A stretch of 64,000 nt of DNA from an uncultured Alphaproteobacteria bacterium (GTDB lineage: Bacteria > Pseudomonadota > Alphaproteobacteria > RF32 > CAG-239). Positions 1 through 64,000 of the stretch are shown here, one piece after another. The notes below the pieces were generated by a model that was given only the letters and a program-made list of their open reading frames with translations, did not search any database and was not told the origin of the DNA. The stretch lies in assembly GCA_947588655.1 (NCBI GenBank), contig CANPYS010000001.1, positions 6,391 through 70,390 of the forward strand. Reading direction: 5' to 3'. The position numbers and the translations under genes are program-made. How positions within the stretch are numbered: the stretch's first letter is position 1; each line of letters opens with the position of its first letter.

Positions 1-1353
1 GAACGCACCGTGAAGCAGATTTATTCGGTTGATGATCAGATGTTTTTGGCCGACCGTTATATTACAGGCACTTGCCCGCATTGCGGTTATGATAAGGCTC
101 GTGGTGATCAATGCGAAAATTGTACTAAAGTTTTGGAGCCGACTGAGCTTTTGAATGCTCGGAGCACGATTTCGGGTTCGCAAAATTTGGAAGTGCGCGA
201 AACAAAGCATTTGTTTTTAAATCTGCCTAAAGTTGAGCCTAAACTTCGCGAATGGCTTAAAAGTAAAGAGCCTTTTTGGCCGGAAGTGGCTTATTCCATT
301 GCGCAAAAATGGCTTAAAGAAGGCTTGCAACCCCGTTGCATCACGCGCGATTTGAAATGGGGCTTCCCTGTGCCAAAAGAGGGTTTTGAAAACAAGGTTT
401 TTTATGTGTGGTTTGATGCGCCGATTGGTTATATCGGCATTACCAAGCAATGGGCTGATGAAGATCCCAAAAATCGTGATTGGAAAGATTGGTGGATGGG
501 CGCTTCCGATGTGCGGCATGTGGAGTTTATGGGCAAAGACAATGTGCCTTACCATTCTATTACATTTCCGGCTACGCTTTTAGGGACGGGCGAGCCTTGG
601 ACGCAGGTGGATTATCTGAAAGGTTGCAGTTATCTGACCTATGAGGGCGGTAAGTTTTCAAAGTCAGAAAACAGGGGGATTTTTGCTGAAGATGCCGTGA
701 AAGAATTTCCGGCGGATTATTGGCGCTATTGGCTGATGAGCAACATTCCGGAGGCTTCCGATTCCAGCTTTACGTTTGATTTGTTTGCCGCGGTTGTGAA
801 TAAGGATTTGAACGGCGTGTTGGGGAATTTTGTTTCCCGCGTGTTGAAGATGACATCTTCTAAGCTTGGCGCGTTTGTGCCGGCAAGCGGGGCAGATACA
901 GCTTTAGAAACAACATTAAAGCAAAATTTGAAAACGCGCGTGGCGGCTTATTGCAAATATATGGACGCGATGGAGTTTCGTAAGGCTTTAAACGAATTGC
1001 GCGCTATTTGGGTGGAAGGCAATAACTACATTTCTGATGCCGAGCCGTGGACGGTTATTAAAGAGGATGTCGCGCGGGCAGGGGCTATCTTGAATGTGTG
1101 CATTAACCTCATTCGTCTTTTTGCCGTTTTGAGTGCGCCTGTTATGCCGCAGACGGCAGAAGCTATGCTGAATCGCCTTGGCTTAAAGCTTTCAGATATG
1201 CCGTCTTTGAAGGATTTTGACGTTGAAAAAGAACTCTTGGCCTTAAAAGAAGGCGCGCCGTTTGAGGTGGGTGAGCCTTTGTTTGAGCGCATTACACCTG
1301 AACGTTTGGAAGAATTAAAACAAAAGTATGGGAGTGAGAATCGTGGAGCTTGA
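1..1353 (+). CDS. metG: methionyl-tRNA synthetase, 3' portion; the 5' end lies upstream of the window; short form without C-terminal tRNA-binding domain
   Basis: ORF in frame from nt 1. Contains the zinc-knuckle CPHCGYDKARGDQCENC, class I anticodon-binding region and typical MetRS core motifs. Ends about 450 aa after the knuckle. Confidence 0.85.
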   Translation, partial: ERTVKQIYSVDDQMFLADRYITGTCPHCGYDKARGDQCENCTKVLEPTELLNARSTISGSQNLEVRETKHLFLNLPKVEPKLREWLKSKEPFWPEVAYSIAQKWLKEGLQPRCITRDLKWGFPVPKEGFENKVFYVWFDAPIGYIGITKQWADEDPKNRDWKDWWMGASDVRHVEFMGKDNVPYHSITFPATLLGTGEPWTQVDYLKGCSYLTYEGGKFSKSENRGIFAEDAVKEFPADYWRYWLMSNIPEASDSSFTFDLFAAVVNKDLNGVLGNFVSRVLKMTSSKLGAFVPASGADTALETTLKQNLKTRVAAYCKYMDAMEFRKALNELRAIWVEGNNYISDAEPWTVIKEDVARAGAILNVCINLIRLFAVLSAPVMPQTAEAMLNRLGLKLSDMPSLKDFDVEKELLALKEGAPFEVGEPLFERITPERLEELKQKYGSENRGA

Positions 1354-2230
1354 TCGGTTAAAAGATATTCGGATTCGGGGCTTTGCCAAGCTATTTCATC
1401 GGTTGTTTATGGGTTTGACTTATCCATTGCGGCATCCATTCCGTTTTTTGGCTTTTTTGCTGGTTTTGGTTTTGATTTTGGTTGCTGTGCCTCTCATCAA
1501 AGGTGTTTCGTGGCGACAAATTCCGGCGTGGTATTCTTTAACGACTTCTGCGCCCCAAAAAGTTCGGTCTTTGCCGCAACCCGATGTTGTTTATCAGCCG
1601 ATTGAAAACGAATCGGAAGAACAGGTCGCCCCTAAAACCGAATCCATTGTTTTGGAACATCCCTTTAAACCGCAACCGCCCAAAGAATATAAGCCAATGA
1701 AGTTGCCTCAAAATTGGGAAGAAGGGCGTGCGGAAGGCTTAAATTTACAAGAAATTCAGGCTAAAAGTCAGCAACCTGTCCTTATTCCGATGTTGTCGGA
1801 AGAACCTGTTTCTGATACGGTTGTTGCCGAAACATCTGAAGAAATAGGGCCTTCGTTGGAAAAAGAAGCGCCAGTTCAGGCAGAAGCTCAGCCTGCGCCG
1901 AAGCCAAGTTATCGCGTTGATACAAATTTGCCCCTTGTTTATGAGGAAAATCCAAAACATATTCAAGGGAAAGCTTTTGTTTTTAGCGCTAATGAATTGA
2001 CTGTTGGCAAAACTTATCTTTATCTTTACGGTATTTATACCGATGCTGATAAATATAATCCGCAGGAAGCGCAGGCTTACCTGGAAAATTTAGTTCGCGG
2101 ACAAACACTGGATTGTGATTTGGTGGCTTATACTTATCAGCATTTAGCGACGGGTATTTGTTATATCAATGGGCAAAGCGTCAACCAAAATATGGTGGAC
2201 AAGGGCTTTGCCGATAATGTGGCTTTGTAG
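1328..2230 (+). CDS. hypothetical membrane-anchored protein with Pro/Glu-rich linker and C-terminal globular domain
   Basis: 300-aa ORF with N-terminal hydrophobic segment (FLAFLLVLVLILVAVPLI) and PQPP/EE-rich low-complexity middle. Start uncertain (overlaps the metG end; an alternative ATG at 1408). Confidence 0.4.
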   Translation: MGVRIVELDRLKDIRIRGFAKLFHRLFMGLTYPLRHPFRFLAFLLVLVLILVAVPLIKGVSWRQIPAWYSLTTSAPQKVRSLPQPDVVYQPIENESEEQVAPKTESIVLEHPFKPQPPKEYKPMKLPQNWEEGRAEGLNLQEIQAKSQQPVLIPMLSEEPVSDTVVAETSEEIGPSLEKEAPVQAEAQPAPKPSYRVDTNLPLVYEENPKHIQGKAFVFSANELTVGKTYLYLYGIYTDADKYNPQEAQAYLENLVRGQTLDCDLVAYTYQHLATGICYINGQSVNQNMVDKGFADNVAL

Positions 2231-2241
2231 AGAGTTTTGCG

Positions 2242-3684
2242 ATGTTTCGGCCTGTTCTTTTGATTAATGGATGTGTGCTTTCTTTTTTAGGTTTGGGCAT
2301 GCTCTTGCCGGCGCTGATGGATATGTACGACGAACGCTCTGATTGGTCGCCTTTTTTGACATCGGCTCTTTTGGCGCTTGGTGTTGGTTCAGGGCTTTTT
2401 TTGCTTAATAGATTTACCACGCCCAAAATCTCTATTCGGACAGGTTATTTAGCAACACTAACAAGTTGGCTTTCAGTGGCTTTTTTTGCGGCAGTGCCGT
2501 TTTATTTGAGCGGCGCTTTTCAAGATATACCCTCTGCCTTGTTTGAAAGTTTTTCCGGTGTGACTGGCACCGGTGCGACTGTCTTGGCAGATGTTGAAAG
2601 TCAGGCACGTTCTGTTTTGTTGTGGCGCTCTATGCTCAATGCTTTGGGTGGTATCGGGATTGTGGTGTTTGCCGTGGCGGTTTTGCCGTTTTTAGGCATT
2701 GGCGGTATGCAGGTTTTTCAACGCGAAAACACAGATCCTGGCGATAAATTTATGCCGCATTTTGTGGATATTGTGCAGTGGATTATTGGTATTTATTTGT
2801 CGCTTACGCTTTTATGCGCTCTTCTTCTTATGCTTTGCGGTATGGGGCGTTTTGATGCGCTTAATCATGCTATGACGGCCGTTGCGACGGGAGGGTTTTC
2901 AACCAAAAATGATTCTGTTGCCGGTTTTGATAGCGTCTCGGTTGAACTTGTGCTTTCTGTTTTTATGCTTTTGGGTGCTTTACCCATGACTTTTTATATT
3001 TTGCTTATCAGGCGACAAGCGATGGATATATTGCGTTTGGAGCAAGTGAAATCGTTTTTAAGAGCGGTTGTTTTTTTGGCGGCCTTTGTGACGTTGTGGC
3101 TTTATTTTCAAAGAGGGTATGATATTTTTAGAGCCTTGCGGCAAGCTTGGTTTAATGTGATTTCTGTTATTACCACAACGGGTTATGCCTCGTCCGATTA
3201 TTTGAATTGGGGAATCGGGGCAGGGGTGTTCTTTGCACTTTTGGCGTTTCATGGTGGTTGCGTTGGCTCAACGACAGGCGCTATTAAGGAAATGCGTTGG
3301 CAGGTTTTGTGGTCATATTTTAACAAAACTTTTTTAAATGCAATTGAGCCTAATCGTATTGTTCCGGTTAAAGCTGGTTCTGCCGTTGTTTCCGATGATG
3401 TGGTTGGATCGGTTTTTGGTTTTGTGTGTTTGTTTTTTGTGTCGGCGGCTTTGGCAGCTTTATGTATGGGACTTTCGGGGTATGATTTTGCCACGTCGTT
3501 TTCAACTGCGGCGGCTCTGATTACGAATACAGGTCCGGGGTTTATCGGGGCGACTGGTCCGATGGGGAATTATGCGCTTTTATCGCCGCACATTAAGCTT
3601 TTGATGTGTTTTGTTATGCTTTTGGGACGCTTGGAAATTTTGACTGTTTTGGTTATTTTCAGTCGCTCGTTTTGGAAATCTTAG
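2242..3684 (+). CDS. trkH: Trk-type potassium uptake transporter, TrkH/TrkG family
   Basis: 480-aa polytopic membrane protein with repeated pore-loop GxG segments (TGTGATV, TTTGYASS, TNTGPGF) typical of TrkH. Confidence 0.85.
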   Translation: MFRPVLLINGCVLSFLGLGMLLPALMDMYDERSDWSPFLTSALLALGVGSGLFLLNRFTTPKISIRTGYLATLTSWLSVAFFAAVPFYLSGAFQDIPSALFESFSGVTGTGATVLADVESQARSVLLWRSMLNALGGIGIVVFAVAVLPFLGIGGMQVFQRENTDPGDKFMPHFVDIVQWIIGIYLSLTLLCALLLMLCGMGRFDALNHAMTAVATGGFSTKNDSVAGFDSVSVELVLSVFMLLGALPMTFYILLIRRQAMDILRLEQVKSFLRAVVFLAAFVTLWLYFQRGYDIFRALRQAWFNVISVITTTGYASSDYLNWGIGAGVFFALLAFHGGCVGSTTGAIKEMRWQVLWSYFNKTFLNAIEPNRIVPVKAGSAVVSDDVVGSVFGFVCLFFVSAALAALCMGLSGYDFATSFSTAAALITNTGPGFIGATGPMGNYALLSPHIKLLMCFVMLLGRLEILTVLVIFSRSFWKS

Positions 3685-3886
3685 TTTGTAAAACTTGTTC
3701 TAGTACAAAAATTCTAATTGCGCTTGAAAGGTTTGTTTCTGTGCGGTTGGCATCAATTTGTGTGATTAAATCGTTAAGCGTTTGATGCCTTTGTGCGGCA
3801 AGTTCTTTAAGCTTTTCATAAAAAATGTCTTCTAAAGAAATGCTGGTGTGATGTTGTTTGGCAATCAGCACTGAAATTTTTTTCAT
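3659..3886 (-). CDS. ribbon-helix-helix (RHH_4-like) DNA-binding protein
   Basis: 75 aa from ATG at 3886, immediately after the sspB stop. Motif SISLEDIFYEKLKELAAQRHQTLNDLITQID...NLSSAIRIFVL resembles alphaproteobacterial RHH_4/COG4321 proteins. Confidence 0.5.
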   Translation of the reverse strand: MKKISVLIAKQHHTSISLEDIFYEKLKELAAQRHQTLNDLITQIDANRTETNLSSAIRIFVLEQVLQTKISKTSD

Positions 3887-3887
3887 T

Positions 3888-4331
3888 TTACTTTTTCCGA
3901 AAACTGTCAATAGAAATAACTTCCGCCGGTTTATCGGGGATTATTTTTTTAGATTTTGCAGGGGATTCGTCGCTTTCTTCCAAAACAAAGCTCAAGCCAA
4001 ACTTAGCATAAGGATCAGCAAAATAGTTTACAGCGTCAAAAGGAACAGTTAAAGGTTCTGGTACGCCGCCAAAAACCAAAATAACCGAAAACTGATTTTC
4101 ATCAACCACCAAATCTGAAAACTGATGTTGCAGAACAATGGTCATATTTTCCGGATATTGTGTTCTTAATGCTATAGGCATTTGAACGCCGGGGTAATTT
4201 GTTTGAAAGGTGATGTAAAAATGATTCTCGCCTTGCAAGCCTTGCTCGGCAACGCATTTAAGAGCATCTATCATGACGCCCTTTAAATGCTTTGTAATTA
4301 GCTTATCGTAATTAATTTCTGTTATTTGCAT
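3888..4331 (-). CDS. sspB: stringent starvation protein B (ClpXP adaptor SspB)
   Basis: 147 aa with conserved SspB core (HFYITFQT...GVQMP...IVLQHQF..L...QFSVIL.FGG) and acidic C-terminal tail. Confidence 0.75.
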   Translation of the reverse strand: MQITEINYDKLITKHLKGVMIDALKCVAEQGLQGENHFYITFQTNYPGVQMPIALRTQYPENMTIVLQHQFSDLVVDENQFSVILVFGGVPEPLTVPFDAVNYFADPYAKFGLSFVLEESDESPAKSKKIIPDKPAEVISIDSFRKK

Positions 4332-4390
4332 TTGAACCTCTTTTTTTCTTTATAGGCTCTTTTGCTTAAAGTTTTATTAAAATGCTACCA

Positions 4391-4424
4391 CAAAATAAAA
4401 AGGAGAGGAAAATCCCTCTCCTTC
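4391..4424 (-). terminator. rho-independent terminator downstream of the OMP gene (minus strand)
   Basis: Read on the minus strand: hairpin GGAGAGG-GATTTTCC-TCTCC followed by TTTTTTATTTT. Confidence 0.55.
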
Positions 4425-4441
4425 CAAGGACGTTTTTCTTG

Positions 4442-5188
4442 TTAGAAAGCGTAACGAACGCCAAGCAAGAACTCGTGCGCGGTTACATCATAATGTCCGG
4501 TGTTGACGGTTAAGGCCTTTAATCCGGTTGCGCTTTGAACGGTGGTTTCTTTGACTTTGCCGTAATCAGAATATCTGTAACCGGCATCAAAAGAAACTTT
4601 ATCATTCAAGGCATAAGAAACACCGGCGCTGATGTTATAAGCGATATTGTGATCACCTTCGCTACTGCCTTGGTTAATGTATGCGCCATCACCTGCAGGA
4701 CCTGTCACTTTAGTTTTGTTCTTCAAATAAGCATAACCTAAACCGGCGCCGACATAAGGTGTGAACTTTGTGCCCGTGTTGAAGTCATAATAAAGGTTAA
4801 GCATAGCGGAATAAACCGATAATTTGGTTTCAAATTTTTGGTTGTAGGGTTGTTTAATACGGAAAGTGTAGCCGTTAGAATCGCGGGCGTTGCTGTTCCA
4901 GCCTAATTCAAATTCAGCGCGGAGTTGATTGTTATCAAGCGGTTTAACCGTACCGGCGGCAAGTCTTAAACCAAAAACATTATCTTCGTGCTTTTCTTTT
5001 GAAAAAGTATTTAAGTAATGTCCTAAACCGTTAAATGAATAGTCCGAAATTGCATGTGCATCGTTTATCATATGAACGAAGGCTGCTTTGGCAGATACAT
5101 AATAGTTGGAAGTTGTGGCTTCAGTGGCATTGGCACTTGTTGCTAATAAAGCTGTGGCTATGCCAGAAAGTAATATAGTTTTTTTCAT
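4442..5188 (-). CDS. small outer-membrane beta-barrel protein (OmpA-like/Omp25-Omp31-type porin family)
   Basis: Start at MKKTILLSGIATALLATSANA (signal peptide, GGAGA RBS). Alternating amphipathic strands, C-terminal ...GVRYAF aromatic terminus. Confidence 0.7.
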   Translation of the reverse strand: MKKTILLSGIATALLATSANATEATTSNYYVSAKAAFVHMINDAHAISDYSFNGLGHYLNTFSKEKHEDNVFGLRLAAGTVKPLDNNQLRAEFELGWNSNARDSNGYTFRIKQPYNQKFETKLSVYSAMLNLYYDFNTGTKFTPYVGAGLGYAYLKNKTKVTGPAGDGAYINQGSSEGDHNIAYNISAGVSYALNDKVSFDAGYRYSDYGKVKETTVQSATGLKALTVNTGHYDVTAHEFLLGVRYAF

Positions 5189-5446
5189 ATTTAATCTCCA
5201 TAAATAGTTAAAAAATGCCACTTTGATGAAAGGTGGCAGGAAGTAAGAATCTATTTACGGAATAGTGTAGTATATTGGTTATAACAACCTATTTTACTAC
5301 CTTCCTGCCCTAGGCAAAAAGGTAGTGTTTTACATCTGTTTTTACAGATAACCGTAAAGAGGATTCTTGACCCCATATCAGGTATCGCCTGATACAAGGT
5401 TAGATTATCCAAAATATAATAGAAAGTCAAGGTTTAAAATAAAAAA

Positions 5447-5483
5447 AAGAGCCTTCTGTTGCTAAGCGGCTCTCAAGCTCCAC
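5447..5483 (-). terminator. rho-independent terminator oriented for a minus-strand transcript coming from the repeat region
   Basis: Plus strand reads AAAAAAAAGAGCCttctgttgctaagcGGCTCT. The minus-strand reading is a GC stem followed by a T8 run. Confidence 0.45.
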
Positions 5484-5690
5484 TTGTGGCAAACCAATGC
5501 CTCAAGAATTAAGTTTATTGCTTTCGCCTAAATTAAGCAGCGATTGCAACAGGTGCAAAATTATCATTTGCATTCATTTATTTTGAACCGGTAACGGTGG
5601 TTTCTCGCCGAACACAACATCTATCTTTACTGTTGTCCTGTCAAACCTATTTCGCCCCCTACGAAAATGTGCTAAAGCGCTTTCATGCTT

Positions 5691-5937
5691 GGGATTTTTT
5701 CGCTCATTTACGCCTTTTGTAAACTTCGCTCAAAAATCCCTGTGCAGCAAAGCACTTTATCCCATTTTCAACAGGCACCGTGCTTGCTGCCTTTCATACT
5801 TGGAATTTTTTCGCTCATTTACCCATTTTGTAAACTTCGCTCAAAAATCCCTGCGTAGCAAAGACCTTCTCCGCTTTCTTAAGGTCTTAGGGTTTTTGTT
5901 GTTTACGCCTTTTGTAAACTTCGCTCAAAAATCCCTT
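5691..5937. repeat. three tandem imperfect ~50-85-bp units, each an internal palindrome GGGATTTTTT...AAAAATCCC
   Basis: Units at 5691-5740, 5802-5851 and 5890-5937 share ...ttttttcgctcatttacSccttttgtaaacttcgctcaaaaatccct... Flanks are also similar (ctttcatRcttgg / tgYgYagcaaag). Extra hairpin AAGACCTT...AAGGTCTT at 5860-5888. Confidence 0.8.
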
Positions 5938-6220
5938 TAATTGGTGGAGGCGCCGGGTACTGCCCCCGGGTCCAATACACCTATTCCATAGTGTTTTTCG
6001 TGTCAAAGTCGGTTGCCCGACTATTTCTATTATATCTCTTAAACAAAAGAAAGCAAGCTTTTTATTAAAAAACTATTCTTTTGTTTGTTTCAATTCATCT
6101 TTTTAATGTATCCGCTATCTATTCGGTTATATCATTTTGACCGATGTTAGCTCTGTTTTGAGGTATATATTTTTTTTGCTTTCAATCATTTGGCGTCAAA
6201 GTTGCAGTTGAGGAAAATTG

Positions 6221-8755
6221 ATGCCAAATGGTTTTTTTTATAAATCTGCAAGGCTTTTTTTCTTTTTTCAATTAAATCTCACTGCCGCAACAACTTATGC
6301 TTCTGTGATAGATGTTCCTGCCGGTGCGCATCAATCTTTAGACGGCGAAACTTATTATGGCAACGAACTAGAGGTTTCTGATCAGCAGGGCGTGTTGCAT
6401 GGCGGTGTGGTTTATGTTGAACCGGCAGAATCGGGCAAAGCCAGAGGTGTTTTAGACAGTCTGACCAATACCAACTTTTATGAAAATATCGTGACGGCGA
6501 AGGAGAATCTTTCTGTTTGGGGCGGAGCGATTGATAATGATGGCGAGATTACGCTTTTAGACAGTGTGATTTTTACGCATAACCAACTTTTGATAGAAGG
6601 GGAAAATCAGTCAGCATACGGTGGCGCTATTGCGAATCAAAAAGGTGCAATAATTCAACGCTTTGTCAAGGGGAGCTTTGTGGATAATATCGCTCAATCG
6701 GATGCTGGCAATGCCTATGGTGGCGCTATTTATAATGGCGGTGAAATCGGTTCTATGGAAAATGTTTATTTTTCAGAAAATATTGTTCAAGCGCATGGCG
6801 CGGCTTTGGGCGGCGCGCTTTATCATGAGGGTGGCACGCTCTTTTTGAGTGGTATGAATACGTTTGCAGGCAATCAGGCCTCTTCAGATACCGGCCAAGC
6901 GCTGGGTGGCGCGATTTATATGAAATCGGGCGATATCATTTTTTCGGGTATGAATTTCTTTTCATTTAATACGGCTGATGGTGTGGCAAATGATATTTAT
7001 ATTGAAAACGGACGAATTCTTATTCGTGACGGTGAACTTTATTTAGACGGCGGCATTATGGGCAATGGCATTACCCTGATTGCCCCGCAGGCAAAGCTTT
7101 ATTTGCGGCAGACGCTTGCCGATACGGTTATGGAAACAACACTTGTTAATAATGGCATTGTTGCTATTGAAGAGGGCTATCGGGCGCATTTTTCGCGTGA
7201 AACATTTAATAATGGTCTGATTGAAGTGGAGCCCAACGCCGAACTTTATACGACAGGCATTGACAATACCGGCACGTTGACAAACGCGGGTCAATATGTG
7301 AATGAGGGCGATATTTATCTTTTGGGGCAGGGTGTTTTTTTAAATGAGGGTAAAGCAGAAAATAGCGGTATGCTTTCTCTCTCAGATAACTCTTCTCTTA
7401 AGCTTGGCACGCAAAGTCTTTTGCATACAGGCAGTTATCAAGCCAGTGGAACGCCGACTTTGGAGCTTGATGTTTTGCTTAATCCGGAAACACACGAGGT
7501 TACGCACGGCGTTTTGGAGGTTGAGGGCGATGTGATTGGGAAAACGGGCGTTATTTTGCATTTTTTAGATAGTGATCAGGGCTTTCCGAGTATGGAAGGG
7601 TTTTTAAGTGCGTATGTTTTAGCGCCGAATGATGATTTGATGACGCCGGCAGATTTTATTGTTCAACGTATTTGGGGCAGTCCGTTAGATTTTAATTGGC
7701 TGTCGCGTTATAATGCCAAGGGCGATGAAAAAGGAAGTGCTTGGTATTTGGGCGTGTTGCCCCCTGAGCCGAGACAACCTGATTTGCCCTTTGAGTTTGT
7801 GACGCCTCTCCCTGAGCCACCACCACGACCGTCTGTTTATGTGCCGGAAGTGCCGGTTTATGCAGCGTTGGGGCAGGTTTTATATGAGCAGACGCGACAT
7901 TTGTTTGAGGCTGTGCAAAGTGGATTTGCGCCTCAAATTTGCGCTGATTGTGCGTTTTCATCTGATCCGCGGGGTTTTGTTCAGGTGCAGTATCATCATG
8001 TTGCGTTAGACAAGCCCTCAGATGTGAGAGGGCATGTTCAGGCAGTCAATGCTGGTGTGCGGGTTGTGGAAAACGGCGCTTATCAGGCCGGTGTGTTTGG
8101 TCAATACGGCAAAGGAAAATACAGCTTTTCAGGGGCAGGGGATTATCAGGCTTTAAGTGGCGCAAAAATGCGTGTCACGGATTATGTTTTTGGTCTTTAT
8201 CAGCAGTATCAGACAGAAAAATACGGTTTGTTCGGCGCATTATACGGCGGACGGCAAAATATGGGCTTTACAACGGATGACGGCGTGATTGATGAAAACA
8301 CGCATGCAATGGTATATGGAATCGGCGTTTCGGCGGCGCGTTATGTGCCGCTTGCTTTACGTTGGCAACTTGTGCCGTTCGTTTCGGTTCAGGCGGAGCG
8401 GCTAGAGATTGCCGATATTCATGATCAGGCCGGCAAAACGGCGCATTATCACAATCCGCTTTATGGCGAGGCGAGCTTGGGCGCGGCTTTGAAATATGAT
8501 TCATGTGAGGGGCAGAATAAAGCCGGCTTTTATGTCAAACCTTCGGTGGTGCAAACGTTTGGGCGGCATACGGGTGTTCAAATCACGGGGATGAATCAAA
8601 CAAAATCGCAACCCTCACAGACACTCGGGCGGTTTGAACTGGGCGCGGAATTTGCGCATCATGAGCGCATTTCGGGCTATGCCGGCGCGGCTTATACCTT
8701 TGGCAAAGACTATCACGCCTACCAATTCTCCGCAGGGGTAAAGATTGCTTTTTAG
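6221..8755 (+). CDS. autotransporter with Pmp-type (GGAI / FxxN) passenger repeats and C-terminal beta-barrel translocator
   Basis: RBS GAGGAAAA then ATG 6221. Repeated AYGGAI/ALGGAIY and FTHN/FSEN/FAGN/FSFN motifs in the passenger. C-terminal ~280 aa has alternating beta-strands ending FSAGVKIAF. Confidence 0.8.
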   Translation: MPNGFFYKSARLFFFFQLNLTAATTYASVIDVPAGAHQSLDGETYYGNELEVSDQQGVLHGGVVYVEPAESGKARGVLDSLTNTNFYENIVTAKENLSVWGGAIDNDGEITLLDSVIFTHNQLLIEGENQSAYGGAIANQKGAIIQRFVKGSFVDNIAQSDAGNAYGGAIYNGGEIGSMENVYFSENIVQAHGAALGGALYHEGGTLFLSGMNTFAGNQASSDTGQALGGAIYMKSGDIIFSGMNFFSFNTADGVANDIYIENGRILIRDGELYLDGGIMGNGITLIAPQAKLYLRQTLADTVMETTLVNNGIVAIEEGYRAHFSRETFNNGLIEVEPNAELYTTGIDNTGTLTNAGQYVNEGDIYLLGQGVFLNEGKAENSGMLSLSDNSSLKLGTQSLLHTGSYQASGTPTLELDVLLNPETHEVTHGVLEVEGDVIGKTGVILHFLDSDQGFPSMEGFLSAYVLAPNDDLMTPADFIVQRIWGSPLDFNWLSRYNAKGDEKGSAWYLGVLPPEPRQPDLPFEFVTPLPEPPPRPSVYVPEVPVYAALGQVLYEQTRHLFEAVQSGFAPQICADCAFSSDPRGFVQVQYHHVALDKPSDVRGHVQAVNAGVRVVENGAYQAGVFGQYGKGKYSFSGAGDYQALSGAKMRVTDYVFGLYQQYQTEKYGLFGALYGGRQNMGFTTDDGVIDENTHAMVYGIGVSAARYVPLALRWQLVPFVSVQAERLEIADIHDQAGKTAHYHNPLYGEASLGAALKYDSCEGQNKAGFYVKPSVVQTFGRHTGVQITGMNQTKSQPSQTLGRFELGAEFAHHERISGYAGAAYTFGKDYHAYQFSAGVKIAF

Positions 8756-8766
8756 GGATGTCTTTT

Positions 8767-10989
8767 CTAGATTTTCATTGAGCCTAATTTATTTAAAAGC
8801 TCGTCCGCTGTTAGTTTGTTTAAATCTTCCTTAATGCCTTGTGAATCATAATAAACGGTAGAATGAATGGTATTATCTTGTCCAACTTCCCAAATAGCGA
8901 TGACTAAATTTGAAGGAAATAAATCATCTATACGGTTTTTAAAATAATCTTCATAAGCTTTTTTAAGCAATTCTGTTTTTTCTGCGTTAATGTCAGGAAT
9001 ACCCTTAACTTCAATATAAAGGTAAATGCCATTGATAAACTTTAAGATAAAATCAAAATAGCTTTTTTTCACATTAAGAGTGTCGTCTAGATATTCGCCA
9101 AAAATATTAGAGAATGCCAAATTCTTTGCCCACAATTTGATACCGTCTTCATTTTCCGTGTAATCTTTTATTGTTTGAAAAGCGAGCATTTCAGGGGTTG
9201 AATCCAAGGGTTGTTGATTGCCATTGAGTTTGTCCTCCTCGTTAATACTAAACAAGTATTGTTTTTTTGTAATTTCCCTCTTTTTTTGATTATGGGTATA
9301 AATTTCTTGGTATGATTGAGGATCATAAGGTTTTTCTAAAATCTTGTAGCGCGGTTTACAAGTTCTTGTTTTTGATATAATGTTTAAAATATCTTTTTTA
9401 TGTTTTTCCAACAAAACCGTCATTAAAAACTCTTTGAGTATATGGTTTTTCTTTAAAAAGGTGTTTGCTAGAGGGTTTATTAAATCAAACAATTGCTTGT
9501 TGGCGGTTATCAACCTCTTATAATCTCTCAGAAATATAAACGGATTTGTGATTGTCGTATAAATTTGATTGCCGTTTGCTGTGCTTAAAACCTTTTTGTA
9601 TGTTTTATAGTCATTAATAAATATTCTTTTAATTTCCTGTAAAAAAGGATTTTCACTCTCATTTAACCAATCTGTAAACTTTTTCGTAAATTGTTCGTTT
9701 GATTTTGAATTTTTTATTTCCCCTTTATTTTCTATATCTATGGATAAAAATGTTTCGTTTGAAAACTTTTCTCTGACTTTGTAATGATATTCGTTTATTT
9801 CGTCATTTTCTGTTTGTGTATTAGAATAGATATAATATTTTGAGGTTACATCATTGTATTCAAGGTTCGGATAGGGGTTGCGCTTTATTCTGCCTAAGGT
9901 TTGAATATTTAAATTTGTTGAGGATACGTTTCGTAATTGAATCAACATACAAGCTCTTGGAATATCCCATCCTGTTGAGGGACCAATTTTGAAAATGATA
10001 GCGTCAATGTCATTGTTGTTTTCTGTTATTTCATCTAGGGTAAATTTATTTTTATAAACCCTGTTGGAGTCTTTGTCGTTATTGCCAAAATATTGAATCC
10101 ATGCTATATTGTGGCAATCAAGTGTTTTTTTGATGTTTGCTATTCCCTCATGAAAGGCTAGAGATTTGATTTTATCTTTGGGCGCGTCATTATCTACCTG
10201 TATCAGCATAGCAGGGTGAATACCGATGTTTAAGTTGGCGTATTCTTTTTTTATTTGTTGAAAATGTTTAATGGCATCTTCTAAAACTTCTGTGTCTTGT
10301 AAACTTTTATTTAATAGAGATTGTGGAGTTGTTTTTAAAAGATATTTGTCTTCATTAAGCAATCTATTGTTTAAATCACTTTCTTTTAAGATAACTTTTT
10401 GAGTGAATGGATTTCTATAATCCGGTGTTGCTGTCATTTTTAAGACAAATGTGGCGTTATTGTTCATCAGATTTTCAAAATCTTCGTCTTTGTTTGGTTT
10501 CTCTCCACCAATGTGTGCCTCATCTCGGATATAAATCAACTTTAGTCCTTTATCTTTAGCGCAAATTACAAAATCTGTGATAATGCCATATTCGCTTAAA
10601 ATCCGCCCTTTTCCGAAAGATGATTTGCCAAAAATATAAACTTTGTTTTGTTCAGGGATGATTTTGTTTATGCTTTCAGTTTTTTCTGTTTTTGCCGTGG
10701 AAGGCGATTGAATATATTCCACCTCAAATTTTGAATAAGGTAAATCTGTCTTATATTTATTGAGCTTTTGTTCAAAAAAATACGGCAAAGAGGAAGAAGA
10801 TGGGGTTGCAACCACAAAAATAAATTGGTCATTTGGATTGCGTTCAATTATAGAGGATATAAAATAAGACGCCATTAAGGTTTTGCCACTACCTGTGGGT
10901 GCTTTAAATTCACAAACCACTTTTTGAGATGGCTGGTATAAATCCAAAATTTGTTGCACGGTTTTTTGTTGGAGTGAAGTTAGTTCCAT
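8767..10989 (-). CDS. res: Type III restriction enzyme Res subunit (SF2 helicase plus C-terminal PD-ExK nuclease)
   Basis: Walker A APTGSGKT, DEAH box (IRDEAH), motif III TATP, motif VI QTLGRIKR, C-terminal ...YLYIEVKG (ExK). Start ATG overlaps the mod stop (ATGA). Confidence 0.85.
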   Translation of the reverse strand: MELTSLQQKTVQQILDLYQPSQKVVCEFKAPTGSGKTLMASYFISSIIERNPNDQFIFVVATPSSSSLPYFFEQKLNKYKTDLPYSKFEVEYIQSPSTAKTEKTESINKIIPEQNKVYIFGKSSFGKGRILSEYGIITDFVICAKDKGLKLIYIRDEAHIGGEKPNKDEDFENLMNNNATFVLKMTATPDYRNPFTQKVILKESDLNNRLLNEDKYLLKTTPQSLLNKSLQDTEVLEDAIKHFQQIKKEYANLNIGIHPAMLIQVDNDAPKDKIKSLAFHEGIANIKKTLDCHNIAWIQYFGNNDKDSNRVYKNKFTLDEITENNNDIDAIIFKIGPSTGWDIPRACMLIQLRNVSSTNLNIQTLGRIKRNPYPNLEYNDVTSKYYIYSNTQTENDEINEYHYKVREKFSNETFLSIDIENKGEIKNSKSNEQFTKKFTDWLNESENPFLQEIKRIFINDYKTYKKVLSTANGNQIYTTITNPFIFLRDYKRLITANKQLFDLINPLANTFLKKNHILKEFLMTVLLEKHKKDILNIISKTRTCKPRYKILEKPYDPQSYQEIYTHNQKKREITKKQYLFSINEEDKLNGNQQPLDSTPEMLAFQTIKDYTENEDGIKLWAKNLAFSNIFGEYLDDTLNVKKSYFDFILKFINGIYLYIEVKGIPDINAEKTELLKKAYEDYFKNRIDDLFPSNLVIAIWEVGQDNTIHSTVYYDSQGIKEDLNKLTADELLNKLGSMKI

Positions 10990-12689
10990 TATTTTTCTCC
11001 GTCATTTTGTTTTTGTGGATTAAGGGCGGATAAATCGTTATAAATGTCAAAATCATTGCACGGATGATAGTTTTCATTCAGCTTTTTAAACTCTAGTTTT
11101 GCTTTTTCTTTTAATTCTTCTGCTTTTTCTAAATCTTGTAATGTGAGTTCTGTCGTTTCAATATTAAATACGCGGACGGCATTGTTTGTGAGATAGGGTT
11201 TTTCTTTTGTATATGTCCACTCTATCTTTTCTCCATTGCTTCCTTTACCGTTAATAACGCGGTATAGCCGCTCGCGTGTGATTTTTTCGCCGATACCATT
11301 TTCATTATTTGTAACCAAAATAAATTTGCGCTTTCCGCCGTCTTCTTCATTAAGTTCCATGACGGCTTGCCCTGTTGTGCCACTACCTGCATAAAAATCA
11401 AGGATTGTTGAATCTTGTTTTTTTATGCCTTTAATTAAATATGTAATTAATTCTATAGGCTTTGGATTTCCGAATAATCTTTCATTAAGTAATTTTTCTA
11501 GCTCTTTTGTTCCATTACTACTTGAAATGTTGATGAAACTTTTTAGAGGACCTTCCGATATTACTTTTTTTTGTTTTGCATCTATAAATATTTTTTTTAC
11601 AACACTATACCCAAGAGATGTTTCCTTGATGTAAATTTTATCTCTTTCCTCATTAAATTTATTAAGCTTCCAAGTCCAACGCCCTAACTTATTTCCTTTT
11701 TTAGGAGGTCTTATCTTAATATATCCTTTTTTTAATAATGTTAGATTATCTTTATAAACTTCATCTTCTATATTATTTGTCTTTGCTTTTTCTATATCAT
11801 AATCAGCTACAGCAATTTTATCTTTTGTGCTTGGATTATAGTATATTGTGTAACCTAAATTAGGTCTTCGATTTAAAGTGCCTCCTGCACCTCCCGTTAG
11901 AATTCCAGAACCTTCATAAAAAGATTCCCCATTTTCTTGTATAACTTTTATACTTTTTTCTGTTTCCACAGAAAGAAGATTTTTTTGATTTTTCTTGGCT
12001 ATTATAAGAATGTATTCATGATTTTTTTGTAAATTATCGGCATCATTTTGGGCGTTCCCTTTTAGCCAAATTAAATTTCCAACAAAATTTTCTTCCCCAA
12101 AAATTTCATCGCATAGGACTTTTAAATAAGCTTGTTCGCTGTCGTCTATGGAGATAAAAATTACGCCCGTGTCGCTTAATAATCGTTTTGCCAGTTTTAA
12201 GCGTTCATTGAGCATATTAAGCCAACCATCGCGAGTGAACTTATCTCTGTAAATAAATTTTTCTGCCTTTATTTCTTCTTTATAATCATTGCCGTCAGCT
12301 TTTGAGGCTTCTGTGTTATAAGGTGGATCAATATAGATGACATCAATCAGACCTTTGCCATTTTTATCTATATAAGTGGCGCACAAGTTCTTTAGGGCAT
12401 CATAATTTTCACCAATAATCAGCTTATGTTCTAATTTTCCGTCAAAATCTATGTTTATACCTAATTCTCTGTTTTCCTTTATAAGGGCTACGGCATCATG
12501 ATTAACTTCCGGTGCTTCATCAAATACAAAACCTGTTTTTACACGCTGTGTAATTAAGTTATAAACTGCGTTTAAGTCATTATCAGCGGTGTTCTCAATA
12601 ATTTTCTTGGCAATTTGCTTTTGCTCCTTGTTAAAAGAAACAGTCGGTATTCTTTCAAGTTTTGCAATGTATTCTTCTTTTAATGCCAT
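10989..12689 (-). CDS. mod: Type III Mod subunit, beta-class N6-adenine DNA methyltransferase
   Basis: Motif IV DVIYIDPPYNT lies N-terminal to motif I FYAGSGTTGQAV (beta-class order). Central variable region (TRD). Translationally coupled to res. Confidence 0.85.
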   Translation of the reverse strand: MALKEEYIAKLERIPTVSFNKEQKQIAKKIIENTADNDLNAVYNLITQRVKTGFVFDEAPEVNHDAVALIKENRELGINIDFDGKLEHKLIIGENYDALKNLCATYIDKNGKGLIDVIYIDPPYNTEASKADGNDYKEEIKAEKFIYRDKFTRDGWLNMLNERLKLAKRLLSDTGVIFISIDDSEQAYLKVLCDEIFGEENFVGNLIWLKGNAQNDADNLQKNHEYILIIAKKNQKNLLSVETEKSIKVIQENGESFYEGSGILTGGAGGTLNRRPNLGYTIYYNPSTKDKIAVADYDIEKAKTNNIEDEVYKDNLTLLKKGYIKIRPPKKGNKLGRWTWKLNKFNEERDKIYIKETSLGYSVVKKIFIDAKQKKVISEGPLKSFINISSSNGTKELEKLLNERLFGNPKPIELITYLIKGIKKQDSTILDFYAGSGTTGQAVMELNEEDGGKRKFILVTNNENGIGEKITRERLYRVINGKGSNGEKIEWTYTKEKPYLTNNAVRVFNIETTELTLQDLEKAEELKEKAKLEFKKLNENYHPCNDFDIYNDLSALNPQKQNDGEK

Positions 12690-13215
12690 TTTCCTCTCCG
12701 TTATAAATCATAAAGAAAAACCACCTTGTTCATAAGGTGGTCGGAGAGTTAAACAATCATATCGTGCAAAATGACTCTTTTAGCCTTTTCAACCAAATAT
12801 GGTCTTGGACATACGCTAAAAGCTCCCCGACCATACAAGATGAATCGGGGATATATTCTTGCTTGCGACCAAATACTACGGTAACAAGCAAATTAACGAT
12901 GTTATACCCTAACACCGTGCACGATAAGAGCTGTTTAATGCTCCGCACCTTAAACCAAGGCACTGGGTTGTGGAAATTCCGCAACCTTACTTGAAGCATA
13001 TATTAAAATATTTAATATCTCAAGAGATTTTTATATATTTCAGCGAATCATGAAAATTTATATCAATCAAACAAAATCTCGTTAGGGGCAAAGATTGCTT
13101 TTTGAAAGAAAAATAAGTTGTGAAAAAGTTGTTGTGTTTTTAGTAAAAATTTGCTAAAGTATGAATGTTTAATAAATTCTATTATTTCTATTTCTTTTTT
13201 GAAACTTGACCTTGG

Positions 13216-13246
13216 CAGAAATTAAAGGCATTCCTTTCGGGAATGC
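13216..13246. terminator. palindromic terminator hairpin 3' of tRNA-Val
   Basis: AAAGGCATTCC-tttcg-GGAATGCCTTTTTT. Perfect 10-bp stem with A/T flanks on both sides. Confidence 0.6.
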
Positions 13247-13255
13247 CTTTTTTAA

Positions 13256-13332
13256 TGGTGGGCGTTGAGAGATTCGAACTCCCGACCCTCTCGGTGTAAA
13301 CGAGATGCTCTAACCAACTGAGCCAAACGCCC
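13256..13332 (-). tRNA. tRNA-Val (anticodon UAC)
   Basis: The reverse complement folds as a cloverleaf: GGGCGTTTGGCTCAGTTGGTTAGAGCATCTCGTTTACACCGAGAGGGTCGGGAGTTCGAATCTCTCAACGCCCACCA. T-loop GGTCGGGAGTTCGAATC, anticodon loop tTTACAc, encoded CCA. Confidence 0.85.
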
Positions 13333-13419
13333 GATAAAATACTTTAGGCTTTATAATGGATTAATTTCTTAAAATCAAGCAAAAAATATAAAAAAAGACC
13401 TGCTTGTGCAGGCAGGTCT

Positions 13420-13857
13420 TTAAATAGCGTTTAAAATTGTTCGGACATTGTCAATGTTGTCAGTTTCATAACGCGGTATGAGATGCCCACAACACATGGA
13501 GTCTTTCCATGGTCCTTTCCAATCAGCCCAACCCCAATGATATCCGTTCCTGATATTGTGCGCCTCAATACCATTGGCACGAAAAACTTTCATGGCATCG
13601 TTGATGACAAGGGCATTTTTCCAAAAGAGTAAAAGCTCTGTGCTTTTCATTAAACGCTCACCTTTTTCTCTCGCAAGCTTATCGGCATCGAGCCAGTTGG
13701 AATTGGGATAATACAGCTTGTTTAAATACAAACCGGCAACCTCAACGCCATAAACATTTTTCTTGTAGCCTAAATGTAAATAAGGCAAACGATAAATTTT
13801 GCCATCACCAAATGTGTAAATGACGGGCAGAGGTGTTCTTACCTTTAAATTTTCCAT
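13420..13857 (-). CDS. hypothetical protein (Trp/Gly-rich; no family recognised)
   Basis: 145-aa ORF with a plausible start. Composition is not low-complexity. Confidence 0.4.
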   Translation of the reverse strand: MENLKVRTPLPVIYTFGDGKIYRLPYLHLGYKKNVYGVEVAGLYLNKLYYPNSNWLDADKLAREKGERLMKSTELLLFWKNALVINDAMKVFRANGIEAHNIRNGYHWGWADWKGPWKDSMCCGHLIPRYETDNIDNVRTILNAI

Positions 13858-13978
13858 AACATAATAAATTTTAATAATTTAACATTACTTTTAACATAAA
13901 ACCCTTATTCTAAAAGTCAACAAAAAAATAAGGCAGAACTATTTAAGCCTGCCTTATTTTAACTTTCAACAAATAAAA

Positions 13979-14254
13979 TTATTTGTTTACCGCTTCATGC
14001 AAAGCTTTACCAGCTTTGAACTTGGCTTGTTTGCGAGCTGCAATTTTAATCACAGCACCGGTGCGCGGGTTGCGGCCGGTTGTGGCAGCGCGTTTGGCAA
14101 CGGAGAATGTACCGAAGCCAACCAAGCGAACTTCGTCGCCTTTCTTCAAAGCTTTAGTAACAGAAGCTACAAAAGCATCAACAGCCTTAGCTGTATCTGT
14201 CTTTGTCAAGCCGGTTGAGCTAGCAATGCTAGAAATGAGTTCATTTTTATTCAC
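13979..14254 (-). CDS. hup: DNA-binding protein HU
   Basis: GTG start preceded by GAGGGAG. (V)NKNELISSIA...GFGTFSVAKRAATTGRNPRTGAVIKIAARK is the canonical HU/IHF fold signature. Confidence 0.85.
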   Translation of the reverse strand: MNKNELISSIASSTGLTKTDTAKAVDAFVASVTKALKKGDEVRLVGFGTFSVAKRAATTGRNPRTGAVIKIAARKQAKFKAGKALHEAVNK

Positions 14255-14567
14255 GGTGAGGACTCCCTCTAAAAAAGTTAAAAACCAATGTGATATGCAC
14301 AATTTGCGCCTATCACACTTAAATTGAAACGATTTTTTTGGCGTCTGTCAAATAAAAAAAACACTTTTTTGCACAAATAACCCTGTTTTTTTGTTTTTTT
14401 GCACTATTTTTGAGTGTCGGAAGGTCAAAAAAACGGATTTTTTATAACTTTTTTGAAGAAAAAAAGACTCGGGCGCTTTAAAATTTGGCCGAGTCTGTTA
14501 TTTTTCTTTTCTTTTTTAAAAAACGGATATATAAATAAATGTGTCTGTTCTTTTTAAGGAGGTTGTG

Positions 14568-15308
14568 ATGAATAAAATATATGCTTATATTTTGCGCGGC
14601 AGCGGTGTTGGCGCCTTTTTGCTTTTTGCAATGGCTTTTCTGGCTTCTCTTTATTATATGTATCCTGTTCGTTCGGTTTTAGTGGATAGCATTCCTTATA
14701 TGCAAGATGTGGCAGATCAGTTGTTGCCGGTTAAAATTGAAAATGGTCGGATTGTTGAGCCGCTGGATACTTATCGTGAAGTCAAACTTTTTGCCGATGA
14801 AGATTTGAATGATGATGAGTCAAATGATATGTCGCCTTTTTCGTATCGTTTGGTTCTAGATACGCGTGCAGATGAATTGGACGCTTATCAATTTTCAGAC
14901 GGTATATATGTGTCGCGGCAATATATTTATATGGTTGCCAATAAAAATGTTGAGCGCCAGTCTTTGGAAGGAACTTATGAAATTGAGAAAAAAGATTATA
15001 GCGATGTTTTTGAAGATATCGTTCAATGGGCTTCGTGGGGCTATTTCTTTATTTTATTGCTGAGTGTTTTTATGGGGTATTTTGTGCTGACAATTATCCT
15101 TTCGTTTTTGAGCGCTCTTGCTTTGCATATTTATGGGCGCTCTTTAAGCTTTGATGTTAAAATGCGGATGACAAGCGTTATATTTGTTGCAGTGCAGATT
15201 TTATATATTTTGCTCACAAGTTGCGGCATTTCTATGACTTGGTGGCTGTGGTCATGCTTGCTTGTTATTTTCGGGCAAATCTTGCTTGTGAAAAAATTGC
15301 CGGCATAA
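14568..15308 (+). CDS. hypothetical integral membrane protein
   Basis: AGGAGG RBS then ATG (MNKIYAYILRG...). Several TM segments and an acidic loop. Followed by a terminator. Confidence 0.45.
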   Translation: MNKIYAYILRGSGVGAFLLFAMAFLASLYYMYPVRSVLVDSIPYMQDVADQLLPVKIENGRIVEPLDTYREVKLFADEDLNDDESNDMSPFSYRLVLDTRADELDAYQFSDGIYVSRQYIYMVANKNVERQSLEGTYEIEKKDYSDVFEDIVQWASWGYFFILLLSVFMGYFVLTIILSFLSALALHIYGRSLSFDVKMRMTSVIFVAVQILYILLTSCGISMTWWLWSCLLVIFGQILLVKKLPA

Positions 15309-15327
15309 GGTTAAAAAAACTCTGTTT

Positions 15328-15356
15328 CAAGCCCCGCGAAGGGGCTTGATTTTTTT
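15328..15356 (+). terminator. rho-independent terminator
   Basis: CAAGCCCCGCGAAGGGGCTTG followed by TTTTTTT. Confidence 0.7.
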
Positions 15357-15448
15357 GTCATTTTTTTGTTGCATTTGTTTTTATTTTATTATATAAAAGA
15401 GGACATAAGAAATTATTAACCCTAATTATTAACAAAAAACAAAAAATT

Positions 15449-15874
15449 ATGAAAACAAAAAAATTTGAGGGGATTCTCCTCACGCTGTTCGGTGCGGTTG
15501 CTGGGTATTTGCTTCTTCGTTTCTTCGCAATGTCGTTTATTGTTGAAATAAACGAGGCGAGCGCGCCTGTTGCTATGGCGTTGTTCGGGCACATGTTCTT
15601 GTTTATCTATTTGCCCATCGTATGGATGTGCAAAAAAACACCGGCCGGAGCTTCATGGCCTCGTATATCAGAGATCTTGGCACTAAGTGTCGTCTGGATG
15701 ACGATAGTTTTTGACGCCGCATTAAACAATGTTCTTTTGGGACAATTGTGGTATACTGTATCGGATTTTTTGTTTGTATGGCTTACCGCTATACCGTTTG
15801 TCACGACAAAAAAATCCAAAAAGATTTTGACTATTGTCGGCATTGTCCTGACCGTGATTGCCGCTTTCTTCTAA
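15449..15874 (+). CDS. hypothetical small membrane protein (4 TM)
   Basis: 141-aa hydrophobic ORF in an AT-rich region. Confidence 0.4.
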   Translation: MKTKKFEGILLTLFGAVAGYLLLRFFAMSFIVEINEASAPVAMALFGHMFLFIYLPIVWMCKKTPAGASWPRISEILALSVVWMTIVFDAALNNVLLGQLWYTVSDFLFVWLTAIPFVTTKKSKKILTIVGIVLTVIAAFF

Positions 15875-15976
15875 AATTAATAGACGCTTCTTTTTTAAGA
15901 GGCGTCTTTTGTTTTTTAAAGAATCAAAAACACTCCTGTTGCGGAGTGTTCTCATATAAAGATGACTTTATATTAA

Positions 15977-16204
15977 TTATTTTTTGCTGCTTTTTGCAGC
16001 CGGTTTGGAAGCCGGTTTGGAAACAGTTTTGCTAGCAGGTTTTTTGGCTGAGCAAGAAGGCTTCTTGGCAGAGCAAGATTTTTTGGAGCAAGAAGAAAAT
16101 TGTTCAACAGCCATTGACCAGAACTTTTCATCCTGTCCGCTCGGGCAGCCGGCGTTTTGCCAAAGGAAATAAGCAGCTTCCCGAATGTAATTTTCATTAG
16201 ACAT
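15977..16204 (-). CDS. DUF2934-like small protein with Lys/Ala/Ser-rich basic tail
   Basis: N-terminal motif IREAAYFLWQNAGCPSGQDEKFW.MA resembles DUF2934. C-terminus is KKPSCSAKKPASKTVSKPASKPAAKSSKK. Confidence 0.5.
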   Translation of the reverse strand: MSNENYIREAAYFLWQNAGCPSGQDEKFWSMAVEQFSSCSKKSCSAKKPSCSAKKPASKTVSKPASKPAAKSSKK

Positions 16205-16400
16205 ATATCTTCTCCATAATAGATAATAAATTAAAACATCACCTAATATATATACTTTTTTTTAGAAGGTCAATATATATTTTTAATTTAAATGTGATGT
16301 TTATTTTCTTGCATTTAAATAAAAGTGTCGTTATAGATATAAGATAGGGTTTTAAGACTGTTGATATTTATTATTTTTAAAAATAACCTGCGGAGGCAAG

Positions 16401-18599
16401 ATGGAAAATTTATTATCAAAAGAAGAAATGAACGCCATTGTTGACGGTGACCACGGTAATGTTTTTGCTGTTTTGGGAATCCATCGTGATAAGGGGTCTA
16501 AAAACGTTTTTATCCGCACTTTTCAACCACATGCAGAAACAGTTGAACTTATTGATGAATCGGGGCAATCGCTTGGTATGCTCACAAAACTTGATGAGCA
16601 TGGTTTTTTCCAAATTAATTTGGGTGCAAAAGAAAATTTTAAATATCGTTTTAAGATTACAAACGATATTCATCAGTCTTATGTTATAGAAGATCCTTAT
16701 CGTTTTTTACCAACAATCGGGGATATTGATGAATATCTTTTTTCAGAGGGGAATCACCGCGATATTTATAAAAAACTTGGCGCGCATATTATAGAAATGG
16801 ATGGCGTGAAAGGTGTGGCTTTTGCCGTGTGGGCGCCGAATGCTAAGCGTGTTTCCGTCGTGGGCGATTTTAATAATTGGGATGGTCGCGCACATGTGAT
16901 GCGTAAACATCCGACCTGTGGCGTATGGGATATTTTTGTGCCGGGAATCGGCGAAGGTGAAGTTTATAAATATGAAATTAAAACTTATGAAAATTATATT
17001 CTTTGTAAGACTGATCCGGTCGGATTTTATGCCGAAAAACGCCCTAAAACAGCCTCTATTGTTTTTGATTTGAATCACTATACATTTAATGATGCACAAT
17101 GGATGGCTTATCGCGAATCGTATAATAGTTTTGATAAGCCGATGTCTATTTATGAAGTGCATCTTGGCTCGTGGCGGCGCAAAGGCGAGCATGGCGAATC
17201 GTATTTGACTTATCGCGAATTTGCCGATTGGCTTGTGCCTTATGTGAGCAATATGGGCTTTACGCATGTTGAGTTTTTGCCTTTGTGCGAACATCCGTTA
17301 GATGCCTCGTGGGGTTATCAGGTCACAGGGCTTTTTGCACCAACATCACGTTTTGGGAATCCCGACGATTTCAGGTATATGATTGATCGTTTTCACCAAG
17401 CGGGAATCGGCGTGATTATGGATTGGGTGCCAGCGCACTTTCCAAAAGACGGACATGGTTTGGTGGAATTTGATGGAACACATCTTTATGAACATGCCGA
17501 TCCGCGCAAGGGCGAACATAAAGATTGGGGAACAAAAATTTATAATTACGGACGAACAGAAGTTTGCAATCTGTTGTGCGCGAGTGCTCTTTATTGGCTG
17601 AAAGAATATCATATTGACGGTTTGCGCGTTGATGCCGTTGCTTCTATGCTTTATTTGGATTATTCACGTAAAGACGGCGAATGGATCCCGAATCAATATG
17701 GCGGTAATGAAAATTTGGAAGCTATTTCTTTCTTGCGGAAAATGAATGAACTTGTCTATGGGCAGAATCAGGGTGTTTTGACATGCGCTGAAGAATCCAC
17801 CGCGTGGCCGATGGTTTCACGCCCGACAAGTATGGGTGGTTTGGGTTTTGGTTATAAATGGAATATGGGTTGGATGAATGATACGTTGCGTTACATCAGT
17901 CATGAACCAGTGCATCGGAAATATCATCATGGGCTTTTAACATTCGGACTTTTGTATGCCTTTAACGAAAACTTTATTCTGCCGATTTCACATGATGAGG
18001 TTGTTCACGGCAAAGGTTCTATGCTTTCCAAAATGCCTGGCGATGAGTGGCAAAAGTTTGCGAATCTGCGTGCTTATTATGGTTTTATGTGGACGCATCC
18101 GGGCAAAAAACTTTTGTTTATGGGGTGTGAATTTGGGCAGGATTGGGAATGGAATTCGGCTGAAAGTTTGCGCTGGCATTTGCTCCAGTATCCGATGTAT
18201 AAAGGTGTTCAAAACTGCGTGCGCGATTTGAATCTGATGTATAAAGGCAATGCTCCATTGTATGAAGAAGACTTTGATTATAAAGGCTTTGAGTGGATTG
18301 ATCATTCAGATTGTGATGATAGTGTTGTTTCATACATCAGGCGTGGTCATCATCCGGATGACTTTTTGATTGTGGTGTGTAACTTTACGCCGGTGGTGCG
18401 TCGTAATTTTAGAATCGGCGTGCCAGAAGCTTGTCGCTATCAAGAAATTTTTAATAGTGATGATCCAAGTTATTGGGGAAGTGGTGTTCGTAATGAAGGC
18501 TTGATGAATGTGAAAGGCGAGGGGTGGAATATGAAACCTTTTTCGTTGGAGATTGTTTTGCCTCCACTTTCTACCATTGTGATTAAGCCTATCAGATAA
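16401..18599 (+). CDS. glgB: 1,4-alpha-glucan branching enzyme
   Basis: 732 aa, GH13 catalytic motifs (GIGVIMDWVPAHF, DGLRVDAV, EESTAWP, LPISHDEVVHGK), N-terminal CBM48-like region. Confidence 0.9.
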   Translation: MENLLSKEEMNAIVDGDHGNVFAVLGIHRDKGSKNVFIRTFQPHAETVELIDESGQSLGMLTKLDEHGFFQINLGAKENFKYRFKITNDIHQSYVIEDPYRFLPTIGDIDEYLFSEGNHRDIYKKLGAHIIEMDGVKGVAFAVWAPNAKRVSVVGDFNNWDGRAHVMRKHPTCGVWDIFVPGIGEGEVYKYEIKTYENYILCKTDPVGFYAEKRPKTASIVFDLNHYTFNDAQWMAYRESYNSFDKPMSIYEVHLGSWRRKGEHGESYLTYREFADWLVPYVSNMGFTHVEFLPLCEHPLDASWGYQVTGLFAPTSRFGNPDDFRYMIDRFHQAGIGVIMDWVPAHFPKDGHGLVEFDGTHLYEHADPRKGEHKDWGTKIYNYGRTEVCNLLCASALYWLKEYHIDGLRVDAVASMLYLDYSRKDGEWIPNQYGGNENLEAISFLRKMNELVYGQNQGVLTCAEESTAWPMVSRPTSMGGLGFGYKWNMGWMNDTLRYISHEPVHRKYHHGLLTFGLLYAFNENFILPISHDEVVHGKGSMLSKMPGDEWQKFANLRAYYGFMWTHPGKKLLFMGCEFGQDWEWNSAESLRWHLLQYPMYKGVQNCVRDLNLMYKGNAPLYEEDFDYKGFEWIDHSDCDDSVVSYIRRGHHPDDFLIVVCNFTPVVRRNFRIGVPEACRYQEIFNSDDPSYWGSGVRNEGLMNVKGEGWNMKPFSLEIVLPPLSTIVIKPIR

Positions 18600-18611
18600 A
18601 AGGAAGATAGT

Positions 18612-20684
18612 ATGTCAAAAATCAAAATTTCAAAAGGTCAAAGTTATCCGCTCGGTTCATCTTGGGACGGTAAGGGCGTTAATTTTGCGCTTTTTTCGGC
18701 ACATGCTGAAAAAGTAGAGCTTTGCCTTTTTGATTCGTTTGGCATACATGAAACTTTAAGAGTGTGTCTTTTAGAAAATGAACATGGCATTTGGCACACT
18801 TATTTAGAAGGTGTTGAACCAGGGCAGGTTTATGGTTGGCGCGTTTACGGACCTTATGCGCCTTTAGAAGGAAAACGCTTTAATCCAAACAAACTTTTGC
18901 TTGATCCTTATGCCAAAAAAATTGTTGGTAAATTAATTTGGCACAAAGCTATTTTTGGTTATGATATTGATAGTCCGGATCAAGATTTATCGTTTTCCGA
19001 GCTTGATAGTGCGCCTTATGTGCCAAAGTCTGTTGTCACATCTGATGACTTTGATTGGACCGATGATGTTAAGCCAAATTATGCATTTCAAGATACCGTG
19101 ATTTATGAACTGCATACAAAGGGGTTTACGGTTACACATCCGAAAGTACCGGATATGTATCGGGGCAAGTTTAAAGGTCTTGCCACTAAAATGGTTATGC
19201 GTTATCTGAAATGGCTCGGCGTTACAACGCTTGAACTTTTGCCTATTCATTATTTTGCCGGCGATGTTCTTGGTAAAAATATCAAAAATTATTGGGGCTA
19301 TGAAACGCTTAATTTCTTTACACCGGATGGTCTTTACCTTTCAGGTGGTGATGTTAAGGATTTGAAAGAAACAGTCAAGGCGTTGCATCAAAATGGTTTG
19401 GAAGTCATTTTAGATGTGGTTTATAATCATACTGGCGAGGGCAATCAGCTTGGACCGACACTTTGTTACCGTGGCATAGATAATGAAACTTATTATATCT
19501 TAGATAAAAATAACAAGCGTTTTTATTATGATAGCACTGGTTGCGGCGCATCTTTTAATGTGGAGAATCCAAATGTTTTAGCACTGGTTATGGATTCATT
19601 AAGGTATTTTGCATCAGAGGTTCATGTGGATGGATTTCGGTTTGATTTAGCCTCGTCACTCTCGCGTGTTCAAACTCAATTTTCTCAGCAAAGCGGTTTT
19701 TTATATGCCCTTCAGCAAGATGAAATTTTACGTTCCTTAAAGTTAATTGCCGAACCATGGGATACTGTGGCTGGAGGTTATCAGATTGGTGCTTTCCCGA
19801 CAAGTTGGGGCGAATGGAATGATCGTTTCCGTGACGTTGTGCGTCGTTTTTGGCGTGGCGATGAACGGCAAATTGGCGAGTTTGCAAGTCGTGTAGCCGG
19901 ATCAAGTGATATTTTCGGTTATAATAATCGCAATCTTTGGAGTAGTATTAATTTTGTGACAGCGCATGACGGCTTTAATTTGCACGATTTATTGAGTTAT
20001 AATCAAAAGCATAATGAAGTCAATGGCGAGGGTAATCGTGACGGTAATGATATGAATTGGAGTTGGAATGCTGGCGTTGAAGGTCGTGCCAAAGAGCCCT
20101 CTGTTTTGCAAAACCGTATGTTGCGTGCCAAGGCTTTAATGACCACGCTTTTATTATCGTTTGGGACACCTATGCTTGTTGCCGGCGATGAGTTTTTGAA
20201 TACTTCTTTTGGTAATAATAATCCTTATTGTCAGGATAATGTTTTTTCGTGGTTGGTTTGGGAAGCTATTCGCCCCGCTGATAAAAACTTTATTCGCTAT
20301 GTGCGCCGCTTAATTAAATTGCGTCAAAAGCTTGAAGTCTTTCATCGTATGCAGTTTTTCCAAGGAAATAAAATTTCGGATACAGACTTTAAAGATTTGG
20401 CTTGGTATAAAGAAGACGGCAATGAGTTTACGGCCGCTGATTGGAATAATGATAAACGGCGGAGTATCGCTTATTTGGCGTATGCGCCGCAAAGACTTTT
20501 GTTGGTTGTTTTTAATGCCGAGGCTCAAACAAAAATTTGGAAATTGCCTGCTTTGAAAAAAACAAAAAAATGGCGCTTGCTTGTTGACAGTTCTGCTCAG
20601 TTTGATACGCAAACCCCTTTGGGGCAGGGTAAAAAAATTGAGCTTCCGGCGTGGTCTGTTTTGGCGTTTGAAATTACAATTTAG
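18612..20684 (+). CDS. glgX: glycogen debranching enzyme
   Basis: 690 aa GH13_11-type: YWGY, VILDVVYNHT, DGFRFDLAS, EPWD, VTAHDGF motifs. Confidence 0.85.
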   Translation: MSKIKISKGQSYPLGSSWDGKGVNFALFSAHAEKVELCLFDSFGIHETLRVCLLENEHGIWHTYLEGVEPGQVYGWRVYGPYAPLEGKRFNPNKLLLDPYAKKIVGKLIWHKAIFGYDIDSPDQDLSFSELDSAPYVPKSVVTSDDFDWTDDVKPNYAFQDTVIYELHTKGFTVTHPKVPDMYRGKFKGLATKMVMRYLKWLGVTTLELLPIHYFAGDVLGKNIKNYWGYETLNFFTPDGLYLSGGDVKDLKETVKALHQNGLEVILDVVYNHTGEGNQLGPTLCYRGIDNETYYILDKNNKRFYYDSTGCGASFNVENPNVLALVMDSLRYFASEVHVDGFRFDLASSLSRVQTQFSQQSGFLYALQQDEILRSLKLIAEPWDTVAGGYQIGAFPTSWGEWNDRFRDVVRRFWRGDERQIGEFASRVAGSSDIFGYNNRNLWSSINFVTAHDGFNLHDLLSYNQKHNEVNGEGNRDGNDMNWSWNAGVEGRAKEPSVLQNRMLRAKALMTTLLLSFGTPMLVAGDEFLNTSFGNNNPYCQDNVFSWLVWEAIRPADKNFIRYVRRLIKLRQKLEVFHRMQFFQGNKISDTDFKDLAWYKEDGNEFTAADWNNDKRRSIAYLAYAPQRLLLVVFNAEAQTKIWKLPALKKTKKWRLLVDSSAQFDTQTPLGQGKKIELPAWSVLAFEITI

Positions 20685-20693
20685 GAGGCAGTC

Positions 20694-22841
20694 GTGGATG
20701 CCCGATTGAAACTTTTGGCAGAAAAATTAGGTGTTTCGGTTTATTTTTCCGATGCCGGTGTTTCTCAAAAAAATTATGAAGTTGATGAAAAAACGGTTCG
20801 CTTTTTTTGTGCTGAACTTGGCTATCTAGCACGCAATGCTCAAGAAGTTGAAAGCTCACTTAAAGCTGTTGAAAATAAAAGTTGGAAAACACCTTTTGAA
20901 AATATGATTGTGATGCGGCAAGATAAGCCCGAGATTGTATTTTCTTTGCCTGCAACCTATGAGCCGAAAGATTTGTCTGTGGAGCTTTATGCCAAAGGGT
21001 GTAAAGAGCCATTGTCTTATGCCTTTTTTTGTACGCCGACAACCGAGGAAAAAATTATTGGAAGTAAGGTTTTCAGACGGTGGCAATTTGTTTGGCAAGA
21101 TGAACTTCCTTGGGGTTATTATGACTTTATTTTGCATGCTGGTAAAGAAGTCTTTCGGACAATTTTAGCCTGCGTGCCAAGCCGGTGCTATACGACAGAT
21201 GAGGTTGAAAACGGTCGGCTTTGGGGCTTTAATCTGCAACTTTATTCTTTAAAAAGTTGCCGCAATTGGGGCGTTGGTGATTTGACTGATTTGAAAAATT
21301 TTGCCCACCTTTGCGCTCGTGTTGGCGCTGATGTTATTGGGCTTAATCCGCTTAATCCGTTGTTTCATGATTTTCCGGAAAATGCCAGTCCTTATAATTC
21401 AGTTAGCCGAATGTTTTTGAATCCGATTTATTTGGATGTGGAAAAAGTGCCGACTTTTTCCTTTGATATTTTGCCTGATTTGAAAGCACAAATTGCCGAT
21501 GCCCAAAAAGGCGAATATATCAATTATACAAAGGTTTATCAGCTTAAAATGAAAGTCTTACATCAAATTTTTGAAGCCAACAAATTTGATGAAACATATC
21601 AACGGGCTTTCCAAAAATTTATGGAAGAAGAAGGGTGGCATTTGGAAATTTTTGCCACCTATCAGGCTCTCTATAGCAAGGAATGTACTTGTGTCTGGGG
21701 CGGTTGTGCCGCTTGGCCGAAAGAGTTGCAAAATCCGGCATCATTGGCAGTTGAAAAGTTTAGAAAAGATAATGCGCATGAAATTTTATTCTTTAAATTT
21801 TTGCAATTTGAAACATCACGACAGTTTCAGGAAGTGTTTGATGTTGTAAAGCATTTAGGCTTAAAAATTGGTCTTTATCGTGACTTGCCTGTTGGCGTTT
21901 GCAAAGATAGTGCAGAGTTTTGGTGTGATAAGGGCGCTTTTATGCCGCATGCCGGTGCCGGTGCGCCGCCGGATGCTTTTTTTCCAAATGGGCAAAAATG
22001 GTGCTTGGGAGCGTTTCATCCTTTTGCTTTAAAGCAACGTGCTTATGAACCCTTTTTGAAAGTTTTGCGCGCGAATATGCGTTGTGCCGGTGCTTTGCGA
22101 ATTGACCATGTGATGGGGTTGATGCGCTTGTTTATGATTCCAGATCGGGAAAAAGACGGTACTTATATTGCCTATGCTTTTGATGATATGCTTGGGCTTG
22201 TGGCTTTGGAAAGTCATTTGAATAAAACCCTGATTGTGGGCGAAAGTATTGGCAATGTGCCGGAAGGTTTTATGGATCATTTGCAAATGTCAAGGATTTA
22301 TTCTATCAGTGTTTTGTGGTCGGAGCGTTGGCAAAATGGTTCGGGCTTATTTAAAATGCCTTGCGATTATTGTGAAAATGCCTTTGTTTCTGTGGGGACG
22401 CATGATATGCCGCCTTTAAAAATGTGGTGGTTTGGTTATGATATTGAACTTCGGCACAGGCTCAAGATGATTAATGATTCGGAGCGTGTCGGGGCTTATA
22501 AATTAAGAGAAGCGGATCGGCAAAAACTTTTAGATGCTTTAGATTATAATCGTGTCTGGCCGGAAGATAAACCGCGGAAAGGCAATTATCTTTACGGCGA
22601 GGGTTTTCCCGAAGGGTTGGAAGAGGCCGTTCATCGGTTGATTGCCGCCTCATGCGCTAAAGTGGCACTTATTCAGCCTGAAGATGTTTTTCAAGTGTCT
22701 AAGCAACAAAATGTTCCAGGGACAGATTGCGATGTTTATCCTAATTGGCGGTTGCGTCTGCCGATTGATTTAGAAAACTTTTTGTCTTCCGAAGCTTTTA
22801 TGCGCAACGTCAATGCCATGAAGCGCGAACGCGGGCGTTAA
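20694..22841 (+). CDS. malQ: 4-alpha-glucanotransferase (amylomaltase, GH77) with ~150-aa N-terminal extension
   Basis: GH77 motifs (GDLTDL, NPLNP, RIDHVMGL, VGESIGNVPEG, GTHDMPP). GTG start as called in the ORF track. Confidence 0.8.
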   Translation: MDARLKLLAEKLGVSVYFSDAGVSQKNYEVDEKTVRFFCAELGYLARNAQEVESSLKAVENKSWKTPFENMIVMRQDKPEIVFSLPATYEPKDLSVELYAKGCKEPLSYAFFCTPTTEEKIIGSKVFRRWQFVWQDELPWGYYDFILHAGKEVFRTILACVPSRCYTTDEVENGRLWGFNLQLYSLKSCRNWGVGDLTDLKNFAHLCARVGADVIGLNPLNPLFHDFPENASPYNSVSRMFLNPIYLDVEKVPTFSFDILPDLKAQIADAQKGEYINYTKVYQLKMKVLHQIFEANKFDETYQRAFQKFMEEEGWHLEIFATYQALYSKECTCVWGGCAAWPKELQNPASLAVEKFRKDNAHEILFFKFLQFETSRQFQEVFDVVKHLGLKIGLYRDLPVGVCKDSAEFWCDKGAFMPHAGAGAPPDAFFPNGQKWCLGAFHPFALKQRAYEPFLKVLRANMRCAGALRIDHVMGLMRLFMIPDREKDGTYIAYAFDDMLGLVALESHLNKTLIVGESIGNVPEGFMDHLQMSRIYSISVLWSERWQNGSGLFKMPCDYCENAFVSVGTHDMPPLKMWWFGYDIELRHRLKMINDSERVGAYKLREADRQKLLDALDYNRVWPEDKPRKGNYLYGEGFPEGLEEAVHRLIAASCAKVALIQPEDVFQVSKQQNVPGTDCDVYPNWRLRLPIDLENFLSSEAFMRNVNAMKRERGR

Positions 22842-23566
22842 TCTTTGCTTGACTTTAAGGCATTAATTATGCCGTAAAGTGTGTTCAATTCCTGCTTGGT
22901 CATTTGATTGCGTGAGAAGATATTGCGTATGTTACGTTGCAATGATGGGCGTTTCTCGGCATCTTGAAAATTTTTATATTGCTTGAGAGATGCTTCCAAA
23001 AACTCAAAAAAATTTAGCAACTCTTCTTTATCAGCCAATTTTCCAGCGTTTGTTTGAAAAATTTCACGCGGGGGATTGAGTTGTTTTTTGTACCACTCAT
23101 AACCAACAAGTAAAACCGCTTGTGACAGATTCAAGGAACAATGTTCAGGGTTAAGCGGAATTTCAATAATAGCATCAGCCTTTGAAACTTCATCATTTTC
23201 AAGCCCTGTGCGCTCAGGACCGAATAAAACGCCGCATTGAGCTTGTTCGTTTATTTTTTGGTGCAGAATTTCCGCGGCTTTGTCCGCGGTATAAATAGCT
23301 TTGACCTGATTGCGCCGTCTTGCTGTTGTTGCCAAAACAAGGTTCAAATCTTTTAGCGCCTCGTCTAAGGTTGAAAAAATTTGCGCATGATGTAAAATTT
23401 TTTCTGCGCCACTGGATGCCGCTAAAGCTTTGCTATCTGTCGGACTTTGATGTGGTGCAACTAAGCGCATTTCGTATAAGCCGCAATTAAGCATTGCGCG
23501 TGCTGTCATGCCGATATTTTCCGCCAATTGCGGTCGTACCAAAATGATTTTGGGCAGATTTTGCAT
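22838..23566 (-). CDS. trmJ: SpoU-family RNA 2'-O-methyltransferase (TrmJ-like)
   Basis: 242 aa with SPOUT motifs (ILVRPQLAENIGMTARAM, VLFGPERTGL, IPLNPEHCSLNLSQAV). Confidence 0.7.
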   Translation of the reverse strand: MQNLPKIILVRPQLAENIGMTARAMLNCGLYEMRLVAPHQSPTDSKALAASSGAEKILHHAQIFSTLDEALKDLNLVLATTARRRNQVKAIYTADKAAEILHQKINEQAQCGVLFGPERTGLENDEVSKADAIIEIPLNPEHCSLNLSQAVLLVGYEWYKKQLNPPREIFQTNAGKLADKEELLNFFEFLEASLKQYKNFQDAEKRPSLQRNIRNIFSRNQMTKQELNTLYGIINALKSSKD

Positions 23567-23567
23567 C

Positions 23568-24173
23568 TTAGTCTGTGCCTAAAATATCCAGTGTGTTAAA
23601 AATCAGGTTATTAAAGTCTAAGCCACTGTAATTTTCCATGATGTTAATCATATTTTTAAATGATGTGCTAAAAGGATCCGTGCCACTATTTAAATCACTC
23701 ATACTTTGGTGCATGTAAAGACTATAATTTTTAGGTAAATCCTTGATTTTTTGATCATAGCTTGTCGGAATTTTATAACCCATATTGCGCAGATGTTCAA
23801 GCATCACAATCATATTATGGCGGTTCACTTCAGGGGCAATCATTTCTTCGCCGCCACCGGCTGTTGAACTGAAAGTTGTTGCCTCGCCGATATAATTTAA
23901 TTTGCCGTGTTGTCCGCTACCACGCCATGTTTTAATGCCACTGCGATCACGAGCGCGCGCCCAAGGATCAACAGGGATAATTTGCCCGCCACCTTCATTG
24001 TTTTGATAAATAGGCGCATTGGTGATAGCGCCCTCTGTGCCGTTGCCGACATTATCGCCAAAATAGCCATCATTAGGATGTGGCGCCCATGGATTGCCAG
24101 GGAGTTGCGCCCATACGCTGTTTGAAAAAGTCAGCAGACAAAGGGATGTCAAAAAAGCATAAATTAAGCGCAT
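23568..24173 (-). CDS. hypothetical secreted protein
   Basis: Signal peptide MRLIYAFLTSLCLLTFSNSVWA. Gly/Asn-rich, no recognised family. Confidence 0.4.
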   Translation of the reverse strand: MRLIYAFLTSLCLLTFSNSVWAQLPGNPWAPHPNDGYFGDNVGNGTEGAITNAPIYQNNEGGGQIIPVDPWARARDRSGIKTWRGSGQHGKLNYIGEATTFSSTAGGGEEMIAPEVNRHNMIVMLEHLRNMGYKIPTSYDQKIKDLPKNYSLYMHQSMSDLNSGTDPFSTSFKNMINIMENYSGLDFNNLIFNTLDILGTD

Positions 24174-24239
24174 GGTCTTTCTCCTTTTGTTTATATATTT
24201 TAGTATAACATAAAAATTTTAAAAAGAATAGTGATATTA

Positions 24240-24926
24240 TTATGACATTTTACTTTTTTTCAAAATTTCTATCTCTTCATGTAAATTTTTAATTTGAATT
24301 TGAAGTTTTTTGAAATCTTCATCAAAAGAATCGGGCGCATTACCGTTTAGGCCGTAAGCGCAAAAGGTTTTATCTTTTGTTTTGTTCTTTTCAACCTTGT
24401 GCGCGGCAACGCCAACAACCGTTGTGTCGGGAGCAACGTCTTTAACGACAACCGCGTTAGAACCGACTTTAGCATTGTTGCCGATTTTGATTGGACCTAA
24501 AATTTGAGCGCCCGAACCAACAATCACATTATCCCCTAAAGTCGGGTGACGCTTGGTCGTGACTTTGCCGTTTTTATCAAAAACCGTTGCGCCACCTAAG
24601 GTTACATCGTGATAAAGCGTAACATTTTCGCCAATGTCTGTTGTTTCGCCAATTACCACGCCCATGCCGTGATCAATGAAGAAACCTTTGCCGATGTTTG
24701 CCGCCGGATGAATTTCAATGCCTGTGAAAAAACGGCAAATGCCTGATAAAAAGCGAGCTGTAAGCTTCCAATTTTTTTGCCACAAATAGTGGTTAAGCCT
24801 GTAACAGGAAATGGCATGAAAGCCTGATGAAAACAAAGCGGCTTCAAAACGAGAATGTGTCGCCGGATCGCGCGCGATGACGGCGTCTAAATCCGATAAA
24901 ATTGTAGAATTTTCTTTTTTCTTCAT
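24240..24926 (-). CDS. cysE: serine O-acetyltransferase with C-terminal coiled-coil tail
   Basis: Left-handed beta-helix hexapeptide repeats (GIEIHPAANIGKGFFIDHGMGVVIGETTDIGENVTLYHDVTLGG) plus N-terminal SAT helical region. Confidence 0.75.
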   Translation of the reverse strand: MKKKENSTILSDLDAVIARDPATHSRFEAALFSSGFHAISCYRLNHYLWQKNWKLTARFLSGICRFFTGIEIHPAANIGKGFFIDHGMGVVIGETTDIGENVTLYHDVTLGGATVFDKNGKVTTKRHPTLGDNVIVGSGAQILGPIKIGNNAKVGSNAVVVKDVAPDTTVVGVAAHKVEKNKTKDKTFCAYGLNGNAPDSFDEDFKKLQIQIKNLHEEIEILKKSKMS

Positions 24927-25018
24927 GAGAGATTTTTCCTCTAAAAACTTGACATTTATAATTTTATAGTTTAATAATCTAGTTTAAAATAGTAAATTAA
25001 TCATAAAAGAGTAGGTCA

Positions 25019-25768
25019 ATGGTTGAAGTTTTATTTAACGGACATGCCGGACGCTTGGAAGGCAGGTATCATCAAGGGGCGAAACCAAACTCGCCTGTGG
25101 CTTTGATTCTGCATCCACATCCGCAATATGGTGGTACAATGAATAATAAGGTTGTTTACAGCCTTTTTAGTTGTTTTCGGGATTTAGGTTTTTCTGTTTT
25201 GCGTTTTAATTTCAGGAGTGTCGGGCGTTCTCAGGGTATGTTTGAAAATGGTCCGGGCGAGCTTTCGGATGCTACAGTGGCTCTGGATTGGCTTCAATTG
25301 CATAATCCTGATGCGCGTCAATGTTGGATTGCCGGATATTCGTTTGGGGCATGGATTGCATTGCAGCTTTTGATGCGTCGTCCCGATATTAATAATTTTA
25401 TTGCTGTATCGCCACCTGCGAATGAAAATGATTTTACTTTTTTGGCGCCTTGCCCAACATCCGGCTTGGTTATTCAGGGGGGCAAAGATGAGATTGTGCC
25501 ACCGGAAACGGTTGTCGCACTTGCAAAACGCCTAAATGCTCAACGGAATGTTGATATTGATTTTGCCATGATTGAAGAGGGCGACCATATGTATAATAAT
25601 CATTTGGTTGATTTATATAAAGTGGCTGGTCATTATGTGGTAGATACTATGAATAAGCCTCCCGTTTCCCGTAAACCTGTAGAAACTATACAAGCTGACG
25701 ATAATGATGATTTGTTGATGTTGGAAGGGGACGAAGATTTGGAAGAAGATGATGAAGAAAGTCTTTAG
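25019..25768 (+). CDS. alpha/beta-fold hydrolase (COG2945-like) with acidic C-terminal tail
   Basis: GYSFG nucleophile elbow. Asp and His further downstream. Tail DDNDDLLMLEGDEDLEEDDEESL. Confidence 0.6.
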   Translation: MVEVLFNGHAGRLEGRYHQGAKPNSPVALILHPHPQYGGTMNNKVVYSLFSCFRDLGFSVLRFNFRSVGRSQGMFENGPGELSDATVALDWLQLHNPDARQCWIAGYSFGAWIALQLLMRRPDINNFIAVSPPANENDFTFLAPCPTSGLVIQGGKDEIVPPETVVALAKRLNAQRNVDIDFAMIEEGDHMYNNHLVDLYKVAGHYVVDTMNKPPVSRKPVETIQADDNDDLLMLEGDEDLEEDDEESL

Positions 25769-26275
25769 GAATCGCGTTTCATAAGCTAGGAAAAGTAAAG
25801 AATTTACTTTATCGTCACTCACAAGAGTTTGCTATAACTGATGGTTAGGGAATGATAAGTAACACTTTCACCTTGTTTGGGTGAATTTGGATTTTTAGAT
25901 TAGGCATTGGAACAAAACAGGTGGAGATTGTGTAGCACTCTCCGCCTGTACTTCTATTTGTGACTTTTAGATTTAACTGAGCAAGAGAATATATAAAAAG
26001 CACTAAGAATCAATAACTTATTAACAAAACGTATGCAAAAAAAAGTAGAGGTTAAAAAACAACAATTACTTTTGTTGTTTTTTTTGCTCTTCTTGCTCGT
26101 AAGTGTTGCGATGAACGCAAAACTAACTCGCTTCGGTCACCGCTCTGTAACGCTTGCTTTGGCGCCTATCGGCGTCTTGCAAGCTAACACTCGCGTTATC
26201 TCGCCCAAAAAACACCAATTACTTTTGGTGTTTTTTGGGCTCTACGCCTCAGAATGACGCAAATATTACCATTAA

Positions 26276-26543
26276 AATCAACAACTTATCAACAAAATGC
26301 ATGCAAAAAAAGGTACCTTTAAATGTGCATTTTGTCAAGCAAAAAATTTTGAGATATTTCAAAAGGTTATTTTCTTGATGAAATGTGCATTTAAACGTAC
26401 GTTTTTTTGAGAAGATTCTCAAAGGTCATCCTGAACTCGTTTCAGGATCTCATAAAAAAAGATGCTGAAACAAGTTCAGCATGACATTTGGGGCGTTCAG
26501 CATGACGATTCGGATGGAGAACTTTATAATTAAGGAGTAAAGA
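26276..26543 (+). promoter_or_regulatory. conserved ~250-bp upstream cassette of paralog family (copy 1)
   Basis: AAATGTGCATTT at 26321-26332 and 26381-26392. TGAGAAGATTCTCA. Hairpin arm1 26424-26453 / A7 / arm2 26461-26485. TGACGATTCGG. RBS TAAGGAG. Confidence 0.75.
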
Positions 26544-27593
26544 ATGAAGTACGTTTTATTTTTAGTTATGGTTTTGTTTTCAAATCAGGCGGTGGCGCTG
26601 AATTGTGAAAAGCAACCGACATGTGAGGAGTTAAATTATTCCAAAGAAGATGATCCACAATGCGCCGATGACGGCTATATCTTATGTCCGTTTGACTTTT
26701 CCTATAAAAAATGTTTACAGCCTGATTGTGAAAAATTAGGTTTTACATCATCTGAAAAATCAGGTTGGTGTTCTGAAATTATTACTTGTCCGCAAGATTC
26801 TTCTTATACGGCTTGCAACTGTCTTAAGCCACGTTGCAACATCGGCGATGTGTTGTATGCGGACAGCTCTTGTGGCGATGTCAAAGATTACAGCGAAGAT
26901 AAAGTTGCGGTTGGTGTGGTTTATTACACAAACTGCGATGGTGGTGGCAAGGTGATTAGTCTTAAAGATTTAACGCTTGATTCAAACTATGTTTTTCACC
27001 CAACAGAGCCTTTTGGCAACACCGCTCTTTACAAGTTTCCTTGGGGACTTTCTGGCGTAACTGTTCCAGGCTTGAAATATAAGTGGGCTACTAATGAACA
27101 ATTCTTGCTCGCTCTTCAAACAAGAGATCCTGACTTTTTCAACGGCGAAAAAGATACGCAAACTTTGATTAATTTCAAGAAAGACTCTTGCTCTTATGAT
27201 GAAGGCACAAAAGGATATGCTGAGTATTGCGTGGCGACGGCGGCTTTGGCGGCGCATCAATTTTATCCGCTTGGCGTTGAGCCAAACAATACGATTGTCG
27301 GCGCAGGGCGTTGGTATTTGCCCTCTCTTGGCGAGCTAACCGAACTTTATGGCTATGATTATGACCAAGTTACGACATGGGATACTGGAAAAACGGGCAA
27401 AACAAAAGAAAAAGTCACTCAGACGCTTACAACGCTTGAAGGCAAAGCGGAACCTTTAAAAAATATTGAATACTGGGCTTCAATTGAATACTCTGGAGAT
27501 ATTGCTTATGAATTGAAAGCTGACGGTTCTATCAGCAAATATTATAAAAAAGATCCGCACTGCGCTGTCCGCGCCAGTTTGAACTTTCGGTAA
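26544..27593 (+). CDS. secreted Cys-rich paralog P1: conserved N-module plus DUF1566/Lcl-C-like C-terminal domain
   Basis: Signal peptide ...QAVA|LNCE. N-module NCEKQPTCEELNYSKEDDPQCADDGYILCPFDFSYKKCLQPDCEKLGFT. C-terminal WYLPSLGEL, YWASIEY and ...HCAVRASLNFR match DUF1566-type motifs. Confidence 0.8.
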   Translation: MKYVLFLVMVLFSNQAVALNCEKQPTCEELNYSKEDDPQCADDGYILCPFDFSYKKCLQPDCEKLGFTSSEKSGWCSEIITCPQDSSYTACNCLKPRCNIGDVLYADSSCGDVKDYSEDKVAVGVVYYTNCDGGGKVISLKDLTLDSNYVFHPTEPFGNTALYKFPWGLSGVTVPGLKYKWATNEQFLLALQTRDPDFFNGEKDTQTLINFKKDSCSYDEGTKGYAEYCVATAALAAHQFYPLGVEPNNTIVGAGRWYLPSLGELTELYGYDYDQVTTWDTGKTGKTKEKVTQTLTTLEGKAEPLKNIEYWASIEYSGDIAYELKADGSISKYYKKDPHCAVRASLNFR

Positions 27594-27597
27594 AAAG

Positions 27598-27636
27598 AAC
27601 CCCCTCTTTTCCAAGAGGGGCGTTTTTATTCTTCAA
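27598..27636 (+). terminator. rho-independent terminator after P1
   Basis: CCCCTCTTTTCCAAGAGGGG then CGTTTTTATT. Confidence 0.7.
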
Positions 27637-27831
27637 CAAAACCAGCTTGCAGTTTTTCCTTTTTAACACAAATGATGACGGCGGTTATTCAGCGGGACAC
27701 AGGCAAAAGAGCCTCCTTGCCTTCTTTTTGTCTTCCGGCACATTGTTTGCCGAAATTTGGCGTAAAATTATGCTGAGCGCGGTAGAACCCTAAAAAATTC
27801 AAGATTTTTTGAAGCCTAAAATTTTATAAAA

Positions 27832-28102
27832 TTCAAGAATTTATCAACAAAATGTGTGCAAAAAAAGGTACCTTTAAATGTGCATTTTGTCAAGCAAAAA
27901 ATTTTGAGATATTTCAAAAGGTTATTTTCTTGATGAAATGTGCATTTAAACGTACGTTTTTTTGAGAAGATTCTCAAAGGTCATCCTGAACTCGTTTCAG
28001 GATCTCATAAAAAGAGATGCTGAAACAAGTTCAGCATGACTTTTGGGGTCGTTTCAGGATGACGATTCGGATGGGAGGACTTTTTTATTTAAGGAGTAAA
28101 AA
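27832..28102 (+). promoter_or_regulatory. conserved upstream cassette (copy 2)
   Basis: Near-identical to 26276-26543 including both hairpins and palindromes. Confidence 0.75.
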
Positions 28103-29029
28103 ATGAAGTACGTTTTAATTTTAATAGCAATTTTGTTTTCAAGTCAGGCGGTGGCGCTGAATTGTGAAAAGCAACCAACCTGCGAGGAGTTAAATTATTC
28201 CAAGGAAGACGATCCTCAATGTGCTGAGGACGGTTATATTCTCTGTCCGTTTGACTTTTCCTATAAAAAATGTTTACAGCCTGATTGTGAAAAATTAGGC
28301 TTTACACAATCGGATAAATCATTATGGTGCAATGAAATTGCTTCCTGTCCGTTCAACGCCTCTTACACGCTTTGTAATCGCAAAGCCGTGCAATGTAAGG
28401 TTGGCGATGTGTATTACGCAGATGACACTTGCGGTTCTTCCAATAATCTGGACACTACTAAAATTCCGGTCGGCGTTGTGTTTTATGTGACAGCTGACGG
28501 ACGTCACGGTCGCGTTTTGGCTTTTGATGAGTTCCAAGGAGCCTACAGCGCAATGAATTCAATCAGCGCCGCCTTACCTTTGTTTACCTGTGAACAAGTG
28601 TTGGACGGTTTGAAAAAAGGAAATCCGGATTTATATGATGGTCAAGCGCAAACCCAAAAAGTTGCCGCGCTTGATTCGCAAAGTGCCGCCGCCAAAGCTC
28701 TTGAATATTATCCTCAAGAAATTGACCCTGATACACCTTACACCGGCAAAGGAAACTGGTATTTGCCAACACTTGGCGAGTGGGAGTGGCTTTATGACCA
28801 TGAATTTATAGACAAATGCCCGATTTCATCAGGTGGAAATAATTACGCCAACATTCCTATTGTACCTGTCTTAAAAAAGCTTGGAAAGAGCGGCATGCGG
28901 ACAGACCGTTTTTGGTCGATTAACTTATTTTCATCTAAACAAGCGCTTTATTTTGGCACCACTTACGGGGATATAGATTCCAAACTTCTGCTTTATCAAT
29001 ATTATATTCGTCCGATTATGAAATTTTAA
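28103..29029 (+). CDS. secreted Cys-rich paralog P2
   Basis: First ~95 aa about 90% identical to P1. Divergent middle. C-terminal WYLPTLGEWEWLY, FWSINLF and ...YYIRPIMKF. Confidence 0.8.
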   Translation: MKYVLILIAILFSSQAVALNCEKQPTCEELNYSKEDDPQCAEDGYILCPFDFSYKKCLQPDCEKLGFTQSDKSLWCNEIASCPFNASYTLCNRKAVQCKVGDVYYADDTCGSSNNLDTTKIPVGVVFYVTADGRHGRVLAFDEFQGAYSAMNSISAALPLFTCEQVLDGLKKGNPDLYDGQAQTQKVAALDSQSAAAKALEYYPQEIDPDTPYTGKGNWYLPTLGEWEWLYDHEFIDKCPISSGGNNYANIPIVPVLKKLGKSGMRTDRFWSINLFSSKQALYFGTTYGDIDSKLLLYQYYIRPIMKF

Positions 29030-29072
29030 GCGGATGAGCAGATTTTTTTCTTCCTTACGATTGTAAAATGAA

Positions 29073-29107
29073 TTTTCCCGATTACTTTTTATGAAAAATC
29101 GGGAGAA
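29073..29107 (+). promoter_or_regulatory. possible RBS-sequestering hairpin in the adiC leader
   Basis: TTTTCCCGATT (29073-29083) pairs with AATCGGGAGAAAA (29097-29109). The GGGAG Shine-Dalgarno lies in the 3' arm, 5 nt before ATG 29110. Confidence 0.35.
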
Positions 29108-29109
29108 AA

Positions 29110-30588
29110 ATGATGGATGAAAAAAATAAAATCGGTCTTCTACCGGCAACTTTGATGGTTGCCGGCAATATGATGGGTTCAGGTGTGTTTATGTTACCTG
29201 CCAATTTGGCGGGCATCGGGAGCATTGCCATTTTCGGGTGGTTGATTACCGTTGTGGGCGCTATTTGTTTGGCGCTTGTCTTTTCCAAACTGACGCAAAT
29301 TTATCCGGCGGCGGGCGGTCCTTATGCCTATGCCAAAAAAGCGTTCGGTAATTATATGGGTTATCAGACAAACTTGGTTTATTGGCTTGCCAATGTGGTT
29401 GGCAATGTGGGGCTTGCCGTGGCGGGACTCGGCTATTTAACAACTTTTTTCCCCACGCTTAAAGATCCGCTTGTCATGGCGTTTGCGCAAATTGCCGTCA
29501 TATGGTTTTTTACTTATGCCAATATTTTAGGTCCGAATGTGGTTGGCCGTTTGCAAAGTATGACCACCATTTTAGCCTTAGTTCCGATTATCGGTATGGC
29601 GCTTTTGGGCTGGTTTTGGTTTCATGCCGATACGTATATGCAAGGTTGGAATGTGACCGGTAAGAGCGATCTGACGGCTATTGGGATGACGCTTAATTTT
29701 ACGCTTTGGGCGTTTATCGGTGTGGAAAGCGCTTCCGTTTCAACGGCGGTGGTGAAAAACCCCACCCGCAATGTGCCGATTGCAACAGTTGCCGGTGTGA
29801 TTTTAGCCGCTGTTTGTTATGTTTTGAGCTCCAGCGCGATTATGGGCATTATTCCGAGCTCAGAGCTGATGTCTTCTTCCGCGCCGTTTTCGCAAGCGGT
29901 TGCCGTTGCCCTTGGTCCGACAGCCGGCGATATTGTGGCGGCATGCGCCGCGATCGGTTGTCTTGGTTCGCTCGGCGGTTGGACGCTTTTGGTCGGGCAG
30001 ACGGCAAAAGCCGCCGCTGATGACGGTTTGTTCGGGCGCGTGTTTGCCTGCACCAACAGCAAGGGCGTGCCGGCTTCCGGCTTGGCTATTGTCGCCGGCA
30101 TTATGACATTGCAGGTTTTGGCAACCATGTCGCCGACTGCCTCGGAGCAATTTGGCAAAATTGCTTCCATTGCCGTGATTTTGACCTTATTGCCTTACAT
30201 TTATTCTTCGGTGGCAATTAAGATTATCGGGCGCGATAAAATAGATGCTAAGCAAGGCGTGTTTTATACGGTTGTCGGCTTAATCGGTGCTTTTTATTCC
30301 ATGGCGGCAATGATTGGTTCTGATCCGGCGCAAACCCGTTGGGCTTTGATGTTTGTGATTGCTACCATTATCTTTTATGAATTGGCGGAAGAGCGTCAAT
30401 GGGCGATGGGCGAGAACCCCGAAGGCATTAAATGTATTGTGCCATCATGGGTGCGTCATTTAACTTTGCTTGTGACCATTTTGGCGCTTGTTGTTATGTT
30501 TTGGATTTCGTTTGGCGAAAACAGCGCGCTTATTCACCGCACCAAGAGCCACTTTCCGGTGGTTGAACAGCTTGAAAATTTGAGTTAA
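29110..30588 (+). CDS. adiC: arginine:agmatine antiporter-like APC-family transporter
   Basis: Long near-identical blocks to E. coli AdiC: KIGLLPATLMVAGNMMGSGVFMLPANLA, VAGVILAAVCYVLSSSAIMGIIP, GCLGSLGGWTLLVGQTAKAAADDGLF. Confidence 0.75.
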   Translation: MMDEKNKIGLLPATLMVAGNMMGSGVFMLPANLAGIGSIAIFGWLITVVGAICLALVFSKLTQIYPAAGGPYAYAKKAFGNYMGYQTNLVYWLANVVGNVGLAVAGLGYLTTFFPTLKDPLVMAFAQIAVIWFFTYANILGPNVVGRLQSMTTILALVPIIGMALLGWFWFHADTYMQGWNVTGKSDLTAIGMTLNFTLWAFIGVESASVSTAVVKNPTRNVPIATVAGVILAAVCYVLSSSAIMGIIPSSELMSSSAPFSQAVAVALGPTAGDIVAACAAIGCLGSLGGWTLLVGQTAKAAADDGLFGRVFACTNSKGVPASGLAIVAGIMTLQVLATMSPTASEQFGKIASIAVILTLLPYIYSSVAIKIIGRDKIDAKQGVFYTVVGLIGAFYSMAAMIGSDPAQTRWALMFVIATIIFYELAEERQWAMGENPEGIKCIVPSWVRHLTLLVTILALVVMFWISFGENSALIHRTKSHFPVVEQLENLS

Positions 30589-30602
30589 GAAAGGAGTGAG
30601 AA

Positions 30603-32900
30603 ATGCATCAAAATAAAAATCCGTTCGGGGTGAAAATTTTACTTTCCTATGAGGAGCTTGAGCGCGATACCGCGGCGGCGCGCGCGGTTCGGCATTTGCA
30701 GACCGATTTGGCAGATGATGATACGGAAATTATTGTCGCAGAACATTTAGAAGACGCTCGCGCTATTTTTGCAAGCGACGCCGGCATTCAATGTGTGTTG
30801 ATGGGCCTAGAATGTCAGTATTGCTCCAACACTTATGAGGTTTTGGATGTTCTTCGGGCGCAAAATCCGACCGTGCCGATTTTTTTGATGTCAAGCCGCA
30901 ATATGGCCTCGCAAATTCCGACTTCTGCGCTTGAAAAAGTGAGCGATTTTATTTGGCTTTTGGAAGATACCACCGATTTTATTTCAGGACGAATCCGCGC
31001 CGCGATTGAGCGTTATCGTTCCTTTATCCTGCCGCCGATGTTTAAGGCATTGGCACGGTTTGCCAAAATTCATGAATATTCGTGGCACACCCCGGGGCAT
31101 ACAGGCGGAACGGCGTTTTTGAAATCTGCCGTCGGACGCGACTTTTTTAATTTTTTCGGCGAACAGGCGTTTCGTTCCGATCTTTCCATTTCCGTTGGCG
31201 AGCTTGGCTCTATGCTTGACCATACTGGTCCTATCGGGGAAAGCGAAAAATATATGGCGCGTGTGTTTAATTCTACCCGCAGTTATCATGTTACCAACGG
31301 TTCGTCCACCTCTAACCGCATTATCTTAACGGCAAGTGTGACACGTGATGAAATTTGCTTGTGTGATAGAAATTGTCACAAATCGGTAGAGCATGCGATG
31401 ACGCTTTCAGGCGCTATCCCGACTTATTTAGTTCCGACCCGCAACCAATACGGCATTATCGGCCCGATTTTGCCCGAGCGTTTAACGCCCGAGGCCGTTA
31501 AGCAGGCCATTGATGAAAACCCGCTTGTGAGCGAGCGCATTGATCATCAGCCCAAGCATGCCATTATCACAAACTCCACTTATGATGGCTTGTGTTATAA
31601 TGTTACGCAAGTGCGCGACTTGTTAGGGCAAAGTGTTGACCGCTTGCATTTTGACGAGGCTTGGTACGGATATGCGCGCTTTAATCCGATTTATGAGGGG
31701 CGTTATGCGATGTGTTGCAATCCGCAAACTTATGATAAATCGCAACCAACTGTTTTTGCCACACAATCCACGCACAAGCTTTTGGCGGCCTTCTCGCAAG
31801 CCTCTATGATTCATGTGTTGGAAGGGCGCAACCCGATTGACCATGTCCGCTTTAACGAATCGCTGATGATGCACTCGTCCACATCGCCGCTTTATCAGAT
31901 TATTGCCTCTAATGATGTGAGCGCGGCAATGATGGATAACGGAGGTGGCAAAACCTTGACCGATATTTCCATTCGTGAAGCGATTGATTTCAGAAAAACA
32001 GTGGCGCGAATCCATAAAGAATATGGCGATAATGATGATTGGTTCTTTAATATTTGGCAACCGGATCAGGTTCGTATCCCCGAAACGGGTGAAAAAGTGC
32101 CGTTTTATGAAGCGCCTGACGACCTTTTGGCGACTATGCCCGATTGTTGGGTTTTGCACCCTGATGAAGCTTGGCACGGTTTCGGCGCTATTGCAGATGG
32201 TTATTGCATGCTTGATCCGATTAAAGTTTCAGTCACAACCCCCGGCGTGATGCCTGATTCATCGCTTGCCGATTGGGGCATTCCGGCGGCGCTTTTAACG
32301 GCTTATTTGGATAATAAGGGCATTATTGTTGAAAAGACGACCGATTTTACCATTCTGTTCCTCTTCTCAATGGGTGTGACAAAAGGGAAATGGGGCACGC
32401 TCTTAAACGCTCTCTTTGCCTTTAAAGATGATTATGACAACAATGTGCCGCTTTCGCGCATCATGCCCAAAATTTACCACGCAGATGAAACAAAATATGC
32501 TTCCATGGGGTTGCGTGATTTAAGTGTGGAAATGTTTGAGGCGATGAAATCTTTGGGAACAACCAAAGCCCTTTCGGCGGCGTTTTCCGTCCTTCCGCAT
32601 CCGGATATGACGCCTGTTGAAACGCATGAGCAACTTGTTAAAAATAATGTGGAATCGCTTACGCTTGATGAAATGGAGAATCGCACCGTTGCCACCGGCG
32701 TTGTTCCATATCCGCCAGGAATCCCGATGTTAATGCCTGGTGAAAATGCAGGCCCTTCAGACGGTCCGCTTCTCGGTTATCTCAAAGCCTTGGAAGCCTT
32801 TGATCAAAGATTCCCTGGGTTTGGGCATGATACGCATGGGGTGGAAGTAGTGGCTGGTTCCGGCAAATACCGCATTCTATGTTTAAGAAAAGGCGTATAA
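30603..32900 (+). CDS. adiA: biodegradative arginine (Orn/Lys/Arg family) decarboxylase, fold-I PLP enzyme with N-terminal wing domain
   Basis: 765 aa. Blocks WLLEDTTDFISGRIRAAIERYR, KIHEYSWHTPGH, DRNCHKS, RLHFDEAWYGYARFNPIY and IPYPPGIPML align best with AdiA. PLP-Lys in ...STHKLL... Confidence 0.65.
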   Translation: MHQNKNPFGVKILLSYEELERDTAAARAVRHLQTDLADDDTEIIVAEHLEDARAIFASDAGIQCVLMGLECQYCSNTYEVLDVLRAQNPTVPIFLMSSRNMASQIPTSALEKVSDFIWLLEDTTDFISGRIRAAIERYRSFILPPMFKALARFAKIHEYSWHTPGHTGGTAFLKSAVGRDFFNFFGEQAFRSDLSISVGELGSMLDHTGPIGESEKYMARVFNSTRSYHVTNGSSTSNRIILTASVTRDEICLCDRNCHKSVEHAMTLSGAIPTYLVPTRNQYGIIGPILPERLTPEAVKQAIDENPLVSERIDHQPKHAIITNSTYDGLCYNVTQVRDLLGQSVDRLHFDEAWYGYARFNPIYEGRYAMCCNPQTYDKSQPTVFATQSTHKLLAAFSQASMIHVLEGRNPIDHVRFNESLMMHSSTSPLYQIIASNDVSAAMMDNGGGKTLTDISIREAIDFRKTVARIHKEYGDNDDWFFNIWQPDQVRIPETGEKVPFYEAPDDLLATMPDCWVLHPDEAWHGFGAIADGYCMLDPIKVSVTTPGVMPDSSLADWGIPAALLTAYLDNKGIIVEKTTDFTILFLFSMGVTKGKWGTLLNALFAFKDDYDNNVPLSRIMPKIYHADETKYASMGLRDLSVEMFEAMKSLGTTKALSAAFSVLPHPDMTPVETHEQLVKNNVESLTLDEMENRTVATGVVPYPPGIPMLMPGENAGPSDGPLLGYLKALEAFDQRFPGFGHDTHGVEVVAGSGKYRILCLRKGV

Positions 32901-33042
32901 CCGCTCATCTAGAGGCGTTTTTACGGGTCTCGGGAAATTCACGTACCTCTTTTGTACGCTGGAATTTCCCTCGCCCTTAAAACACCTCTATCTAAACGGT
33001 TCTCCGCCTTTCCACGGCTTGGGAGAAAATTAAGAAAACGTC

Positions 33043-33078
33043 CATTTCAAAATGGACGTTTTTTGTTTTTGTGCTTAC
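33043..33078 (+). terminator. rho-independent terminator after adiA (repeat copy also at 42757-42790)
   Basis: AAAACGTCCATTTCAAAATGGACGTTTTTTGTTTTTG. Confidence 0.7.
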
Positions 33079-33109
33079 GAATAAAAAAATCAAGTAAAAT
33101 CAAAGAAAT

Positions 33110-33377
33110 GTCTCAAAAAAACGTACGTCATTATTTACAACTTGTCAAGTGAAAAAAATTGGGTTTTTCAATAACTTATTTTTGCAAAAAAATGCACAAA
33201 AAAACGTACGTTTTTTTGAGATAGGGAAAAACTTTCTCTCAAACGTCATGCTGAGCTTTGGTGCGTTAGCACCATTCGCGAAGCATCCAGGAACAGTATA
33301 GCTAATTTGTTGTCCTGGACTCTTCGCCTGCAGCTCAGAGTGACGATTCGGCAGAGTTCGTAATTAAGGAGAAAAAA
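33110..33377 (+). promoter_or_regulatory. degenerate copy of the upstream cassette (copy for P3)
   Basis: Retains AAACGTACGTTTTTTTGAGA core, GTCATGCTGA, TGACGATTCGG and TAAGGAG. Central hairpins replaced. Confidence 0.55.
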
Positions 33378-34562
33378 ATGAAGTATGTTTTATTTTTGAT
33401 GTTGGTATTGTTTTCAAGTCAGGCGGTGGCGCTTAATTGTGAAAGGCAACCGACTTGTGAAGAATTGGGTTATTCTACGCAAAATAATCCAAACTGTTTA
33501 GATGACGGTTATTTAATTTGCCCGTTTGATTCTAATTATAAGAAATGCGTCAACTTTAGTTGCGAATCGCTCGGGTTTACGCTATCCGATAAATCGGGCT
33601 GGTGCGCTGAAACAATAGAATGTAAAGGTGATAAAAGTTATACTCTTTGCAAAACATCTTGTATTGCTTGGGATTCTGATACGCTTTCCATGCTTGCCGA
33701 ATCGGGCAAATGTAAGCTCATCACGATGAAAAATGACATCACGCTTTCAGAAGATAAGCTCAACGTTTCCGCAAACACCATGATTGACGGTGGTGGGCAT
33801 ACGCTTCATGTGTCGGCGAATATAAACCCGATAGATTTACAAGCGAACAGCGGTCTCAAAAATCTTAACTTGGATGTAAAGGGTACCGGCGTTAAACAAG
33901 GTTATATTCTTCTTCCGCAAGGTAATGGAGTTCTCTTTGAAAACCTGACGGTTGCGGTTTCTGGCATGACACAAAAATATAATGCAGGGCTTGTTGGTAT
34001 GTCAAATTTTTCTGCCGAATTTAGAGGTCAAACAAATCTGAATTCAAATTATTATAGTGTCTTTTTCAATAGTGATCATATTAACTTTACAAATGCGCAA
34101 GCCACTCTTTTTGCCGCTAATGATTTAATGAAAAGTTCCAACGTCACACTTCACAATTCCACACTTGATATTACAATGAGTACTGTTCTCATGACGCGCT
34201 CTAAATTAACGCTTTACAATTCCACACTCCATTTTACAGGCACACATTTGTTCTGGACAGGAAGTTCAACGGTAGAAAATGTCTTGACAATCGGGGAGGG
34301 TTCCACCGCGGTGATTAAAGTTTCAAACGGTCTGAATATGGAAAGTACTAGAAAATCAAATTTTGTGTTAAGCGGGACAGCAGATGCGCCAGCAAAGTTA
34401 GAAATTACGACACCTGATAAAAATAATAATGAAACATATATCACAGCTCATAACATAACGGATACGCTTGTCTTAAATAACAAGACATATCATCCAACGC
34501 AAACAGCTACAACGCTTATATCGGATGTTCCAAACTCAAGTTATTGGCGCGCTGTGCCATAG
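33378..34562 (+). CDS. secreted Cys-rich paralog P3: conserved N-module fused to parallel beta-helix-like C-terminal domain
   Basis: N-terminal 95 aa homologous to P1/P2/P4/P5 (NCERQPTCEELGYS...CPFD..YKKC). Remainder has repetitive NxT/beta-strand periodicity (LHNSTLDIT..., LYNSTLHFT...) and lacks the DUF1566 motifs. Confidence 0.7.
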   Translation: MKYVLFLMLVLFSSQAVALNCERQPTCEELGYSTQNNPNCLDDGYLICPFDSNYKKCVNFSCESLGFTLSDKSGWCAETIECKGDKSYTLCKTSCIAWDSDTLSMLAESGKCKLITMKNDITLSEDKLNVSANTMIDGGGHTLHVSANINPIDLQANSGLKNLNLDVKGTGVKQGYILLPQGNGVLFENLTVAVSGMTQKYNAGLVGMSNFSAEFRGQTNLNSNYYSVFFNSDHINFTNAQATLFAANDLMKSSNVTLHNSTLDITMSTVLMTRSKLTLYNSTLHFTGTHLFWTGSSTVENVLTIGEGSTAVIKVSNGLNMESTRKSNFVLSGTADAPAKLEITTPDKNNNETYITAHNITDTLVLNNKTYHPTQTATTLISDVPNSSYWRAVP

Positions 34563-34633
34563 AATGTTTTTATGAGTCTCGGCATAAATCTTTTTTTAAG
34601 TTTTCTCTTTTAAAATCATTTGCCGAGGTGTTT

Positions 34634-35248
34634 ATGGATTACGTTAAAATAGAAGGCGAGCGTTTTGTTGTCCGGTTGATGTATGCCGGCATGCAAAATA
34701 TGAGCGGTCGGGCTGTTTATCAGGAAACAGGCTGGGGAAATGTGGCGGTGGTGCATCGGGATTTGTTTGCGGCGTTGCAAAAGACGGTGCCTATTTTGGA
34801 AAAGCACAATCTTTATATGCTCATTTTTGATGCGTATCGCTTGCCTGATGCGCATAATATGTTGGTGCAAGCTGTACCGTTTGGTCTTTTTGCGCCTGAG
34901 CCGAAATTATCGGCGCATTGTCATGCCACGGCGGTGGACGTGTGTCTTGCCGATGAAAATCTTCAACCTCTGAAATATCCGACACCTGTTGATAATTATA
35001 CACCTCAAAATGCGGCGGCTGTTCGTTTTGGACATATCGCCCCTTTTGAAAGGGATATGCTTAAAGCCCGTCATGATTATCAAGACGCCGCACCCAAGGA
35101 AAAATCAAATCGTCTTTTCTTAAAAAAATTAATGGAAGGCGTTGGTTTGGAAAGCTTGGACTCGGAATGGTGGCATTATTCTTTGCCTGAAGGTCTTCTT
35201 GAGGAAAAATACCCGCTTATCAGTTTGTTTTCGGAAGATTTTGAATAA
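34634..35248 (+). CDS. D-alanyl-D-alanine dipeptidase (VanX/DdpX-like, M15D)
   Basis: SAHCHATAVD (SxHxxGxAxD-type zinc site) and EWWHY (E-W-H catalytic motif). Start at MDYVKIEG. Confidence 0.6.
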   Translation: MDYVKIEGERFVVRLMYAGMQNMSGRAVYQETGWGNVAVVHRDLFAALQKTVPILEKHNLYMLIFDAYRLPDAHNMLVQAVPFGLFAPEPKLSAHCHATAVDVCLADENLQPLKYPTPVDNYTPQNAAAVRFGHIAPFERDMLKARHDYQDAAPKEKSNRLFLKKLMEGVGLESLDSEWWHYSLPEGLLEEKYPLISLFSEDFE

Positions 35249-35249
35249 A

Positions 35250-35990
35250 TCAGATATTTTGTAAAACCCGCGCGACATCTTCCATGGTTCGCTCTATGCC
35301 GGCATCGCCTTGATGCCAACCTGCCGGACAAACATTGCCGTTTGTTTCAGTAAATTGAAGCGCATCCGTTATTCTTAAAGATTCTGCCGGATCGCGCCCA
35401 ATTCTTTCATCATTTATTGTCAGATAACGCACGATTTTGCTTAAATCAAGCAAAAATGAGGCGCGCATGGCTGTGCCGTCGGCATTTAAAACGCCATAAC
35501 TTGCGGCAATCTGACCGTGTATGTCTGAAACAAGCGGAAAGTTTATTTTTCCGATACCGCCTTCCTGAAAAGACATTTTCTTCCAAGCTAAATGCGCATG
35601 TGCCGAATCGGTGCTGATGCCCAAAAGCCTTACTTTTCGGCGCTCAAATTCAGGCAACATTTTATTATAAAAAACGAGTTCTGAGGGGCAAACATAGGTA
35701 AAATCCGCCGGATAAAAAATCAAAAATCCATAAACATTATCTAAATATTGATAAAGGTTGAAGCTTGTTGTTATGGTATCATCAGGCATTACGGCAGAGG
35801 CTGTAAAATCGGGCGCAGGGCTTGACATTAAGACGCTGTGTGTCGTTTTTGGGGTCGGTACAATCGGTTCAGGTGTAGGCGTGTTGCATGAAAAATCGTG
35901 CGGCATATTGTTTGGAAAAGTGCACCCGCATTTATCGTCTTCACTACAATCGCATTTGTTGGCATAATCATAAAAACAATCATCAGACAT
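35250..35990 (-). CDS. typical 2-Cys peroxiredoxin (AhpC/Tsa) with ~55-aa N-terminal Cys-rich plus Pro/Thr-rich extension
   Basis: GAGGAG RBS 7 nt before ATG 35990 (MSDDCFYDYANKCDCSEDDKCGCTF...C). Prx core FYPADFTYVCPSEL (peroxidatic Cys) and C-terminal NVCPAGWH (resolving Cys). Confidence 0.75.
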   Translation of the reverse strand: MSDDCFYDYANKCDCSEDDKCGCTFPNNMPHDFSCNTPTPEPIVPTPKTTHSVLMSSPAPDFTASAVMPDDTITTSFNLYQYLDNVYGFLIFYPADFTYVCPSELVFYNKMLPEFERRKVRLLGISTDSAHAHLAWKKMSFQEGGIGKINFPLVSDIHGQIAASYGVLNADGTAMRASFLLDLSKIVRYLTINDERIGRDPAESLRITDALQFTETNGNVCPAGWHQGDAGIERTMEDVARVLQNI

Positions 35991-36056
35991 GTCAAAACTC
36001 CTCAAAAATAAGCCGGAACAATCTCCGGCTTATGATATAGGCAATTTTTGAGCAAA

Positions 36057-36533
36057 TTAAACGTATTTGACCTCTAAAATCTCAAAAGATTTTTTGCCAC
36101 CCGGCGCGGTGTATTCCGCCACATCGCCTACTTCTTTGCCAATAAGTGCGCGTGCCAAAGGCGAGGAGAGGGAAATCAGGTTCTTTTCAATATCCGCCTC
36201 ATAATCGCCCACAATTTGGTAAGTTGTTTCAACATCCGTGTCTTCATCAACCACCACAACCGTCGCGCCAAAGCGTACCACATCGCCCTTAACCGACTGC
36301 GGATCAATCACTTGCGCGCGACTAACAACTGCTTCAAGTTCCTGAATACGCCCTTCAATAAAGCTTTGCTTTTCTTTGGCGGCAGAATATTCAGCATTCT
36401 CAGATAAATCGCCGTGCGAGCGTGCCTCGGCAATGGCGGCAATAATGTTCGGGCGGTCAACGCCTTTAAGATTTTTCAATTCCTGCTCAAGCTGTAAAAA
36501 TCCCTTTTTCGTTAAAGGAAACTTATCCATCAT
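36057..36533 (-). CDS. greA: transcription elongation factor GreA
   Basis: 158 aa. N-terminal coiled coil with ...ARSHGDLSENAEY... and C-terminal FKBP-like domain. Confidence 0.85.
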   Translation of the reverse strand: MMDKFPLTKKGFLQLEQELKNLKGVDRPNIIAAIAEARSHGDLSENAEYSAAKEKQSFIEGRIQELEAVVSRAQVIDPQSVKGDVVRFGATVVVVDEDTDVETTYQIVGDYEADIEKNLISLSSPLARALIGKEVGDVAEYTAPGGKKSFEILEVKYV

Positions 36534-36745
36534 TATTCTCCAAAAGTTAGAAAAATGAAACTGCGGCGAAGCGACTCGTCACAGCTTGTTTTTTGTTTTT
36601 AATGGTCTCTTTATAATCCAATTTAAAACAAAATCAAGCTTTTTCTTTTTTGTGTAAAACTTTTTCATTTTTAGCTGTCCAAAACCTCTAAAAAATGCTT
36701 GGCATAATGGTGCAATTTGGTATGCTTGATTTGAGGGAGAAAACG

Positions 36746-37333
36746 ATGACTAAAATTGCAATCTGGTGCCGACATCAAGGGGATAATGTTATTGGGATTG
36801 GGCCGAATATTCCTTGGCATATTTCGTCTGATTTTAAACGCTTTCGCCGCATTACTGAAGGCCAAAGCCTTGTTGCCGGCGAAAAAACGTATGAGAGTTT
36901 CCCAAACCGCACGCTGCCAAACCGCAAAATTTATGTTTTAAGCTTTAATCCGGATTATGAAGTTTCGGACAAGGCTAACCATTTTGTTGTCAATGACATT
37001 AAAGCTTTTAAAGATTTTGAAGGCAATCTCTTTATTGCCGGCGGCGCGGGAACGTATAAAGCCTTTTTTTCAAATGGGGCGAAACTTTTGCCTGATATTA
37101 TCGTGGATAGTTGTTACAAAGGCGCTTTAAATGTTCATTTAAAAGGTGAAAAAGTTGATATAACTCCTTGTATTGACGTTATGAATGAAAAATATGTAAA
37201 GGTCTCACAGGACTATGAACTGGACAATATTCTAACCACTGTTTGGGTGCAAAAAGGAGCTTTTGTTGACCAAGCCGCGCTCAAGCATATTGTCAAAGCC
37301 ATTGAGGATAAAAAAGATGAAACAGTATCTTGA
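36746..37333 (+). CDS. folA: dihydrofolate reductase
   Basis: GGGAG RBS. MTKIAIW..., [36 protein letters not shown] match DHFR motifs. 3' end overlaps thyA. Confidence 0.65.
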
Positions 37334-38102
37334 TTTATTAAGAGACATCATGGAAAACGGCGTGGATAAAACGGATCGCACCGGTGTGGGGACACGTTCT
37401 GTTTTTGGGCGTCAGATGCGCTTTGATTTGAATGCGGGTTTTCCGCTTGTAACCACCAAAAAAGTGCACCTTAAAAGTATTATTTATGAGCTTTTGTGGT
37501 TCATTAAGGGTGATACAAACGTGAAATATCTGCAAGATAACGGCGTGCGTATCTGGAATGAATGGGCGGATGAAAACGGCAGTCTCGGGCCGGTTTACGG
37601 CGCGCAATGGCGTAACTGGAACGGCGAGGGGATTGATCAGCTTCAAAATGTGATTCATCAGCTCAAAACCAACCCGAACGACAGGCGGATGATTGTCTCG
37701 GCTTGGAATGTGGGGCAAATCGGGCAGATGCGGTTGCCACCGTGCCACATGATGTATCAGTTTTATGTGGCAAACGGCAAACTTTCGTGCATGCTTTATC
37801 AGCGCTCGTGCGATATGTTTTTGGGTGTGCCGTTTAACATTGCCTCTTATGCGCTTTTAACCATGATGGTCGCGCAGGTCACGGGTCTGAAACTTGGCGA
37901 ATTTGTGCATACTTTGGGCGATACGCACATTTATCACAATCACTTTGAGCAGGTTCGCGAGCAATTAACGCGTACTCCCTTGAAACTGCCGACCATGAAA
38001 CTTAATCCCGATGTGAAAGACATCAATGACTTTCGCTATGAAGACTTTGAACTCATCGGCTATGAAAGTTACGGCGTCTTAAAAGGCAAGGTTGCCGTCT
38101 AA
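37317..38102 (+). CDS. thyA: thymidylate synthase
   Basis: [27 protein letters not shown]..., LPPCH active-site Cys, [16 protein letters not shown]. Confidence 0.9.
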
Positions 38103-38136
38103 AATCTTCGTAAAATATTTTAAAAAGGAGGCAGAT

Positions 38137-38805
38137 ATGAAAGTGTTTTTAACCGGCGGCAATGGCAATATCGGTTCTGCAATCAAAGAAAAATTTATTC
38201 ATAACGGCGATGAAGTTGTCGCGCCCTCAAGCGCGGAGCTTGATTTATCTGATTTAGCGGCGATTGAGGCTTATTTTAAGAAAAATGGCGCTGATTTTGA
38301 CGTCGTGGTGCATTGCGCTGGCTATAATCCGATTGCCTCGGCTGAAGAATTAACAGCCACTGAATTTTTGAAAACGGAAAACATTAATGTGACGGCGCTT
38401 TTAGAAATTTGTAAGCATGTGATGCCTTATTTTCAAAAGAAAAAACGCGGTTATGTGTTAGGGATTGCCTCGCTTTATGCCACCACGGGACGTTCGGACA
38501 GAGCGGCTTATGCGGCTTCAAAGCATGCGTTGCGTGGGCTTGTTCAAACGCTTGCAATTGAGCTTGGTAAATATCAGGTCATGTGCAATACCGTTTCCCC
38601 AGGGTATGTGGATACCAAAATGTTTCGCGCCCGCAATAGTGCAGAAAAAATCCAATCAATTGTTTCTAAAATTCCGCTTCAACGGTTGGCGCAATCTCAA
38701 GATATTGCAGATATTGTGGCGTTTTTATGCAGTCCGCAAAACACTTACATCACGGGGCAGGATATTATTGTTGACGGTGGCTTTATGGCAGGTGGTTTTC
38801 AATAA
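38137..38805 (+). CDS. short-chain dehydrogenase/reductase (SDR)
   Basis: AGGAGG RBS. TGGNGNIGSAI Rossmann motif and YAASKHAL (YxxxK). Confidence 0.7.
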   Translation: MKVFLTGGNGNIGSAIKEKFIHNGDEVVAPSSAELDLSDLAAIEAYFKKNGADFDVVVHCAGYNPIASAEELTATEFLKTENINVTALLEICKHVMPYFQKKKRGYVLGIASLYATTGRSDRAAYAASKHALRGLVQTLAIELGKYQVMCNTVSPGYVDTKMFRARNSAEKIQSIVSKIPLQRLAQSQDIADIVAFLCSPQNTYITGQDIIVDGGFMAGGFQ

Positions 38806-39005
38806 AGCAGCATGCTTTATAAAAATAAATTGCTTTGTGTCCTGACTTTAGTCATTTTTGGAAAAATTGTTCAAATAATTAAAAATAGTTATTGCTTTTT
38901 TAATGTTGTGTGTTATAGAGCATTCCAGATTAAGAATCTATGGAAACTAACCAGAGTTTAAAAGGGGTTCCTTTTAGGCTCATCTTGAATTGATAAGGAA
39001 ATAAA

Positions 39006-42000
39006 ATGTCAGATGTTAAAATGAAAATGATGGACGCTAATGAAGCCGCGGCTTCTGTGGCGCACCGCATGAATGAAGTTTGTGTGATTTACCCAATCAC
39101 GCCGTCTTCCCCGATGGGCGAGTGGGCAGATGCTTGGTCGGCGGCCAAGCAGAAAAACCTTTGGGGTGTGATCCCTGAGGTGCAGGAAATGCAGTCCGAG
39201 GCCGGTGCCGCGGGTGCTTGCCACGGTTCGTTGCAGGCAGGCTCGCTCACCACAACCTTTACGGCTTCGCAAGGCTTGCTTTTGATGATTCCAAATATGT
39301 ATAAGATTGCCGGCGAATTGTTCCCGTTTGTGATGCATGTTGCCGCGCGCTCTTTGGCTTATCATGCCTTATCAATTTTTGGCGATCATTCCGATGTGAT
39401 GGGTTGCCGCCAGACAGGTTTTGCTATGCTCTGCTCAAATTCCGTTCAGGAAGCGCACGACTTTGCCGCGATTGCGCAAACATCTACTTTGCGTTCACGC
39501 GTGCCATTTATGCACTTCTTTGACGGTTTCAGAACATCGCACGAAATCAAAAAAATCAGCCTCCTTTCCGATGATGATTTGCGCGGTATGCTAGACGGCG
39601 TTGATTATACCTTTAACGCTAAGCATGCTTTGCGTCCTGAAAAGCCCGTTATTCGCGGCACAGCGCAAAACCCTGATGTGTTTTTCCAAGGTCGCGAGGC
39701 GTCTAACCCTTATTATCAAAAGGTTGAAGGCATTGTTCAGGAAGAAATGGATAAGTTTGCTAAAATTTCCGGCAGATCTTACCATGTCGTGGATTATTTC
39801 GGTGCGCCTGATGCTGAAGAAGTGATTGTGATTATGGGTTCCGGCGGCGAAACCGTTGAAGAAGCCATTACTTACTTAAATAATCAAGGTGCTAAACTCG
39901 GTGTGATGAAAGTCCATTTGTATCGTCCGTTCCCGGTTCAAAGTTTCTTGAAAGTTTTGCCGAAATCCGTCAAGGCTGTTTCAGTGCTTGATCGTACCAA
40001 AGAATCGGGCTCTATTGGCGAACCGTTGTACTTGGATGTTGTCGCGACACTCACACAAGCGTTTGCGCATGGTCAAATCAGCGCGATGCCGAAAATTGTC
40101 GGCGGTCGTTATGGCTTGTCTTCTAAAGAATTTACCCCCGGCATGGTTAAAGCGGTCTTTGATAACGGCTTGTCTGCCAACCCGATTAACGGTTTCTCGG
40201 TCGGTATCACAGATGATGTGAGCAAAACTTCGCTTGCCTTTGATGATAGCATTGATACCGAGCCGCAAGACGTGGTTCGTGCCGTGTTCTTCGGCTTGGG
40301 TGCCGATGGTACGGTCGGGGCGAACAAAAACTCCATTAAAATTATTGCCGAAGATGCCGGTAAGTACGGGCAGGGCTATTTTGTGTATGACTCCCGTAAA
40401 TCCGGTTCTATGACAACATCGCACTTGCGTTTTTCGGATCATCCGATTAAGTCGGCTTACCTTATTTCTAAGGCTGATTTTGTGGCTTGTCACCAATTCC
40501 CCTTCATGAATAAGGTGGATATCTTAAAAATTGCCAAACCCGGCGCGACTTTCTTGCTTAACGCGCCTTATACGGCAGATGAAGTTTGGGACAAGCTCCC
40601 GATTGAAGTCCAACAGCAAATCATTGAGAAAAAACTTCAGTTTTATACCATTAACGCGGTTGAAGTGGCGCGTGCTACAGGTATGGGGCAACGCATTAAT
40701 ACCGTGATGCAGACTTGCTTCTTCGCCATTTCTAACATTTTGCCCAAAGATGAGGCGATTGCGCAAATTAAGGCTGCGATTAAGAAAACTTATTCCAAGA
40801 AGGGCGATGCCATCGTGCAGAAAAATTTTGAAGCGGTTGATGCCTCGTTGGAGCACTTGCACAAAGTGGAATATCCTTCCACGGTGACTTCAACTTTCCA
40901 CCGTCAAGAGCCTGTTCCGGCCGATGCGCCTGAATTTGTGAAACGTTTGACCGGCGAACTTATTGCCGACCGTGGCAACGAGCTTCCTGTTTCGGCCTTT
41001 GCCGAAGTGGCGGACGGCACTTGGCCGACCGGTACAACGCAGTTTGAAAAGCGTTGCATTGCCACCGAAATTCCGGTTTGGGATCCTGAAGTGTGTATCC
41101 AATGCGGTAAATGCTCGCTTGTTTGCCCGCATGGTGTTATTCGTATGAAAGTGGCTTCTGATGAGGAGCTTAAAGACGCCCCGGCAACCTTAAAACGTGC
41201 CGATTATAAGGGCAAGGAATTTGCCGGCAAGAAGTTTATGCTTCAAATTTCGCCGGAAGACTGCACGGGTTGCGGTTTGTGTGTTTCGGCTTGTCCGGCG
41301 CGTAACAAAATTGATGCGCTTAAAAAAGCTATTAATATGGATCACATTGAAAAGCATTTGGCGGAGCAAAAGGCAAACTGGAAGTTCTTTGAAAAGTTGC
41401 CTTATGTGAAACGTACCGAAGTGGAGAAAAATCTGCCCAAGACAACGCAACTTATTCAGCCTTTGTTTGAATATTCCGGTGCTTGCGCTGGTTGTGGCGA
41501 AACACCTTACATCAAGCTCGTCACACAGCTTTTCGGTGATCGTATGGTTGTTGCCAATGCTACAGGTTGCTCGTCTATTTATTCTGGCAACCTGCCGACC
41601 ACGCCTTATACCAAAGATGAAAAAGGTCATGGTCCGGCTTGGGCGAACTCGTTGTTTGAAGATAATGCCGAGTTTGGCTTGGGTATGCGGTTCTCCATTG
41701 ATCAGCAAACAAGCGTTGCCAAAACCCTTTTGGAAGGCTTAAAAGATCAGATTGGGGCAGATCTCGTCACGCAAATTTTGGGCAATCCGCAAAAGACTGA
41801 TGTGGAAGTTGAGGCTCAGCGCGGTTACGTTGAGGCTCTTCGCCAAAAGCTTGCAACAATTTCTTCGTCAGAAGCCAAGCATTTGAATGAATTGGCTGAT
41901 TACTTAATCCGCAAATCCGTTTGGATCTTCGGTGGTGACGGTTGGGCGTATGATATTGGTTTCGGCGGTTTGGATCATGCCATTGCGTCTGGCAAAAATA

Positions 42001-42560
42001 TCAATATTTTGGTGATTGATACCGGCGTTTATTCCAATACCGGCGGTCAACAGTCCAAGGCAACCCCGATGGGCGCTTCCGCCAAATTTGCCACGGCAGG
42101 TAAAGAATTACCCAAGAAAGATTTGGGCATGATTGCCATGTCGTACGGCAATGTTTATGTGGCGCAAGTTTCCTTTGGTGCAAACGACATGCAGTTGATT
42201 AAAGCCTTAAACGAGGCGGAAGCTTATGACGGTCCGTCTATCGTGATTGCATACTCACACTGCATTGCGCAGGGCTTTAACCTTGCCGAAGGTGTGGAAC
42301 ACCAAAAGAACGCTGTTGAAACAGGCTCATGGCCTTTGTATCGCTACAATCCGGACAACGTCAAAGAAGGCAAAGCGCCTTTGATGTTAGACTCCAAAGC
42401 ACCCTCTCGGCCGCTTTCGGACTATATGTCTAATGAAACGCGTTTCCAGATTGTCAACAAAGCCAACCCCGAGCGTTATGAAAAGCTTTTGAACAAGGCA
42501 CAAGAGAATGTAAAGGAAAAACGTGCATTGTTAGAGCATCTTGCTCGGAAAGACGTATAA
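39006..42560 (+). CDS. nifJ: pyruvate:ferredoxin (flavodoxin) oxidoreductase, single-polypeptide PFOR
   Basis: 1184 aa. Two ferredoxin-type motifs CIQCGKCSLVCPHG and CTGCGLCVSACPA. TPP-binding GGDGW...D. Domain order I-VI as in NifJ/Por. Confidence 0.9.
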   Translation: MSDVKMKMMDANEAAASVAHRMNEVCVIYPITPSSPMGEWADAWSAAKQKNLWGVIPEVQEMQSEAGAAGACHGSLQAGSLTTTFTASQGLLLMIPNMYKIAGELFPFVMHVAARSLAYHALSIFGDHSDVMGCRQTGFAMLCSNSVQEAHDFAAIAQTSTLRSRVPFMHFFDGFRTSHEIKKISLLSDDDLRGMLDGVDYTFNAKHALRPEKPVIRGTAQNPDVFFQGREASNPYYQKVEGIVQEEMDKFAKISGRSYHVVDYFGAPDAEEVIVIMGSGGETVEEAITYLNNQGAKLGVMKVHLYRPFPVQSFLKVLPKSVKAVSVLDRTKESGSIGEPLYLDVVATLTQAFAHGQISAMPKIVGGRYGLSSKEFTPGMVKAVFDNGLSANPINGFSVGITDDVSKTSLAFDDSIDTEPQDVVRAVFFGLGADGTVGANKNSIKIIAEDAGKYGQGYFVYDSRKSGSMTTSHLRFSDHPIKSAYLISKADFVACHQFPFMNKVDILKIAKPGATFLLNAPYTADEVWDKLPIEVQQQIIEKKLQFYTINAVEVARATGMGQRINTVMQTCFFAISNILPKDEAIAQIKAAIKKTYSKKGDAIVQKNFEAVDASLEHLHKVEYPSTVTSTFHRQEPVPADAPEFVKRLTGELIADRGNELPVSAFAEVADGTWPTGTTQFEKRCIATEIPVWDPEVCIQCGKCSLVCPHGVIRMKVASDEELKDAPATLKRADYKGKEFAGKKFMLQISPEDCTGCGLCVSACPARNKIDALKKAINMDHIEKHLAEQKANWKFFEKLPYVKRTEVEKNLPKTTQLIQPLFEYSGACAGCGETPYIKLVTQLFGDRMVVANATGCSSIYSGNLPTTPYTKDEKGHGPAWANSLFEDNAEFGLGMRFSIDQQTSVAKTLLEGLKDQIGADLVTQILGNPQKTDVEVEAQRGYVEALRQKLATISSSEAKHLNELADYLIRKSVWIFGGDGWAYDIGFGGLDHAIASGKNINILVIDTGVYSNTGGQQSKATPMGASAKFATAGKELPKKDLGMIAMSYGNVYVAQVSFGANDMQLIKALNEAEAYDGPSIVIAYSHCIAQGFNLAEGVEHQKNAVETGSWPLYRYNPDNVKEGKAPLMLDSKAPSRPLSDYMSNETRFQIVNKANPERYEKLLNKAQENVKEKRALLEHLARKDV

Positions 42561-42756
42561 CCACGAGGGAATGCGTCTAATGGGCGCCTTTTGGAAATGC
42601 GTCTAGCTGGCACCTAGAGCAATTTAAGGGGCAAAAGTGTCCTCACGTACGCTTTTAGTACGCTGTGGTACTTTTGCCCCTTAAATCACTCTATCTGCAC
42701 ACGCTATCCGCATTTCCGAGGACTATGATTAAAAATAAGGATTCGATATTAAAAAA

Positions 42757-42790
42757 ACGTCCATTTCAAAATGGACGTTTTTTGTTGCTT
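42757..42790 (+). terminator. rho-independent terminator after nifJ (same hairpin as 33043-33078)
   Basis: AAAACGTCCATTTCAAAATGGACGTTTTTTGTTG. Confidence 0.65.
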
Positions 42791-42799
42791 TAATATAGC

Positions 42800-42908
42800 A
42801 ATTTAAAGGTACCTTTAAATTGATGCGATTCGACAGCCACCGAACGTCATGCTGAACTTGTTTCAGCATCTCTTTGATGAGATCCCGAAACAAGTCCGGA
42901 ATGACAAA
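42800..42908 (-). repeat. orphan reverse-oriented fragment of the paralog upstream cassette (double-hairpin part)
   Basis: GTCATGCTGAACTTGTTTCAGCATCTCTTTGATGAGATCCCGAAACAAGTCCGGAATGAC is the reverse complement of the arm1-A-arm2 element. No paralog gene follows on the minus strand. Confidence 0.6.
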
Positions 42909-42921
42909 GAAAAAACAAGAA

Positions 42922-43387
42922 AATCAATAACTTATCATCAAAACATGTGCAAAAAAAGGTACCTTTAAATGTGCAATTTGTCAAGAAAAATTTTTGAGAT
43001 TTTTCAAAAGGTTATTTTCTTGATAAAACGTGCATTTAAACGTACGTTTTTTTGAGAAATGTGTATAGCGGCACATCTAAAGCCGTTTTTTCAAGTTCGG
43101 AAAATTCACGTACGTCTATGTACGCTCAAATTTTCCTCACTTTTGAAACGACTTTATCTGCACCACTCTCCACATTTCTTTGGCTAGAACAAGAGAGGGA
43201 AAGTCTCTCTAAAATGTCATTTCCAAACTCGTTTCGGGATCTCATAAAAAGAGATGCTGAAACAAGTTCAGCATGACATTTGGGGTGTTTTGGGGATGAC
43301 GATTCGGAAGAGTTTGTTGTCCTAGACTCTTCGCTGACGCTCAGAGTGACCATGACGGCGGAAATAGTGACGAACAAGGAGGAAAGA
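42922..43387 (+). promoter_or_regulatory. upstream cassette (copy for P4), interrupted by ~150 bp of unrelated repeat sequence
   Basis: First half 42922-43050 matches the cassette (AAATGTGCAATTT..., AACGTGCATTTAAACGTACG). 43055-43205 differs (shares gaaaattcacgtac...tacgct with 32926-32990). Arm2/TGACGATTCGG/RBS resume at 43205-43387. Confidence 0.6.
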
Positions 43388-44506
43388 ATGAGGTATGTTT
43401 TATTTTTAATAGCAATTTTGTTTTCAAGTCAGGCGGTAGCGCTGAATTGTGAAAAGCAACCAACCTGTGAAGAATTAAATTATTCTAAAGAAGATGATCC
43501 GCAATGTGCCGATGACGGCTATATCTTATGTCCGTTTGACTTCTCATACAAAAAATGTGCACAGCCTGATTGCTCAAAAATGGGCTTTACACACTCCAAT
43601 AAATCCGCTTGGTGTGAAGAAATTATTTATTGCCCGCAAGATAACACATATTCTCTTTGCAAAACACTCCAACTGCAATGTGAAATCGGCGATGTCTTTT
43701 TTGCCGACCGCACCTGTGGCAAAGCTTCCGATTGGTCAAAAGAAAGTGGCAAAATCCCTGTGGGCATTGTTTATTATGTGGAAGAGGGCGGGCGCCACGG
43801 ACGCGTGATAAACCTCAAAAACCTTTGGCGCGGTTCGGATTATCTTTTTCATGCTGATAGCCCTTACAGTGGCTTAAGTGATTACATGCCTTGGGGCTAT
43901 CAAAATTATGACCTTACATCTCTTAAAAACTATGATGGCTCGCCTGAAATTTTGAATGCTTTGCAAACGCGCGATCCCGATTTGTACAAAGGCGAAGAAA
44001 ACACAAAGCTGATTTTAGAAGCCAAAGCTCCGGATTGTGCTTATCAAAAGAATACCAAAGAATACGCTCAGTATTGTGTGCCGACGGCGGCTTTGGCGGC
44101 ACATCAATTTTATCCGCCTGAAGCCGGTGCGGATAACCTTTATGTCGGGCAGGGTAAGTGGTATTTGCCTTCATGGGGCGAGTGGATGGAAGTTTATGGC
44201 TATGATAATAGTCAAATTGTGTGTGGCGGACCTCAAAATTGTACGACGGCAGATTCAGCAAATAATGAGGGAACGTCAGGCGCTGTCGGTGATCATAAAA
44301 AATTAATTGAAACTGCGCTTCAAACACTTCAAGAAAAAGGCGCTGGTGCCGAAAAACTTGTCAGAGGTCCTTTTTGGAGTTCCACGGAATATGATTCATT
44401 CAGTGCGCGTACGTTTTATATGGACTCAGGCCATCGTTCAGCATACAATAAAAAGAATGCTGATAATAATTATCATGCGTACGTTCGCGCAAGCCTGAAG
44501 TTTTAA
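43388..44506 (+). CDS. secreted Cys-rich paralog P4 (DUF1566/Lcl-C-like C-terminus)
   Basis: AAGGAGG RBS, MRYVLFLIAILFSSQAVA|LNCE. C-terminal KWYLPSWGEWMEVYGY, FWSSTEY and ...YHAYVRASLKF. The longer ORF-track start at 43280 has no RBS. Confidence 0.8.
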   Translation: MRYVLFLIAILFSSQAVALNCEKQPTCEELNYSKEDDPQCADDGYILCPFDFSYKKCAQPDCSKMGFTHSNKSAWCEEIIYCPQDNTYSLCKTLQLQCEIGDVFFADRTCGKASDWSKESGKIPVGIVYYVEEGGRHGRVINLKNLWRGSDYLFHADSPYSGLSDYMPWGYQNYDLTSLKNYDGSPEILNALQTRDPDLYKGEENTKLILEAKAPDCAYQKNTKEYAQYCVPTAALAAHQFYPPEAGADNLYVGQGKWYLPSWGEWMEVYGYDNSQIVCGGPQNCTTADSANNEGTSGAVGDHKKLIETALQTLQEKGAGAEKLVRGPFWSSTEYDSFSARTFYMDSGHRSAYNKKNADNNYHAYVRASLKF

Positions 44507-44759
44507 AAAGGCTATGGAACGCGTCTAGCGGACACCTAGAGCAATTTAATGGGCAAAACTGTCCTCACGTACGTCTTATGGTCTAACTCGTTTCGGTCTT
44601 GCTCGTAAGTTTTGCGTAAAACGCAAACTAACTTGTTTCGGTCACCGCTCTGTAACGCTTGCCGTCAAATCCGATTTTTTCTGGCGCTTTTTGTTGTTTC
44701 TATTCGCCTCATTATCTGTCTTTCCTAAGGTTTACTAACGTCCGTCATGACCAAAATTT

Positions 44760-44966
44760 CTAAATGATTGAGGCATTGACGTATAGGGTTTGGCTTTTTC
44801 TGATTTGATAAAAGTTTTTCGCGGACACTTTCCAAGCGTTTTTGAATTTCTTTATCTTGATAAATATTGCTCTTATTTTCTTTAGTATGTACTGTTTGAC
44901 GTCTGTAATCAGCTCTTGCATAATTTTGTCGGCGATAGGTGTTGCCTTTTCTTTTTCGTCGGCCAT
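44760..44966 (-). CDS. hypothetical small Lys-rich protein
   Basis: 68-aa ORF with AGGAG about 11 nt upstream. No recognised family, so low confidence. Confidence 0.25.
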   Translation of the reverse strand: MADEKEKATPIADKIMQELITDVKQYILKKIRAIFIKIKKFKNAWKVSAKNFYQIRKSQTLYVNASII

Positions 44967-45068
44967 TATTGTTACTCCTCTTATTTCAAGAGAACCAATA
45001 TAATTTAAGTATACCTTATTTATGTATAAAAGTCAATTAAAATGATGCTTGTTTACCGTAACGAATCA

Positions 45069-45102
45069 ACAAAAAAAGAGGTATGAAAATACCTCTTTTT
45101 TT
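45069..45102. terminator. palindromic terminator 3' of tRNA-Lys
   Basis: AAAAAAAGAGGTATGAAAATACCTCTTTTTTT, bidirectional. Confidence 0.6.
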
Positions 45103-45104
45103 GT

Positions 45105-45180
45105 TGGTGAGCGCGTCGGGATTCGAACCCGAGACCCTTTGATTAAAAGTCAAATGCTCTACCGACTGAGCTACGCACCC
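45105..45180 (-). tRNA. tRNA-Lys (anticodon UUU)
   Basis: The reverse complement folds as a cloverleaf: GGGTGCGTAGCTCAGTCGGTAGAGCATTTGACTTTTAATCAAAGGGTCTCGGGTTCGAATCCCGACGCGCTCACCA. Anticodon loop cTTTTaa, encoded CCA. Confidence 0.85.
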
Positions 45181-45334
45181 TTATACAATGTGCTGATATA
45201 TAAAAGATAATAAAACGCCTGTCAACAAAAAAAATAAAAAAAGTTAAAAAATTTAAAAAAGGTGTTTATTTGTTAAGAATTATGTGCTATTGTTAATTCC
45301 ATATGATGTGTTTAATTTATGTTAGAGGTTAAAA

Positions 45335-45646
45335 ATGGCTCAAAATCAACCGTCAGAAGATAGTCGCTATGATATTTTGCAAAATAATCGCGGCGATATT
45401 TTGATTATTTTATCGCAACGCAACGGTGGTCCTGAAAATCCGCTCTTTATTTATGACGGTTCTCAATACGCCCTTTTATACCGCAGTCACGAAAGTACGG
45501 TTTATTTTGACGATATTGCACCTGAAGCGCGCACACCTTTGAAATCTGTCTCTTCTATGAAGATTGTTGAAATTGAAAATGATGATGTCGTTCGTGAATA
45601 TTCCGTTCCTGTTCGGTTGGTTAAAAACGTTAAAGCCCTGATGTAG
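45335..45646 (+). CDS. hypothetical protein
   Basis: 103-aa ORF with RBS-like GAGGTTAAAAATG. No family recognised. Confidence 0.35.
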   Translation: MAQNQPSEDSRYDILQNNRGDILIILSQRNGGPENPLFIYDGSQYALLYRSHESTVYFDDIAPEARTPLKSVSSMKIVEIENDDVVREYSVPVRLVKNVKALM

Positions 45647-45701
45647 GCTTTCATAATTTAAAATGAGGGCTTTCAAGCCCTTATTTTTATATGAGGATAT
45701 T

Positions 45702-46421
45702 ATGACTTCTATATCTTTTCAACGGTTTGATTTTGATGAACTGGACAGTACCAATAATAAAGCCGCTGATTTGGCGTGCCTGTTTCAAAAACCTTTGTTC
45801 GTTGTGGCTAAACGTCAGACAAACGGTCGCGGTCGGCGCGGGCGCTCATGGGCGTCTTTGGAGGGCAACTTATTTGTTTCGTTTGCTTTTGACGGTGCAG
45901 GGCTTTCAGCAGGGCAATGGTCTGTTTTAAGCGGTGTGGCGGTTATGCAAACAGTACGACATTTTTGTCCTGAGGCTGATGTTCAAATCAAATGGCCGAA
46001 CGATGTCTTGGCTTTTGGCGGTAAAATTTCAGGTATTTTGTTTGAACGTGCCGATAATGGCTTTTGGATTATGGGTATTGGCATTAATGTTACTTGTCAT
46101 CCTCAAGAAACAACGATTGGCTATCATGCCGAAAGTTTAGCTCATTTGGGCGCAAAGACTGATGCTAACGAGGTTTTAAGCGTTTTAATACAAAAGTTTC
46201 AGGCGCTTTTGAGTGTGGCTTTTGCCGAGTCGTTTGAACCTATCCGCCAAGTTTGGCTTGACAATGCTTATCATTTGGGGCAAAACATAAAAATAAAACA
46301 AGAAAAACAAATTGTTGAAGGTACTCTCATCGGACTTGATTTAGAGGCTAACCTTTTGATACGCACAAGCAAAGGCTTAGAACGCCTGAATTATGGCGAT
46401 ATTTTATATGAAAAGGAATAA
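45702..46421 (+). CDS. birA: biotin--[acetyl-CoA-carboxylase] ligase (group I BirA, no DNA-binding domain)
   Basis: GAGGA RBS, MTSISFQRFDFDELDSTN. Biotin-binding GRGRRGRSW motif, KWPNDV. Confidence 0.8.
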   Translation: MTSISFQRFDFDELDSTNNKAADLACLFQKPLFVVAKRQTNGRGRRGRSWASLEGNLFVSFAFDGAGLSAGQWSVLSGVAVMQTVRHFCPEADVQIKWPNDVLAFGGKISGILFERADNGFWIMGIGINVTCHPQETTIGYHAESLAHLGAKTDANEVLSVLIQKFQALLSVAFAESFEPIRQVWLDNAYHLGQNIKIKQEKQIVEGTLIGLDLEANLLIRTSKGLERLNYGDILYEKE

Positions 46422-46422
46422 A

Positions 46423-48087
46423 ATGAAAGAATTAAAAAAGGACGGGGTTTATTTTTTACCGCTCGGGGGAGCCGATGAAATCGGGATGAATATGTATGCC
46501 TACGGCTGTAACGGCAAGTGGATTGTCGTTGACGCGGGTTACGGCTTTTTAAATGATGACTACCCCGGTATGGATATGTGCTATGCTTCGCCCGAATTTT
46601 TGGCGGAGCAAAAAGAAAATGTCGTCGGTCTTTTTATTACCCATGGTCATGAAGATCATATGGGCGCGGTGGCGCACCTTTGGCCAGCTTTGGGTTGCAA
46701 GGTTTATGCCACGCCTTTTGCGATGGGGCTGATTAAAGAACGCTTGAGAGAATATCACTTGGAAGATGCCGTACCGCTTGAGGTTGTTCGGCCTCAAAAA
46801 AGCGTTTCCATTGCTGATTTTGATGTGATGTTTGTCCCTTTGGCGCATTCCGTGCCCGAAACTTGCGGCTTGTGGATTAAAACGCCGAATGGCAACATCT
46901 TCCATGCTACCGACTGGCGTTTTGATGACGGGCAAACCAAACTTTTACCGACTGATTGGGAAATGTTGGAAAAAATTGGCGCTCAAGGGTTGGATTTGTT
47001 TGTTTGCGATTCTACCAACATTTTGGTTCAAAATCCGCAACCGACGGAAGAAGATGTCCGCCGACACCTTATGAAACTTGTGCCACAAATTAAAGGTGGC
47101 TTGATTGTGACGTGTTTTGCAACCAATATTATGCGTTTGCAAAGCCTTTTGATGGCGGCGGATAAGGCACAACGCACGCCGATTCTTCTGGGGCGAAGTC
47201 TTATTAAAAGCGTTGAAATTGCCCAAGAAAACGGCTATCTGCAAGATTTGCCGAAAACACATACGGTTGAGGAAGTGCCAGGGCTTTCGCCAGATCAAGC
47301 GCTCTATATCTGCACGGGTTCGCAGGCCAATTATCGTAGTGCGCTTTCTATTATTGCCAAAGGTGAGAGCAAATATGTGAAGCTCACGCCTAATGACACC
47401 ATTATCTTTTCATCTAAAATTATCCCCGGGAATGAAGATAAAATTGAAAAAATGCAAGAAAATATGCGTGATAAAGGTGTGACGGTCATCACTGATGAAA
47501 CGGAGCTTGTGCATGCCAGTGGTCATGCGAATCAGGCGGATCTCCGCCGGATGTATGAAATCTTGAAACCGGCGGTTTTATTGCCTGTGCATGGCGATAA
47601 GCGCTTTATTCGGGAGCATAAGCGTTTTGCTCTAAAGTGCGGTGTATCATCTGTCTTTTCAGCCAGAAATGGCGATATTTGCCTCTTAAAAGATGGCGGG
47701 ATTTGTAAAGAGGAAGAAACTTTTTGCGATATTTTGGGCGTTGATCGTGGACGTAGTGTTTCCTTAGGTTCGGATCTTATTGCCAGACGGCGGCAGATTG
47801 CCTATAATTGCAGTTTGTTCATCAGCGTGGTTATTTCTTCGGACTATCACTTAAAAGATTTGCAAATGACCTCGCTTGATATTTTGCCCGAAGATGATTG
47901 GACGGCTTTGTCTGAGCGTATTATTGAGGATTTATCGCCAATTATTGATGAAAAAATCCATGCGATAGGGGAGTTAAATCAGCAGATTAAAGATTTTATT
48001 CGTGCACGTATTCGGCGGCGTGTTGAAAATGTCACTTCGGTTAAACCTGTAACGGTGGCACATTTTTATATTGAACCAAAACTTTAA
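46423..48087 (+). CDS. rnj: ribonuclease J (beta-CASP metallo-beta-lactamase RNase)
   Basis: AAGGAA RBS. HGHEDHMG zinc motif, beta-CASP motifs (D..., H... in ASGHANQAD), ~555 aa typical of RNase J. Confidence 0.75.
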   Translation: MKELKKDGVYFLPLGGADEIGMNMYAYGCNGKWIVVDAGYGFLNDDYPGMDMCYASPEFLAEQKENVVGLFITHGHEDHMGAVAHLWPALGCKVYATPFAMGLIKERLREYHLEDAVPLEVVRPQKSVSIADFDVMFVPLAHSVPETCGLWIKTPNGNIFHATDWRFDDGQTKLLPTDWEMLEKIGAQGLDLFVCDSTNILVQNPQPTEEDVRRHLMKLVPQIKGGLIVTCFATNIMRLQSLLMAADKAQRTPILLGRSLIKSVEIAQENGYLQDLPKTHTVEEVPGLSPDQALYICTGSQANYRSALSIIAKGESKYVKLTPNDTIIFSSKIIPGNEDKIEKMQENMRDKGVTVITDETELVHASGHANQADLRRMYEILKPAVLLPVHGDKRFIREHKRFALKCGVSSVFSARNGDICLLKDGGICKEEETFCDILGVDRGRSVSLGSDLIARRRQIAYNCSLFISVVISSDYHLKDLQMTSLDILPEDDWTALSERIIEDLSPIIDEKIHAIGELNQQIKDFIRARIRRRVENVTSVKPVTVAHFYIEPKL

Positions 48088-48100
48088 GAAAGAGATTTAA

Positions 48101-49072
48101 ATGTCTATAATTCCAAACAAATTAAAGCAAGGCGACAAGGTTATGATTGTGGCGCCGTCACGTGGCTTAAAGCTGATTGGAGCCGATTGTCGGCAGATTG
48201 CTCAAGAGCGTTTGAAGGCTTTGGGCTTGGAAGTGGTATTTGCGCCGAATACGACCGATGAAAACTTTGATCAAACAGGTTCGGCAAGCATTGAAAAACG
48301 TGCGGCAGATTTGATGACGGCGTTTCAGGATAAGTCCGTAAAGGCTGTTTTGACTGTGATCGGCGGTTTTAATTCTAACCAGATTCTTCATAAGATTGAC
48401 TATGATGTTATTCGTCAAAACCCTAAGATTTTTATGGGCTTTTCAGATATTACGGCGCTTCATGCTGCGATTTATGCAAAAACGGGGCTCGTTACTTATT
48501 ACGGGCCGCATTACAGCTCGCTTGGTATGAAAAAAGGGTGCGCATACACGCTTGAAAATATGGAGAAAATGCTTTTCGGCACCGGCGAACTCACACTTCA
48601 ATCCTCTCAAGAATGGTCGGATGACTTATGGTTTTTGGATCAAGACAAGCGCGAATTTATTTCAAACGAGGGCTGGTGGCAGATTTCGGCAGGCAATGCC
48701 TCTGGTACGATTATCGGCGGCAATCTCGGCACGTTTGTGCTGAACCTTGGCACAAGTTTCCGTCCGAAGTTTGAAAAAGAGACTATTCTCTTTTTGGAAG
48801 ATGATGAAAGCGCAAAATTGTTAGATTTTGAACGCCAATTGTGGGCGTTAATGAATCAGCCTGATTTTGAAAATGTGAAAGGGCTTGTGATTGGGCGTTT
48901 CCAAAAGGCCTCAAGGGTTTCAAGGGCTGATTTAGAGTTTATTTTGCGCCCCTTGATTGGTAAAATGCCGATTATCGCCAATATTGATATGGGACACACC
49001 ACGCCGATTGCCACCATTCCTATGGGTGGCAAAGCATATCTGGAAAACGGCACTATTCGTTTGAAAGGTTAA
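48101..49072 (+). CDS. ldcA: LD-carboxypeptidase (peptidase S66, LdcA-like)
   Basis: 323 aa. GFSDITAL (Ser nucleophile), C-terminal ...DMGHTTP... (His). Typical LdcA length and layout. Confidence 0.7.
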   Translation: MSIIPNKLKQGDKVMIVAPSRGLKLIGADCRQIAQERLKALGLEVVFAPNTTDENFDQTGSASIEKRAADLMTAFQDKSVKAVLTVIGGFNSNQILHKIDYDVIRQNPKIFMGFSDITALHAAIYAKTGLVTYYGPHYSSLGMKKGCAYTLENMEKMLFGTGELTLQSSQEWSDDLWFLDQDKREFISNEGWWQISAGNASGTIIGGNLGTFVLNLGTSFRPKFEKETILFLEDDESAKLLDFERQLWALMNQPDFENVKGLVIGRFQKASRVSRADLEFILRPLIGKMPIIANIDMGHTTPIATIPMGGKAYLENGTIRLKG

Positions 49073-49127
49073 GCATGAAGTGTTGCTTATATAAAAACAT
49101 CTGCCTTTTGGCAGATGTTTTTTGTTT

Positions 49128-49574
49128 TTATTGTCTTGGTAAGGTTTTATGCTTGATTTTGTCGCCAACTTTGATGCCGTGCTTTTGGACATCGCCACCA
49201 TTTAGCTCCAAAACAGCATATAAGGGCACACAACTTTTTGGATAAATCAAATTCACTGATTCTGGCTCGGCATTTTCATAAATATAAACAATCTCGCCAT
49301 TTTGATCAGCAAAAAGCATATCCAAAGGAATGTGCGTGTCTTTCATCCACATCACAACTTGGTGTTCGCCATTTAATACAAAAATCATACCCGAATTTTC
49401 AGCCAATTGCTGGCGGTTCATTAAGCCGATTTCCATTTGTTTGCGTGTGGCGGCCGTTTCAACTTCATATTCAATGGTTTTATCTTGCGTTTCAATTGTG
49501 AGTTTGCTCAACTTGTCTTCAGAAGGTGTGCACCCCAAAAGCAATAAAACAGCTAAAAATATTCTTAAACGCAT
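49128..49574 (-). CDS. DUF192 (COG1430) periplasmic protein
   Basis: Signal/lipobox-like MRLRIFLAVLLLLGC. GLMNRQQL...GMIFVL, WMKDTHIPLDMLFAD.NGEIV are the DUF192 hallmarks. Confidence 0.65.
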   Translation of the reverse strand: MRLRIFLAVLLLLGCTPSEDKLSKLTIETQDKTIEYEVETAATRKQMEIGLMNRQQLAENSGMIFVLNGEHQVVMWMKDTHIPLDMLFADQNGEIVYIYENAEPESVNLIYPKSCVPLYAVLELNGGDVQKHGIKVGDKIKHKTLPRQ

Positions 49575-49718
49575 CTGAACCTCCTTTTCATAATGTTTAT
49601 ACCGTATAATATTTTTCTGTGGTTTGCAAGCTTTTAATGAAAAAGAGGATATTTTTTAAAAAAACTTGTGCTTTTATAGAAAAAAGCTTAACCTTGAATG
49701 AAATTAACGGAGGCATTT

Positions 49719-51479
49719 GTGGAAAAAACATCATTAAATGGCAATCGCTGGATTATGCAATCAGCGGATGACAGGACGGCACAAGCTTTGGCATTGCAAA
49801 TGGATTTGCCCTTGATTTTGGCGCAAATTTTATCGGCGCGCGGTGTTGATGCCACCTCAGCACCAAACTTTCTTAATCCGAAACTTTCTAATCTGATGCC
49901 AGATCCGTATTCCTTAAAAGATATGAAAAAAGCCGCCGAACGTTTGGCAGATGCCGTTATGAACAATGAAAAAATTGGGATTATTGGGGACTATGATACA
50001 GATGGGGCAACTTCCACCGCTGTTTTGAAGATGTTTTTAGAAACCTTGGGTGTTCAGGTCGCAACGCATATTCCTGAACGTGAGGAAGGCTATGGTCCAA
50101 GTGAAGGAGCTTTTGCCGAATTTAAGGCCTTTGGCGCTAACTTAATTGTGACGGTAGACTGTGGGACAACGGCTTTTGAGGTCTTAAACCAAGCTTCAGC
50201 AGATGGTTTTGAGGTGATTGTTCTTGATCATCATGAAGCCGAGGCTTTGTTACCCAATGTTTTAGCAGTGGTTAATCCAAAGCGCTTAGATGAAGAAAAT
50301 GATTATCCTTATTTGAAGTTTATGGCGGCTGTTGGTGTTGTCTTTATGAGTGTCGCCGCGGTTAATCGGGTTTTGCGTGAGAAAGGTTATTATCAAACGC
50401 ATCAAGAGCCTGATTTGAAACAATATCTTGATTTGGTGGCGCTTGGTACGGTTTGTGATGTTGTGCCGCTTTTGGGCTTAAATCGGGCTTATGTGAAGCA
50501 GGGTTTAAAAGTTATGGCAACTAGGCAAAATATCGGACTAAAAGCACTTTCAGATGTGGCGCATTTAGAACAAGCGCCGACCGCTTATCATTTGGGTTAT
50601 GTTTTAGGCCCAAGGCTTAATGCGGGTGGGCGTGTTGGCAAGGCTTCAACCGGCAGTGCGCTTTTGTGCGCCAATGATAATGTTGTGGCGCAAAAGCTTG
50701 CAGAAGAGCTTAATACATATAACACTGAGCGCAAAGATATAGAATCTTTTGTCTTATTAGAAGCTATTGAAATGCTTGAGGGGACACCTCAAGAATATCC
50801 AATGGCTTTTGTTGCCGGTTCAAATTGGCATCAAGGGGTTATTGGTATTGTGGCTGGTAAGCTTAAAGAACGGTATAATTTGCCCTCGTTTGTGATGTCT
50901 ATAGAAGATGATGAAGTTAAAGGTTCGGCGCGTTCTATTGCAGGACTTGATTTAGGCGCGCTTGTTATGGCCGCCAAAGAAAAAGGGCTTTTAACGAAAG
51001 GTGGCGGGCATACCATGGCGGCAGGTTTTTCGTTAAATGAAAATCAGATTGAACCTTTTAAAGTGTTTGCCGGTGAATATATCAAAGATCGCTTGGGATC
51101 TGAAAAGCTTGTGCCGGAAATTAATATTGATGCCGCTGTGGCTCTCTCAGGAGCTAATTTATCGCTTGCTGAAACGCTTGCAACCTTGGAACCTTTTGGG
51201 GCAGGGAATCAGGAGCCGACGCTTTTAATTTCGGGCGTTCAGATTCTCCGACCAGCGTTGGTTGGCGTAGGACATGTGCGGTGTTTGCTCTCTAAAGAGG
51301 GCGCGCCACGCTTGAAAGCAGTTGCTTTTCGCTCGGCTGATACGGCTGTTGGTAAGGCTATGCTTGCTGCAAAAGGCGAACGCTATGACGTTGTTGGCAA
51401 GTTGCGTGCTGATTCTTGGCAGGGGCAAACCACCGTGCAGTTTGTTATTGAAGATATGAGGAGTGTTGAAAATGCCTAA
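49719..51479 (+). CDS. recJ: single-stranded-DNA-specific exonuclease RecJ
   Basis: DHH motifs (GDYDTDGATS, DHH). DHHA1 C-terminal GGGH.MAAG. GTG 49719 preceded by GGAGG is preferred over ATG 49698. Confidence 0.8.
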   Translation: MEKTSLNGNRWIMQSADDRTAQALALQMDLPLILAQILSARGVDATSAPNFLNPKLSNLMPDPYSLKDMKKAAERLADAVMNNEKIGIIGDYDTDGATSTAVLKMFLETLGVQVATHIPEREEGYGPSEGAFAEFKAFGANLIVTVDCGTTAFEVLNQASADGFEVIVLDHHEAEALLPNVLAVVNPKRLDEENDYPYLKFMAAVGVVFMSVAAVNRVLREKGYYQTHQEPDLKQYLDLVALGTVCDVVPLLGLNRAYVKQGLKVMATRQNIGLKALSDVAHLEQAPTAYHLGYVLGPRLNAGGRVGKASTGSALLCANDNVVAQKLAEELNTYNTERKDIESFVLLEAIEMLEGTPQEYPMAFVAGSNWHQGVIGIVAGKLKERYNLPSFVMSIEDDEVKGSARSIAGLDLGALVMAAKEKGLLTKGGGHTMAAGFSLNENQIEPFKVFAGEYIKDRLGSEKLVPEINIDAAVALSGANLSLAETLATLEPFGAGNQEPTLLISGVQILRPALVGVGHVRCLLSKEGAPRLKAVAFRSADTAVGKAMLAAKGERYDVVGKLRADSWQGQTTVQFVIEDMRSVENA

Positions 51480-52140
51480 AAAGGAACATGAACCACAGAA
51501 AAAATCTTTTTGGAAACGCCTAAGAAGTCGCTTTAAAGCTTATTTCTTTACCGGCATTTTGGTGACTGCGCCTGTGACCATTACTTTTTATATGGCTTAT
51601 CGGCTGATTATGTATATTGACCGCAGTATCAATAATTTATTGCCACCAAAATTTCAGCTTAATCAGTATTTGCCGTATGATATTCCGGGGTGGGGTTTGT
51701 TGGTTTTAATTGTCGGACTCGTGTCCATTGGTATGCTGACAACAGGTTGGTTTGGTAAATTCTTTGTCAATCTTGGTGAAAAAATTGTGGCGAAAATGCC
51801 CTTTATTTCTAGTGTTTATTCGCTCTTAAAACAAGTTTTTGAAACATTTTTTTCAAATAAGAAACAATCGTTTAATCAGGTTGTCTTGTTGGAATATCCG
51901 CGCAAGGGGCTTTGGACAGTTGGGTTTGTGAGCGCGCATACAAGTGGCGAGCCTTCTAAACAACTCGGACCGAAAATGATTAATGTTTTTGTGCCAACCA
52001 CGCCAAACCCAACATCGGGCTTTTTGCTCTTTGTGCCTGAAAAAGATGTGATTAAGCTGAAGATGTCGGTAGAAGACGGCTTAAAACTTGTGATTTCTTG
52101 CGGTATCGTCACGCCGGAAAAAGCTAAGAATCAGAGGTAG
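51463..52140 (+). CDS. DUF502 (COG2928) membrane protein
   Basis: Two N-terminal TM helices, conserved P..YS.LKQ..E and VVLLEYPRKGLWTVGFV motifs. Confidence 0.65.
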   Translation: MLKMPKKEHEPQKKSFWKRLRSRFKAYFFTGILVTAPVTITFYMAYRLIMYIDRSINNLLPPKFQLNQYLPYDIPGWGLLVLIVGLVSIGMLTTGWFGKFFVNLGEKIVAKMPFISSVYSLLKQVFETFFSNKKQSFNQVVLLEYPRKGLWTVGFVSAHTSGEPSKQLGPKMINVFVPTTPNPTSGFLLFVPEKDVIKLKMSVEDGLKLVISCGIVTPEKAKNQR

Positions 52141-52808
52141 CCTTTTCTATCTAAAACGCCTAAAATGAGGGTTAAAAGATAAATGCCCGCCATGAGTGCG
52201 ATGGCAATATAGAGCCATTGCCGATCAGTTAAAACATGATGTATACCATTAATGCCCAAAGCACTACCGACCACCTTAAAACCTTTGACTGGTCGGACAT
52301 GTAAAATTGTGACGGCAATCTGCGTGCTGGGGTTTAAAAAATCAAATGTGATGACAATACTGTTGTGATAACTCTTTAGACGCGCCGAAACAGAGGGTGT
52401 CGTTAGAGTTCGGTCTATGGTAAAATGAACCATTTCCGCATTTTGAGGAACAATGATGCGAATAGGATCGTGTCCGATTTTAGAAACATCGCTTCCGGCT
52501 AATGGCTGTTGCCCGTTGTTTTCTAGCAAGACAACCGTCTGATAAAGATTGTCGTAAGCTTTACCGTCCACTAAAACTTTAAAACGATTGTTGTTTTGTG
52601 ATGAAATAAAACTGTGCGTGAAAGTATCGTATTCTATAATCGGACGATTAACATAATATTGATATAGTCCGATTAAAAGCGCCGAAATACCGATGATAAA
52701 CGCGCCCACATTGCTGATTGAAAAATGCCACAGCTTTGTTAAAAACTTTTTCACAGGTGTGTTTTTAGGCCTTAAAGGCCGAGCTTTGAGGACGCGTGTT
52801 CTTTTCAT
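52131..52808 (-). CDS. hypothetical membrane-anchored protein
   Basis: 225 aa with one N-terminal TM (FIIGISALLIGLYQYYV) and a C-terminal TM. No family recognised. Confidence 0.4.
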   Translation of the reverse strand: MKRTRVLKARPLRPKNTPVKKFLTKLWHFSISNVGAFIIGISALLIGLYQYYVNRPIIEYDTFTHSFISSQNNNRFKVLVDGKAYDNLYQTVVLLENNGQQPLAGSDVSKIGHDPIRIIVPQNAEMVHFTIDRTLTTPSVSARLKSYHNSIVITFDFLNPSTQIAVTILHVRPVKGFKVVGSALGINGIHHVLTDRQWLYIAIALMAGIYLLTLILGVLDRKGYL

Positions 52809-52819
52809 CGGGGTTTTCC

Positions 52820-53389
52820 TTAATTTAATGAGCCTTTAGGTTTTAAGTAGCTTCTGAAATAAAAGTATTCAGCAATTTCTAAAATGCCGTAAAGCACAAT
52901 GTAAAGCCCCATTAAGGTGCTTATGGTTACCATGCCTAATGCCGGAAATTCTAAAATTAAAAAGCCAAAGACAATGCCTAATAAGCCGAGGGTTAAACTC
53001 CAACCCCAAGGATGACCGTGGCGGCTTAAATGATAAGAACTTACCAATTGTACGGCACCAACCACCAAACACCATAAACCAACAATAACAGGCAGGGTTG
53101 CCGCTGTTAAGCCAATGTTTGATACTAAGACAATGCCGATGATGATGTCTATTAAGCCGACAAACATATACCAGCCCGATTCAACGCTTAACGAAGATGC
53201 TGTATATCCAGCACCGATGATGATAAGCGCGATGCCAATGTATAAACTTAACGCCAAAAGGCTGACAAATGGATTAAGCCAAACATAAACGCCCAAAATG
53301 AGCATTAAAATTCCGGCAATTAAATGCCAAATACCGACACAACAACTTTGAGCCGGATTTTTGATTTTAACAAGATTTTCTTCAGACAT
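52820..53389 (-). CDS. hdeD: HdeD-family (DUF308) acid-resistance membrane protein
   Basis: 189 aa, six TM, repeated GxxxLxxGxxxxxxP motif (GILMLILGVYVWLNP; GIVFGFLILEFP). Confidence 0.5.
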   Translation of the reverse strand: MSEENLVKIKNPAQSCCVGIWHLIAGILMLILGVYVWLNPFVSLLALSLYIGIALIIIGAGYTASSLSVESGWYMFVGLIDIIIGIVLVSNIGLTAATLPVIVGLWCLVVGAVQLVSSYHLSRHGHPWGWSLTLGLLGIVFGFLILEFPALGMVTISTLMGLYIVLYGILEIAEYFYFRSYLKPKGSLN

Positions 53390-53534
53390 AGGTTTTCTCC
53401 TGTTTTGATTGAACGCTTTTCATATAATCTTTTTTCAGAAGATAAACAGTACTAAAGTAGAAAAAAATACGCTCTTTGAAAAATAAAAATAAGGATTATC
53501 TCAGAATCGGTTATCAATTCAAAGGAGATATGTT

Positions 53535-53900
53535 ATGAATCAAATCTTAGCAGCACTCATTACAGCCGGTGTGTTGGCTGGTGCAGGAACGGTGCAAGCC
53601 GGTGATAAACATCATAAAGGTGGCTGGCAGGACGACCATGAAAACAAAATTTCAAGTGTTCAGGAAGTTCGCGCCATGCAAGATGACGGCAATGTAACGA
53701 TGCAGGGTAAAATTGAAAAACACTTGAAACGTGATAAATATCAATTCAGAGATGGCACGGGCTTTATTATCGTTGAAATTGACGATGATGTTTGGGACGG
53801 ACAAACCGTCACACCGCAAGATACTATTTGGATTTTTGGTGAGCTTGATAGTGATCCAGAAAATCCGGAAGTTGATGTTGAGCGCTTAAAGAAAAAATAA
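53535..53900 (+). CDS. YgiW/YdeI-family BOF (bacterial OB-fold) periplasmic protein
   Basis: Signal peptide. ...VTMQGKIEKHLKRDKYQFRDGTGFIIVEIDDDVWDGQTV...IFGELD is the BOF signature. Confidence 0.65.
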   Translation: MNQILAALITAGVLAGAGTVQAGDKHHKGGWQDDHENKISSVQEVRAMQDDGNVTMQGKIEKHLKRDKYQFRDGTGFIIVEIDDDVWDGQTVTPQDTIWIFGELDSDPENPEVDVERLKKK

Positions 53901-53908
53901 GCTTTATA

Positions 53909-53936
53909 AAAGAAAGCCCCGCTTACAAGCGGGGCT
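53909..53936. terminator. palindromic terminator between convergent genes
   Basis: AAAGAAAGCCCCGCTTACAAGCGGGGCTTATTTTT. Confidence 0.6.
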
Positions 53937-53941
53937 TATTT

Positions 53942-54211
53942 TTAATCAAGAGGTTGATTGTATTTGAACGGATCTTCTTTTTCTTTGCCGTTATACACAT
54001 CAGCAGCTTCATTAAACCGATCGGTTAAAACGTTTTTAAGTTTGCCGGCAGATGATTCTGTCTCGTTGACATGACTTGAAATTTTACCAGATAAATTTGT
54101 GACATATCCTTTTAAAGTATCCCATTGATTCTGCGGCTGAATGCCGAAACCAAACCATGCAACAAAAACACAAATTGCAATCAAACCAATTAAATAAATA
54201 AGTGCTCTCAT
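53942..54211 (-). CDS. hypothetical small membrane protein
   Basis: GAGGAG RBS then ATG (MRALIYLIGLIAICVFVAWFGF...). One TM plus a soluble domain. Confidence 0.45.
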   Translation of the reverse strand: MRALIYLIGLIAICVFVAWFGFGIQPQNQWDTLKGYVTNLSGKISSHVNETESSAGKLKNVLTDRFNEAADVYNGKEKEDPFKYNQPLD

Positions 54212-54381
54212 GATTTTCTCCTCATAACCCAAATAAGTATAAAATATGAAATCTTAAAAAGTGTTTAATGACAATGTAAATTTTTTTCTTGCATTTTAAA
54301 ATTTATCCACTAAAGTATGTAGAGTGTTGTTTAGTTATTAAGCAATACGTATAAGTTTAACTATATAAAAGGACGTTCTCT

Positions 54382-54906
54382 ATGAAGAAAATTTTATTAC
54401 TTGCCGGTGTGGCCAGTGTTGTTGCAATGAGTGCCAATGCCGCTAACTTTACACCTTATGTTGGTGTTGATTATAACTATTCTTTGGTTCACCATGATGC
54501 TTCCATGAATAACTGGATGTCTGGTCATGCCAATTCTGGTAGCCTTATTTTGGGTACAAGTTTTGGTCAATATGCCAGTGTTGAAGCTTTTTATCAGCTT
54601 TCTAAGAAAGAACACAAAGCTGATAAGCGTTCACAAATCCAAGCTTATGGTGCTGACGTTTTAGGTCATCTGCCTTTGGGTTGCATGGGCGAATGGGAAT
54701 TGCTTGGTTCTGCTGGTACAGGTTGGTACGATGCCAAATATAACAAAGATAATGATTCCGGTTGGGGCTATCGTTTAGGTGCTGGTGTTCAGTACAACTT
54801 TGCTAATAACTGGGCAGCTCGTGCTATGTATCGTCATGTTTGGGTGGATAAATCCGTCCTTGACTGCATGAATGAATTTTCTTTGGGTGTCAGATATTAT
54901 TTCTAA
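54382..54906 (+). CDS. small outer-membrane beta-barrel protein (same OmpA-like/Omp25 family as the 4442-5188 OMP)
   Basis: Signal peptide ...MSANA. FTPYVG first strand shared with the 4442 OMP. C-terminal ...GVRYYF. Confidence 0.65.
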   Translation: MKKILLLAGVASVVAMSANAANFTPYVGVDYNYSLVHHDASMNNWMSGHANSGSLILGTSFGQYASVEAFYQLSKKEHKADKRSQIQAYGADVLGHLPLGCMGEWELLGSAGTGWYDAKYNKDNDSGWGYRLGAGVQYNFANNWAARAMYRHVWVDKSVLDCMNEFSLGVRYYF

Positions 54907-55020
54907 GCCTTTAGAAAACTTGTTGATATTAGAATCGCGGTTTATAACCGCGATTCTTTTTTTGACTTTACGAAAAGATGAATTATTTTAAATGAAAGTG
55001 TCATTTTAAGGAGAATTTTT

Positions 55021-56481
55021 ATGCGTTCTTTAGCTTTTTTCCTCTCTTTTTCAGCTTTTTTGTTTTCTACGGCTTCTTATGCCGCGGAAGAAAACGCCTC
55101 TTTTTTGGGGTTGAGCATTTATAATAATGATTTAGCTCTCGTGAAAGACACCCGCCGTATGGATTTGAAACAAGGCGAAAATCTAACGGCTTTTGAGGGT
55201 GTTGCGTCAGCTATTAAACCCGAAAGTGTGATGATTTATGGCGAAGGTATTAAGGTTTTGGAACAAAATTATGATTATAACCTCTTAACGCCTTATAATA
55301 TTTTGGAAAAATCTGTTGGGCAAAAAGTTAAAACCGCGGTGCAAAATCCGGAAAACGGCGAAGATATTTTTCAAGAAGCGACGCTGATTAGCGCGGTTAA
55401 CGGCCAAGCCGTTCTTTCCATGCCTTATGGCGTGGAAACGGCTTTTCAAGGACGTATCGTTTTTGAAAAATTGCCTCAAGGTTTGTATGTTAAACCCACA
55501 CTGGCGGCTAAAATTTACTCCACATCGGCGGCTTTAAAAGACTTAACCCTTGCTTATCTTACAACGGGACTTTCTTGGACAACCAATTATGTCGCGCGTG
55601 TCTTACCGTCTGATAAATTAGATCTGACGGCTTGGGTTTCGCTTAAAAATGAATCGGGCGCAGACTATCAAAATGCACAAATCCAACTGATTGCCGGCAA
55701 TGTTAACGAGGTGACCGTGATGCAAAATTATGCGCGTCCGATGCTTAAAATGGCGCGCGGGGCGATGATGGATACAGCAGAAGTTGCCACAGATGCCGTT
55801 GCCCCGCAGGAATTAAGCGGGTATTATCTTTATACGTTACCTCTTACCACTGATTTGAAGGATCAGCAGACAAAGCAAATCAGCTTTTTGGAGAAAAACG
55901 GCGTTTCTTACACGAAAGAGGGGCGTCTTACTTCCAGCCTTTATTTCGGGCGTGAAAACTTGTCAAGCTTTGAAAAAGTTCATCCGGCACTTTATTACTT
56001 AACGCAAAATACGGCCGAAAACAACTTGGGCCTGCCGATGCCTGCCGGTGTGGTGCGTTTTTATGAAAATGATAAAGATGGGCGGATGCAGTTTATCGGC
56101 GAAGATAATTTGCCGCACACGGCGCAGGGTGAAAAAATTGAGCTGAAGCTCGGCAGTATTTTTGATGTTTATGCGAACGGCAAAATCTTGAAAGCAACTA
56201 AGAAATCGGAAAATAAAAAGGCCGAGAAAAACGGTTGTGAGGTTTTGAACGAGGTTTGGACTTACGACGCGTCTGTTGAATTTTCTAACGGCGGAACAAC
56301 GGATTATGAGGTTCTTTTTAAGCAAAACATTAACAAAAATATTCAGATTACAGCCGAAAATTTGAAGGGTGAGGCGGTGAATGCCAACTTATATCAATGG
56401 CGTGTGAATGTGCCTGCAAACGGCTCTGAAACGTTGACTTTCAGTGTGGAAGTAACCACGGAAAGCAGAACTTGCCGTTAA
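55021..56481 (+). CDS. secreted hypothetical protein, possibly DUF4139/DUF4140 (MuiA-like)
   Basis: Signal peptide MRSLAFFLSFSAFLFSTASYAA. 486 aa, all-beta character. The family assignment is from memory only. Confidence 0.45.
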   Translation: MRSLAFFLSFSAFLFSTASYAAEENASFLGLSIYNNDLALVKDTRRMDLKQGENLTAFEGVASAIKPESVMIYGEGIKVLEQNYDYNLLTPYNILEKSVGQKVKTAVQNPENGEDIFQEATLISAVNGQAVLSMPYGVETAFQGRIVFEKLPQGLYVKPTLAAKIYSTSAALKDLTLAYLTTGLSWTTNYVARVLPSDKLDLTAWVSLKNESGADYQNAQIQLIAGNVNEVTVMQNYARPMLKMARGAMMDTAEVATDAVAPQELSGYYLYTLPLTTDLKDQQTKQISFLEKNGVSYTKEGRLTSSLYFGRENLSSFEKVHPALYYLTQNTAENNLGLPMPAGVVRFYENDKDGRMQFIGEDNLPHTAQGEKIELKLGSIFDVYANGKILKATKKSENKKAEKNGCEVLNEVWTYDASVEFSNGGTTDYEVLFKQNINKNIQITAENLKGEAVNANLYQWRVNVPANGSETLTFSVEVTTESRTCR

Positions 56482-56627
56482 AAGATTAACGCTGAACTTT
56501 ACGGCAGGCGTTTAGGGCTTTCATTTTTAAACGTCTTTTTGACTATAAACTCAAATAGGGCTTGCGTTTTAAGATATGAGCGGTTATACTAATTTGAGTT
56601 TTAAAATAAATTAAGGAAAAATAAAAA

Positions 56628-58085
56628 ATGCTTACGCCCAAAAATAATTTTGCTTTAATGCGCCAAAATGTTTATGCCAAAGTTGCCGAAAGCTTTTTAC
56701 AGCGCCAATTTTCGGATTTAGATGCTTTGCCTGAGGCGATTGTGCCGGATGGGGCATCGCCTATGCGCGGCTCGCTTGAAAGAGATCGGCAAGTTGTTAA
56801 AGAACAAATTATGGCGCTTTTGGGTTTTGTGCCTGAAAATGAAGATGTTTCCAAGCCTTTGAGTCATTTTTCGGCGGAAGCGTTAAAGCGCACGTCTGCG
56901 CCTGTTGCGACAGTTTCGGTTTTGCCCTCGGCTTGCGCGGCTTGTATGGAAACGCGGCTGACTGTTACCGAAATGTGCCGCGGTTGTTTCGCGAGACCTT
57001 GCGCCGTGAATTGCCCGAAAAAAACAATTACTGTTGACGGAAAAGCCTTTATTCATCAAGAAAACTGCATTAAATGCGGTTTGTGCGCCACGGTTTGTCC
57101 GTACGGGGCTATTAACAAAGCGGTTGTGCCTTGTGAAGACGCTTGTCCGGTGGGCGCTTTGAGTAAAGATGAAAACGGGCATGAGCATATTGATCCGAAC
57201 AAGTGTATTTCGTGCGGTAAATGCACACTTTCTTGCCCCTTCGGTGCAATTTTCCATAATTCGCAGATGATTGATGTTTTAAATGCGGTTCAAAACGGCA
57301 AGCGTCCTGTTGTGGCGATGTTGGCGCCCGCCGTCATCGGGCAGTTCGGTAATGATATTAACAAAGTTATCGGCGCGCTTAAAAAGATTGGTTTTGCTGA
57401 TGTGACGGAAGTTGCCGAAGGCGCTGACGTGACTACCACCAATGAGGCGGCGGAGTTTGTGGAGCGTATGCATGAGGGTGCGCCCTTTATGACCACATCA
57501 TGCTGTCCGGCGTGGATGAAAGCCGCCGAAACGGCGTTGCCTGAGATCAAACCCTTTATTTCAAGCACCGGAAGCCCGATGTATTATATGGCAGAAATTG
57601 TTAAAAAAGCTCGTCCGGATTGTATTTCCGTGTTTGTGGGGCCGTGCTTGGCGAAGCGTTTGGAAGCCGAGAAAAATCCGAATGTGGATTATGTTTTGGT
57701 GTTTGAGGAATTGCAAGCCATCTTGGCCGGCTCTCAGATTGATGTCAACACTTGCGAGCCTGTGCCGTTTGCGAAAGTTTCGTCCGCGCAGGGGCGGATT
57801 TTCCCTGTTTCCGGCGGTGTGGCCGGTGCGGTGGCGCACATGGTGGGCGATCAGGCGGATTATCGTCCGGAGGCTATTAACGGGCTGAATAAGGAAAGTA
57901 TTCGCAAGCTCAAAATGTATGCCGCCAAAAAGAGCGCCGGTGCGTTTAATATGGTTGAGGTGATGTGTTGTGAAAGCGGTTGTGTCGGCGGTCCGGGGTG
58001 TGTGGTGTTGCCCAAGAAATCGGCCGTGATGGTGGATGCTTATGTCAAAACCAGTCCTGATTTGAAAGATTTGCAAGGAAAGTGA
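56628..58085 (+). CDS. [FeFe]-hydrogenase-like protein (H-cluster domain plus N-terminal ferredoxin-like FeS domains)
   Basis: H-cluster motifs L1 TSCCPAW, L2 GPCLAKRLE (PCxxKxxE), L3 EVMCCESGCVGGPG. Two CxxCxxCxxxCP ferredoxin motifs and further Cys clusters N-terminal. Confidence 0.7.
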   Translation: MLTPKNNFALMRQNVYAKVAESFLQRQFSDLDALPEAIVPDGASPMRGSLERDRQVVKEQIMALLGFVPENEDVSKPLSHFSAEALKRTSAPVATVSVLPSACAACMETRLTVTEMCRGCFARPCAVNCPKKTITVDGKAFIHQENCIKCGLCATVCPYGAINKAVVPCEDACPVGALSKDENGHEHIDPNKCISCGKCTLSCPFGAIFHNSQMIDVLNAVQNGKRPVVAMLAPAVIGQFGNDINKVIGALKKIGFADVTEVAEGADVTTTNEAAEFVERMHEGAPFMTTSCCPAWMKAAETALPEIKPFISSTGSPMYYMAEIVKKARPDCISVFVGPCLAKRLEAEKNPNVDYVLVFEELQAILAGSQIDVNTCEPVPFAKVSSAQGRIFPVSGGVAGAVAHMVGDQADYRPEAINGLNKESIRKLKMYAAKKSAGAFNMVEVMCCESGCVGGPGCVVLPKKSAVMVDAYVKTSPDLKDLQGK

Positions 58086-58086
58086 C

Positions 58087-59415
58087 ATGCAACCGTTATC
58101 CGCTCTTGACATTGTCCGTATTGTCGGTTCGGCTTCAAAGCCTGCCGATGTTGTGGTTCAAGGTGTTTCAACCGATAGCCGTGTTTGTGGAGCGAAAGAT
58201 GTTTTTATTGCTTTAAGCGGTGAAAAATTTGACGGACATACTTTTGTTCAAGAGGTTTTAGCAAAGGGTTGTCCGTTGGCAATTGTGTCGCATCTGGTTG
58301 AAAATGCCGATCCGAACAAGCAAATTGTTGTGGCAGACACGTTGGAAGCTTACGGGAAGCTTGGGGCTTACAATCGCACGCTTTTCAAAGGTGTTGTGAT
58401 TGGGCTTACGGGCAGTGCCGGCAAGACCACCACGAAGGAGGAGTTGAAGTTTATTCTTTCTAAGTTCGGCAAAGTTTATGCTACCAAAGGTAATCATAAC
58501 AATTTTGTTGGTGTGCCGGAAAGTCTTTGTAACCTTGATATGAGCGCTGATTATGCTATTATTGAAATGGGCATGAGCGCGAAAGGGGAAATTGCGCGTC
58601 TTGTTTCGTATGTGCGGCCTGATGTGGCGATTGTGACGAATGTTTACCCGATGCATATTGAGTTTTTTGAAAACCTAGAGGGCATTGCGCGTGCCAAAGC
58701 TGAAATTTTTGGCGGGCTTCAAAAAGGCGGTGCGGCGGTCATTAATGCCGATACGTCTTATGCTGATGTTTTGGAAAATTTAGCGCGGGCGCAAACGAAT
58801 CGGATTTATAAATTCGGGCAAAATGAGCCTGTTGGCGCAGATTTCCAAACTGCCGAAAAGGGAGCGCAGTTTGAAATGAACGCGCGTTGCGTTTTAAAAA
58901 CGGTTGAAGCCTTAGGGCTTGACGTTTCTCAAGCGGCGCCGTATATTCAAGACTTTGGGGCTTTGGACGGTCGTGGCAAACAACATCGCTTGGCTTTGCC
59001 CAAAGGTGGCTTTTATACGTTGATTGATGATAGTTATTCGGGGCAACCGGAATCTATGAAGTTGGCGATACAAGGGCTTGCCGCGATGAAAGTGAATGGG
59101 CGCAAAATTGCTGTTTTGGGCAAAATGGCGGAGCTCGGCGCGCATTCTGAAACGGCGCATCAAGAAATCGGACAGGTGGCGGCCGTGGCAAATTTAGATG
59201 TTGTCATTGGCGTTTGTCCTGAAATGAAAGTTATGCTTGCCGCACTACCCGCTGAAACAAAGCAATATTATTTTGAAAATAAAGACGGCTTGGCGGCGTT
59301 TTTGACAGGTAAACTTTTGCAAGATGGTGATGTTGTGTTAATCAAAGGCGCGCATTATTCCTCAAAGCTTTTTGAAGTTGCCGAAACGCTGATTAAAGAA
59401 GGGAAAATAAAATGA
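58087..59415 (+). CDS. murF: UDP-N-acetylmuramoyl-tripeptide--D-alanyl-D-alanine ligase
   Basis: [14 protein letters not shown]-loop, Mur ligase middle and C domains, 442 aa. Confidence 0.85.
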
Positions 59416-59900
59416 AGTGTCCGTTTTGCGGTTGTGATGACACCATTGTGAAGGATTCGCGCAATACTGATGACAATGCGGCTGTTCGTCGTCGGCGCGA
59501 GTGTCCGGAGTGCGGTTCGCGTTTTACCACGTTTGAGCGCGTCCAGCTCCGCGAGCTGATTGTGGTGAAAAAAAATGGCGAGCGCACTTTTTTTGACCGC
59601 GACAAGCTTTATCGCTCCATAGAACTTGCCGTGCGCAAACGCCCGATTTCGCCGGAGCGCGTGGATAAGGTGGTTAATTCTATTCAGCGCCGTTTTGAAA
59701 GTTCGGGCGAAAATGAAATTACAACTGTGGATATTGGCGAGGCGGTGATGGAGGCGCTTTCAAGGCTTGATCATATCGCTTATATTCGCTTTGCCTCGGT
59801 TTATAAGGACTTTAAGGAAGTGAAGGATTTTGAGGACTTTGTGGAAACTATTGATAATCTGGCAAAGCCTGTTTTAGAAAAGGATGAAGACAATGACTAA
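59412..59900 (+). CDS. nrdR: transcriptional repressor NrdR
   Basis: [17 protein letters not shown]...[14 protein letters not shown] zinc ribbon plus ATP-cone. Confidence 0.9.
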
Positions 59901-60387
59901 ATTTGTTTCAAAAAAAATCAGACGGAAGTCGGGTGCGCGGTTGGCCGCCGTACAGGCAACGTATATGATTGCTTATGGTCAACTTCCCGTTGAAACCGTG
60001 ATTAAAGACTTTGTGGAAGGGCGTGTCGGACGCTATGTGATTGAAGAAACAGGCCCTGCGGAAACAGAGGAGATGCTTGAGGTTGCGCCTATAGATGCCG
60101 AATATTTTGAAATGCTTGTGAAGGGTGTGCATCGCAAAAAACAAGATTTAGAGAAATCATTGGCGCAGTATCTTCATAATCAGCTTAAATTTGAACAAAT
60201 GGACGGCACGCTTCAGGCACTTTTGCTTTGCGCGGTTTATGAGCTGACCAATACTTTGGATATTGATACAAAAGTACTTATTCAGGAATATGTTGATTTG
60301 GCATACGCTTTCTTTAGCAAAAATGAGCCTAAAATGGTCAACGCCCTTTTGGATCAGATTGCCCATGCTGTTAGGGATGAAAAATGA
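59893..60387 (+). CDS. nusB: transcription antitermination factor NusB
   Basis: ...[15 protein letters not shown]... NusB signature and all-helical ~160 aa. Start ATG 59893 or 59884, overlapping the nrdR end. Confidence 0.75.
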
Positions 60388-60920
60388 GTTTGCTGCCGTT
60401 ATATGAATATCCGCACCCGATTTTGCGCCAAAAAGCTAAGCCGGTTGAAACCGTAGATGAAGAATTGCGTCGGTTTTTAGATGATATGCTTGAAACAATG
60501 TATGCGGATAAGGGCGTCGGGTTGGCGGCGCCACAAGTGGGCGTTTCAAAGCGTGTGATTGTGATTGACACGCATCAACATGAAGAAGATGAAAGTGGCG
60601 ATTTTCGTCCGGGGCAACCGATGTATCTTCTCAACCCTGAAATTGTTTGGCATTCGGAAGAAACAATTCTTTTTTGCGAGGGTTGTCTTTCCGTGCCGGG
60701 GCAAAATGCCGATGTGGAGCGCTTTCAAAGCGTTCGGGTGAAATATTTGGATTATGACGGCAATCCGCAGGAAATTGAGGCCTCTGATTATGAGGCCGTT
60801 GTGCTTCAGCATGAAATTGACCATTTAGACGGCATTTTATATATTGATCATTTGAGCCGTCTTAAACGAGATATGCTCTTAAAAAAGCTTAAAAAATATA
60901 GAGAAAGCCACGAAAAATAG
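60384..60920 (+). CDS. def: peptide deformylase
   Basis: GVGLAAPQVG, EGCLSVPG, QHEIDHLDG metal-binding motifs. Confidence 0.9.
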   Translation: MSLLPLYEYPHPILRQKAKPVETVDEELRRFLDDMLETMYADKGVGLAAPQVGVSKRVIVIDTHQHEEDESGDFRPGQPMYLLNPEIVWHSEETILFCEGCLSVPGQNADVERFQSVRVKYLDYDGNPQEIEASDYEAVVLQHEIDHLDGILYIDHLSRLKRDMLLKKLKKYRESHEK

Positions 60921-61007
60921 ATTTTAGTGCGCTTAATGAAAAAAAACGCTTGAAAAAAAGTAAGTTTGATATTTTAATCTATCTATAACCAGATGAAAGG
61001 ATGAAAA

Positions 61008-61625
61008 ATGCTGAAATATTTTTTATACATTTTACTTTTGTTAATTGTTGTTATTTTGGGTGCTTTTGTTTTTCATAAATATAAAGTAGAAGACCAAAAT
61101 AAAAAGGAGATGGCGCAATATATGGGCGAGCCCGTTATGCTTGAAAAAGATTTGGGGCGCGTTTTGGTTATTTATTACAGTTTAAATGGACATACGCGCG
61201 ATATTGCTGAAAAAATCCAAAGCCTTACAAACGGCGATATTTATGCTATTCAGACAGAGGAAAAATTTGAGACTAATTTTGGCTTTTATTTAGATGTCTT
61301 GAAACAACTTTATAACAAGCAATATCCTGAACTTTCAACCATGGCACCTGATGTTTCGTCTTATGATATTGTGTTTGTTGGTTTTCCGGTTTGGTGGTAT
61401 ACCATGGCAACGCCGGCGTATTCGTTCTTGAAACAGGCTGATTTTGGCACAACAAAAGTGGCTTTGTTCTCCACACAAGGGAGTAATTCGGGGCGCTTTT
61501 TCTTTGATTTTGCTAACAACGTTCAAGGTTCAAAACTTGTTTCTATGAAAGAGTTTAATAATCTGCCTCAAGAATATGATGAGGCTGTTCGGAATAAAGT
61601 TGCGGCTTGGTTGAATAGCTTGTAA
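61008..61625 (+). CDS. membrane-anchored flavodoxin-like protein (Flavodoxin_4-type)
   Basis: N-terminal TM (YFLYILLLLIVVILGAFVF), then VLVIYYSLNGHTRDIAEKI... and YDIVFVGFPVWWYTMATPA. Paralogous to 63071-63637. Confidence 0.6.
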   Translation: MLKYFLYILLLLIVVILGAFVFHKYKVEDQNKKEMAQYMGEPVMLEKDLGRVLVIYYSLNGHTRDIAEKIQSLTNGDIYAIQTEEKFETNFGFYLDVLKQLYNKQYPELSTMAPDVSSYDIVFVGFPVWWYTMATPAYSFLKQADFGTTKVALFSTQGSNSGRFFFDFANNVQGSKLVSMKEFNNLPQEYDEAVRNKVAAWLNSL

Positions 61626-61628
61626 TAA

Positions 61629-61660
61629 AAAATCCCTGCGTTAAGGCAGGGATTTTTTTC
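61629..61660. terminator. terminator hairpin (identical copy at 63025-63058)
   Basis: AAAAATCCCTGCGTTAAGGCAGGGATTTTTTT. Confidence 0.7.
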
Positions 61661-61670
61661 CTTAAGATTT

Positions 61671-62744
61671 TTAAAATGTTGTCATCGGGCGGATTCTATA
61701 GCTCCTATCTGTCCATTCTATAGCTGTTTTATAACTTCCAAGATTAAATGTCCAAAATGTTCTGCTATCAAAGAAAGTGGAAGAATAGTAATAGTTGGCA
61801 AGGGATTGCGCTTTCCCTTTTTGTTGAAGCCTAGATAATGTGGTGTTGATTTGATCAAGGTAAACTTGTTTGTAATCAGGCTGACGATTATATTCATTCT
61901 CCCAAACAAGTGTGGTATAACCTGTTCCAACAACATCTATCCATTCGCCTAAGGAAGGTACATACCATTTGCCTTTGCCCAAGTGCGCATCATCTGCCGA
62001 AACGCCTTCAGGATAAAAAGCCATAGCGGCTCTTGGCCCAGGGGTGTCGCAATACTCAGCATAACGAAGTGTGCCTTTCTTATCTGAAGGTTGGCAACCA
62101 TCGCCAATGGTTTGCGGAGTTTCAACAAAGGCGGCTTTTGTGGCGCTTAAGCCGTCCCAAAGCCAAGTGTCATGCTTTGTAAAGGCTGATAAAATGCTAT
62201 TTGTATTATAGGTGTGCGTTCCTAATCTTTCATAATGGTAACCACCGAATGGTATTTCTTTAATACTTCCGCCAAAGGGATTCTGTTCGTCAAAGGTGTA
62301 GTCATCTTGAAGTGTTAAATCGTTTAATGCAAGGATTTTGCCGTGCGTTCCCTCGGTGTTTACGGTTACCACCACGCCGACAGGTATTTTAGAACCATTT
62401 GAGTCATAATCTTTGGCATAACCGCAAGTCCCATCCGCATAATAAACATCACCAATTTCGCAAAGGGCTTTACATGCCGTGTAGGTTTTATCGTTCGGAC
62501 AAAAGGCAAGCTTGCCACACCAATCCGATTTTTCAGACTTTGTGTAACCCATTTTTTCACAATCAGGCTGTAAACATTTTTTATAAGAGAAGTCAAACGG
62601 ACAAAGAATATAACCGTCCTCAGCACATTGTGGATCATCTTCTTTGGCATAATTTAACTCCTCACAGGTTGGTTGCTTTTCACAATTCAGCGCCACTGCT
62701 TGCTTTGAAAATAAAATCATCATTAAAAATAAAACGTACTTCAT
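61671..62744 (-). CDS. secreted Cys-rich paralog P5 (DUF1566/Lcl-C-like C-terminus)
   Basis: TAAGGAG RBS, MKYVLFLMMILFSKQAVA|LNCEKQPTCEELNYAKEDDPQCAEDGYILCPFDFSYKKCLQPDCEKMGYT. KWYVPSLGEWIDV, YYSSTFFD, ...YRIRPMTTF. Confidence 0.8.
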   Translation of the reverse strand: MKYVLFLMMILFSKQAVALNCEKQPTCEELNYAKEDDPQCAEDGYILCPFDFSYKKCLQPDCEKMGYTKSEKSDWCGKLAFCPNDKTYTACKALCEIGDVYYADGTCGYAKDYDSNGSKIPVGVVVTVNTEGTHGKILALNDLTLQDDYTFDEQNPFGGSIKEIPFGGYHYERLGTHTYNTNSILSAFTKHDTWLWDGLSATKAAFVETPQTIGDGCQPSDKKGTLRYAEYCDTPGPRAAMAFYPEGVSADDAHLGKGKWYVPSLGEWIDVVGTGYTTLVWENEYNRQPDYKQVYLDQINTTLSRLQQKGKAQSLANYYYSSTFFDSRTFWTFNLGSYKTAIEWTDRSYRIRPMTTF

Positions 62745-63014
62745 TTTTTCCTCCTTATTTACAGACTCCACCATCCGAATCGTCATACTGAAACGATCCC
62801 AAATGTCATGCTGAACTTGTTTCAGCATCTCTTTTTATGAGATCCTGAAACGAGTTCAGGATGACCTTTGAGAATCTTCTCAAAAAAACGTACGTTTAAA
62901 TGCGCATTTCATCAAGAAAATAACCTTTTGAAAAATCTCAAAAAAAAATCCTTGACAAATTGCGCATTTAAACGTACCTTTTTTTGCACACGTTTTGATG
63001 ATAAGTTGTTGTTT
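62745..63014 (-). promoter_or_regulatory. upstream cassette (copy for P5, minus orientation)
   Basis: Reverse complement matches copies 1 and 2. Here both 12-mers are the perfect palindrome AAATGCGCATTT. Confidence 0.75.
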
Positions 63015-63024
63015 TAAAATAAAA

Positions 63025-63058
63025 AAATCCCCGCGTTAAGGCAGGGATTTTATTAAGA
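63025..63058. terminator. terminator hairpin (duplicate of 61629-61660)
   Basis: AAAAAAATCCCCGCGTTAAGGCAGGGATTTTATT. Confidence 0.7.
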
Positions 63059-63070
63059 GAGTATATTAAG

Positions 63071-63637
63071 TTATTTCACTTTATAACCCAAATTTTCAAG
63101 CCAAGCATCTAAACCCGTTGTAGTGTTTGAATAACCAACCCAAGGATTGTCTGAAATTTGGCAACCTTGGCATTGCTCTTTTATGGTGCTGACTGTGTTT
63201 TGCACGCCACCACTGCCGTGTGTGATGAACGGAATAACCGTTTTGCCGTTTAAATCATAGCTTTCTAAAAAGCTACTGACAGCCGGCGCAATCGTTCCCC
63301 ACCAGTTCGGCGAGCCTAAGAAAATGACATCGTATTGCGCAATATCTGCCACTTTGGTCTTGAGGTCAGGGCGAAAACCTTCATTGATTTCCTTCTTAGC
63401 CTGTTCGGTTGTGGCGCGATATTCTTCAGGATAAGTTTGCACGGTTTCAATCGCAAACAAATCGCCACCAATTTTATCGTGAATCGCCTCAGCTACTTGC
63501 TTTGTGTTGCCACTCCAAGAATAATAAGCGACCAAAATTTTGGGTGTTGCCGATTCATTGCTGATTGCCGTGTTGCCTTCAGCGGCTTGGGCGTTTAGCG
63601 CTATAAATGATATACCTAATGCAAGTAATTTTTTCAT
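63071..63637 (-). CDS. secreted flavodoxin-like protein (paralog of 61008-61625)
   Basis: Signal peptide MKKLLALGISFIALNAQA, then ILVAYYSWSGNTKQVAEAI..., YDVIFLGSPNWWGTIAPAV. Confidence 0.6.
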   Translation of the reverse strand: MKKLLALGISFIALNAQAAEGNTAISNESATPKILVAYYSWSGNTKQVAEAIHDKIGGDLFAIETVQTYPEEYRATTEQAKKEINEGFRPDLKTKVADIAQYDVIFLGSPNWWGTIAPAVSSFLESYDLNGKTVIPFITHGSGGVQNTVSTIKEQCQGCQISDNPWVGYSNTTTGLDAWLENLGYKVK

Positions 63638-63798
63638 TAAATCCTCCTTTGTTAAATGAACAACTTCTTATTTAATCGTAAAATGTCGTTTTAAGTCAAG
63701 ATTTTTTTCTGATTGTGTTTATTTTTAAACTAACCTTCTTGGAAAAAACTTTATAAAGCCTATATAATCTTTGTTTTTTAACCATAAAGGAGGATACA

Positions 63799-63933
63799 AT
63801 GGAAAATTATGAACGTTTGCAAAAACAAATGGATAAAATTATGCAGGATCATAAAGATTTGATGAAAGAACATAAGCAAATTATGAAAGATCATGCTAAA
63901 TTAATGAAAGTCTTGGAAAAAGCACCTCGCTGA
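63799..63933 (+). CDS. small (44-aa) His/Lys/Met-rich repeat protein; below the ORF-track size cutoff
   Basis: AAAGGAGG RBS 6 nt before ATG. MENYERLQKQMDKIMQDHKDLMKEHKQIMKDHAKLMKVLEKAPR with (K/Q)xHK.(L/I)MK heptad-like repeats. Followed by terminator AAAAAAGCCCTTAAGGGGCTTTTTTTT (63940-63968). Confidence 0.55.
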   Translation: MENYERLQKQMDKIMQDHKDLMKEHKQIMKDHAKLMKVLEKAPR

Positions 63934-64000
63934 TTTCAAAAAAAGCCCTTAAGGGGCTTTTTTTTATGTTCTTTGCGCTTATATCTTTCTTAACAAAAAG

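What the first reader, a model, noticed from the sequence alone, without database searches (positions are those of the whole stretch)
5222..6220. 1-kb intergenic region with tandem palindromic ~50-85-bp repeats and a minus-strand terminator: candidate sRNA or regulatory array
Two divergent OMP-type genes lie 1 kb apart, between 5188 and 6221. In between there are three tandem units (5691-5740, 5802-5851, 5890-5937), each folding as GGGATTTTTT-loop-AAAAATCCC with a conserved 30-nt loop and conserved flanks. There is an extra hairpin AAGACCTT/AAGGTCTT (5860-5888). There is a long-range inverted repeat GGCAGGAAGTA...TACCTTCCTGCC (5235-5310). A strong intrinsic terminator readable only on the minus strand (5447-5483) has no annotated gene feeding into it. 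The 83-aa ORF over the repeats is just the repeat translated in-frame. The pattern suggests one or more structured non-coding RNAs, or a REP/MITE-like family, controlling the flanking outer-membrane genes.
Basis: seen in the sequence. Interest (0 to 1): 0.55.

Follow-up and report, generated by a model that had tools for sequence, protein, structure and literature searches.

The report
Split tmRNA gene with repeat-filled spacer
The "empty" 1-kb gap holds the housekeeping gene for a two-piece ribosome-rescue RNA (tmRNA), and the palindromic repeats sit in its discarded internal spacer, so the gene is ordinary but its spacer is unusually long and variable.

Summary
Most of them belong to one known gene: a circularly permuted ssrA gene (alphaproteobacterial two-piece tmRNA) on the minus strand, 6060-5445. 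It scores 195 bits against Rfam RF01849 and 132 bits against RF04321. The "orphan" minus-strand terminator is the 3' end of this gene.

All three palindromic units and the AAGACCTT hairpin lie in the 282-nt intervening sequence (IVS, 5941-5660). By family knowledge, the IVS is cut out when the precursor matures.

In relatives (uncultured, mostly gut Alphaproteobacteria) the IVS ranges from 5 to 309 nt and holds zero to three such units. The main hairpin covaries and folds better on the tmRNA-sense strand. A homologous five-unit array lies outside ssrA in a related contig. The repeats are therefore a low-copy palindromic element that amplifies in tandem, similar to REP/BIME or the Rickettsia palindromic elements. 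They are not an sRNA array controlling the OMP genes.

The long-range inverted repeat (5235-5310) belongs to something else. It is part of a structured leader of the OMP gene, in which alternative helices overlap an intrinsic terminator. This candidate attenuator has no Rfam match.

The parts
6029..6056 (-). ssrA promoter: -35 TTGCTT (6056-6051), 16-nt spacer, -10 TATAAT (6034-6029)
   Evidence: Read directly from the sequence. Both hexamers are invariant in L001 and L007 (alignment A1). L018 has TTGATA-17-TATAAT at the same place. The simple promoter scan missed it because the -35 matches only 3 of 6 positions. Function as a promoter is inferred.
5942..6022 (-). Acceptor piece of the two-piece tmRNA: 5' hairpin GUCGG-GCAA-CCGAC, T arm CCCGG-GGCAGUA-CCGGG, then 3' end CGCCUCC-ACCA with the CCA encoded (last A = 5942). 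The 5' end is approximate.
   Evidence: Aligns to Rfam RF01849 positions about 40-118 and to RF04321.
5660..5941 (-). Intervening sequence (IVS), 282 nt, lying between the encoded CCA and the 5' G of the coding piece. It holds all the repeats.
   Evidence: cmscan treats about 240 nt here as an insertion relative to the roughly 42-nt IVS of the model. Fold z = -6.45. IVS boundaries were taken from the sequence.
5886..5937 (-). Hairpin A, copy 1 in RNA order. This is a shortened variant and belongs to an 84-nt unit.
   Evidence: Covariance model R1 scores 50.5 bits. The same variant unit is present in L008.
5860..5888 (-). Hairpin B' (AAGACCUU / AAGGUCUU) with loop AAGAAAGCGGAGA
   Evidence: Seen in the sequence and in the fold. 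It is identical in L008.
5799..5853 (-). Hairpin A, copy 2. It starts the full 111-nt unit.
   Evidence: R1 scores 76.9 bits. It falls in direct-repeat family D1.
5745..5790 (-). Hairpin B (GCAGCAAGCAC / GUGCUUUGCUGC), lying between copies 2 and 3
   Evidence: Read from the sequence. The same strands can pair in other ways in the minimum-energy fold.
5688..5742 (-). Hairpin A, copy 3. It is followed by the element's tail CAAGCAUGAAAGCGCUUUAGCACAUUUUCGUA, which runs up to the coding piece.
   Evidence: R1 scores 76.1 bits. Unit plus tail is 85% identical to the last unit of the array outside ssrA in L040.
5447..5659 (-). Coding piece of the tmRNA, starting GGGGGCGAAAUAGG. Its first 7 nt pair with CGCCUCC of the acceptor piece and include a G3-U pair.
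   Evidence: Aligns to Rfam RF01849 positions 161-355. The helix between the two pieces shows compensatory changes between strains.
5533..5571 (-). Tag reading frame: resume codon GCA, peptide ANDNFAPVAIAA, stop UAA
   Evidence: Taken from the cmscan alignment. ARAGORN reports ANDNFAPVAVAA or ANDNFAPVALAA in relatives.
5441..5473 (-). 3'-terminal hairpin AGAGCC / GGCUCU followed by U8.
   Evidence: It lies at the end of the RF01849 match, and the pairing can be read from the sequence.
5189..5444 (-). A separate feature: the promoter and roughly 210-nt structured leader of the OMP gene.
- Helix H3 pairs 5325-5313 with 5309-5297.
- An intrinsic terminator pairs 5237-5233 with 5221-5217 and is followed by U6 at 5215-5210, about 20 nt before the ribosome-binding site.
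   Evidence: Fold z = -5.56, and the minimum-energy structure contains H3 and the terminator. An 88%-identical copy precedes a different gene in L007. A 69%-identical copy precedes an OMP homologue in L045. The switch strand covaries with both of its partners. Nothing in Rfam matches at E < 1.

Best explanation
The gap between the two outer-membrane genes holds a circularly permuted ssrA gene on the minus strand.

How the gene works:
- One transcript starts at a sigma-70-type promoter (6056-6029) and ends at the hairpin plus U-run at 5473-5441.
- It carries, in order, the tRNA-like acceptor piece ending in an encoded CCA (to 5942), a 282-nt intervening sequence (IVS), and the coding piece (from 5659).
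- The coding piece encodes the degradation tag ANDNFAPVAIAA.
- As in other two-piece tmRNAs, tRNA-processing enzymes are expected to free the two pieces. RNase P would cut at the 5' G of the coding piece, and 3' processing would trim the acceptor piece to CCA.
- The two pieces stay joined by base pairing, and the IVS is discarded. Processing is inferred from family knowledge, not shown here.

What the repeats are:
- The three 'tandem palindromic repeats' are the IVS. It consists of an 84-nt variant unit, a 111-nt unit and a final unit with its tail.
- Each unit is built around hairpin A: outer stem, GAGCGA/GAGCGA internal loop with opposed G and A, inner stem GUKUAC/GUAMAY, and a 7-nt purine-rich loop.
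- The units belong to a low-copy palindromic element family that amplifies in tandem, in uncultured and mostly gut-derived Alphaproteobacteria.
- The family has colonised the ssrA spacer, probably because the spacer is removed from the mature RNA.
- Copy number changes between strains, most likely by slippage or unequal recombination (inferred).
- Selection keeps each unit folding on itself on whichever strand is transcribed.

Whether the hairpins merely keep a long spacer from disturbing tmRNA folding, or have a function of their own, is not settled. The repeats are not a regulator of the flanking OMP and autotransporter genes.

Confidence by part: tmRNA identity and the IVS location of the repeats, about 0.97. 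Membership in a palindromic element family that also occurs outside ssrA, about 0.7. A tolerated passenger rather than a functional part, about 0.55.
For: Identity as tmRNA:
- RF01849 scores 195.4 bits (cut-off 50) over the full model 1-355, at 6060-5445 (-). RF04321 scores 131.9 bits.
- The sequence shows a 7-bp acceptor stem with a G3-U pair, an encoded CCA, a T arm and the tag ANDNFAPVAIAA followed by UAA.
- The helix joining the two pieces reads ACACUAU/AUAG-UGU in the window and L008, but GAAGCAU/AUGC-UUC in L001 and L007. Four of its 7 pairs change on both sides.

The repeats lie in the IVS:
- cmscan places all of them in the insertion between the CCA and the GGGGG.

Relatives:
- ssrA lies directly upstream of sspB in 15 of the 16 related loci looked up through SspB homologues, and also in L007.
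- IVS lengths are 309, 302, 282, 245, 236, 199, 175, 172 and 163 nt, and only 5 nt (TTTAT) in L018-20.
- Copy number differs within near-identical backgrounds. The window has 83 nt more than L001-5. L013 has 73 nt fewer than L010-12, although all four encode the same SspB protein.

RNA-level constraint on hairpin A (20 units):
- 84.8% of cells form pairs, against 32-65% when partners are slid.
- 7 pairs show changes on both sides, and 0 of 500 shuffles reach the observed covariation score.
- There are 20 G-U pairs against 1 A-C.
- Every IVS folds better in the tmRNA sense, for example -91.4 against -69.5 kcal/mol.

Element family:
- L040 carries 5 tandem units (118-120 nt) just after the stop codon of a SIMPL-domain gene, with no tmRNA nearby. 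L023 carries 1 unit at the same place.
- The window's last unit plus tail is 85% identical to the last unit in L040.

Literature:
- The permuted form has an IVS that is absent from mature tmRNA, and one IVS is reported to hold 'a repetitive element' (PMC11915505).
- A Rickettsia palindromic element is inserted in the tmRNA gene of R. bellii (PMC1458961).
- Processing into acceptor and coding pieces was shown by Northern blot in Orientia (PMC7335160).
Against: - There are no expression or processing data for this organism. Excision of so long an IVS is inferred.
- ARAGORN does not call the gene in the window, L007, L008, L009 or L014, and it miscalls L001.
- The family is scarce. The model finds no clear extra copy in the 64-kb window or in about 125 kb of relatives' flanks. 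The window-type 23-mer occurs in only one GTDB representative genome, and only at ssrA. 'Mobile element' therefore rests on one second locus type.
- Covariation and strand bias also fit a positive RNA function, so 'tolerated passenger' is not demonstrated.
- Copy numbers come from short-read metagenome assemblies, which can collapse near-identical tandem units.
Confidence: 0.85

Rival explanations
1. The IVS hairpins are a working part of the system. They might be a processing platform (for example RNase III or RNase E entry sites) that helps release the two tmRNA pieces. Or the excised multi-hairpin RNA might persist and act on its own, for example by titrating a protein that binds the repeated GAGCGA or GGA-containing motifs.
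For: - Hairpin A covaries and shows a strong G-U bias toward the tmRNA-sense strand.
- A 31-nt core, GAGCGAC-GUGUAC-AAAGAG-GUACAC-GAGCG, recurs in high-GC soil metagenome contigs, in intergenic positions.
- Hairpin B loops repeatedly carry GCGGAKAA.
- The module is kept in the IVS of at least six diverged lineages.
Against: - Relatives manage with a 5-nt IVS, so the module is not needed for two-piece tmRNA as such.
- Copy number varies between near-identical strains.
- Inner units of the L040 array are decaying, scoring 26-39 bits against 69 for the best unit.
- No partner protein or stable RNA product is known.
Confidence: 0.17
2. One reading: one or more independent small RNAs, or a cis-regulatory repeat array, that control the flanking OMP and autotransporter genes.
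For: The repeats lie between two divergent outer-membrane genes and are strongly structured.
Against: - The repeats lie inside the ssrA transcription unit, between its promoter and terminator.
- In relatives, ssrA with the same modules lies next to DUF1189, hypothetical or other unrelated genes.
- In L007 the OMP gene is absent from the locus.
- No separate promoter or terminator brackets the units.
Confidence: 0.03
3. The units are leftovers of site-specific recombination. The inner 6-bp stem with its 7-nt loop would have served as an integrase core site, as tRNA and tmRNA arms do, and repeated integration and loss of islands left tandem attachment-site copies.
For: - tmRNA genes are frequent island integration sites (PMC11915505).
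- The hairpin apex has the symmetry of a core site.
- Gene cassettes have been inserted on either side of ssrA in the window and in L007.
Against: - The units are directly tandem, with no island DNA, integrase gene or tRNA-like sequence between them.
- The L040 array is not at a tRNA or tmRNA gene.
Confidence: 0.04
4. The 83-aa ORF on the plus strand (5689-5940) encodes a repeat protein.
For: The antisense strand is nearly free of stop codons across the IVS in most lineages.
Against: - A stop-free stretch of equal length is reached by 6-40% of dinucleotide shuffles, because that strand is poor in G.
- The open frame differs between lineages, and L009 has stops in all three frames.
- Changes between lineages are compensatory changes in stems.
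Confidence: 0.01

Closest known systems
Alphaproteobacterial two-piece (circularly permuted) tmRNA: Rfam RF01849 alpha_tmRNA and RF04321 tmRNA_permuted. It was characterised in Caulobacter crescentus (Keiler, Shapiro and Williams 2000; that paper was not held, so it is cited from the reference lists seen).
   Same: - The gene order is the same: acceptor piece with encoded CCA, then the IVS, then the coding piece.
- It has the G3-U acceptor stem and the family's GGCnGUA T loop.
- The tag is of the ANDN...AA type, and the gene ends in a terminal hairpin.
- The full-length model match is far above the family cut-off.
   Different: The IVS is 282 nt, against about 42 consensus positions in the model. 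It is made of tandem palindromic units. ARAGORN does not detect the gene.
Permuted tmRNA gene of HGM16780 sp944390355. [quoted passage not shown]
   Same: It is a permuted tmRNA whose IVS is enlarged by repetitive sequence.
   Different: Whether its repeat is related is unknown. The window-type 23-mer did not hit it in the GTDB scan.
Rickettsia palindromic elements (RPE). [quoted passage not shown]
   Same: It is a palindromic repeat of about 100 nt, tolerated inside an alphaproteobacterial tmRNA gene.
   Different: RPEs are dispersed in hundreds of copies and also insert into protein-coding genes. The family here is low-copy, forms head-to-tail arrays and shows no sequence relation to RPEs.
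Enterobacterial REP/BIME arrays and pneumococcal BOX elements (from general knowledge; not tested here).
   Same: - They are modular palindromic units in tandem, with strain-variable copy number.
- They lie in transcribed intergenic DNA, often after stop codons, as in L040, L023 and L027.
- They form hairpins in the RNA.
   Different: REP elements number in the hundreds per genome, carry a conserved GTAG head and are linked to RAYT transposases. None of those three features was seen or tested here.

Membership tests
Permuted (two-piece) alphaproteobacterial tmRNA (RF01849 / RF04321) | Covariance-model score at or above the curated gathering score, over the full model | tested here: met
   RF01849 scores 195.4 bits against a cut-off of 50, model positions 1-355. 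RF04321 scores 131.9 bits against 47, positions 1-213.
Permuted (two-piece) alphaproteobacterial tmRNA (RF01849 / RF04321) | Permuted order: the 3' half of the tRNA-like domain (T arm, acceptor 3' strand, CCA) lies upstream of the 5' acceptor strand and the tag reading frame | tested here: met
   The CCA ends at 5942 and GGGGGCG starts at 5659, both on the minus strand.
Permuted (two-piece) alphaproteobacterial tmRNA (RF01849 / RF04321) | Acceptor stem formed between the two pieces, with the G3-U70 alanine identity pair | tested here: met
   GGGGGCG pairs with CGCCUCC over 7 bp, and the third pair is G-U. This is read from the cmscan alignment.
Permuted (two-piece) alphaproteobacterial tmRNA (RF01849 / RF04321) | Tag reading frame with an alanine resume codon and a hydrophobic ...AA end before a stop codon | tested here: met
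   GCA AAU GAU AAU UUU GCA CCU GUU GCA AUC GCU GCU UAA translates to ANDNFAPVAIAA. Relatives give ANDNFAPVAVAA or ANDNFAPVALAA.
Permuted (two-piece) alphaproteobacterial tmRNA (RF01849 / RF04321) | Helices that hold the two pieces together are kept in evolution | tested here: met
   The window and L008 allele differs from the L001 and L007 allele on both sides at 4 of 7 pairs, and all pairs are kept.
Permuted (two-piece) alphaproteobacterial tmRNA (RF01849 / RF04321) | The precursor is transcribed and processed into two stable pieces, and it acts together with SmpB | not testable with these tools
   No transcript data are available, and smpB was not looked for. sspB, the adaptor for tagged proteins, lies 1.1 kb downstream.
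REP/BIME-like or RPE-like interspersed palindromic element | The unit is an imperfect palindrome that forms a hairpin | tested here: met
   Shown by the folds and the pair counts.
REP/BIME-like or RPE-like interspersed palindromic element | Copies at several unrelated loci in a genome | tested here: inconclusive
   - Homologous arrays occur at a second locus type in related contigs (L040-43, L023).
- No clear extra copy was found in the 64-kb window or in about 125 kb of relatives' flanks.
- The exact 23-mer occurs only at ssrA in one GTDB representative genome.
- One weak palindrome at 32917-32985 may be a distant relative (E = 0.22).
REP/BIME-like or RPE-like interspersed palindromic element | An associated transposase (RAYT / IS200-type) or another means of mobilisation | not tested
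   Only fragments of each genome were available.
MITE | Terminal inverted repeats flanked by a target-site duplication at each insertion | tested here: inconclusive
   The units abut head to tail, so the indels between alleles are flanked by repeat sequence and no duplication can be defined.
Independent trans-acting sRNA gene | Its own promoter and terminator delimiting the structured RNA | tested here: not met
   The units lie inside the ssrA transcript. The only terminator is the one that ends ssrA.

The most novel reading that the evidence does not exclude
The part of the finding that does bear on outer-membrane gene control, the long-range inverted repeat at 5235-5310, may belong to an undescribed transcription attenuator.

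- It would act as an ON switch that senses a ligand or a protein factor.
- It travels with surface-protein gene cassettes in gut Alphaproteobacteria.
- One strand, GGCAGGAAG, can pair in two ways. It pairs either with an upstream partner (H3, in which case the terminator forms) or with a downstream partner. That downstream partner closes a three-way junction and overlaps the 5' arm of the terminator.

Separately, the excised IVS hairpin array might be a functional RNA product rather than waste.
Probability: 0.3. Interest if true: 0.65.

Novelty: new member of a known kind. Interest (0 to 1): 0.38.

Why it matters
- **Annotation.** tmRNA genes with long, repeat-filled spacers escape ARAGORN. 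They then look like empty intergenic DNA with orphan terminators. The covariance models find them.
- **tmRNA biology.** Within one clade the spacer of a permuted ssrA gene ranges from 5 to about 310 nt, and its copy number varies between strains. This is a natural experiment on what the precursor tolerates, and on whether spacer hairpins help maturation.
- **Repeat elements.** A low-copy palindromic module that amplifies in tandem and is shared between the ssrA spacer and a 3' intergenic site has not been described for these uncultured gut bacteria, as far as the searches here show.
- **Regulation.** The adjacent OMP leader is a testable candidate for a new attenuator class that controls surface proteins.

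Tried and rejected
- Tandem Repeats Finder on 5100-6300 found no array, because the units match over only part of the period.
- ARAGORN on the window found nothing.
- The simple promoter and terminator scan missed both the ssrA promoter and its terminator, because the terminator loop is 14 nt.
- A JGI metagenome scan for the window-type core gave 0 hits.
- The second metagenome scan, with the L009/L014-type core, gave 18 loci. Fourteen are unrelated contexts that share only the 21-mer.
- Coding potential of the antisense ORF was rejected.
- A conserved leader peptide in the OMP leader was rejected, because L045 reads AUG-UGA.
- Searching papers for the hairpin core sequence found nothing.
- Keiler 2000 and Sharkady & Williams 2004 are not held in the library. 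Typical IVS length therefore rests on the Rfam model, not on those papers.
- MAFFT misaligned L045 in the leader, so the helices were checked by explicit string matching instead.
- The pattern hit at 28364 is not palindromic and was judged to be chance.
Full report
**Observation**

The region 5189-6220 lies between a minus-strand OMP beta-barrel gene (4442-5188) and a plus-strand autotransporter gene that starts at 6218/6221.
- The repeats are real. Two 78-nt copies (5680-5757 and 5791-5868) are 90% identical and 111 nt apart. A third 35-nt copy lies at 5902-5936.
- The 25-nt core occurs three times in the 64-kb window, all here, with none expected by chance.
- The AAGACCTT/AAGGTCTT hairpin, the inverted repeat 5235-5245/5299-5310 and the minus-strand hairpin plus U-run near 5447-5483 are all present.
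- Tandem Repeats Finder reports nothing, because the units match over only part of the period.

**What it is**

A search against Rfam places a full-length alphaproteobacterial tmRNA on the minus strand at 6060-5445. RF01849 scores 195.4 bits against a cut-off of 50, over model positions 1-355. The general permuted-tmRNA model RF04321 scores 131.9 bits at 6004-5533.

The alignment shows the family's anatomy:
- a 5' hairpin;
- the T arm CCCGG-GGCAGUA-CCGGG;
- the acceptor 3' strand CGCCUCC followed by an encoded ACCA ending at 5942;
- a large insertion;
- GGGGGCGAAAUAGG from 5659, whose first seven bases pair with CGCCUCC and include a G3-U pair;
- the tag frame GCA...UAA at 5571-5533, encoding ANDNFAPVAIAA;
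- a terminal hairpin AGAGCC/GGCUCU followed by eight U.

A TTGCTT-16-TATAAT promoter lies at 6056-6029. It is conserved in relatives.

ARAGORN does not call the gene. It also fails or miscalls in the closest relatives with long spacers.

**Where the repeats sit**

All three units and the extra hairpin lie between the CCA (5942) and the 5' G of the coding piece (5659). This is the intervening sequence (IVS), which is absent from mature two-piece tmRNA (PMC11915505; PMC3985003).

Cleavage of such a precursor into an acceptor piece of about 80 nt and a coding piece of about 240 nt has been shown by Northern blot in Orientia (PMC7335160). For this organism, processing is inferred.

The IVS is 282 nt here, against about 42 consensus positions in the Rfam model. 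It folds strongly, at -91.4 kcal/mol with z = -6.45.

**Relatives**

- **Source organisms.** The window's SspB protein is found on metagenome contigs (L001-L006). The repeat core occurs in one GTDB representative genome, a MAG of an uncultured alphaproteobacterium (L007). Named homologues are all labelled 'MAG: Alphaproteobacteria bacterium', and some source contigs are labelled pig or human gut.
- **Synteny.** ssrA lies directly upstream of sspB on the same strand in L007 and in 15 of the 16 related loci retrieved through SspB homologues.
- **IVS lengths.** They are 199 nt (L001-5), 309 (L007), 172 (L008), 302 (L009), 235-236 (L010-12), 163 (L013), 245 (L014), 175 (L016) and only 5 nt, TTTAT, in L018-20.
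- **Unit periods.** They differ by lineage: 111, 99, 101 and about 73 nt. Units within one genome resemble each other more than units of other genomes do.
- **Copy number in close backgrounds.** The window has one 84-nt unit more than L001-5, which are 98.9% identical over 5.8 kb of flank. L013 has one unit fewer than L010-12, although all four encode the same SspB protein.
- **Assembly check.** The window's extra unit is identical to the first unit of L008, an independent assembly. It is therefore not an assembly artefact.

**Constraint on the hairpin**

Twenty copies of hairpin A from ten loci were aligned (A2).
- 84.8% of cells form standard pairs, against 32-65% when the partners are slid by 1 to 3 columns.
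- Seven pairs show changes on both sides.
- None of 500 shuffles reach the observed covariation score.
- In L014 the opposed G and A of the GAGCGA internal loop are replaced by A-U and U-A pairs.
- There are 20 G-U pairs against one A-C.
- Every IVS folds better in the tmRNA sense than in the antisense.

The structure is therefore kept at the RNA level, on the transcribed strand. Many of these cells are not independent, because the sequences are related.

**A repeat family, not only an ssrA feature**

A covariance model of hairpin A (R1) finds only the IVS copies in the window and in about 125 kb of relatives' flanks. A second metagenome scan changed the picture.
- L023 carries a complete hairpin A plus the element's tail between two convergent protein genes.
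- L040, a longer contig with the same SIMPL-domain gene, carries five tandem units of 118-120 nt just after that gene's stop codon. No tmRNA is present there.
- The window's last unit plus tail is 85% identical to the last unit in L040.
- The L040 array folds better on the strand of the SIMPL mRNA. This suggests selection for hairpins on whichever strand is transcribed.
- A 31-nt core of the hairpin also recurs in intergenic DNA of high-GC soil contigs.
- A 90-nt palindrome with a similar apex follows the ORF that ends at 32900 in the window. It scores only E = 0.22.

The repeats are therefore best described as a low-copy palindromic element that amplifies in tandem and has settled in the ssrA spacer. 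The closest parallels are the Rickettsia palindromic element inserted in the R. bellii tmRNA gene (PMC1458961) and REP/BIME or BOX arrays. The 2025 tmRNA database paper notes in one sentence a permuted tmRNA whose IVS 'contains a repetitive element'.

**What the repeats are not**

- **Not a separate transcription unit.** They have no promoter or terminator of their own.
- **Not tied to the flanking genes.** The neighbouring genes differ among relatives that have the same ssrA modules.
- **Not protein-coding.** A stop-free antisense stretch as long as the plus-strand ORF is reached by 6-40% of shuffles, and the frame is not conserved.

**The long-range inverted repeat is a different feature**

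Minus strand 5444-5189 is the promoter and a leader of about 210 nt for the OMP gene. It is strongly structured (z = -5.56).
- An 88%-identical copy precedes an unrelated lipoprotein-like gene in L007.
- A 69%-identical copy precedes an OMP homologue inserted between rpoA and rplQ in L045.
- L044 has the same layout with a different sequence.

The strand GGCAGGAAG(GUAG) can pair in two ways:
- with the upstream CUACCUUUUUGCC (helix H3);

The downstream partner overlaps the 5' arm of an intrinsic terminator (GCCAC/GUGGC plus U6) that lies about 20 nt before the ribosome-binding site.

From the window to L045 the switch strand changes from GGCAGG to GACUGG. Both partners change to match: UUGCC becomes UGGUC, and CCUGCC becomes CCAGUC. 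The terminator stem also covaries.

The minimum-energy fold contains H3 and the terminator. No leader peptide is conserved, and no Rfam family matches at E < 1. This is a candidate conditional attenuator, supported by only three or four sequences.

**Verdict**

The core object is a known kind of gene, a permuted tmRNA, with an unusually long, variable and repeat-filled spacer. The interest lies in that spacer, in the element family and in the neighbouring leader.

Noticed in passing
window 5189-5444 (-); L007 4657-4912 (-); L045 2765-2956 (+); L044 1-137: A structured leader with two mutually exclusive helices and an intrinsic terminator just before the ribosome-binding site. It is conserved upstream of non-homologous surface-protein genes (an OMP and a lipoprotein-like gene). 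The switch strand covaries with both partners. Nothing in Rfam matches. It is a candidate attenuator or ON-type riboswitch.
   Followed up: partly
window 3659-6060; L007 2543-3936; L008-L020: The order ssrA, sspB (the adaptor for SsrA-tagged proteins), then a small RHH_4 gene is conserved on one strand across the clade. In the window and L001 a leader-plus-OMP cassette is inserted between ssrA and sspB. In L007 a cassette with the same leader but a lipoprotein-like gene sits on the other side of ssrA.
   Followed up: partly
window about 5985-5991 and 5615-5622 (-), compared with L001, L007 and L008: Two alleles of the helix joining the acceptor and coding pieces (ACACUAU/AUAG-UGU and GAAGCAU/AUGC-UUC) occur among strains that are otherwise 96-99% identical. 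This looks like a co-converted or recombined patch.
   Followed up: partly
L018-L020 2647-2981: A pig-gut relative has a 335-nt permuted ssrA whose spacer is only 5 nt (TTTAT). That is close to the shortest loop that could close the acceptor stem.
   Followed up: yes
L040 4745-5360; L023 44-130; L041-43: A five-unit tandem array (118-120 nt per unit) of the same palindromic module lies right after the stop codon of a SIMPL/DUF541 gene, with no tmRNA nearby. A 99%-identical strain (L023) has a single unit there. The inner units are degenerate.
   Followed up: partly
L025 1100-1177; L027 840-960; L039 1290-1400: Soil contigs with 64-68% GC and another gut contig carry intergenic hairpins with the same core, GAGCG(A/G)C-GUGUAC-AAAGAG-GUACAC-GAGCG. 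They lie after the stop codons of unrelated genes. The organisms and the function are unknown.
   Followed up: no
window 32917-32985: A palindrome of about 90 nt lies immediately after the ORF 30603-32900. Its apex, GCGUAC-AAAAGAG-GUACGU, resembles the apex of hairpin A (R1 19.9 bits, E = 0.22). It may be a distant family member or simply a terminator.
   Followed up: partly
window 42561-43279: Another gene-free stretch of about 700 nt holds three long inverted repeats (42610-42698, 42846-42905, 42950-43054) and a bidirectional terminator-like hairpin (about 42756-42785). Nothing in Rfam reaches the gathering score.
   Followed up: no
window, L001, L007, L008, L009, L014: ARAGORN misses or miscalls the permuted tmRNA in these loci. 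It gives a wrong tag in L001 and finds nothing in L008, whose IVS is only 172 nt. It succeeds on L010, L013, L016, L018 and L019.
   Followed up: yes
L045 2651-3732: An OMP homologue with the same leader is inserted between rpoA and rplQ, inside the otherwise conserved ribosomal-protein and RNA-polymerase gene cluster.
   Followed up: no

What the first reader, a model, noticed from the sequence alone, without database searches (positions are those of the whole stretch)
8734..13104. Type III R-M islet bounded by a 20-bp direct repeat that duplicates the 3' end of the autotransporter gene, next to tRNA-Val
AGGGGTAAAGATTGCTTTTT (8734-8753, encoding the terminal ...GVKIAF* of the autotransporter) recurs as AGGGGCAAAGATTGCTTTTT at 13084-13103. 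The 4.3 kb between them is markedly AT-rich. It carries only translationally coupled mod (beta-class DPPY...FxGSGTT) and res (Walker A, DEAH, QxxGRxxR, C-terminal ExK) genes. tRNA-Val lies 150 bp beyond the right repeat. This is the footprint of an insertion, or a replaceable cassette at a conserved hotspot, with a target duplication or recombination-site scar and no integrase retained.
Basis: seen in the sequence. Interest (0 to 1): 0.7.

Follow-up and report, generated by a model that had tools for sequence, protein, structure and literature searches.

The report
Restriction-modification cargo behind a new leader RNA
An intact Type III restriction-modification operon sits in a strain-variable cargo slot between an autotransporter gene and tRNA-Val, and the 20-bp repeat brackets the operon together with an undescribed, widespread ~280-nt structured leader RNA that heads similar swappable gene modules in many gut Alphaproteobacteria.

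Summary
The interval does not hold "only mod and res". Its right 400 bp is a conserved module: promoter, ~280-nt structured RNA, terminator, then the mod ribosome-binding site.

Relatives with 94-98% identical flanks carry three things in the slot: the same R-M, an R-M with a swapped target-recognition domain, or unrelated membrane-protein genes. The slot is therefore replaceable.

The right repeat copy and the RNA are present in every relative that reaches them. The left copy is one of two alleles of the autotransporter's last four codons (KIAF or KVRF) and also occurs with non-R-M cargo. The repeat therefore brackets "leader RNA + cargo", not the R-M alone.

The RNA has about 76 variants in gut metagenomes, strong covariation and no Rfam match. 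It precedes at least 23 unrelated gene families. In two other lineages leader-plus-cargo units are also flanked by 16-70-nt direct repeats, and one 2.6-kb unit lies in two unrelated contexts with homology ending at its repeats.

No empty site or recombinase was found. The R-M is ordinary; the leader-cargo module is the interesting part.

The parts
5445..6060 (-). Two-piece alphaproteobacterial tmRNA gene (ssrA) with a ~260-nt insertion containing internal repeats. It is context for the locus. The stretch 3' of it is a second variable slot.
   Evidence: Rfam RF01849, 195 bits, E=1e-56; ARAGORN missed it. In L010 a copy of the leader RNA lies just 3' of ssrA.
6221..8755 (+). Autotransporter gene, the conserved left flank of the cargo slot. 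It ends ...GVKIAF-TAG.
   Evidence: Pfam Autotransporter beta-domain. It is 94-98% identical at the DNA level in L007, L008, L011, L012 and L013. C-terminal alleles are KIAF or KVRF.
8734..8753 (+). Left copy of the 20-nt direct repeat. It covers the last six codons of the autotransporter plus the first base of the stop codon.
   Evidence: Homology with L007 breaks inside it, after 8742. Homology with L012 breaks 5 nt after it, at 8758.
8767..10989 (-). res, the Type III restriction subunit (740 aa).
   Evidence: Pfam ResIII. PADLOC REase_III, E=1.6e-89. Motifs GSGKT, DEAH, TATP and QTLGRIKR, plus a C-terminal D...EVK, read.
10989..12689 (-). mod, the Type III methyltransferase (566 aa). Its stop codon overlaps the res start codon (TAATG).
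   Evidence: Pfam N6_N4_Mtase. PADLOC MTase_III, E=1.7e-77. PDB 7DSU Mbo45V Mod, E=3.8e-91, and EcoP15I Mod, E=4e-31.
11416..12077 (-). Target-recognition domain of mod (about aa 204-424), replaced by a different allele in strain L011.
   Evidence: No DNA alignment between window and L011 over this stretch. In the protein comparison the N- and C-terminal parts are about 99% identical and the centre is diverged.
12709..13010 (-). Structured leader RNA of about 280 nt. Its intrinsic terminator (12742-12719) lies about 25 nt upstream of the mod ribosome-binding site and start codon.
   Evidence: MFE -109.5 kcal/mol, z=-8.4. Terminator scan. nhmmer hit. Covariation over 40 variants: 95.4% of cells paired, 21 of 47 pairs with compensatory changes. 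No Rfam match.
12995..13023 (-). Promoter-like site for the leader RNA (TTGAGA, 17 nt, TATGCT).
   Evidence: Consensus scan. The position is conserved in L007 and L008. Other family members have their own promoter-like TTGCAA...-10 boxes. Pattern match only.
13084..13103 (+). Right copy of the repeat, at the outer edge of the conserved leader module. In frame it reads GAKIAF followed by TGA.
   Evidence: Exact in window, L007, L008/9 and L013. In-frame reading. Homology with L008 ends about 10 nt beyond it.
13037..13106 (+). Probable degenerate relic of an autotransporter 3' end. It contains the right repeat copy.
   Evidence: 43 nt at 77% identity (D1). A second 16/17 match lies at 8591-8607 (D16). 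Local alignment score 55.4 against shuffles 34 +/- 4.2; without the 20-mer, 2 of 1000 shuffles reach it.
13114..13247 (.). Strain-variable spacer between the right repeat and tRNA-Val.
   Evidence: Reduced to about 35 nt, with a different hairpin, in L008/9. About 300 nt longer in L007.
13256..13332 (-). tRNA-Val(TAC). The whole module lies 3' of this gene.
   Evidence: ARAGORN. Rfam tRNA, 70.6 bits.

Best explanation
Positions 8767-12689 are an intact Type III restriction-modification operon (mod then res). It is transcribed by read-through from a conserved promoter and a ~280-nt structured leader RNA that ends in an intrinsic terminator just before the mod ribosome-binding site.

Leader plus cargo form a module wedged between the 3' end of an autotransporter gene and tRNA-Val. 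The 20-nt direct repeat marks the two outer junctions of that module. The right copy is a displaced relic of an autotransporter C-terminus. The left copy is the working end of the gene.

The cargo behind the leader is exchangeable. In sister strains it has been replaced by other genes or by another mod specificity allele. The likely route is recombination that uses the leader on one side and the autotransporter end or left repeat on the other.

Shown: the Type III identity, the cargo polymorphism, the conserved structured RNA and its many different cargoes, and repeat-flanked leader-cargo units in other lineages.

Inferred: that the repeat arose at insertion, that the RNA is a cis-acting attenuator, and which enzyme moves the module.
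For: R-M identity:
-.

Cargo polymorphism with 94-98% identical flanks:
- L008/9 carry the same R-M. L011 carries the same R-M with a swapped target-recognition domain. L007/L013 carry 353- and 229-aa membrane proteins plus a 37-codon remnant ORF. L012 carries four other ORFs.

Conserved right-hand module:
- The module, including the right repeat, is 92.7-97% identical whatever the cargo. Homology ends at ATGGCA of the first cargo gene.

Breakpoints next to both repeat copies:
- Left copy: inside it against L007, and 5 nt after it against L012.
- Right copy: about 10 nt beyond it against L008.

Leader RNA:
- Fold z-score -8.4.
- 76-78 variants.
- 21 of 47 pairs compensatory. Covariation score 0.391, against 0.182 in shuffles and 0.05-0.10 in slid controls.
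- An ORF starts directly after the terminator in about 70 of 85 loci. These ORFs fall into at least 23 families.

Repeat-flanked leader-cargo units elsewhere:
- L038: 34 nt, about 70 nt when extended, overlapping the 3' end of a convergent ORF as in the window.
- L031: 28-46 nt.
- L053 and L043: 16 nt. These two loci share only a 2602-nt, 97.6% identical block that starts at the upstream repeat and ends at the downstream repeat.
- L053 and L036 share a left flank but differ in cargo.
Against: - No empty site (autotransporter end, single repeat, tRNA-Val) was found in any relative.
- The outgroup L010 and L007/L013 end in KVRF with no left copy. The left copy could therefore be derived, copied from the right copy, rather than ancestral.
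- Most leader-cargo loci show no flanking repeat above the shuffle level: mean best match 13.7 nt against 14.2 for the maximum of five shuffles.
- The repeat sequence differs between lineages, and no recombinase is adjacent in the window (where only the top 25 of 72 families were listed).
- A 20-mer pair with one mismatch is not improbable window-wide.
- Promoter and terminator are pattern matches only. There are no expression data.
Confidence: 0.55

Rival explanations
1. A 4.3-kb R-M islet inserted as one piece, by an integrase that was later lost. The 20-bp repeat is its target-site duplication or att scar, and the islet contains only mod and res.
For: The repeat brackets the AT-rich genes. 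The R-M family is found in unrelated contexts, some next to resolvases.
Against: - The right copy and the 400-bp leader module persist unchanged in L007/L013, which lack both the R-M and the left copy.
- L012 has the left copy with different cargo.
- L010 has the R-M at the same junction without the left copy.
- The mobile R-M copies elsewhere (L118-L123) carry neither the leader nor the repeat.
Confidence: 0.1
2. Patch conversion. The right copy is an old part of the leader's upstream region. The autotransporter originally ended in KVRF. In the KIAF lineage the last 11 nt (GATTGCTTTTT) were copied from the right copy by microhomology-primed gene conversion or template switching at AGGGG(T/C)AAA, or by a deletion that fused the gene to a second right-copy unit. 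The repeat is then a by-product of cargo turnover, not an insertion footprint.
For: - KVRF is shared by the distant L010 and by L007/L013 with homologous DNA (AAAGTGAGGTT).
- The first 9 nt of the left copy are ancestral autotransporter sequence and match the right copy at 8 of 9 positions.
- Identity is 95% in the 20-mer but 61% in the 23 nt upstream of it.
Against: - It does not explain why the right copy's flank resembles the autotransporter 3' end.
- It does not explain why the right copy is followed by an in-frame stop.
- It does not explain why other lineages also have repeats flanking leader-cargo units.
Confidence: 0.25
3. Coincidence. The two 20-mers are unrelated T-rich sequences that happen to match. 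The locus is simply a recombination hotspot between conserved flanks.
For: Markov-2 simulations give 0.63 such pairs per 64-kb window. Nine of the 20 nt are ordinary autotransporter sequence.
Against: - Both copies sit at strain-to-strain homology breakpoints.
- An in-frame stop follows the right copy, and its flank shows similarity to the autotransporter 3' end (p about 0.002).
- The right copy is perfectly conserved in a 92.7%-identical region.
- The same kind of arrangement recurs in L038 and L031/L043/L053.
Confidence: 0.12
4. The structured element is not a leader but an independent small RNA gene, or a single-stranded-DNA recombination end. It attracts insertions downstream of itself, as tRNA and tmRNA genes do. 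The R-M merely landed next to it.
For: - It has its own promoter-like site and terminator.
- tRNA genes, when nearby, are always upstream of it (6 lineages). In L010 it follows ssrA.
- Recombinase genes lie upstream in two lineages (a 517-aa serine and a 199-aa tyrosine recombinase, assigned from their sequences by eye and not tested).
Against: - Cargo ORFs begin about 25-60 nt after the terminator with only a ribosome-binding site between them, in about 70 of 85 loci.
- Many pairs of loci share only a block running from within the leader into the start of the coding sequence.
- G-U pairs are strand-specific, which favours RNA over single-stranded DNA.
Confidence: 0.2

Closest known systems
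Type III restriction-modification systems (EcoP15I; Mbo45V of Mycoplasma bovis, PDB 7DSU, bioRxiv 10.64898/2026.05.01.722158)
   Same: A beta-class Mod with DPPY, then the target-recognition domain, then FxGSGTT. Res carries SF2 helicase motifs. The order is mod then res, with overlapping stop and start codons. The Mod target-recognition domain varies between strains, as in known mod alleles.
   Different: Res is short (740 aa) and gives no sequence hit to any solved structure. No simple-sequence repeat for phase variation was found. The operon sits behind a structured leader RNA, which is not a described feature of Type III systems to my knowledge.
Minimal mobile elements of Neisseria (cassettes between conserved flanking genes, exchanged by transformation and homologous recombination; from my own knowledge)
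   Same: Alternative, unrelated gene sets, including R-M systems, occupy one site between conserved flanks in closely related strains. There are no mobility genes on board.
   Different: Here one flank is a conserved structured-RNA module that also occurs at other loci and in many genomes with other cargoes. Direct repeats bracket the unit.
Integron gene cassettes and attC clusters lacking an integrase (CALINs)
   Same: Small swappable units of one to two genes expressed from an upstream platform. Repeats lie at unit boundaries. In L031/L053 the tail forms an inverted repeat with the boundary sequence (CAGCCAA...TTGGCTG).
   Different: No intI or attI was found. Each unit carries its own promoter and a 280-nt RNA. 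The boundary repeats are lineage-specific and are not a GTTRRRY core. The cargo reaches 4 kb.
tRNA- and tmRNA-linked genomic islands
   Same: The module lies directly 3' of tRNA-Val, and 3' of ssrA in L010. It is AT-rich and strain-variable.
   Different: The flanking repeat is not the 3' end of the tRNA. There is no integrase. The distal junction lies in the 3' end of a protein-coding gene.
Conserved 5' leaders that license expression of accessory or surface-gene operons (RfaH ops/JUMPStart, EAR RNA, riboswitch attenuators; from my own knowledge)
   Same: A conserved element in the 5' untranslated region of surface-protein, glycosyltransferase and foreign genes. It ends in a terminator, which is the usual expression platform.
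   Different: It is much larger and more structured than ops. It has no sequence or structure match in Rfam 15. The regulon is too heterogeneous for an obvious metabolite ligand.

Membership tests
Type III R-M | Mod is a beta-class N6-adenine methyltransferase with the order motif IV (DPPY), then the target-recognition domain, then motif I (FxGxG). | tested here: met
   DPPY at aa 121-124 and DFYAGSGTTG at about aa 430-439, seen in the alignments. Pfam PF01555. PADLOC MTase_III, E=1.7e-77.
Type III R-M | Res has SF2 helicase motifs (Walker A, DEAH, motif VI). | tested here: met
   GSGKT, DEAH and QTLGRIKR read. Pfam ResIII. PADLOC REase_III, E=1.6e-89, covering 1-685 of 740 aa.
Type III R-M | Res has a C-terminal PD-(D/E)xK nuclease. 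| tested here: inconclusive
   A D...EVK motif is visible near aa 640-660. No Pfam or PDB match to a nuclease domain was obtained.
Type III R-M | mod lies upstream of res in one operon. | tested here: met
   TAATG overlap at 10987-10991, with GGAG 8 nt upstream of the res ATG.
Type III R-M | ATP-dependent cleavage that needs two inversely oriented unmethylated sites, with hemi-methylation of one strand. | not testable with these tools
   Needs biochemistry or methylome data.
tRNA-targeting integrative island | The flanking direct repeat is a copy of the 3' part of the tRNA gene, and an integrase lies next to the tRNA. | tested here: not met
   No repeat of the tRNA-Val 3' end in 8000-14000. 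No integrase ORF lies between 8756 and 13255.
Integron cassette / CALIN | attC sites with inverse-core and core sites (RYYYAAC...GTTRRRY), and promoterless cassettes. | tested here: not met
   The boundary repeats AAAAAGCAATCTTTGCCCCT, TTGGCTGATAAGGAAA... and ACAACCGGCGG... share no core. Each unit has its own promoter-like site. No dedicated attC model was run.
Cassette at a conserved hotspot (minimal-mobile-element-like) | Different gene sets occupy the same site between conserved flanks in close relatives, with no mobility genes inside. | tested here: met
   Window, L008 and L011 against L007/L013 against L012.
Any Rfam 15 RNA family (for the 12709-13010 element) | Covariance-model match. 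| tested here: not met
   No hit at E<=1 on 6.5 kb. Only a chance PyrR match (E=2.8) on 421 nt. No hit on six other loci that carry the RNA.
Cis-regulatory leader / attenuator RNA | A conserved structure supported by covariation, located 5' of and on the same strand as the regulated gene, ending in an expression platform. | tested here: met
   covariation; an ORF follows the terminator in about 70 of 85 loci; terminator. The ligand or effector and actual read-through could not be tested.

The most novel reading that the evidence does not exclude
The ~280-nt RNA defines a previously undescribed class of small, recombinase-less 'leader-cargo' modules in gut Alphaproteobacteria. Each module is a discrete unit flanked by direct repeats, and carries its own promoter and a structured leader. 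The modules deliver, swap and conditionally express contingency genes: autotransporters, glycosyltransferases, nucleases and this Type III R-M. They sit at the 3' ends of genes and of tRNA or tmRNA loci. The RNA would serve both as a regulatory attenuator and as the portable homology or recognition handle for cargo exchange.
Probability: 0.3. Interest if true: 0.8.

Novelty: new variant of a known kind. Interest (0 to 1): 0.55.

Why it matters
The R-M itself is routine: it adds one more strain-variable Type III system, with swapped mod specificity alleles. The value lies in what the repeat actually brackets.

A large, strongly covarying RNA that is absent from Rfam is found upstream of at least 23 unrelated gene families in uncultured gut Alphaproteobacteria. 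It is associated with cargo replacement between near-identical strains. In one lineage it is part of a 2.6-kb unit present in unrelated contexts, with homology ending at its terminal repeats.

If confirmed, this gives two things:
- A new candidate regulatory RNA with a testable expression platform.
- A handle on how these poorly studied gut bacteria shuffle surface and defence genes without classical mobile-element machinery.

Tried and rejected
- Same-species contigs found through the exact Mod, 145-aa and HU proteins (L001-L006) were 100% identical to the window and gave no information.
- The 80-aa and 85-aa ORFs in 12737-12999 have no Pfam match and lie in the structured RNA. I treated them as spurious.
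- Known uptake sequences (Haemophilus USS, Neisseria DUS variants) are absent or not enriched.
- The repeat is not a conserved operator upstream of the leader in other lineages. The best matches there have at least 6 mismatches.
- A guide-RNA idea (bridge-RNA-like pairing between the leader and the repeat or target) found no consistent complementarity in three lineages. The hypervariable stem also differs between the window and L008, which share the same right copy.
- No second leader copy exists in the 64-kb window. The leader probe found nothing in viral contigs.
- The 37-codon remnant ORF after the leader in L007/L012/L013 matches nothing else fetched.
- Literature searches for this RNA found nothing relevant.
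- The antiterminator pairing (GGUGCGGAG with CUCCGACCACC) was examined by eye in alignment A3. Covariation was not clean, so I make no claim.
Full report
**1. Observation check**

The two 20-mers are at the stated coordinates (8734-8753 and 13084-13103) and differ at one base. They are the only matches in the window at up to three mismatches.

The left copy encodes the end of an 844-aa autotransporter...GVKIAF, plus the T of its TAG stop.

Between the copies lie res (8767-10989, minus strand, 740 aa) and mod (10989-12689, minus strand, 566 aa). They overlap as TAATG.

GC content is 0.31 for res and 0.32 for mod. The window as a whole is 0.415 and the autotransporter gene is 0.467.

tRNA-Val(TAC) is at 13256-13332 on the minus strand.

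One caveat applies. Markov-2 simulations of a 64-kb sequence give on average 0.63 pairs of 20-mers with at most one mismatch. The repeat is therefore not significant by itself, and its weight comes from where it sits.

**2. mod and res are a genuine Type III pair**

- Mod matches Pfam N6_N4_Mtase, PADLOC MTase_III (E=1.7e-77), the solved Mod of the Type III enzyme Mbo45V (7DSU, E=3.8e-91) and EcoP15I Mod. Mbo45V is described in bioRxiv 10.64898/2026.05.01.722158.
- Res matches Pfam ResIII and PADLOC REase_III (E=1.6e-89). It shows GSGKT, DEAH, TATP and QTLGRIKR motifs and a C-terminal D...EVK. It has no sequence hit to any solved structure.
- TRF found no simple-sequence repeat in the operon.

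**3. The interval holds more than mod and res**

Positions 12690-13083 contain three further features on the minus strand:

- a promoter-like site (TTGAGA, 17 nt, TATGCT; 13023-12995);
- a region that folds far better than shuffled sequence (-109.5 kcal/mol, z=-8.4);
- an intrinsic terminator (12742-12719) about 25 nt before the mod ribosome-binding site.

Rfam 15 has no match, even when only 421 nt are searched.

**4. What relatives show**

The organism is an uncultured gut alphaproteobacterium. The only hit in the species-level genome set is a MAG titled 'uncultured Alphaproteobacteria bacterium', isolate Lapin-021 bin60 (L007).

Contigs encoding the same autotransporter cluster gave the following:

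| Locus | DNA identity of flanks to the window | Cargo in the slot | Autotransporter end |
|---|---|---|---|
| L008/L009 | about 98% | same R-M | KIAF |
| L011 | 93% | same R-M; Mod N- and C-terminal parts near-identical, central target-recognition domain (aa 204-424) different | KIAF |
| L007/L013 | 94% | two paralogous membrane-protein genes plus a 37-codon remnant ORF | KVRF |
| L012 | 96-98% | four other ORFs, partly related to those of L007 | KIAF |

The slot is therefore a replaceable-cargo site.

The family of this R-M is itself horizontally mobile. Copies about 75% identical at the DNA level lie in unrelated contexts, some next to resolvases: L118, L119, L121 and L122/123.

A distant relative, L010, has an autotransporter 52% identical at the protein level. 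It carries the R-M at the same junction.

**5. What the repeat does in relatives**

The right copy is exact in every locus that reaches it (window, L007, L008/9, L013). It lies in a block of about 500 bp that is 92.7-97% identical whatever the cargo. That block ends at ATGGCA of the first cargo gene.

The left copy is absent from L007, L013 and L010. Their autotransporters end in ...KVRF, with homologous DNA AAAGTGAGGTT. The left copy is present in L012, which has non-R-M cargo. All four combinations of gene end and cargo type therefore exist.

Homology breakpoints between strains fall close to both copies:

- inside the left copy, after 8742, against L007;
- 5 nt after the left copy, at 8758, against L012;
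- about 10 nt beyond the right copy, at 13113, against L008, where the spacer to tRNA-Val shrinks to about 35 nt.

In frame, the right copy reads GAKIAF followed by a stop. Its upstream flank keeps weak colinear similarity to the autotransporter 3' end. D1 gives 43 nt at 77%. In one search, 2 of 1000 shuffles reach the observed score once the 20-mer is removed.

**6. The RNA is a widespread family**

An exact 20-mer from its core (TGGTCGGGGAGCTTTTAGCG) matched 104 stretches in metagenome contigs, mostly human gut. This yielded 76-78 distinct variants that are 55-72% identical to the window copy.

Structure support:

- RNAalifold on 40 variants predicts 47 pairs, 21 of them with compensatory changes.
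- 95.4% of cells are paired, against 83.6% in shuffles.
- The covariation score is 0.391, against 0.182 in shuffles and 0.05-0.10 in slid controls.
- One 8-bp long-range helix is hypervariable. Even the window and L008/L007 differ there by five fully compensated positions.

Six other loci also gave no Rfam hit.

Genomic context:

- In about 70 of 85 loci an ORF starts right after the terminator on the same strand.
- These ORFs fall into at least 23 families: autotransporters of about 910 aa (24 loci), PLD/DrmC-like nucleases (10), glycosyltransferases, ankyrin, MORN and bundlin-like proteins, HTH proteins, a PD-(D/E)XK protein and, only in this lineage, Type III mod.
- Many pairs of loci share only the block running from within the leader to the first codons of the cargo.
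- When a tRNA lies within 1.5 kb, it is always upstream of the RNA (six lineages).
- In L010 a copy follows the tmRNA gene.

**7. Repeat-flanked leader-cargo units recur**

I scanned 56 loci for direct repeats, with one copy 150-450 nt upstream of the core and the other downstream of the cargo. The window lineage was recovered (20-21 nt). Two independent cases were also found.

- L038 has 34 nt, about 70 nt when extended, at -233 and +810 around the leader plus an HTH gene. The distal copy overlaps the 3' end of a convergent ORF, as in the window.
- L031 has 28-46 nt at -290 and +1626. L053 and L043 carry the same motif as 16 nt at -290 and +2293.

L053 and L043 share nothing except a 2602-nt, 97.6%-identical block. 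It begins at the upstream repeat and ends at the downstream repeat.

L031 and L053 share only the left 432 nt (repeat, promoter, leader) and the right 364 nt (tail, repeat), with different cargo between them. L053 and L036 share a left flank but differ in cargo.

Most other loci show no repeat above the shuffle level.

**8. Interpretation**

The best reading is that the repeat brackets a module made of 'leader RNA + cargo', not the R-M as such.

The module sits 3' of tRNA-Val and abuts the end of the autotransporter gene. The right copy is the displaced relic of a gene terminus and the left copy is the working terminus.

Cargo behind the leader is exchanged between strains, with crossovers at the end of the leader and at or near the left copy. 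This explains how the right copy and the leader persist with other cargoes.

The RNA most likely acts in cis as a transcription attenuator for whatever follows it.

- Shown: steps 1-7 above.
- Inferred: that the repeat arose at insertion, the attenuator function, and the recombination mechanism.

No recombinase gene is evident near the site. A Pfam scan of 39 window ORFs listed only housekeeping families among its top 25 of 72.

**9. Rivals**

- The literal 'R-M islet with target-site duplication' model is contradicted by L007, L012 and L010.
- A patch-conversion model remains live. In it KVRF is ancestral and the last 11 nt of the gene were copied from the right copy through the AGGGG(T/C)AAA microhomology. 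It fits the outgroup and the uneven identity, 95% in the 20-mer against 61% just upstream.
- Pure coincidence cannot be excluded on statistics alone. It does not explain the breakpoints, the in-frame stop, the flank similarity or the recurrence elsewhere.
- The RNA could instead be an independent small RNA or a recombination end. The tight spacing between terminator, ribosome-binding site and ORF argues for a leader. So do the shared blocks running from the leader into the coding sequence, and the strand-specific G-U pairs.

**10. Comparison, novelty and limits**

The R-M is a new member of a known family. The site behaves like the minimal mobile elements of Neisseria (my own knowledge).

It fails the defining tests for a tRNA-targeting island: the repeat is not derived from the tRNA and there is no integrase. 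It also fails those for integron cassettes: there is no common core site and each unit has its own promoter.

The leader RNA matches no Rfam family. The combination of a conserved structured leader heading swappable, sometimes repeat-bounded cargo units is the unusual part.

Limits:

- All relatives are metagenome contigs.
- The RNA set was seeded with one exact 20-mer.
- No empty site was found.
- No expression or methylation data are available.

Noticed in passing
window 12709-13010 (-); also L014-L117: A structured RNA of about 280 nt with its own promoter-like site and a terminator. It is not in Rfam 15, has about 76 variants in gut metagenomes and shows strong covariation. It sits directly upstream of at least 23 unrelated gene families.
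   Followed up: yes
window 5445-6060 (-): Two-piece alphaproteobacterial tmRNA gene (RF01849, 195 bits) that ARAGORN missed. It is about 260 nt longer than the model because of an insertion with three internal repeats (5688, 5799, 5901). SspB is encoded nearby at 3888-4331.
   Followed up: partly
window 4442-5221 (-), compared with L011, L007/L013 and L010: The stretch 3' of ssrA is a second variable slot. It holds an Opa-like OMP gene in the window, L008 and L012. Nothing is called there in L011. L007/L013 have other ORFs, and L010 has a copy of the leader RNA.
   Followed up: partly
window 11416-12077 against L011 15193-15800: The Mod target-recognition domain (aa 204-424) is swapped between strains that are otherwise about 99% identical in Mod. 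This implies different methylation specificities.
   Followed up: yes
window 26050-28250, 33030-33420, 42610-44640, 62800-63030: Four or more paralogous genes of unknown function (349, 308, 394 and 408 aa; no Pfam match) share conserved 5' regions, ribosome-binding sites and first codons. Palindromic elements such as TCTCAAAAAAACGTACGTTTTTTTGAGA and AAAGGTACCTTT recur upstream of them.
   Followed up: partly
window 13219-14654 against L007 9206-10640: Mosaic divergence between the window and L007. The autotransporter and leader module are 93-94% identical. The adjacent tRNA-Val, 145-aa protein and HU region is only 75% identical. Recombination between lineages is implied.
   Followed up: no
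L034 1890-2201 and 10173-10487; contig OKWR01000399.1 (L020, L085): Two copies of the leader RNA lie within about 8 kb on one contig, each followed by a different gene.
   Followed up: partly
L014 group (about -2143 to -590 relative to the RNA) and L034 group (about -1776 to -1177): A 517-aa ORF that looks like a large serine recombinase, with ParB-like ORFs beside it (8 loci), and a 199-aa ORF that looks like a FimB-sized tyrosine recombinase (7 loci), lie divergently upstream of the leader RNA. The identifications are by eye from the sequences and were not scanned against Pfam.
   Followed up: no
L007 11419-11529; L012 14267-14377; L013 7834-7944: A 37-codon remnant ORF (MANNEATTDLWVYELLKDANL...) directly follows the leader's ribosome-binding site ahead of the current cargo. 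It suggests an earlier, now truncated, cargo gene. It has no match among the fetched loci.
   Followed up: partly
L122 305-7014 and L123: A close homologue (75%) of this R-M is flanked by three small resolvase-family genes, which suggests a mobile or invertible element in another organism.
   Followed up: no

Follow-up and report, generated by a model that had tools for sequence, protein, structure and literature searches.

Five paralogous genes in a 64-kb stretch of DNA (64,000 nucleotides, hereafter the window) encode exported proteins in which a constant Cys-rich head is joined to exchangeable C-terminal domains, and comparisons between lineages have shown, at the level of sequence, that this repertoire evolves by segmental (mosaic) recombination at module boundaries. 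The proteins probably constitute a lineage-restricted family of modular binders, exported by Sec and rich in disulfides, that is, a co-regulated surface or secreted repertoire of glycan or ligand binders. A sequence-only reading of the window had proposed a paralogous family with a Cys-rich constant head and swappable tails. This is supported, with the qualification that one copy (33378-34562) has a C-terminus unlike that of the other four.

The gene family and its genomic setting

All five proposed ORFs were confirmed, each with an AAGGAG RBS 7–8 nt upstream of an MK/RYVLFL start, and a tblastn search of the window with the head of copy 1 recovered exactly five copies (E 1e-43 to 1e-66). Member 1 (26544–27593, plus strand, 349 aa) consists of a signal peptide, two four-Cys repeats (26601–26828) and a DUF1566/Lcl_C-like, C-type-lectin-like domain, and its gene has its own terminator at 27601–27620. 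Member 2 (28103–29029, plus strand, 308 aa, head at 28160–28387) has a shorter lectin-like domain from which part of the middle insert is missing; it is identical to P0061 and was found in independent assemblies. Member 3 (33378–34562, plus strand, 394 aa) has a more diverged head (33435–33653) followed by a predicted C-terminal right-handed beta-helix and no lectin-like domain. Member 4 (43388–44506, plus strand, 372 aa, head at 43445–43672) and member 5 (61671–62744, minus strand, 357 aa, head at 62469–62687) both carry the lectin-like domain, and member 4 has a syntenic ortholog downstream of PFOR in the L007 strain.

Housekeeping genes surround all five paralogs. Downstream of the copies come one of the paralogs, genes for an amino-acid permease, an M15 peptidase and a flavodoxin, and a tRNA gene; the M15 peptidase gene overlaps the end of member 3, and LD-carboxypeptidase and MurC are also among the neighbors. 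The window contains a two-piece alpha tmRNA (5445–6060), which identifies the organism, uncultured and probably gut-dwelling, as an alphaproteobacterium. An Rfam scan of the window matched the tmRNA and two tRNAs only, and no Rfam family was found in the regions upstream of the five genes. An assembly artefact or very recent duplication was ruled out as the source of the copies by their synonymous differences (pS 0.3–0.6 between copies) and by the agreement of independent assemblies, L006 being 100% identical to the window over 2669 nt that cover copy 3 and its upstream region.

The constant head

Each protein begins with an SPase-I signal peptide, followed by a tandem pair of repeats of about 35 aa with four Cys each and then by the variable domain. 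The consensus of a repeat is C-x-x-L-G-[YF]-[ST]-x(4-7)-C-x(4-7)-C-P-x-D-x-x-Y-x-x-C, and the pair reflects an internal duplication (repeat 1 against repeat 2 in a profile-profile comparison: 96% probability, E 1.5e-9). About 10 conserved Cys had been noticed; 11 invariant ones were counted within residues 21–110, including one odd cysteine close to the mature N-terminus. As had been read from the sequence, the signal peptide ends in an AxA site, which is kept across the family (cleavage between QAVA and LNC), and the lipobox [LVI][ASTVI][GAS]C was not found at its end, where N occupies position -1. The description of the head as a near-invariant module of 95 aa with over 85% identity holds for residues 20–58 (repeat 1; pN 0.03, pS 0.51, compared with a pN of 0.24 in repeat 2) and fails for the head as a whole (95–98 aa), which is 66–80% identical to that of copy 1 and 75–82% identical among the four lectin-type copies.

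The four-Cys repeat head has no match in Pfam, NCBIfam or the PDB. It is a domain of a previously undescribed type, while the constant/variable adhesin repertoire itself is already familiar. Among 1.84 billion representative clusters, at least 287, defined at 50% identity, bear the head. In relatives it comprises one to five repeats, which in every case immediately follow the signal peptide and precede very different C-terminal regions; these partner regions range from about 100 to 2500 aa and almost none has a Pfam domain. The named matches are Alphaproteobacteria MAGs. One apparent relative from the representative search, P0129, proved false, its repeats being HYR_4C. A scan of GTDB representatives, which do not include the window's own species, gave relatives at 32–45% identity only, and a head search in JGI metagenomes gave five distant loci.

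The exchangeable C-terminal domains

The motifs WY(L/V)P(S/T).GE(L/W), (Y/F)(W/Y)S and a C-terminal (V/I)R(A/P)...F were all found in four copies, much as had been described. The resemblance to DUF1566 that had been drawn from these motifs stands at the level of the family and the fold, with 43 of 70 homologs matching PF07603 at E<=0.01 (best 1.5e-9), and not for the window proteins individually. Members 1, 2 and 4 score 13.4, 12.8 and 16.4 bits against the PF07603 HMM (model positions 38–116), below the gathering score of 34.9, and members 3 and 5 do not match it. The TIGR02145 HMM matches member 4 alone (14.2 bits, E 0.055; cut-off 41.65). Judged by these profiles, the lectin-type members are divergent relatives of PF07603 and not threshold-passing members.

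The AF2 model of member 4 (pLDDT 88) has a predicted C-type-lectin-like fold that superposes on the solved Lcl C-terminal domain. A sequence profile also matches this domain (8q4e, E 2.5e-4), with GvVyyv..GrhgkV and avRasleF aligned with Lcl. The lectin-like domain bears a family-specific helical insert of about 90 aa and extra Cys. The tail of member 3 is predicted to adopt a parallel beta-helix of the pectin-lyase-like right-handed type. The closest structural matches are extracellular adhesins, and the earlier adhesin-like reading is a reasonable one. No collagen-like GXY repeats were found in the window proteins, whose N-terminal part is the two four-Cys repeats, and searches within the window for a beta-barrel, a sorting motif, a lipobox and secretion system genes, including those of a T2SS, were negative.

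The shared upstream cassettes

A shared cassette of about 270 nt, as had been suggested, was confirmed upstream of all five copies; it is 90–94% identical in copies 1, 2 and 5, diverged in copy 3 and interrupted in copy 4. Cassette 1 (26271–26543, plus strand) contains a long palindrome, P1 (26304–26409; A7-GGTACC ... TTGTCAA ... CGTACG-T7), a hairpin, P2 (about 26417–26493), and the AAGGAG RBS. Cassette 2 (27826–28102, plus strand) is 94% and cassette 5 (62745–63018, minus strand) 90% identical to it. Cassette 3 (33099–33377, plus strand) is about 71% identical and differs in its leader hairpins; it retains two CGTACG boxes 83 bp apart, with TTGTCAA 20 nt past box 1. In cassette 4 (42920–43387, plus strand), P1 (42949–43054) is separated from P2 (43208–43308) by a 150-nt insert (43059–43207) that recurs at the P0003 and P0047 loci, and an extra hairpin and the RBS follow. 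Upstream of cassette 4 lies a remnant of an older, L007-type cassette (42750–42906, plus strand) with a terminator, one GGTACC box and a P2-like hairpin, the inter-box segment having been deleted.

The common plan is two SGTACS boxes 83–84 bp apart, a TTGTCAA that follows the first box at exactly 20 nt, and a structured leader behind them (hairpins, z -9.0). This spacing is kept in both lineages, the paralogs of the second lineage having the same box1-TTGTCAA-box2 plan in a different sequence, and for this reason P1 as a MITE was rejected as the main explanation. The plan is absent from distant relatives, and the cassette pattern had 0 matches in JGI metagenomes. TTGTCAA is conserved with no conserved -10 downstream, and a sigma-70 scan of the cassettes returned nothing conserved, its one site being private to copy 1, where it overlaps the RBS. 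The cassette is a candidate operator, through which one regulator most likely controls all copies.

Mosaic recombination and selection

Head and tail identities are uncorrelated across 2278 pairs (rho -0.13 and +0.10), and the window type of repeat 1 is carried by 17 different tail groups, so that the two parts have, as far as their sequences record it, independent histories. The comparison of member 4 with its L007 ortholog places the boundaries. The PFOR gene beside it is 95.8% identical in nucleotides between the two strains, and the proteins are 99% identical over aa 92–145, 93–95% over aa 146–275 and 72% in the tail (aa 276–372), while the signal peptide and head are only 58–68% identical. 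The complete window-type cassette of this gene is directly preceded by the remnant of the other lineage's cassette. Cassette, RBS, signal peptide and head type are common to the paralogs of a lineage and differ from one lineage to the other, which points to a 5' unit of these four elements that is alike within a lineage and block-replaced between lineages, the likeness being attributable to concerted evolution or gene conversion. Very strong purifying selection additionally acts on repeat 1. Combined with co-evolution with a partner, it could by itself produce a good part of the homogenized pattern, and the dS of about 0.9 in repeat 1 indicates that homogenization is not recent.

The divergence of the middle region had been taken as a sign of diversifying selection. 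Nei-Gojobori estimates by region gave omega of 0.1–0.8 for paralog pairs, with dS mostly saturated, and 0.4–0.5 in the variable parts of member 4 against its close ortholog. Positive selection thus has no support, omega being below 1 throughout in what is a weak test, and mosaic recombination was demonstrated instead.

Proposed function and alternative explanations

In the favored reading, that of exported modular binders, the constant head would serve a shared role in export, anchoring or oligomerization toward a lineage-specific partner, and the shared cassette would put all copies under one regulator. The variable tails may have different ligands, glycan or protein, on the mucus or cells of a host or on other microbes, by analogy with Lcl of Legionella, 4eps of Bacteroides, the Bdellovibrio fiber tip Bd2740 and invasin/intimin. 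A more specific version can be entertained tentatively, although we would not rely on it: the four-Cys head may act as a docking domain of a new kind, by which unrelated binders are plugged into a lineage-specific display or export partner, possibly via the invariant odd cysteine, with the 5' unit as a portable element spreading among paralogs by gene conversion.

A rather unlikely competitor is that the proteins are lectin-like components of the periplasm or envelope whose ligands are peptidoglycan, LPS or capsule intermediates of the cell itself, with the head as a disulfide-stabilized spacer. The Sec/SPase-I signal, which is the sole targeting feature found, fits this, as do the neighboring genes of cell-wall function (M15 peptidase, LD-carboxypeptidase, MurC). 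However, a large, strain-variable repertoire shuffled by recombination is typical of an external variable ligand and not of a conserved envelope part, and the adhesin structures named above also argue against it. Regulation as contingency loci, which the sequence-only reading had suspected, is improbable. Copies would be switched by homopolymer slippage or by inversion between inverted repeats in the cassette, which does contain 35-nt inverted repeats and A7/T7 tracts. Within the window, an A/T homopolymer of at least 9 occurs just once (T9/A9, 62940–62948), in the loop of the cassette 5 palindrome P1, just past TTGTCAAGG and straight after the conserved TTGTCAA, and the T-run after box 2 varies among paralogs (T7, T8, T9). 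Yet genes and cassettes lack simple-sequence repeats, no recombinase was seen among the window ORFs scanned, only about 34 bp lie between the inverted repeats, and three loci compared across independent assemblies showed zero indels or inversions. A tract length of 7 is too short for efficient slippage at contingency loci. The T9 tract of cassette 5 is the one caveat and a lead.

The other two explanations concern the tails and are far less probable. Polymorphic toxins or bacteriocin-like effectors, which pair a conserved trafficking domain at the N-terminus with variable toxic C-termini, would share the constant N-terminus, variable C-terminus and many alleles seen here. The tails, though, are predicted binding folds (C-type-lectin-like, beta-helix) that matched no family of toxins or enzymes, and unrelated housekeeping genes stand downstream where a small immunity-like gene would be looked for and none is consistently present; the toxin-like claim of the earlier reading is therefore very doubtful. 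Diversification of the tails by a diversity-generating retroelement (DGR) has the lowest probability of all. DUF1566 domains are frequent DGR targets; in human microbiomes no other Pfam domain is as common among the variable proteins of DGRs, and 4eps is similar to such proteins (PMC4159848). The structural matches include TvpA and Mtd, and the C-terminal 100 or so residues are the most variable part of the window proteins. A reverse transcriptase and a template-repeat copy of any 3' end are nevertheless absent from the 64-kb window, and the variation spans whole segments, indels included, unlike adenine-specific mutagenesis.

Comparison with known systems

The Lcl protein of Legionella pneumophila is a T2SS-secreted, surface-associated, GAG-binding adhesin with DUF1566 within its C-terminal domain (PMC11162425). 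This domain (PDB 8q4e; PF07603) has the C-type-lectin-like fold that is predicted for the lectin-type window tails. The defining head of Lcl proteins is a trimer that binds sulfated glycosaminoglycans. [quoted passage not shown] The lack of disulfides and the stalk limit the Lcl analogy to its head domain. BACOVA_04982 of Bacteroides ovatus (PDB 4eps, deposited as a fimbrial protein) is a Bacteroidota protein of 17% sequence identity with N-terminal pilin-like domains and no Cys-rich head. Bd2740 of Bdellovibrio bacteriovorus (PDB 8oks) is a fiber displayed on the surface with a trimeric C-type-lectin tip (PMC10769870). It belongs to the MAT proteins, chimeric fibers that are long, trimeric and phage-tail-fiber-like, with S74 peptidase chaperone domains and without a Cys-rich head, in an organism of another life style. 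FISUMP of Fibrobacter succinogenes (TIGR02145) and the DUF1566 families of Leptospira resemble the window family in their large within-genome paralog sets and in belonging to the same lectin-like superfamily, but are mostly lipoproteins without the four-Cys head. For the beta-helix tail, the binding region of the Limosilactobacillus reuteri SRRP (PDB 5nxk), a beta-solenoid adhesin, is 17% identical in sequence; the serine-rich repeat and LPXTG context of SRRP-type proteins is absent in the window family.

Implications

Adhesin repertoires of paralogs that combine a constant with a variable part are common, and current ideas about them are not overturned. The family offers a clean natural case of module-boundary recombination in which a 5' unit, regulatory and coding, evolves in concert. 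The Cys-rich repeat head could be defined as a domain family on the clusters counted above, and the operator-like two-box cassette would delimit a small regulon and could serve to find its regulator. If the docking version of the favored reading is true, any tail could be placed under one regulator and one display route, and tails could be swapped freely between strains. Overall, the family is a candidate for host or microbial surface recognition by gut-associated uncultured Alphaproteobacteria, a group that is almost unstudied.

Family Genes and Their Setting

Five paralogous genes, members 1–5, are present where they had been read from the sequence alone, at 26544–27593, 28103–29029, 33378–34562 and 43388–44506 on the plus strand and 61671–62744 on the minus strand. 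All five begin with M(K/R)YVLFL, preceded by an AAGGAG ribosome-binding site (RBS) at 7–8 nt, and tblastn with the member 1 head recovered exactly five copies in the window (E 1e-43 to 1e-66). ORF callers over-extend members 4 (43280–43387) and 5 (62745–62828) upstream through the leader hairpin P2. The spurious N-terminal peptides (MLKQVQHD...) are translated P2 and also occur in databases, P0004, P0041 and P0093 being examples; public annotations of the family have wrong starts.

The region is chromosomal. Neighbors of the scattered members are housekeeping genes: lysine decarboxylase, PFOR, GreA, DHFR/ThyA, RNase J, RecJ, Fe-hydrogenase, MurC, NrdR, NusB and Def. A two-piece alpha-type tmRNA at 5445–6060 (minus) places the organism in Alphaproteobacteria; the gene is permuted, and its intervening segment carries a 78-nt direct repeat (5680–5757 and 5791–5868, 90% identical). 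An M15 D-Ala-D-Ala dipeptidase-family ORF with a TTG start (34544–35248, plus) overlaps the final 19 nt of member 3, which suggests possible co-transcription; this type of neighbor is confined to member 3 and absent beside the other members. A Res helicase and an N6/N4 methylase, which form a type III restriction-modification pair (8767–12689, minus), are encoded in the lowest-GC part of the window (32–35% vs. ~42%); the pair is probably an acquired island.

Head and Tail Domains

The signal peptide ends in AVA↓LN, and the Asn at -1 relative to the first Cys confirms that there is no lipobox. Eleven Cys from residues 21 to 110 are invariant in 68 homologs. The 98-aa heads are 66–80% identical to that of member 1 and 75–82% among the four lectin-type copies, so the identity of the sequence-only reading was too high, near-invariance holding for residues 20–58 only. 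The head is an internal duplication; residues ~24–57 and ~59–91 align profile to profile with 96% probability (E 1.5e-9), and the repeat consensus is P-x-C-E-x-L-G-[YF]-[ST]-x(4-7)-C-x(4-7)-C-P-x-D-x-x-Y-x-x-C. The repeat matched nothing in Pfam, NCBIfam or PDB sequences. When 1.84 billion representative clusters (50% identity) were searched exhaustively by HMM, 287 of them carried the head module (E ≤ 1e-3), immediately C-terminal to the signal peptide and in 1–5 tandem copies. The homolog P0085 has five copies followed by a beta-helix, an ORF at locus L001 has four, and P0135 has two followed by 1700 aa of different Cys-rich repeats. Partner regions are about 100 to about 2500 aa long; hardly any of them contains a Pfam domain, and all source-named matches are 'Alphaproteobacteria bacterium' MAGs. 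In the distant relatives L002 (2054–2950) and L005 (upstream of 3001), a gene for an extremely Cys-rich secreted protein lacking the head motif lies directly 5' of a head-bearing gene; these genomes show clustering of Cys-rich exported proteins.

The likeness of the tails to DUF1566/FISUMP holds in part. PF07603 matched 43 of 70 homologs at E ≤ 0.01, and none of the five window proteins reached the PF07603 or TIGR02145 thresholds; the tails are therefore assigned to the DUF1566/Lcl_C lectin-like superfamily as divergent members and are not classed as Lcl orthologs. The collagen-like stalk of Lcl is absent from the window family. The family profile matched 8q4e by sequence (E 2.5e-4), aligning GvVyyv..GrhgkV and avRasleF, and later structural matches of the tail included invasin, intimin, FGE-type, TvpA, Mtd and numerous C-type lectins.

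Upstream Cassettes and Small Elements

Each cassette upstream of a member carries a 106-nt palindrome, P1 (CAAAAAAA-GGTACC-TTTAAATGTGCATTTTGTCAAG ... CTTGATGAAATGTGCATTTAAA-CGTACG-TTTTTTTG), the ~75-nt hairpin P2 and the RBS. Cassettes 1, 2 and 5 are 90–94% identical, above the identity of the coding heads. The SGTACS boxes are spaced 83–84 bp apart in both the window lineage and the related L007 lineage, with TTGTCAA exactly 20 nt past box 1. Folded as RNA, the cassette gives -84.6 kcal/mol (z -9.0), with sequence variants too few for covariation. The cassette is absent from distant relatives, and no promoter, sigma factor or regulator for it was identified; it probably serves as a shared operator/promoter region with a structured leader.

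A ~230-nt element at 26040–26275, with two similar hairpins (AAAAAACAMCAATTACTTTTGKTGTTTTTT) as its boundaries, lies between the two copies of a duplicated cassette start (26008–26047 repeats 26276–26315) and is 82% identical to part of a family-gene leader from the L007 lineage. Relatives occur at L016 4716–4884 and L017 1701–1869 (reverse orientation), with a partial copy just 3' of member 4 (44597–44662). It resembles a small mobile (MITE-like) element targeting family leaders. In cassette 4, a 150-nt insert (43059–43207) separates P1 from P2; 95–99% identical copies stand upstream of members at the P0003 and P0047 loci, and a 75% identical relative just 5' of cassette 3 (32895–33012). Outside the window, the recorded positions are L010 1–119 and the starts of L011 and L012. 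Contigs of other assemblies end inside this insert.

Module Exchange

The claim of a constant head with swappable tails is borne out. Identity in the head does not correlate with identity in the tail (rho -0.13 and +0.10; 2278 pairs, 68 homologs), some pairs having tails 90% identical and heads 49–72% and others the opposite pattern, and window-type repeat 1 occurs on 17 distinct tail groups. Further members with the window-type head lie at other loci, all at broken contig ends, one adjoining nitroreductase and ArgRS (P0003) and one 5' of mraZ (P0047), in a sample that also yields an exact copy of member 3. The genome thus holds more than five members.

The clearest exchange case pairs member 4 with its syntenic ortholog in L007 (GCA_947630965.1). 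The adjacent PFOR genes share 95.8% nucleotide identity; within the family gene, identity is 99% over aa 92–145, 93–95% over aa 146–275, 72% over the tail (aa 276–372) and 58–68% over the signal peptide and both repeats. Upstream, 42750–42906 is a remnant of an L007-type regulatory region with the inter-GGTACC-box segment deleted, followed by a complete window-type cassette. Four L007-lineage paralogs (P0002, P0022, a 355-aa gene and P0032), co-occurring in the same samples, have in common their own cassette sequence, RBS (AGAAAGGGAAAA) and signal peptide (MRYVLILL...). These lineage-specific features, the member 4 mosaic and the cassette remnant show that cassette, RBS, signal peptide and head form a 5' unit that undergoes concerted evolution inside each lineage and is swapped as one block. 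Tails recombine independently of it.

Between the member 4 ortholog and birA, L007 (11150–21028) carries eight additional genes over ~10 kb, of which four lack a Pfam match and the others are DUF362, radical SAM, HAD hydrolase and one more. All eight are missing from the window (44507–45660), which has a tRNA (45108–45180) and AT-rich repeats instead; this is a strain-variable island adjoining a family gene.

Selection and Phase Variation

Among the window copies, repeat 1 (pN 0.03, pS 0.51) is under very strong purifying selection. Repeat 2 has pN 0.24 and pS 0.60, and the signal peptide pS 0.27. Diversifying selection, proposed for the middle segments, was not shown for the tails, where omega is 0.1–0.8 with dS mostly saturated. 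Contingency regulation fared no better: no simple-sequence repeats were found, the window has no recombinase, and three loci are identical across independent assemblies, free of indels and inversions. The sole A/T run of at least 9 in the 64 kb, in the P1 loop of cassette 5, is the remaining phase-variation candidate, to be taken as a lead. Long A/T homopolymers are strongly depleted in the window (one such run vs. 29 ± 7 in dinucleotide-preserving shuffles).

Function

By their folds, the tails would be binding modules of extracellular-adhesin kinds. Lcl is GAG-binding, T2SS-secreted and surface-associated (PMC11162425), and Bd2740 is a fibre tip displayed on the surface (PMC10769870); invasin/intimin and the SRRP binding region offer other adhesin comparisons. 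The main rival to such an adhesive role is that the family proteins stay envelope-resident. The constant head, always first after the signal peptide, with unrelated passengers behind it and co-varying by lineage, suggests a common anchoring, export or oligomerisation role. Within the window, the proposed toxin-like repertoire failed its defining tests, as did a DGR reading. The window also encodes other envelope proteins, namely an 845-aa autotransporter bearing a repeat of the Chlamydia PMP type (6218–8755, plus) and two small OMP beta-barrel proteins (4442–5221, minus; 54382–54906, plus), so the organism has surface-display routes beyond the Cys-head family.

The family is real and well delimited, and is the known theme of a 'constant anchor + variable adhesive tip' repertoire in a new form. 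What is new is the undescribed Cys-rich head domain, together with clear evidence that modules are shuffled and that a 5' unit of regulatory and coding sequence evolves in concert.
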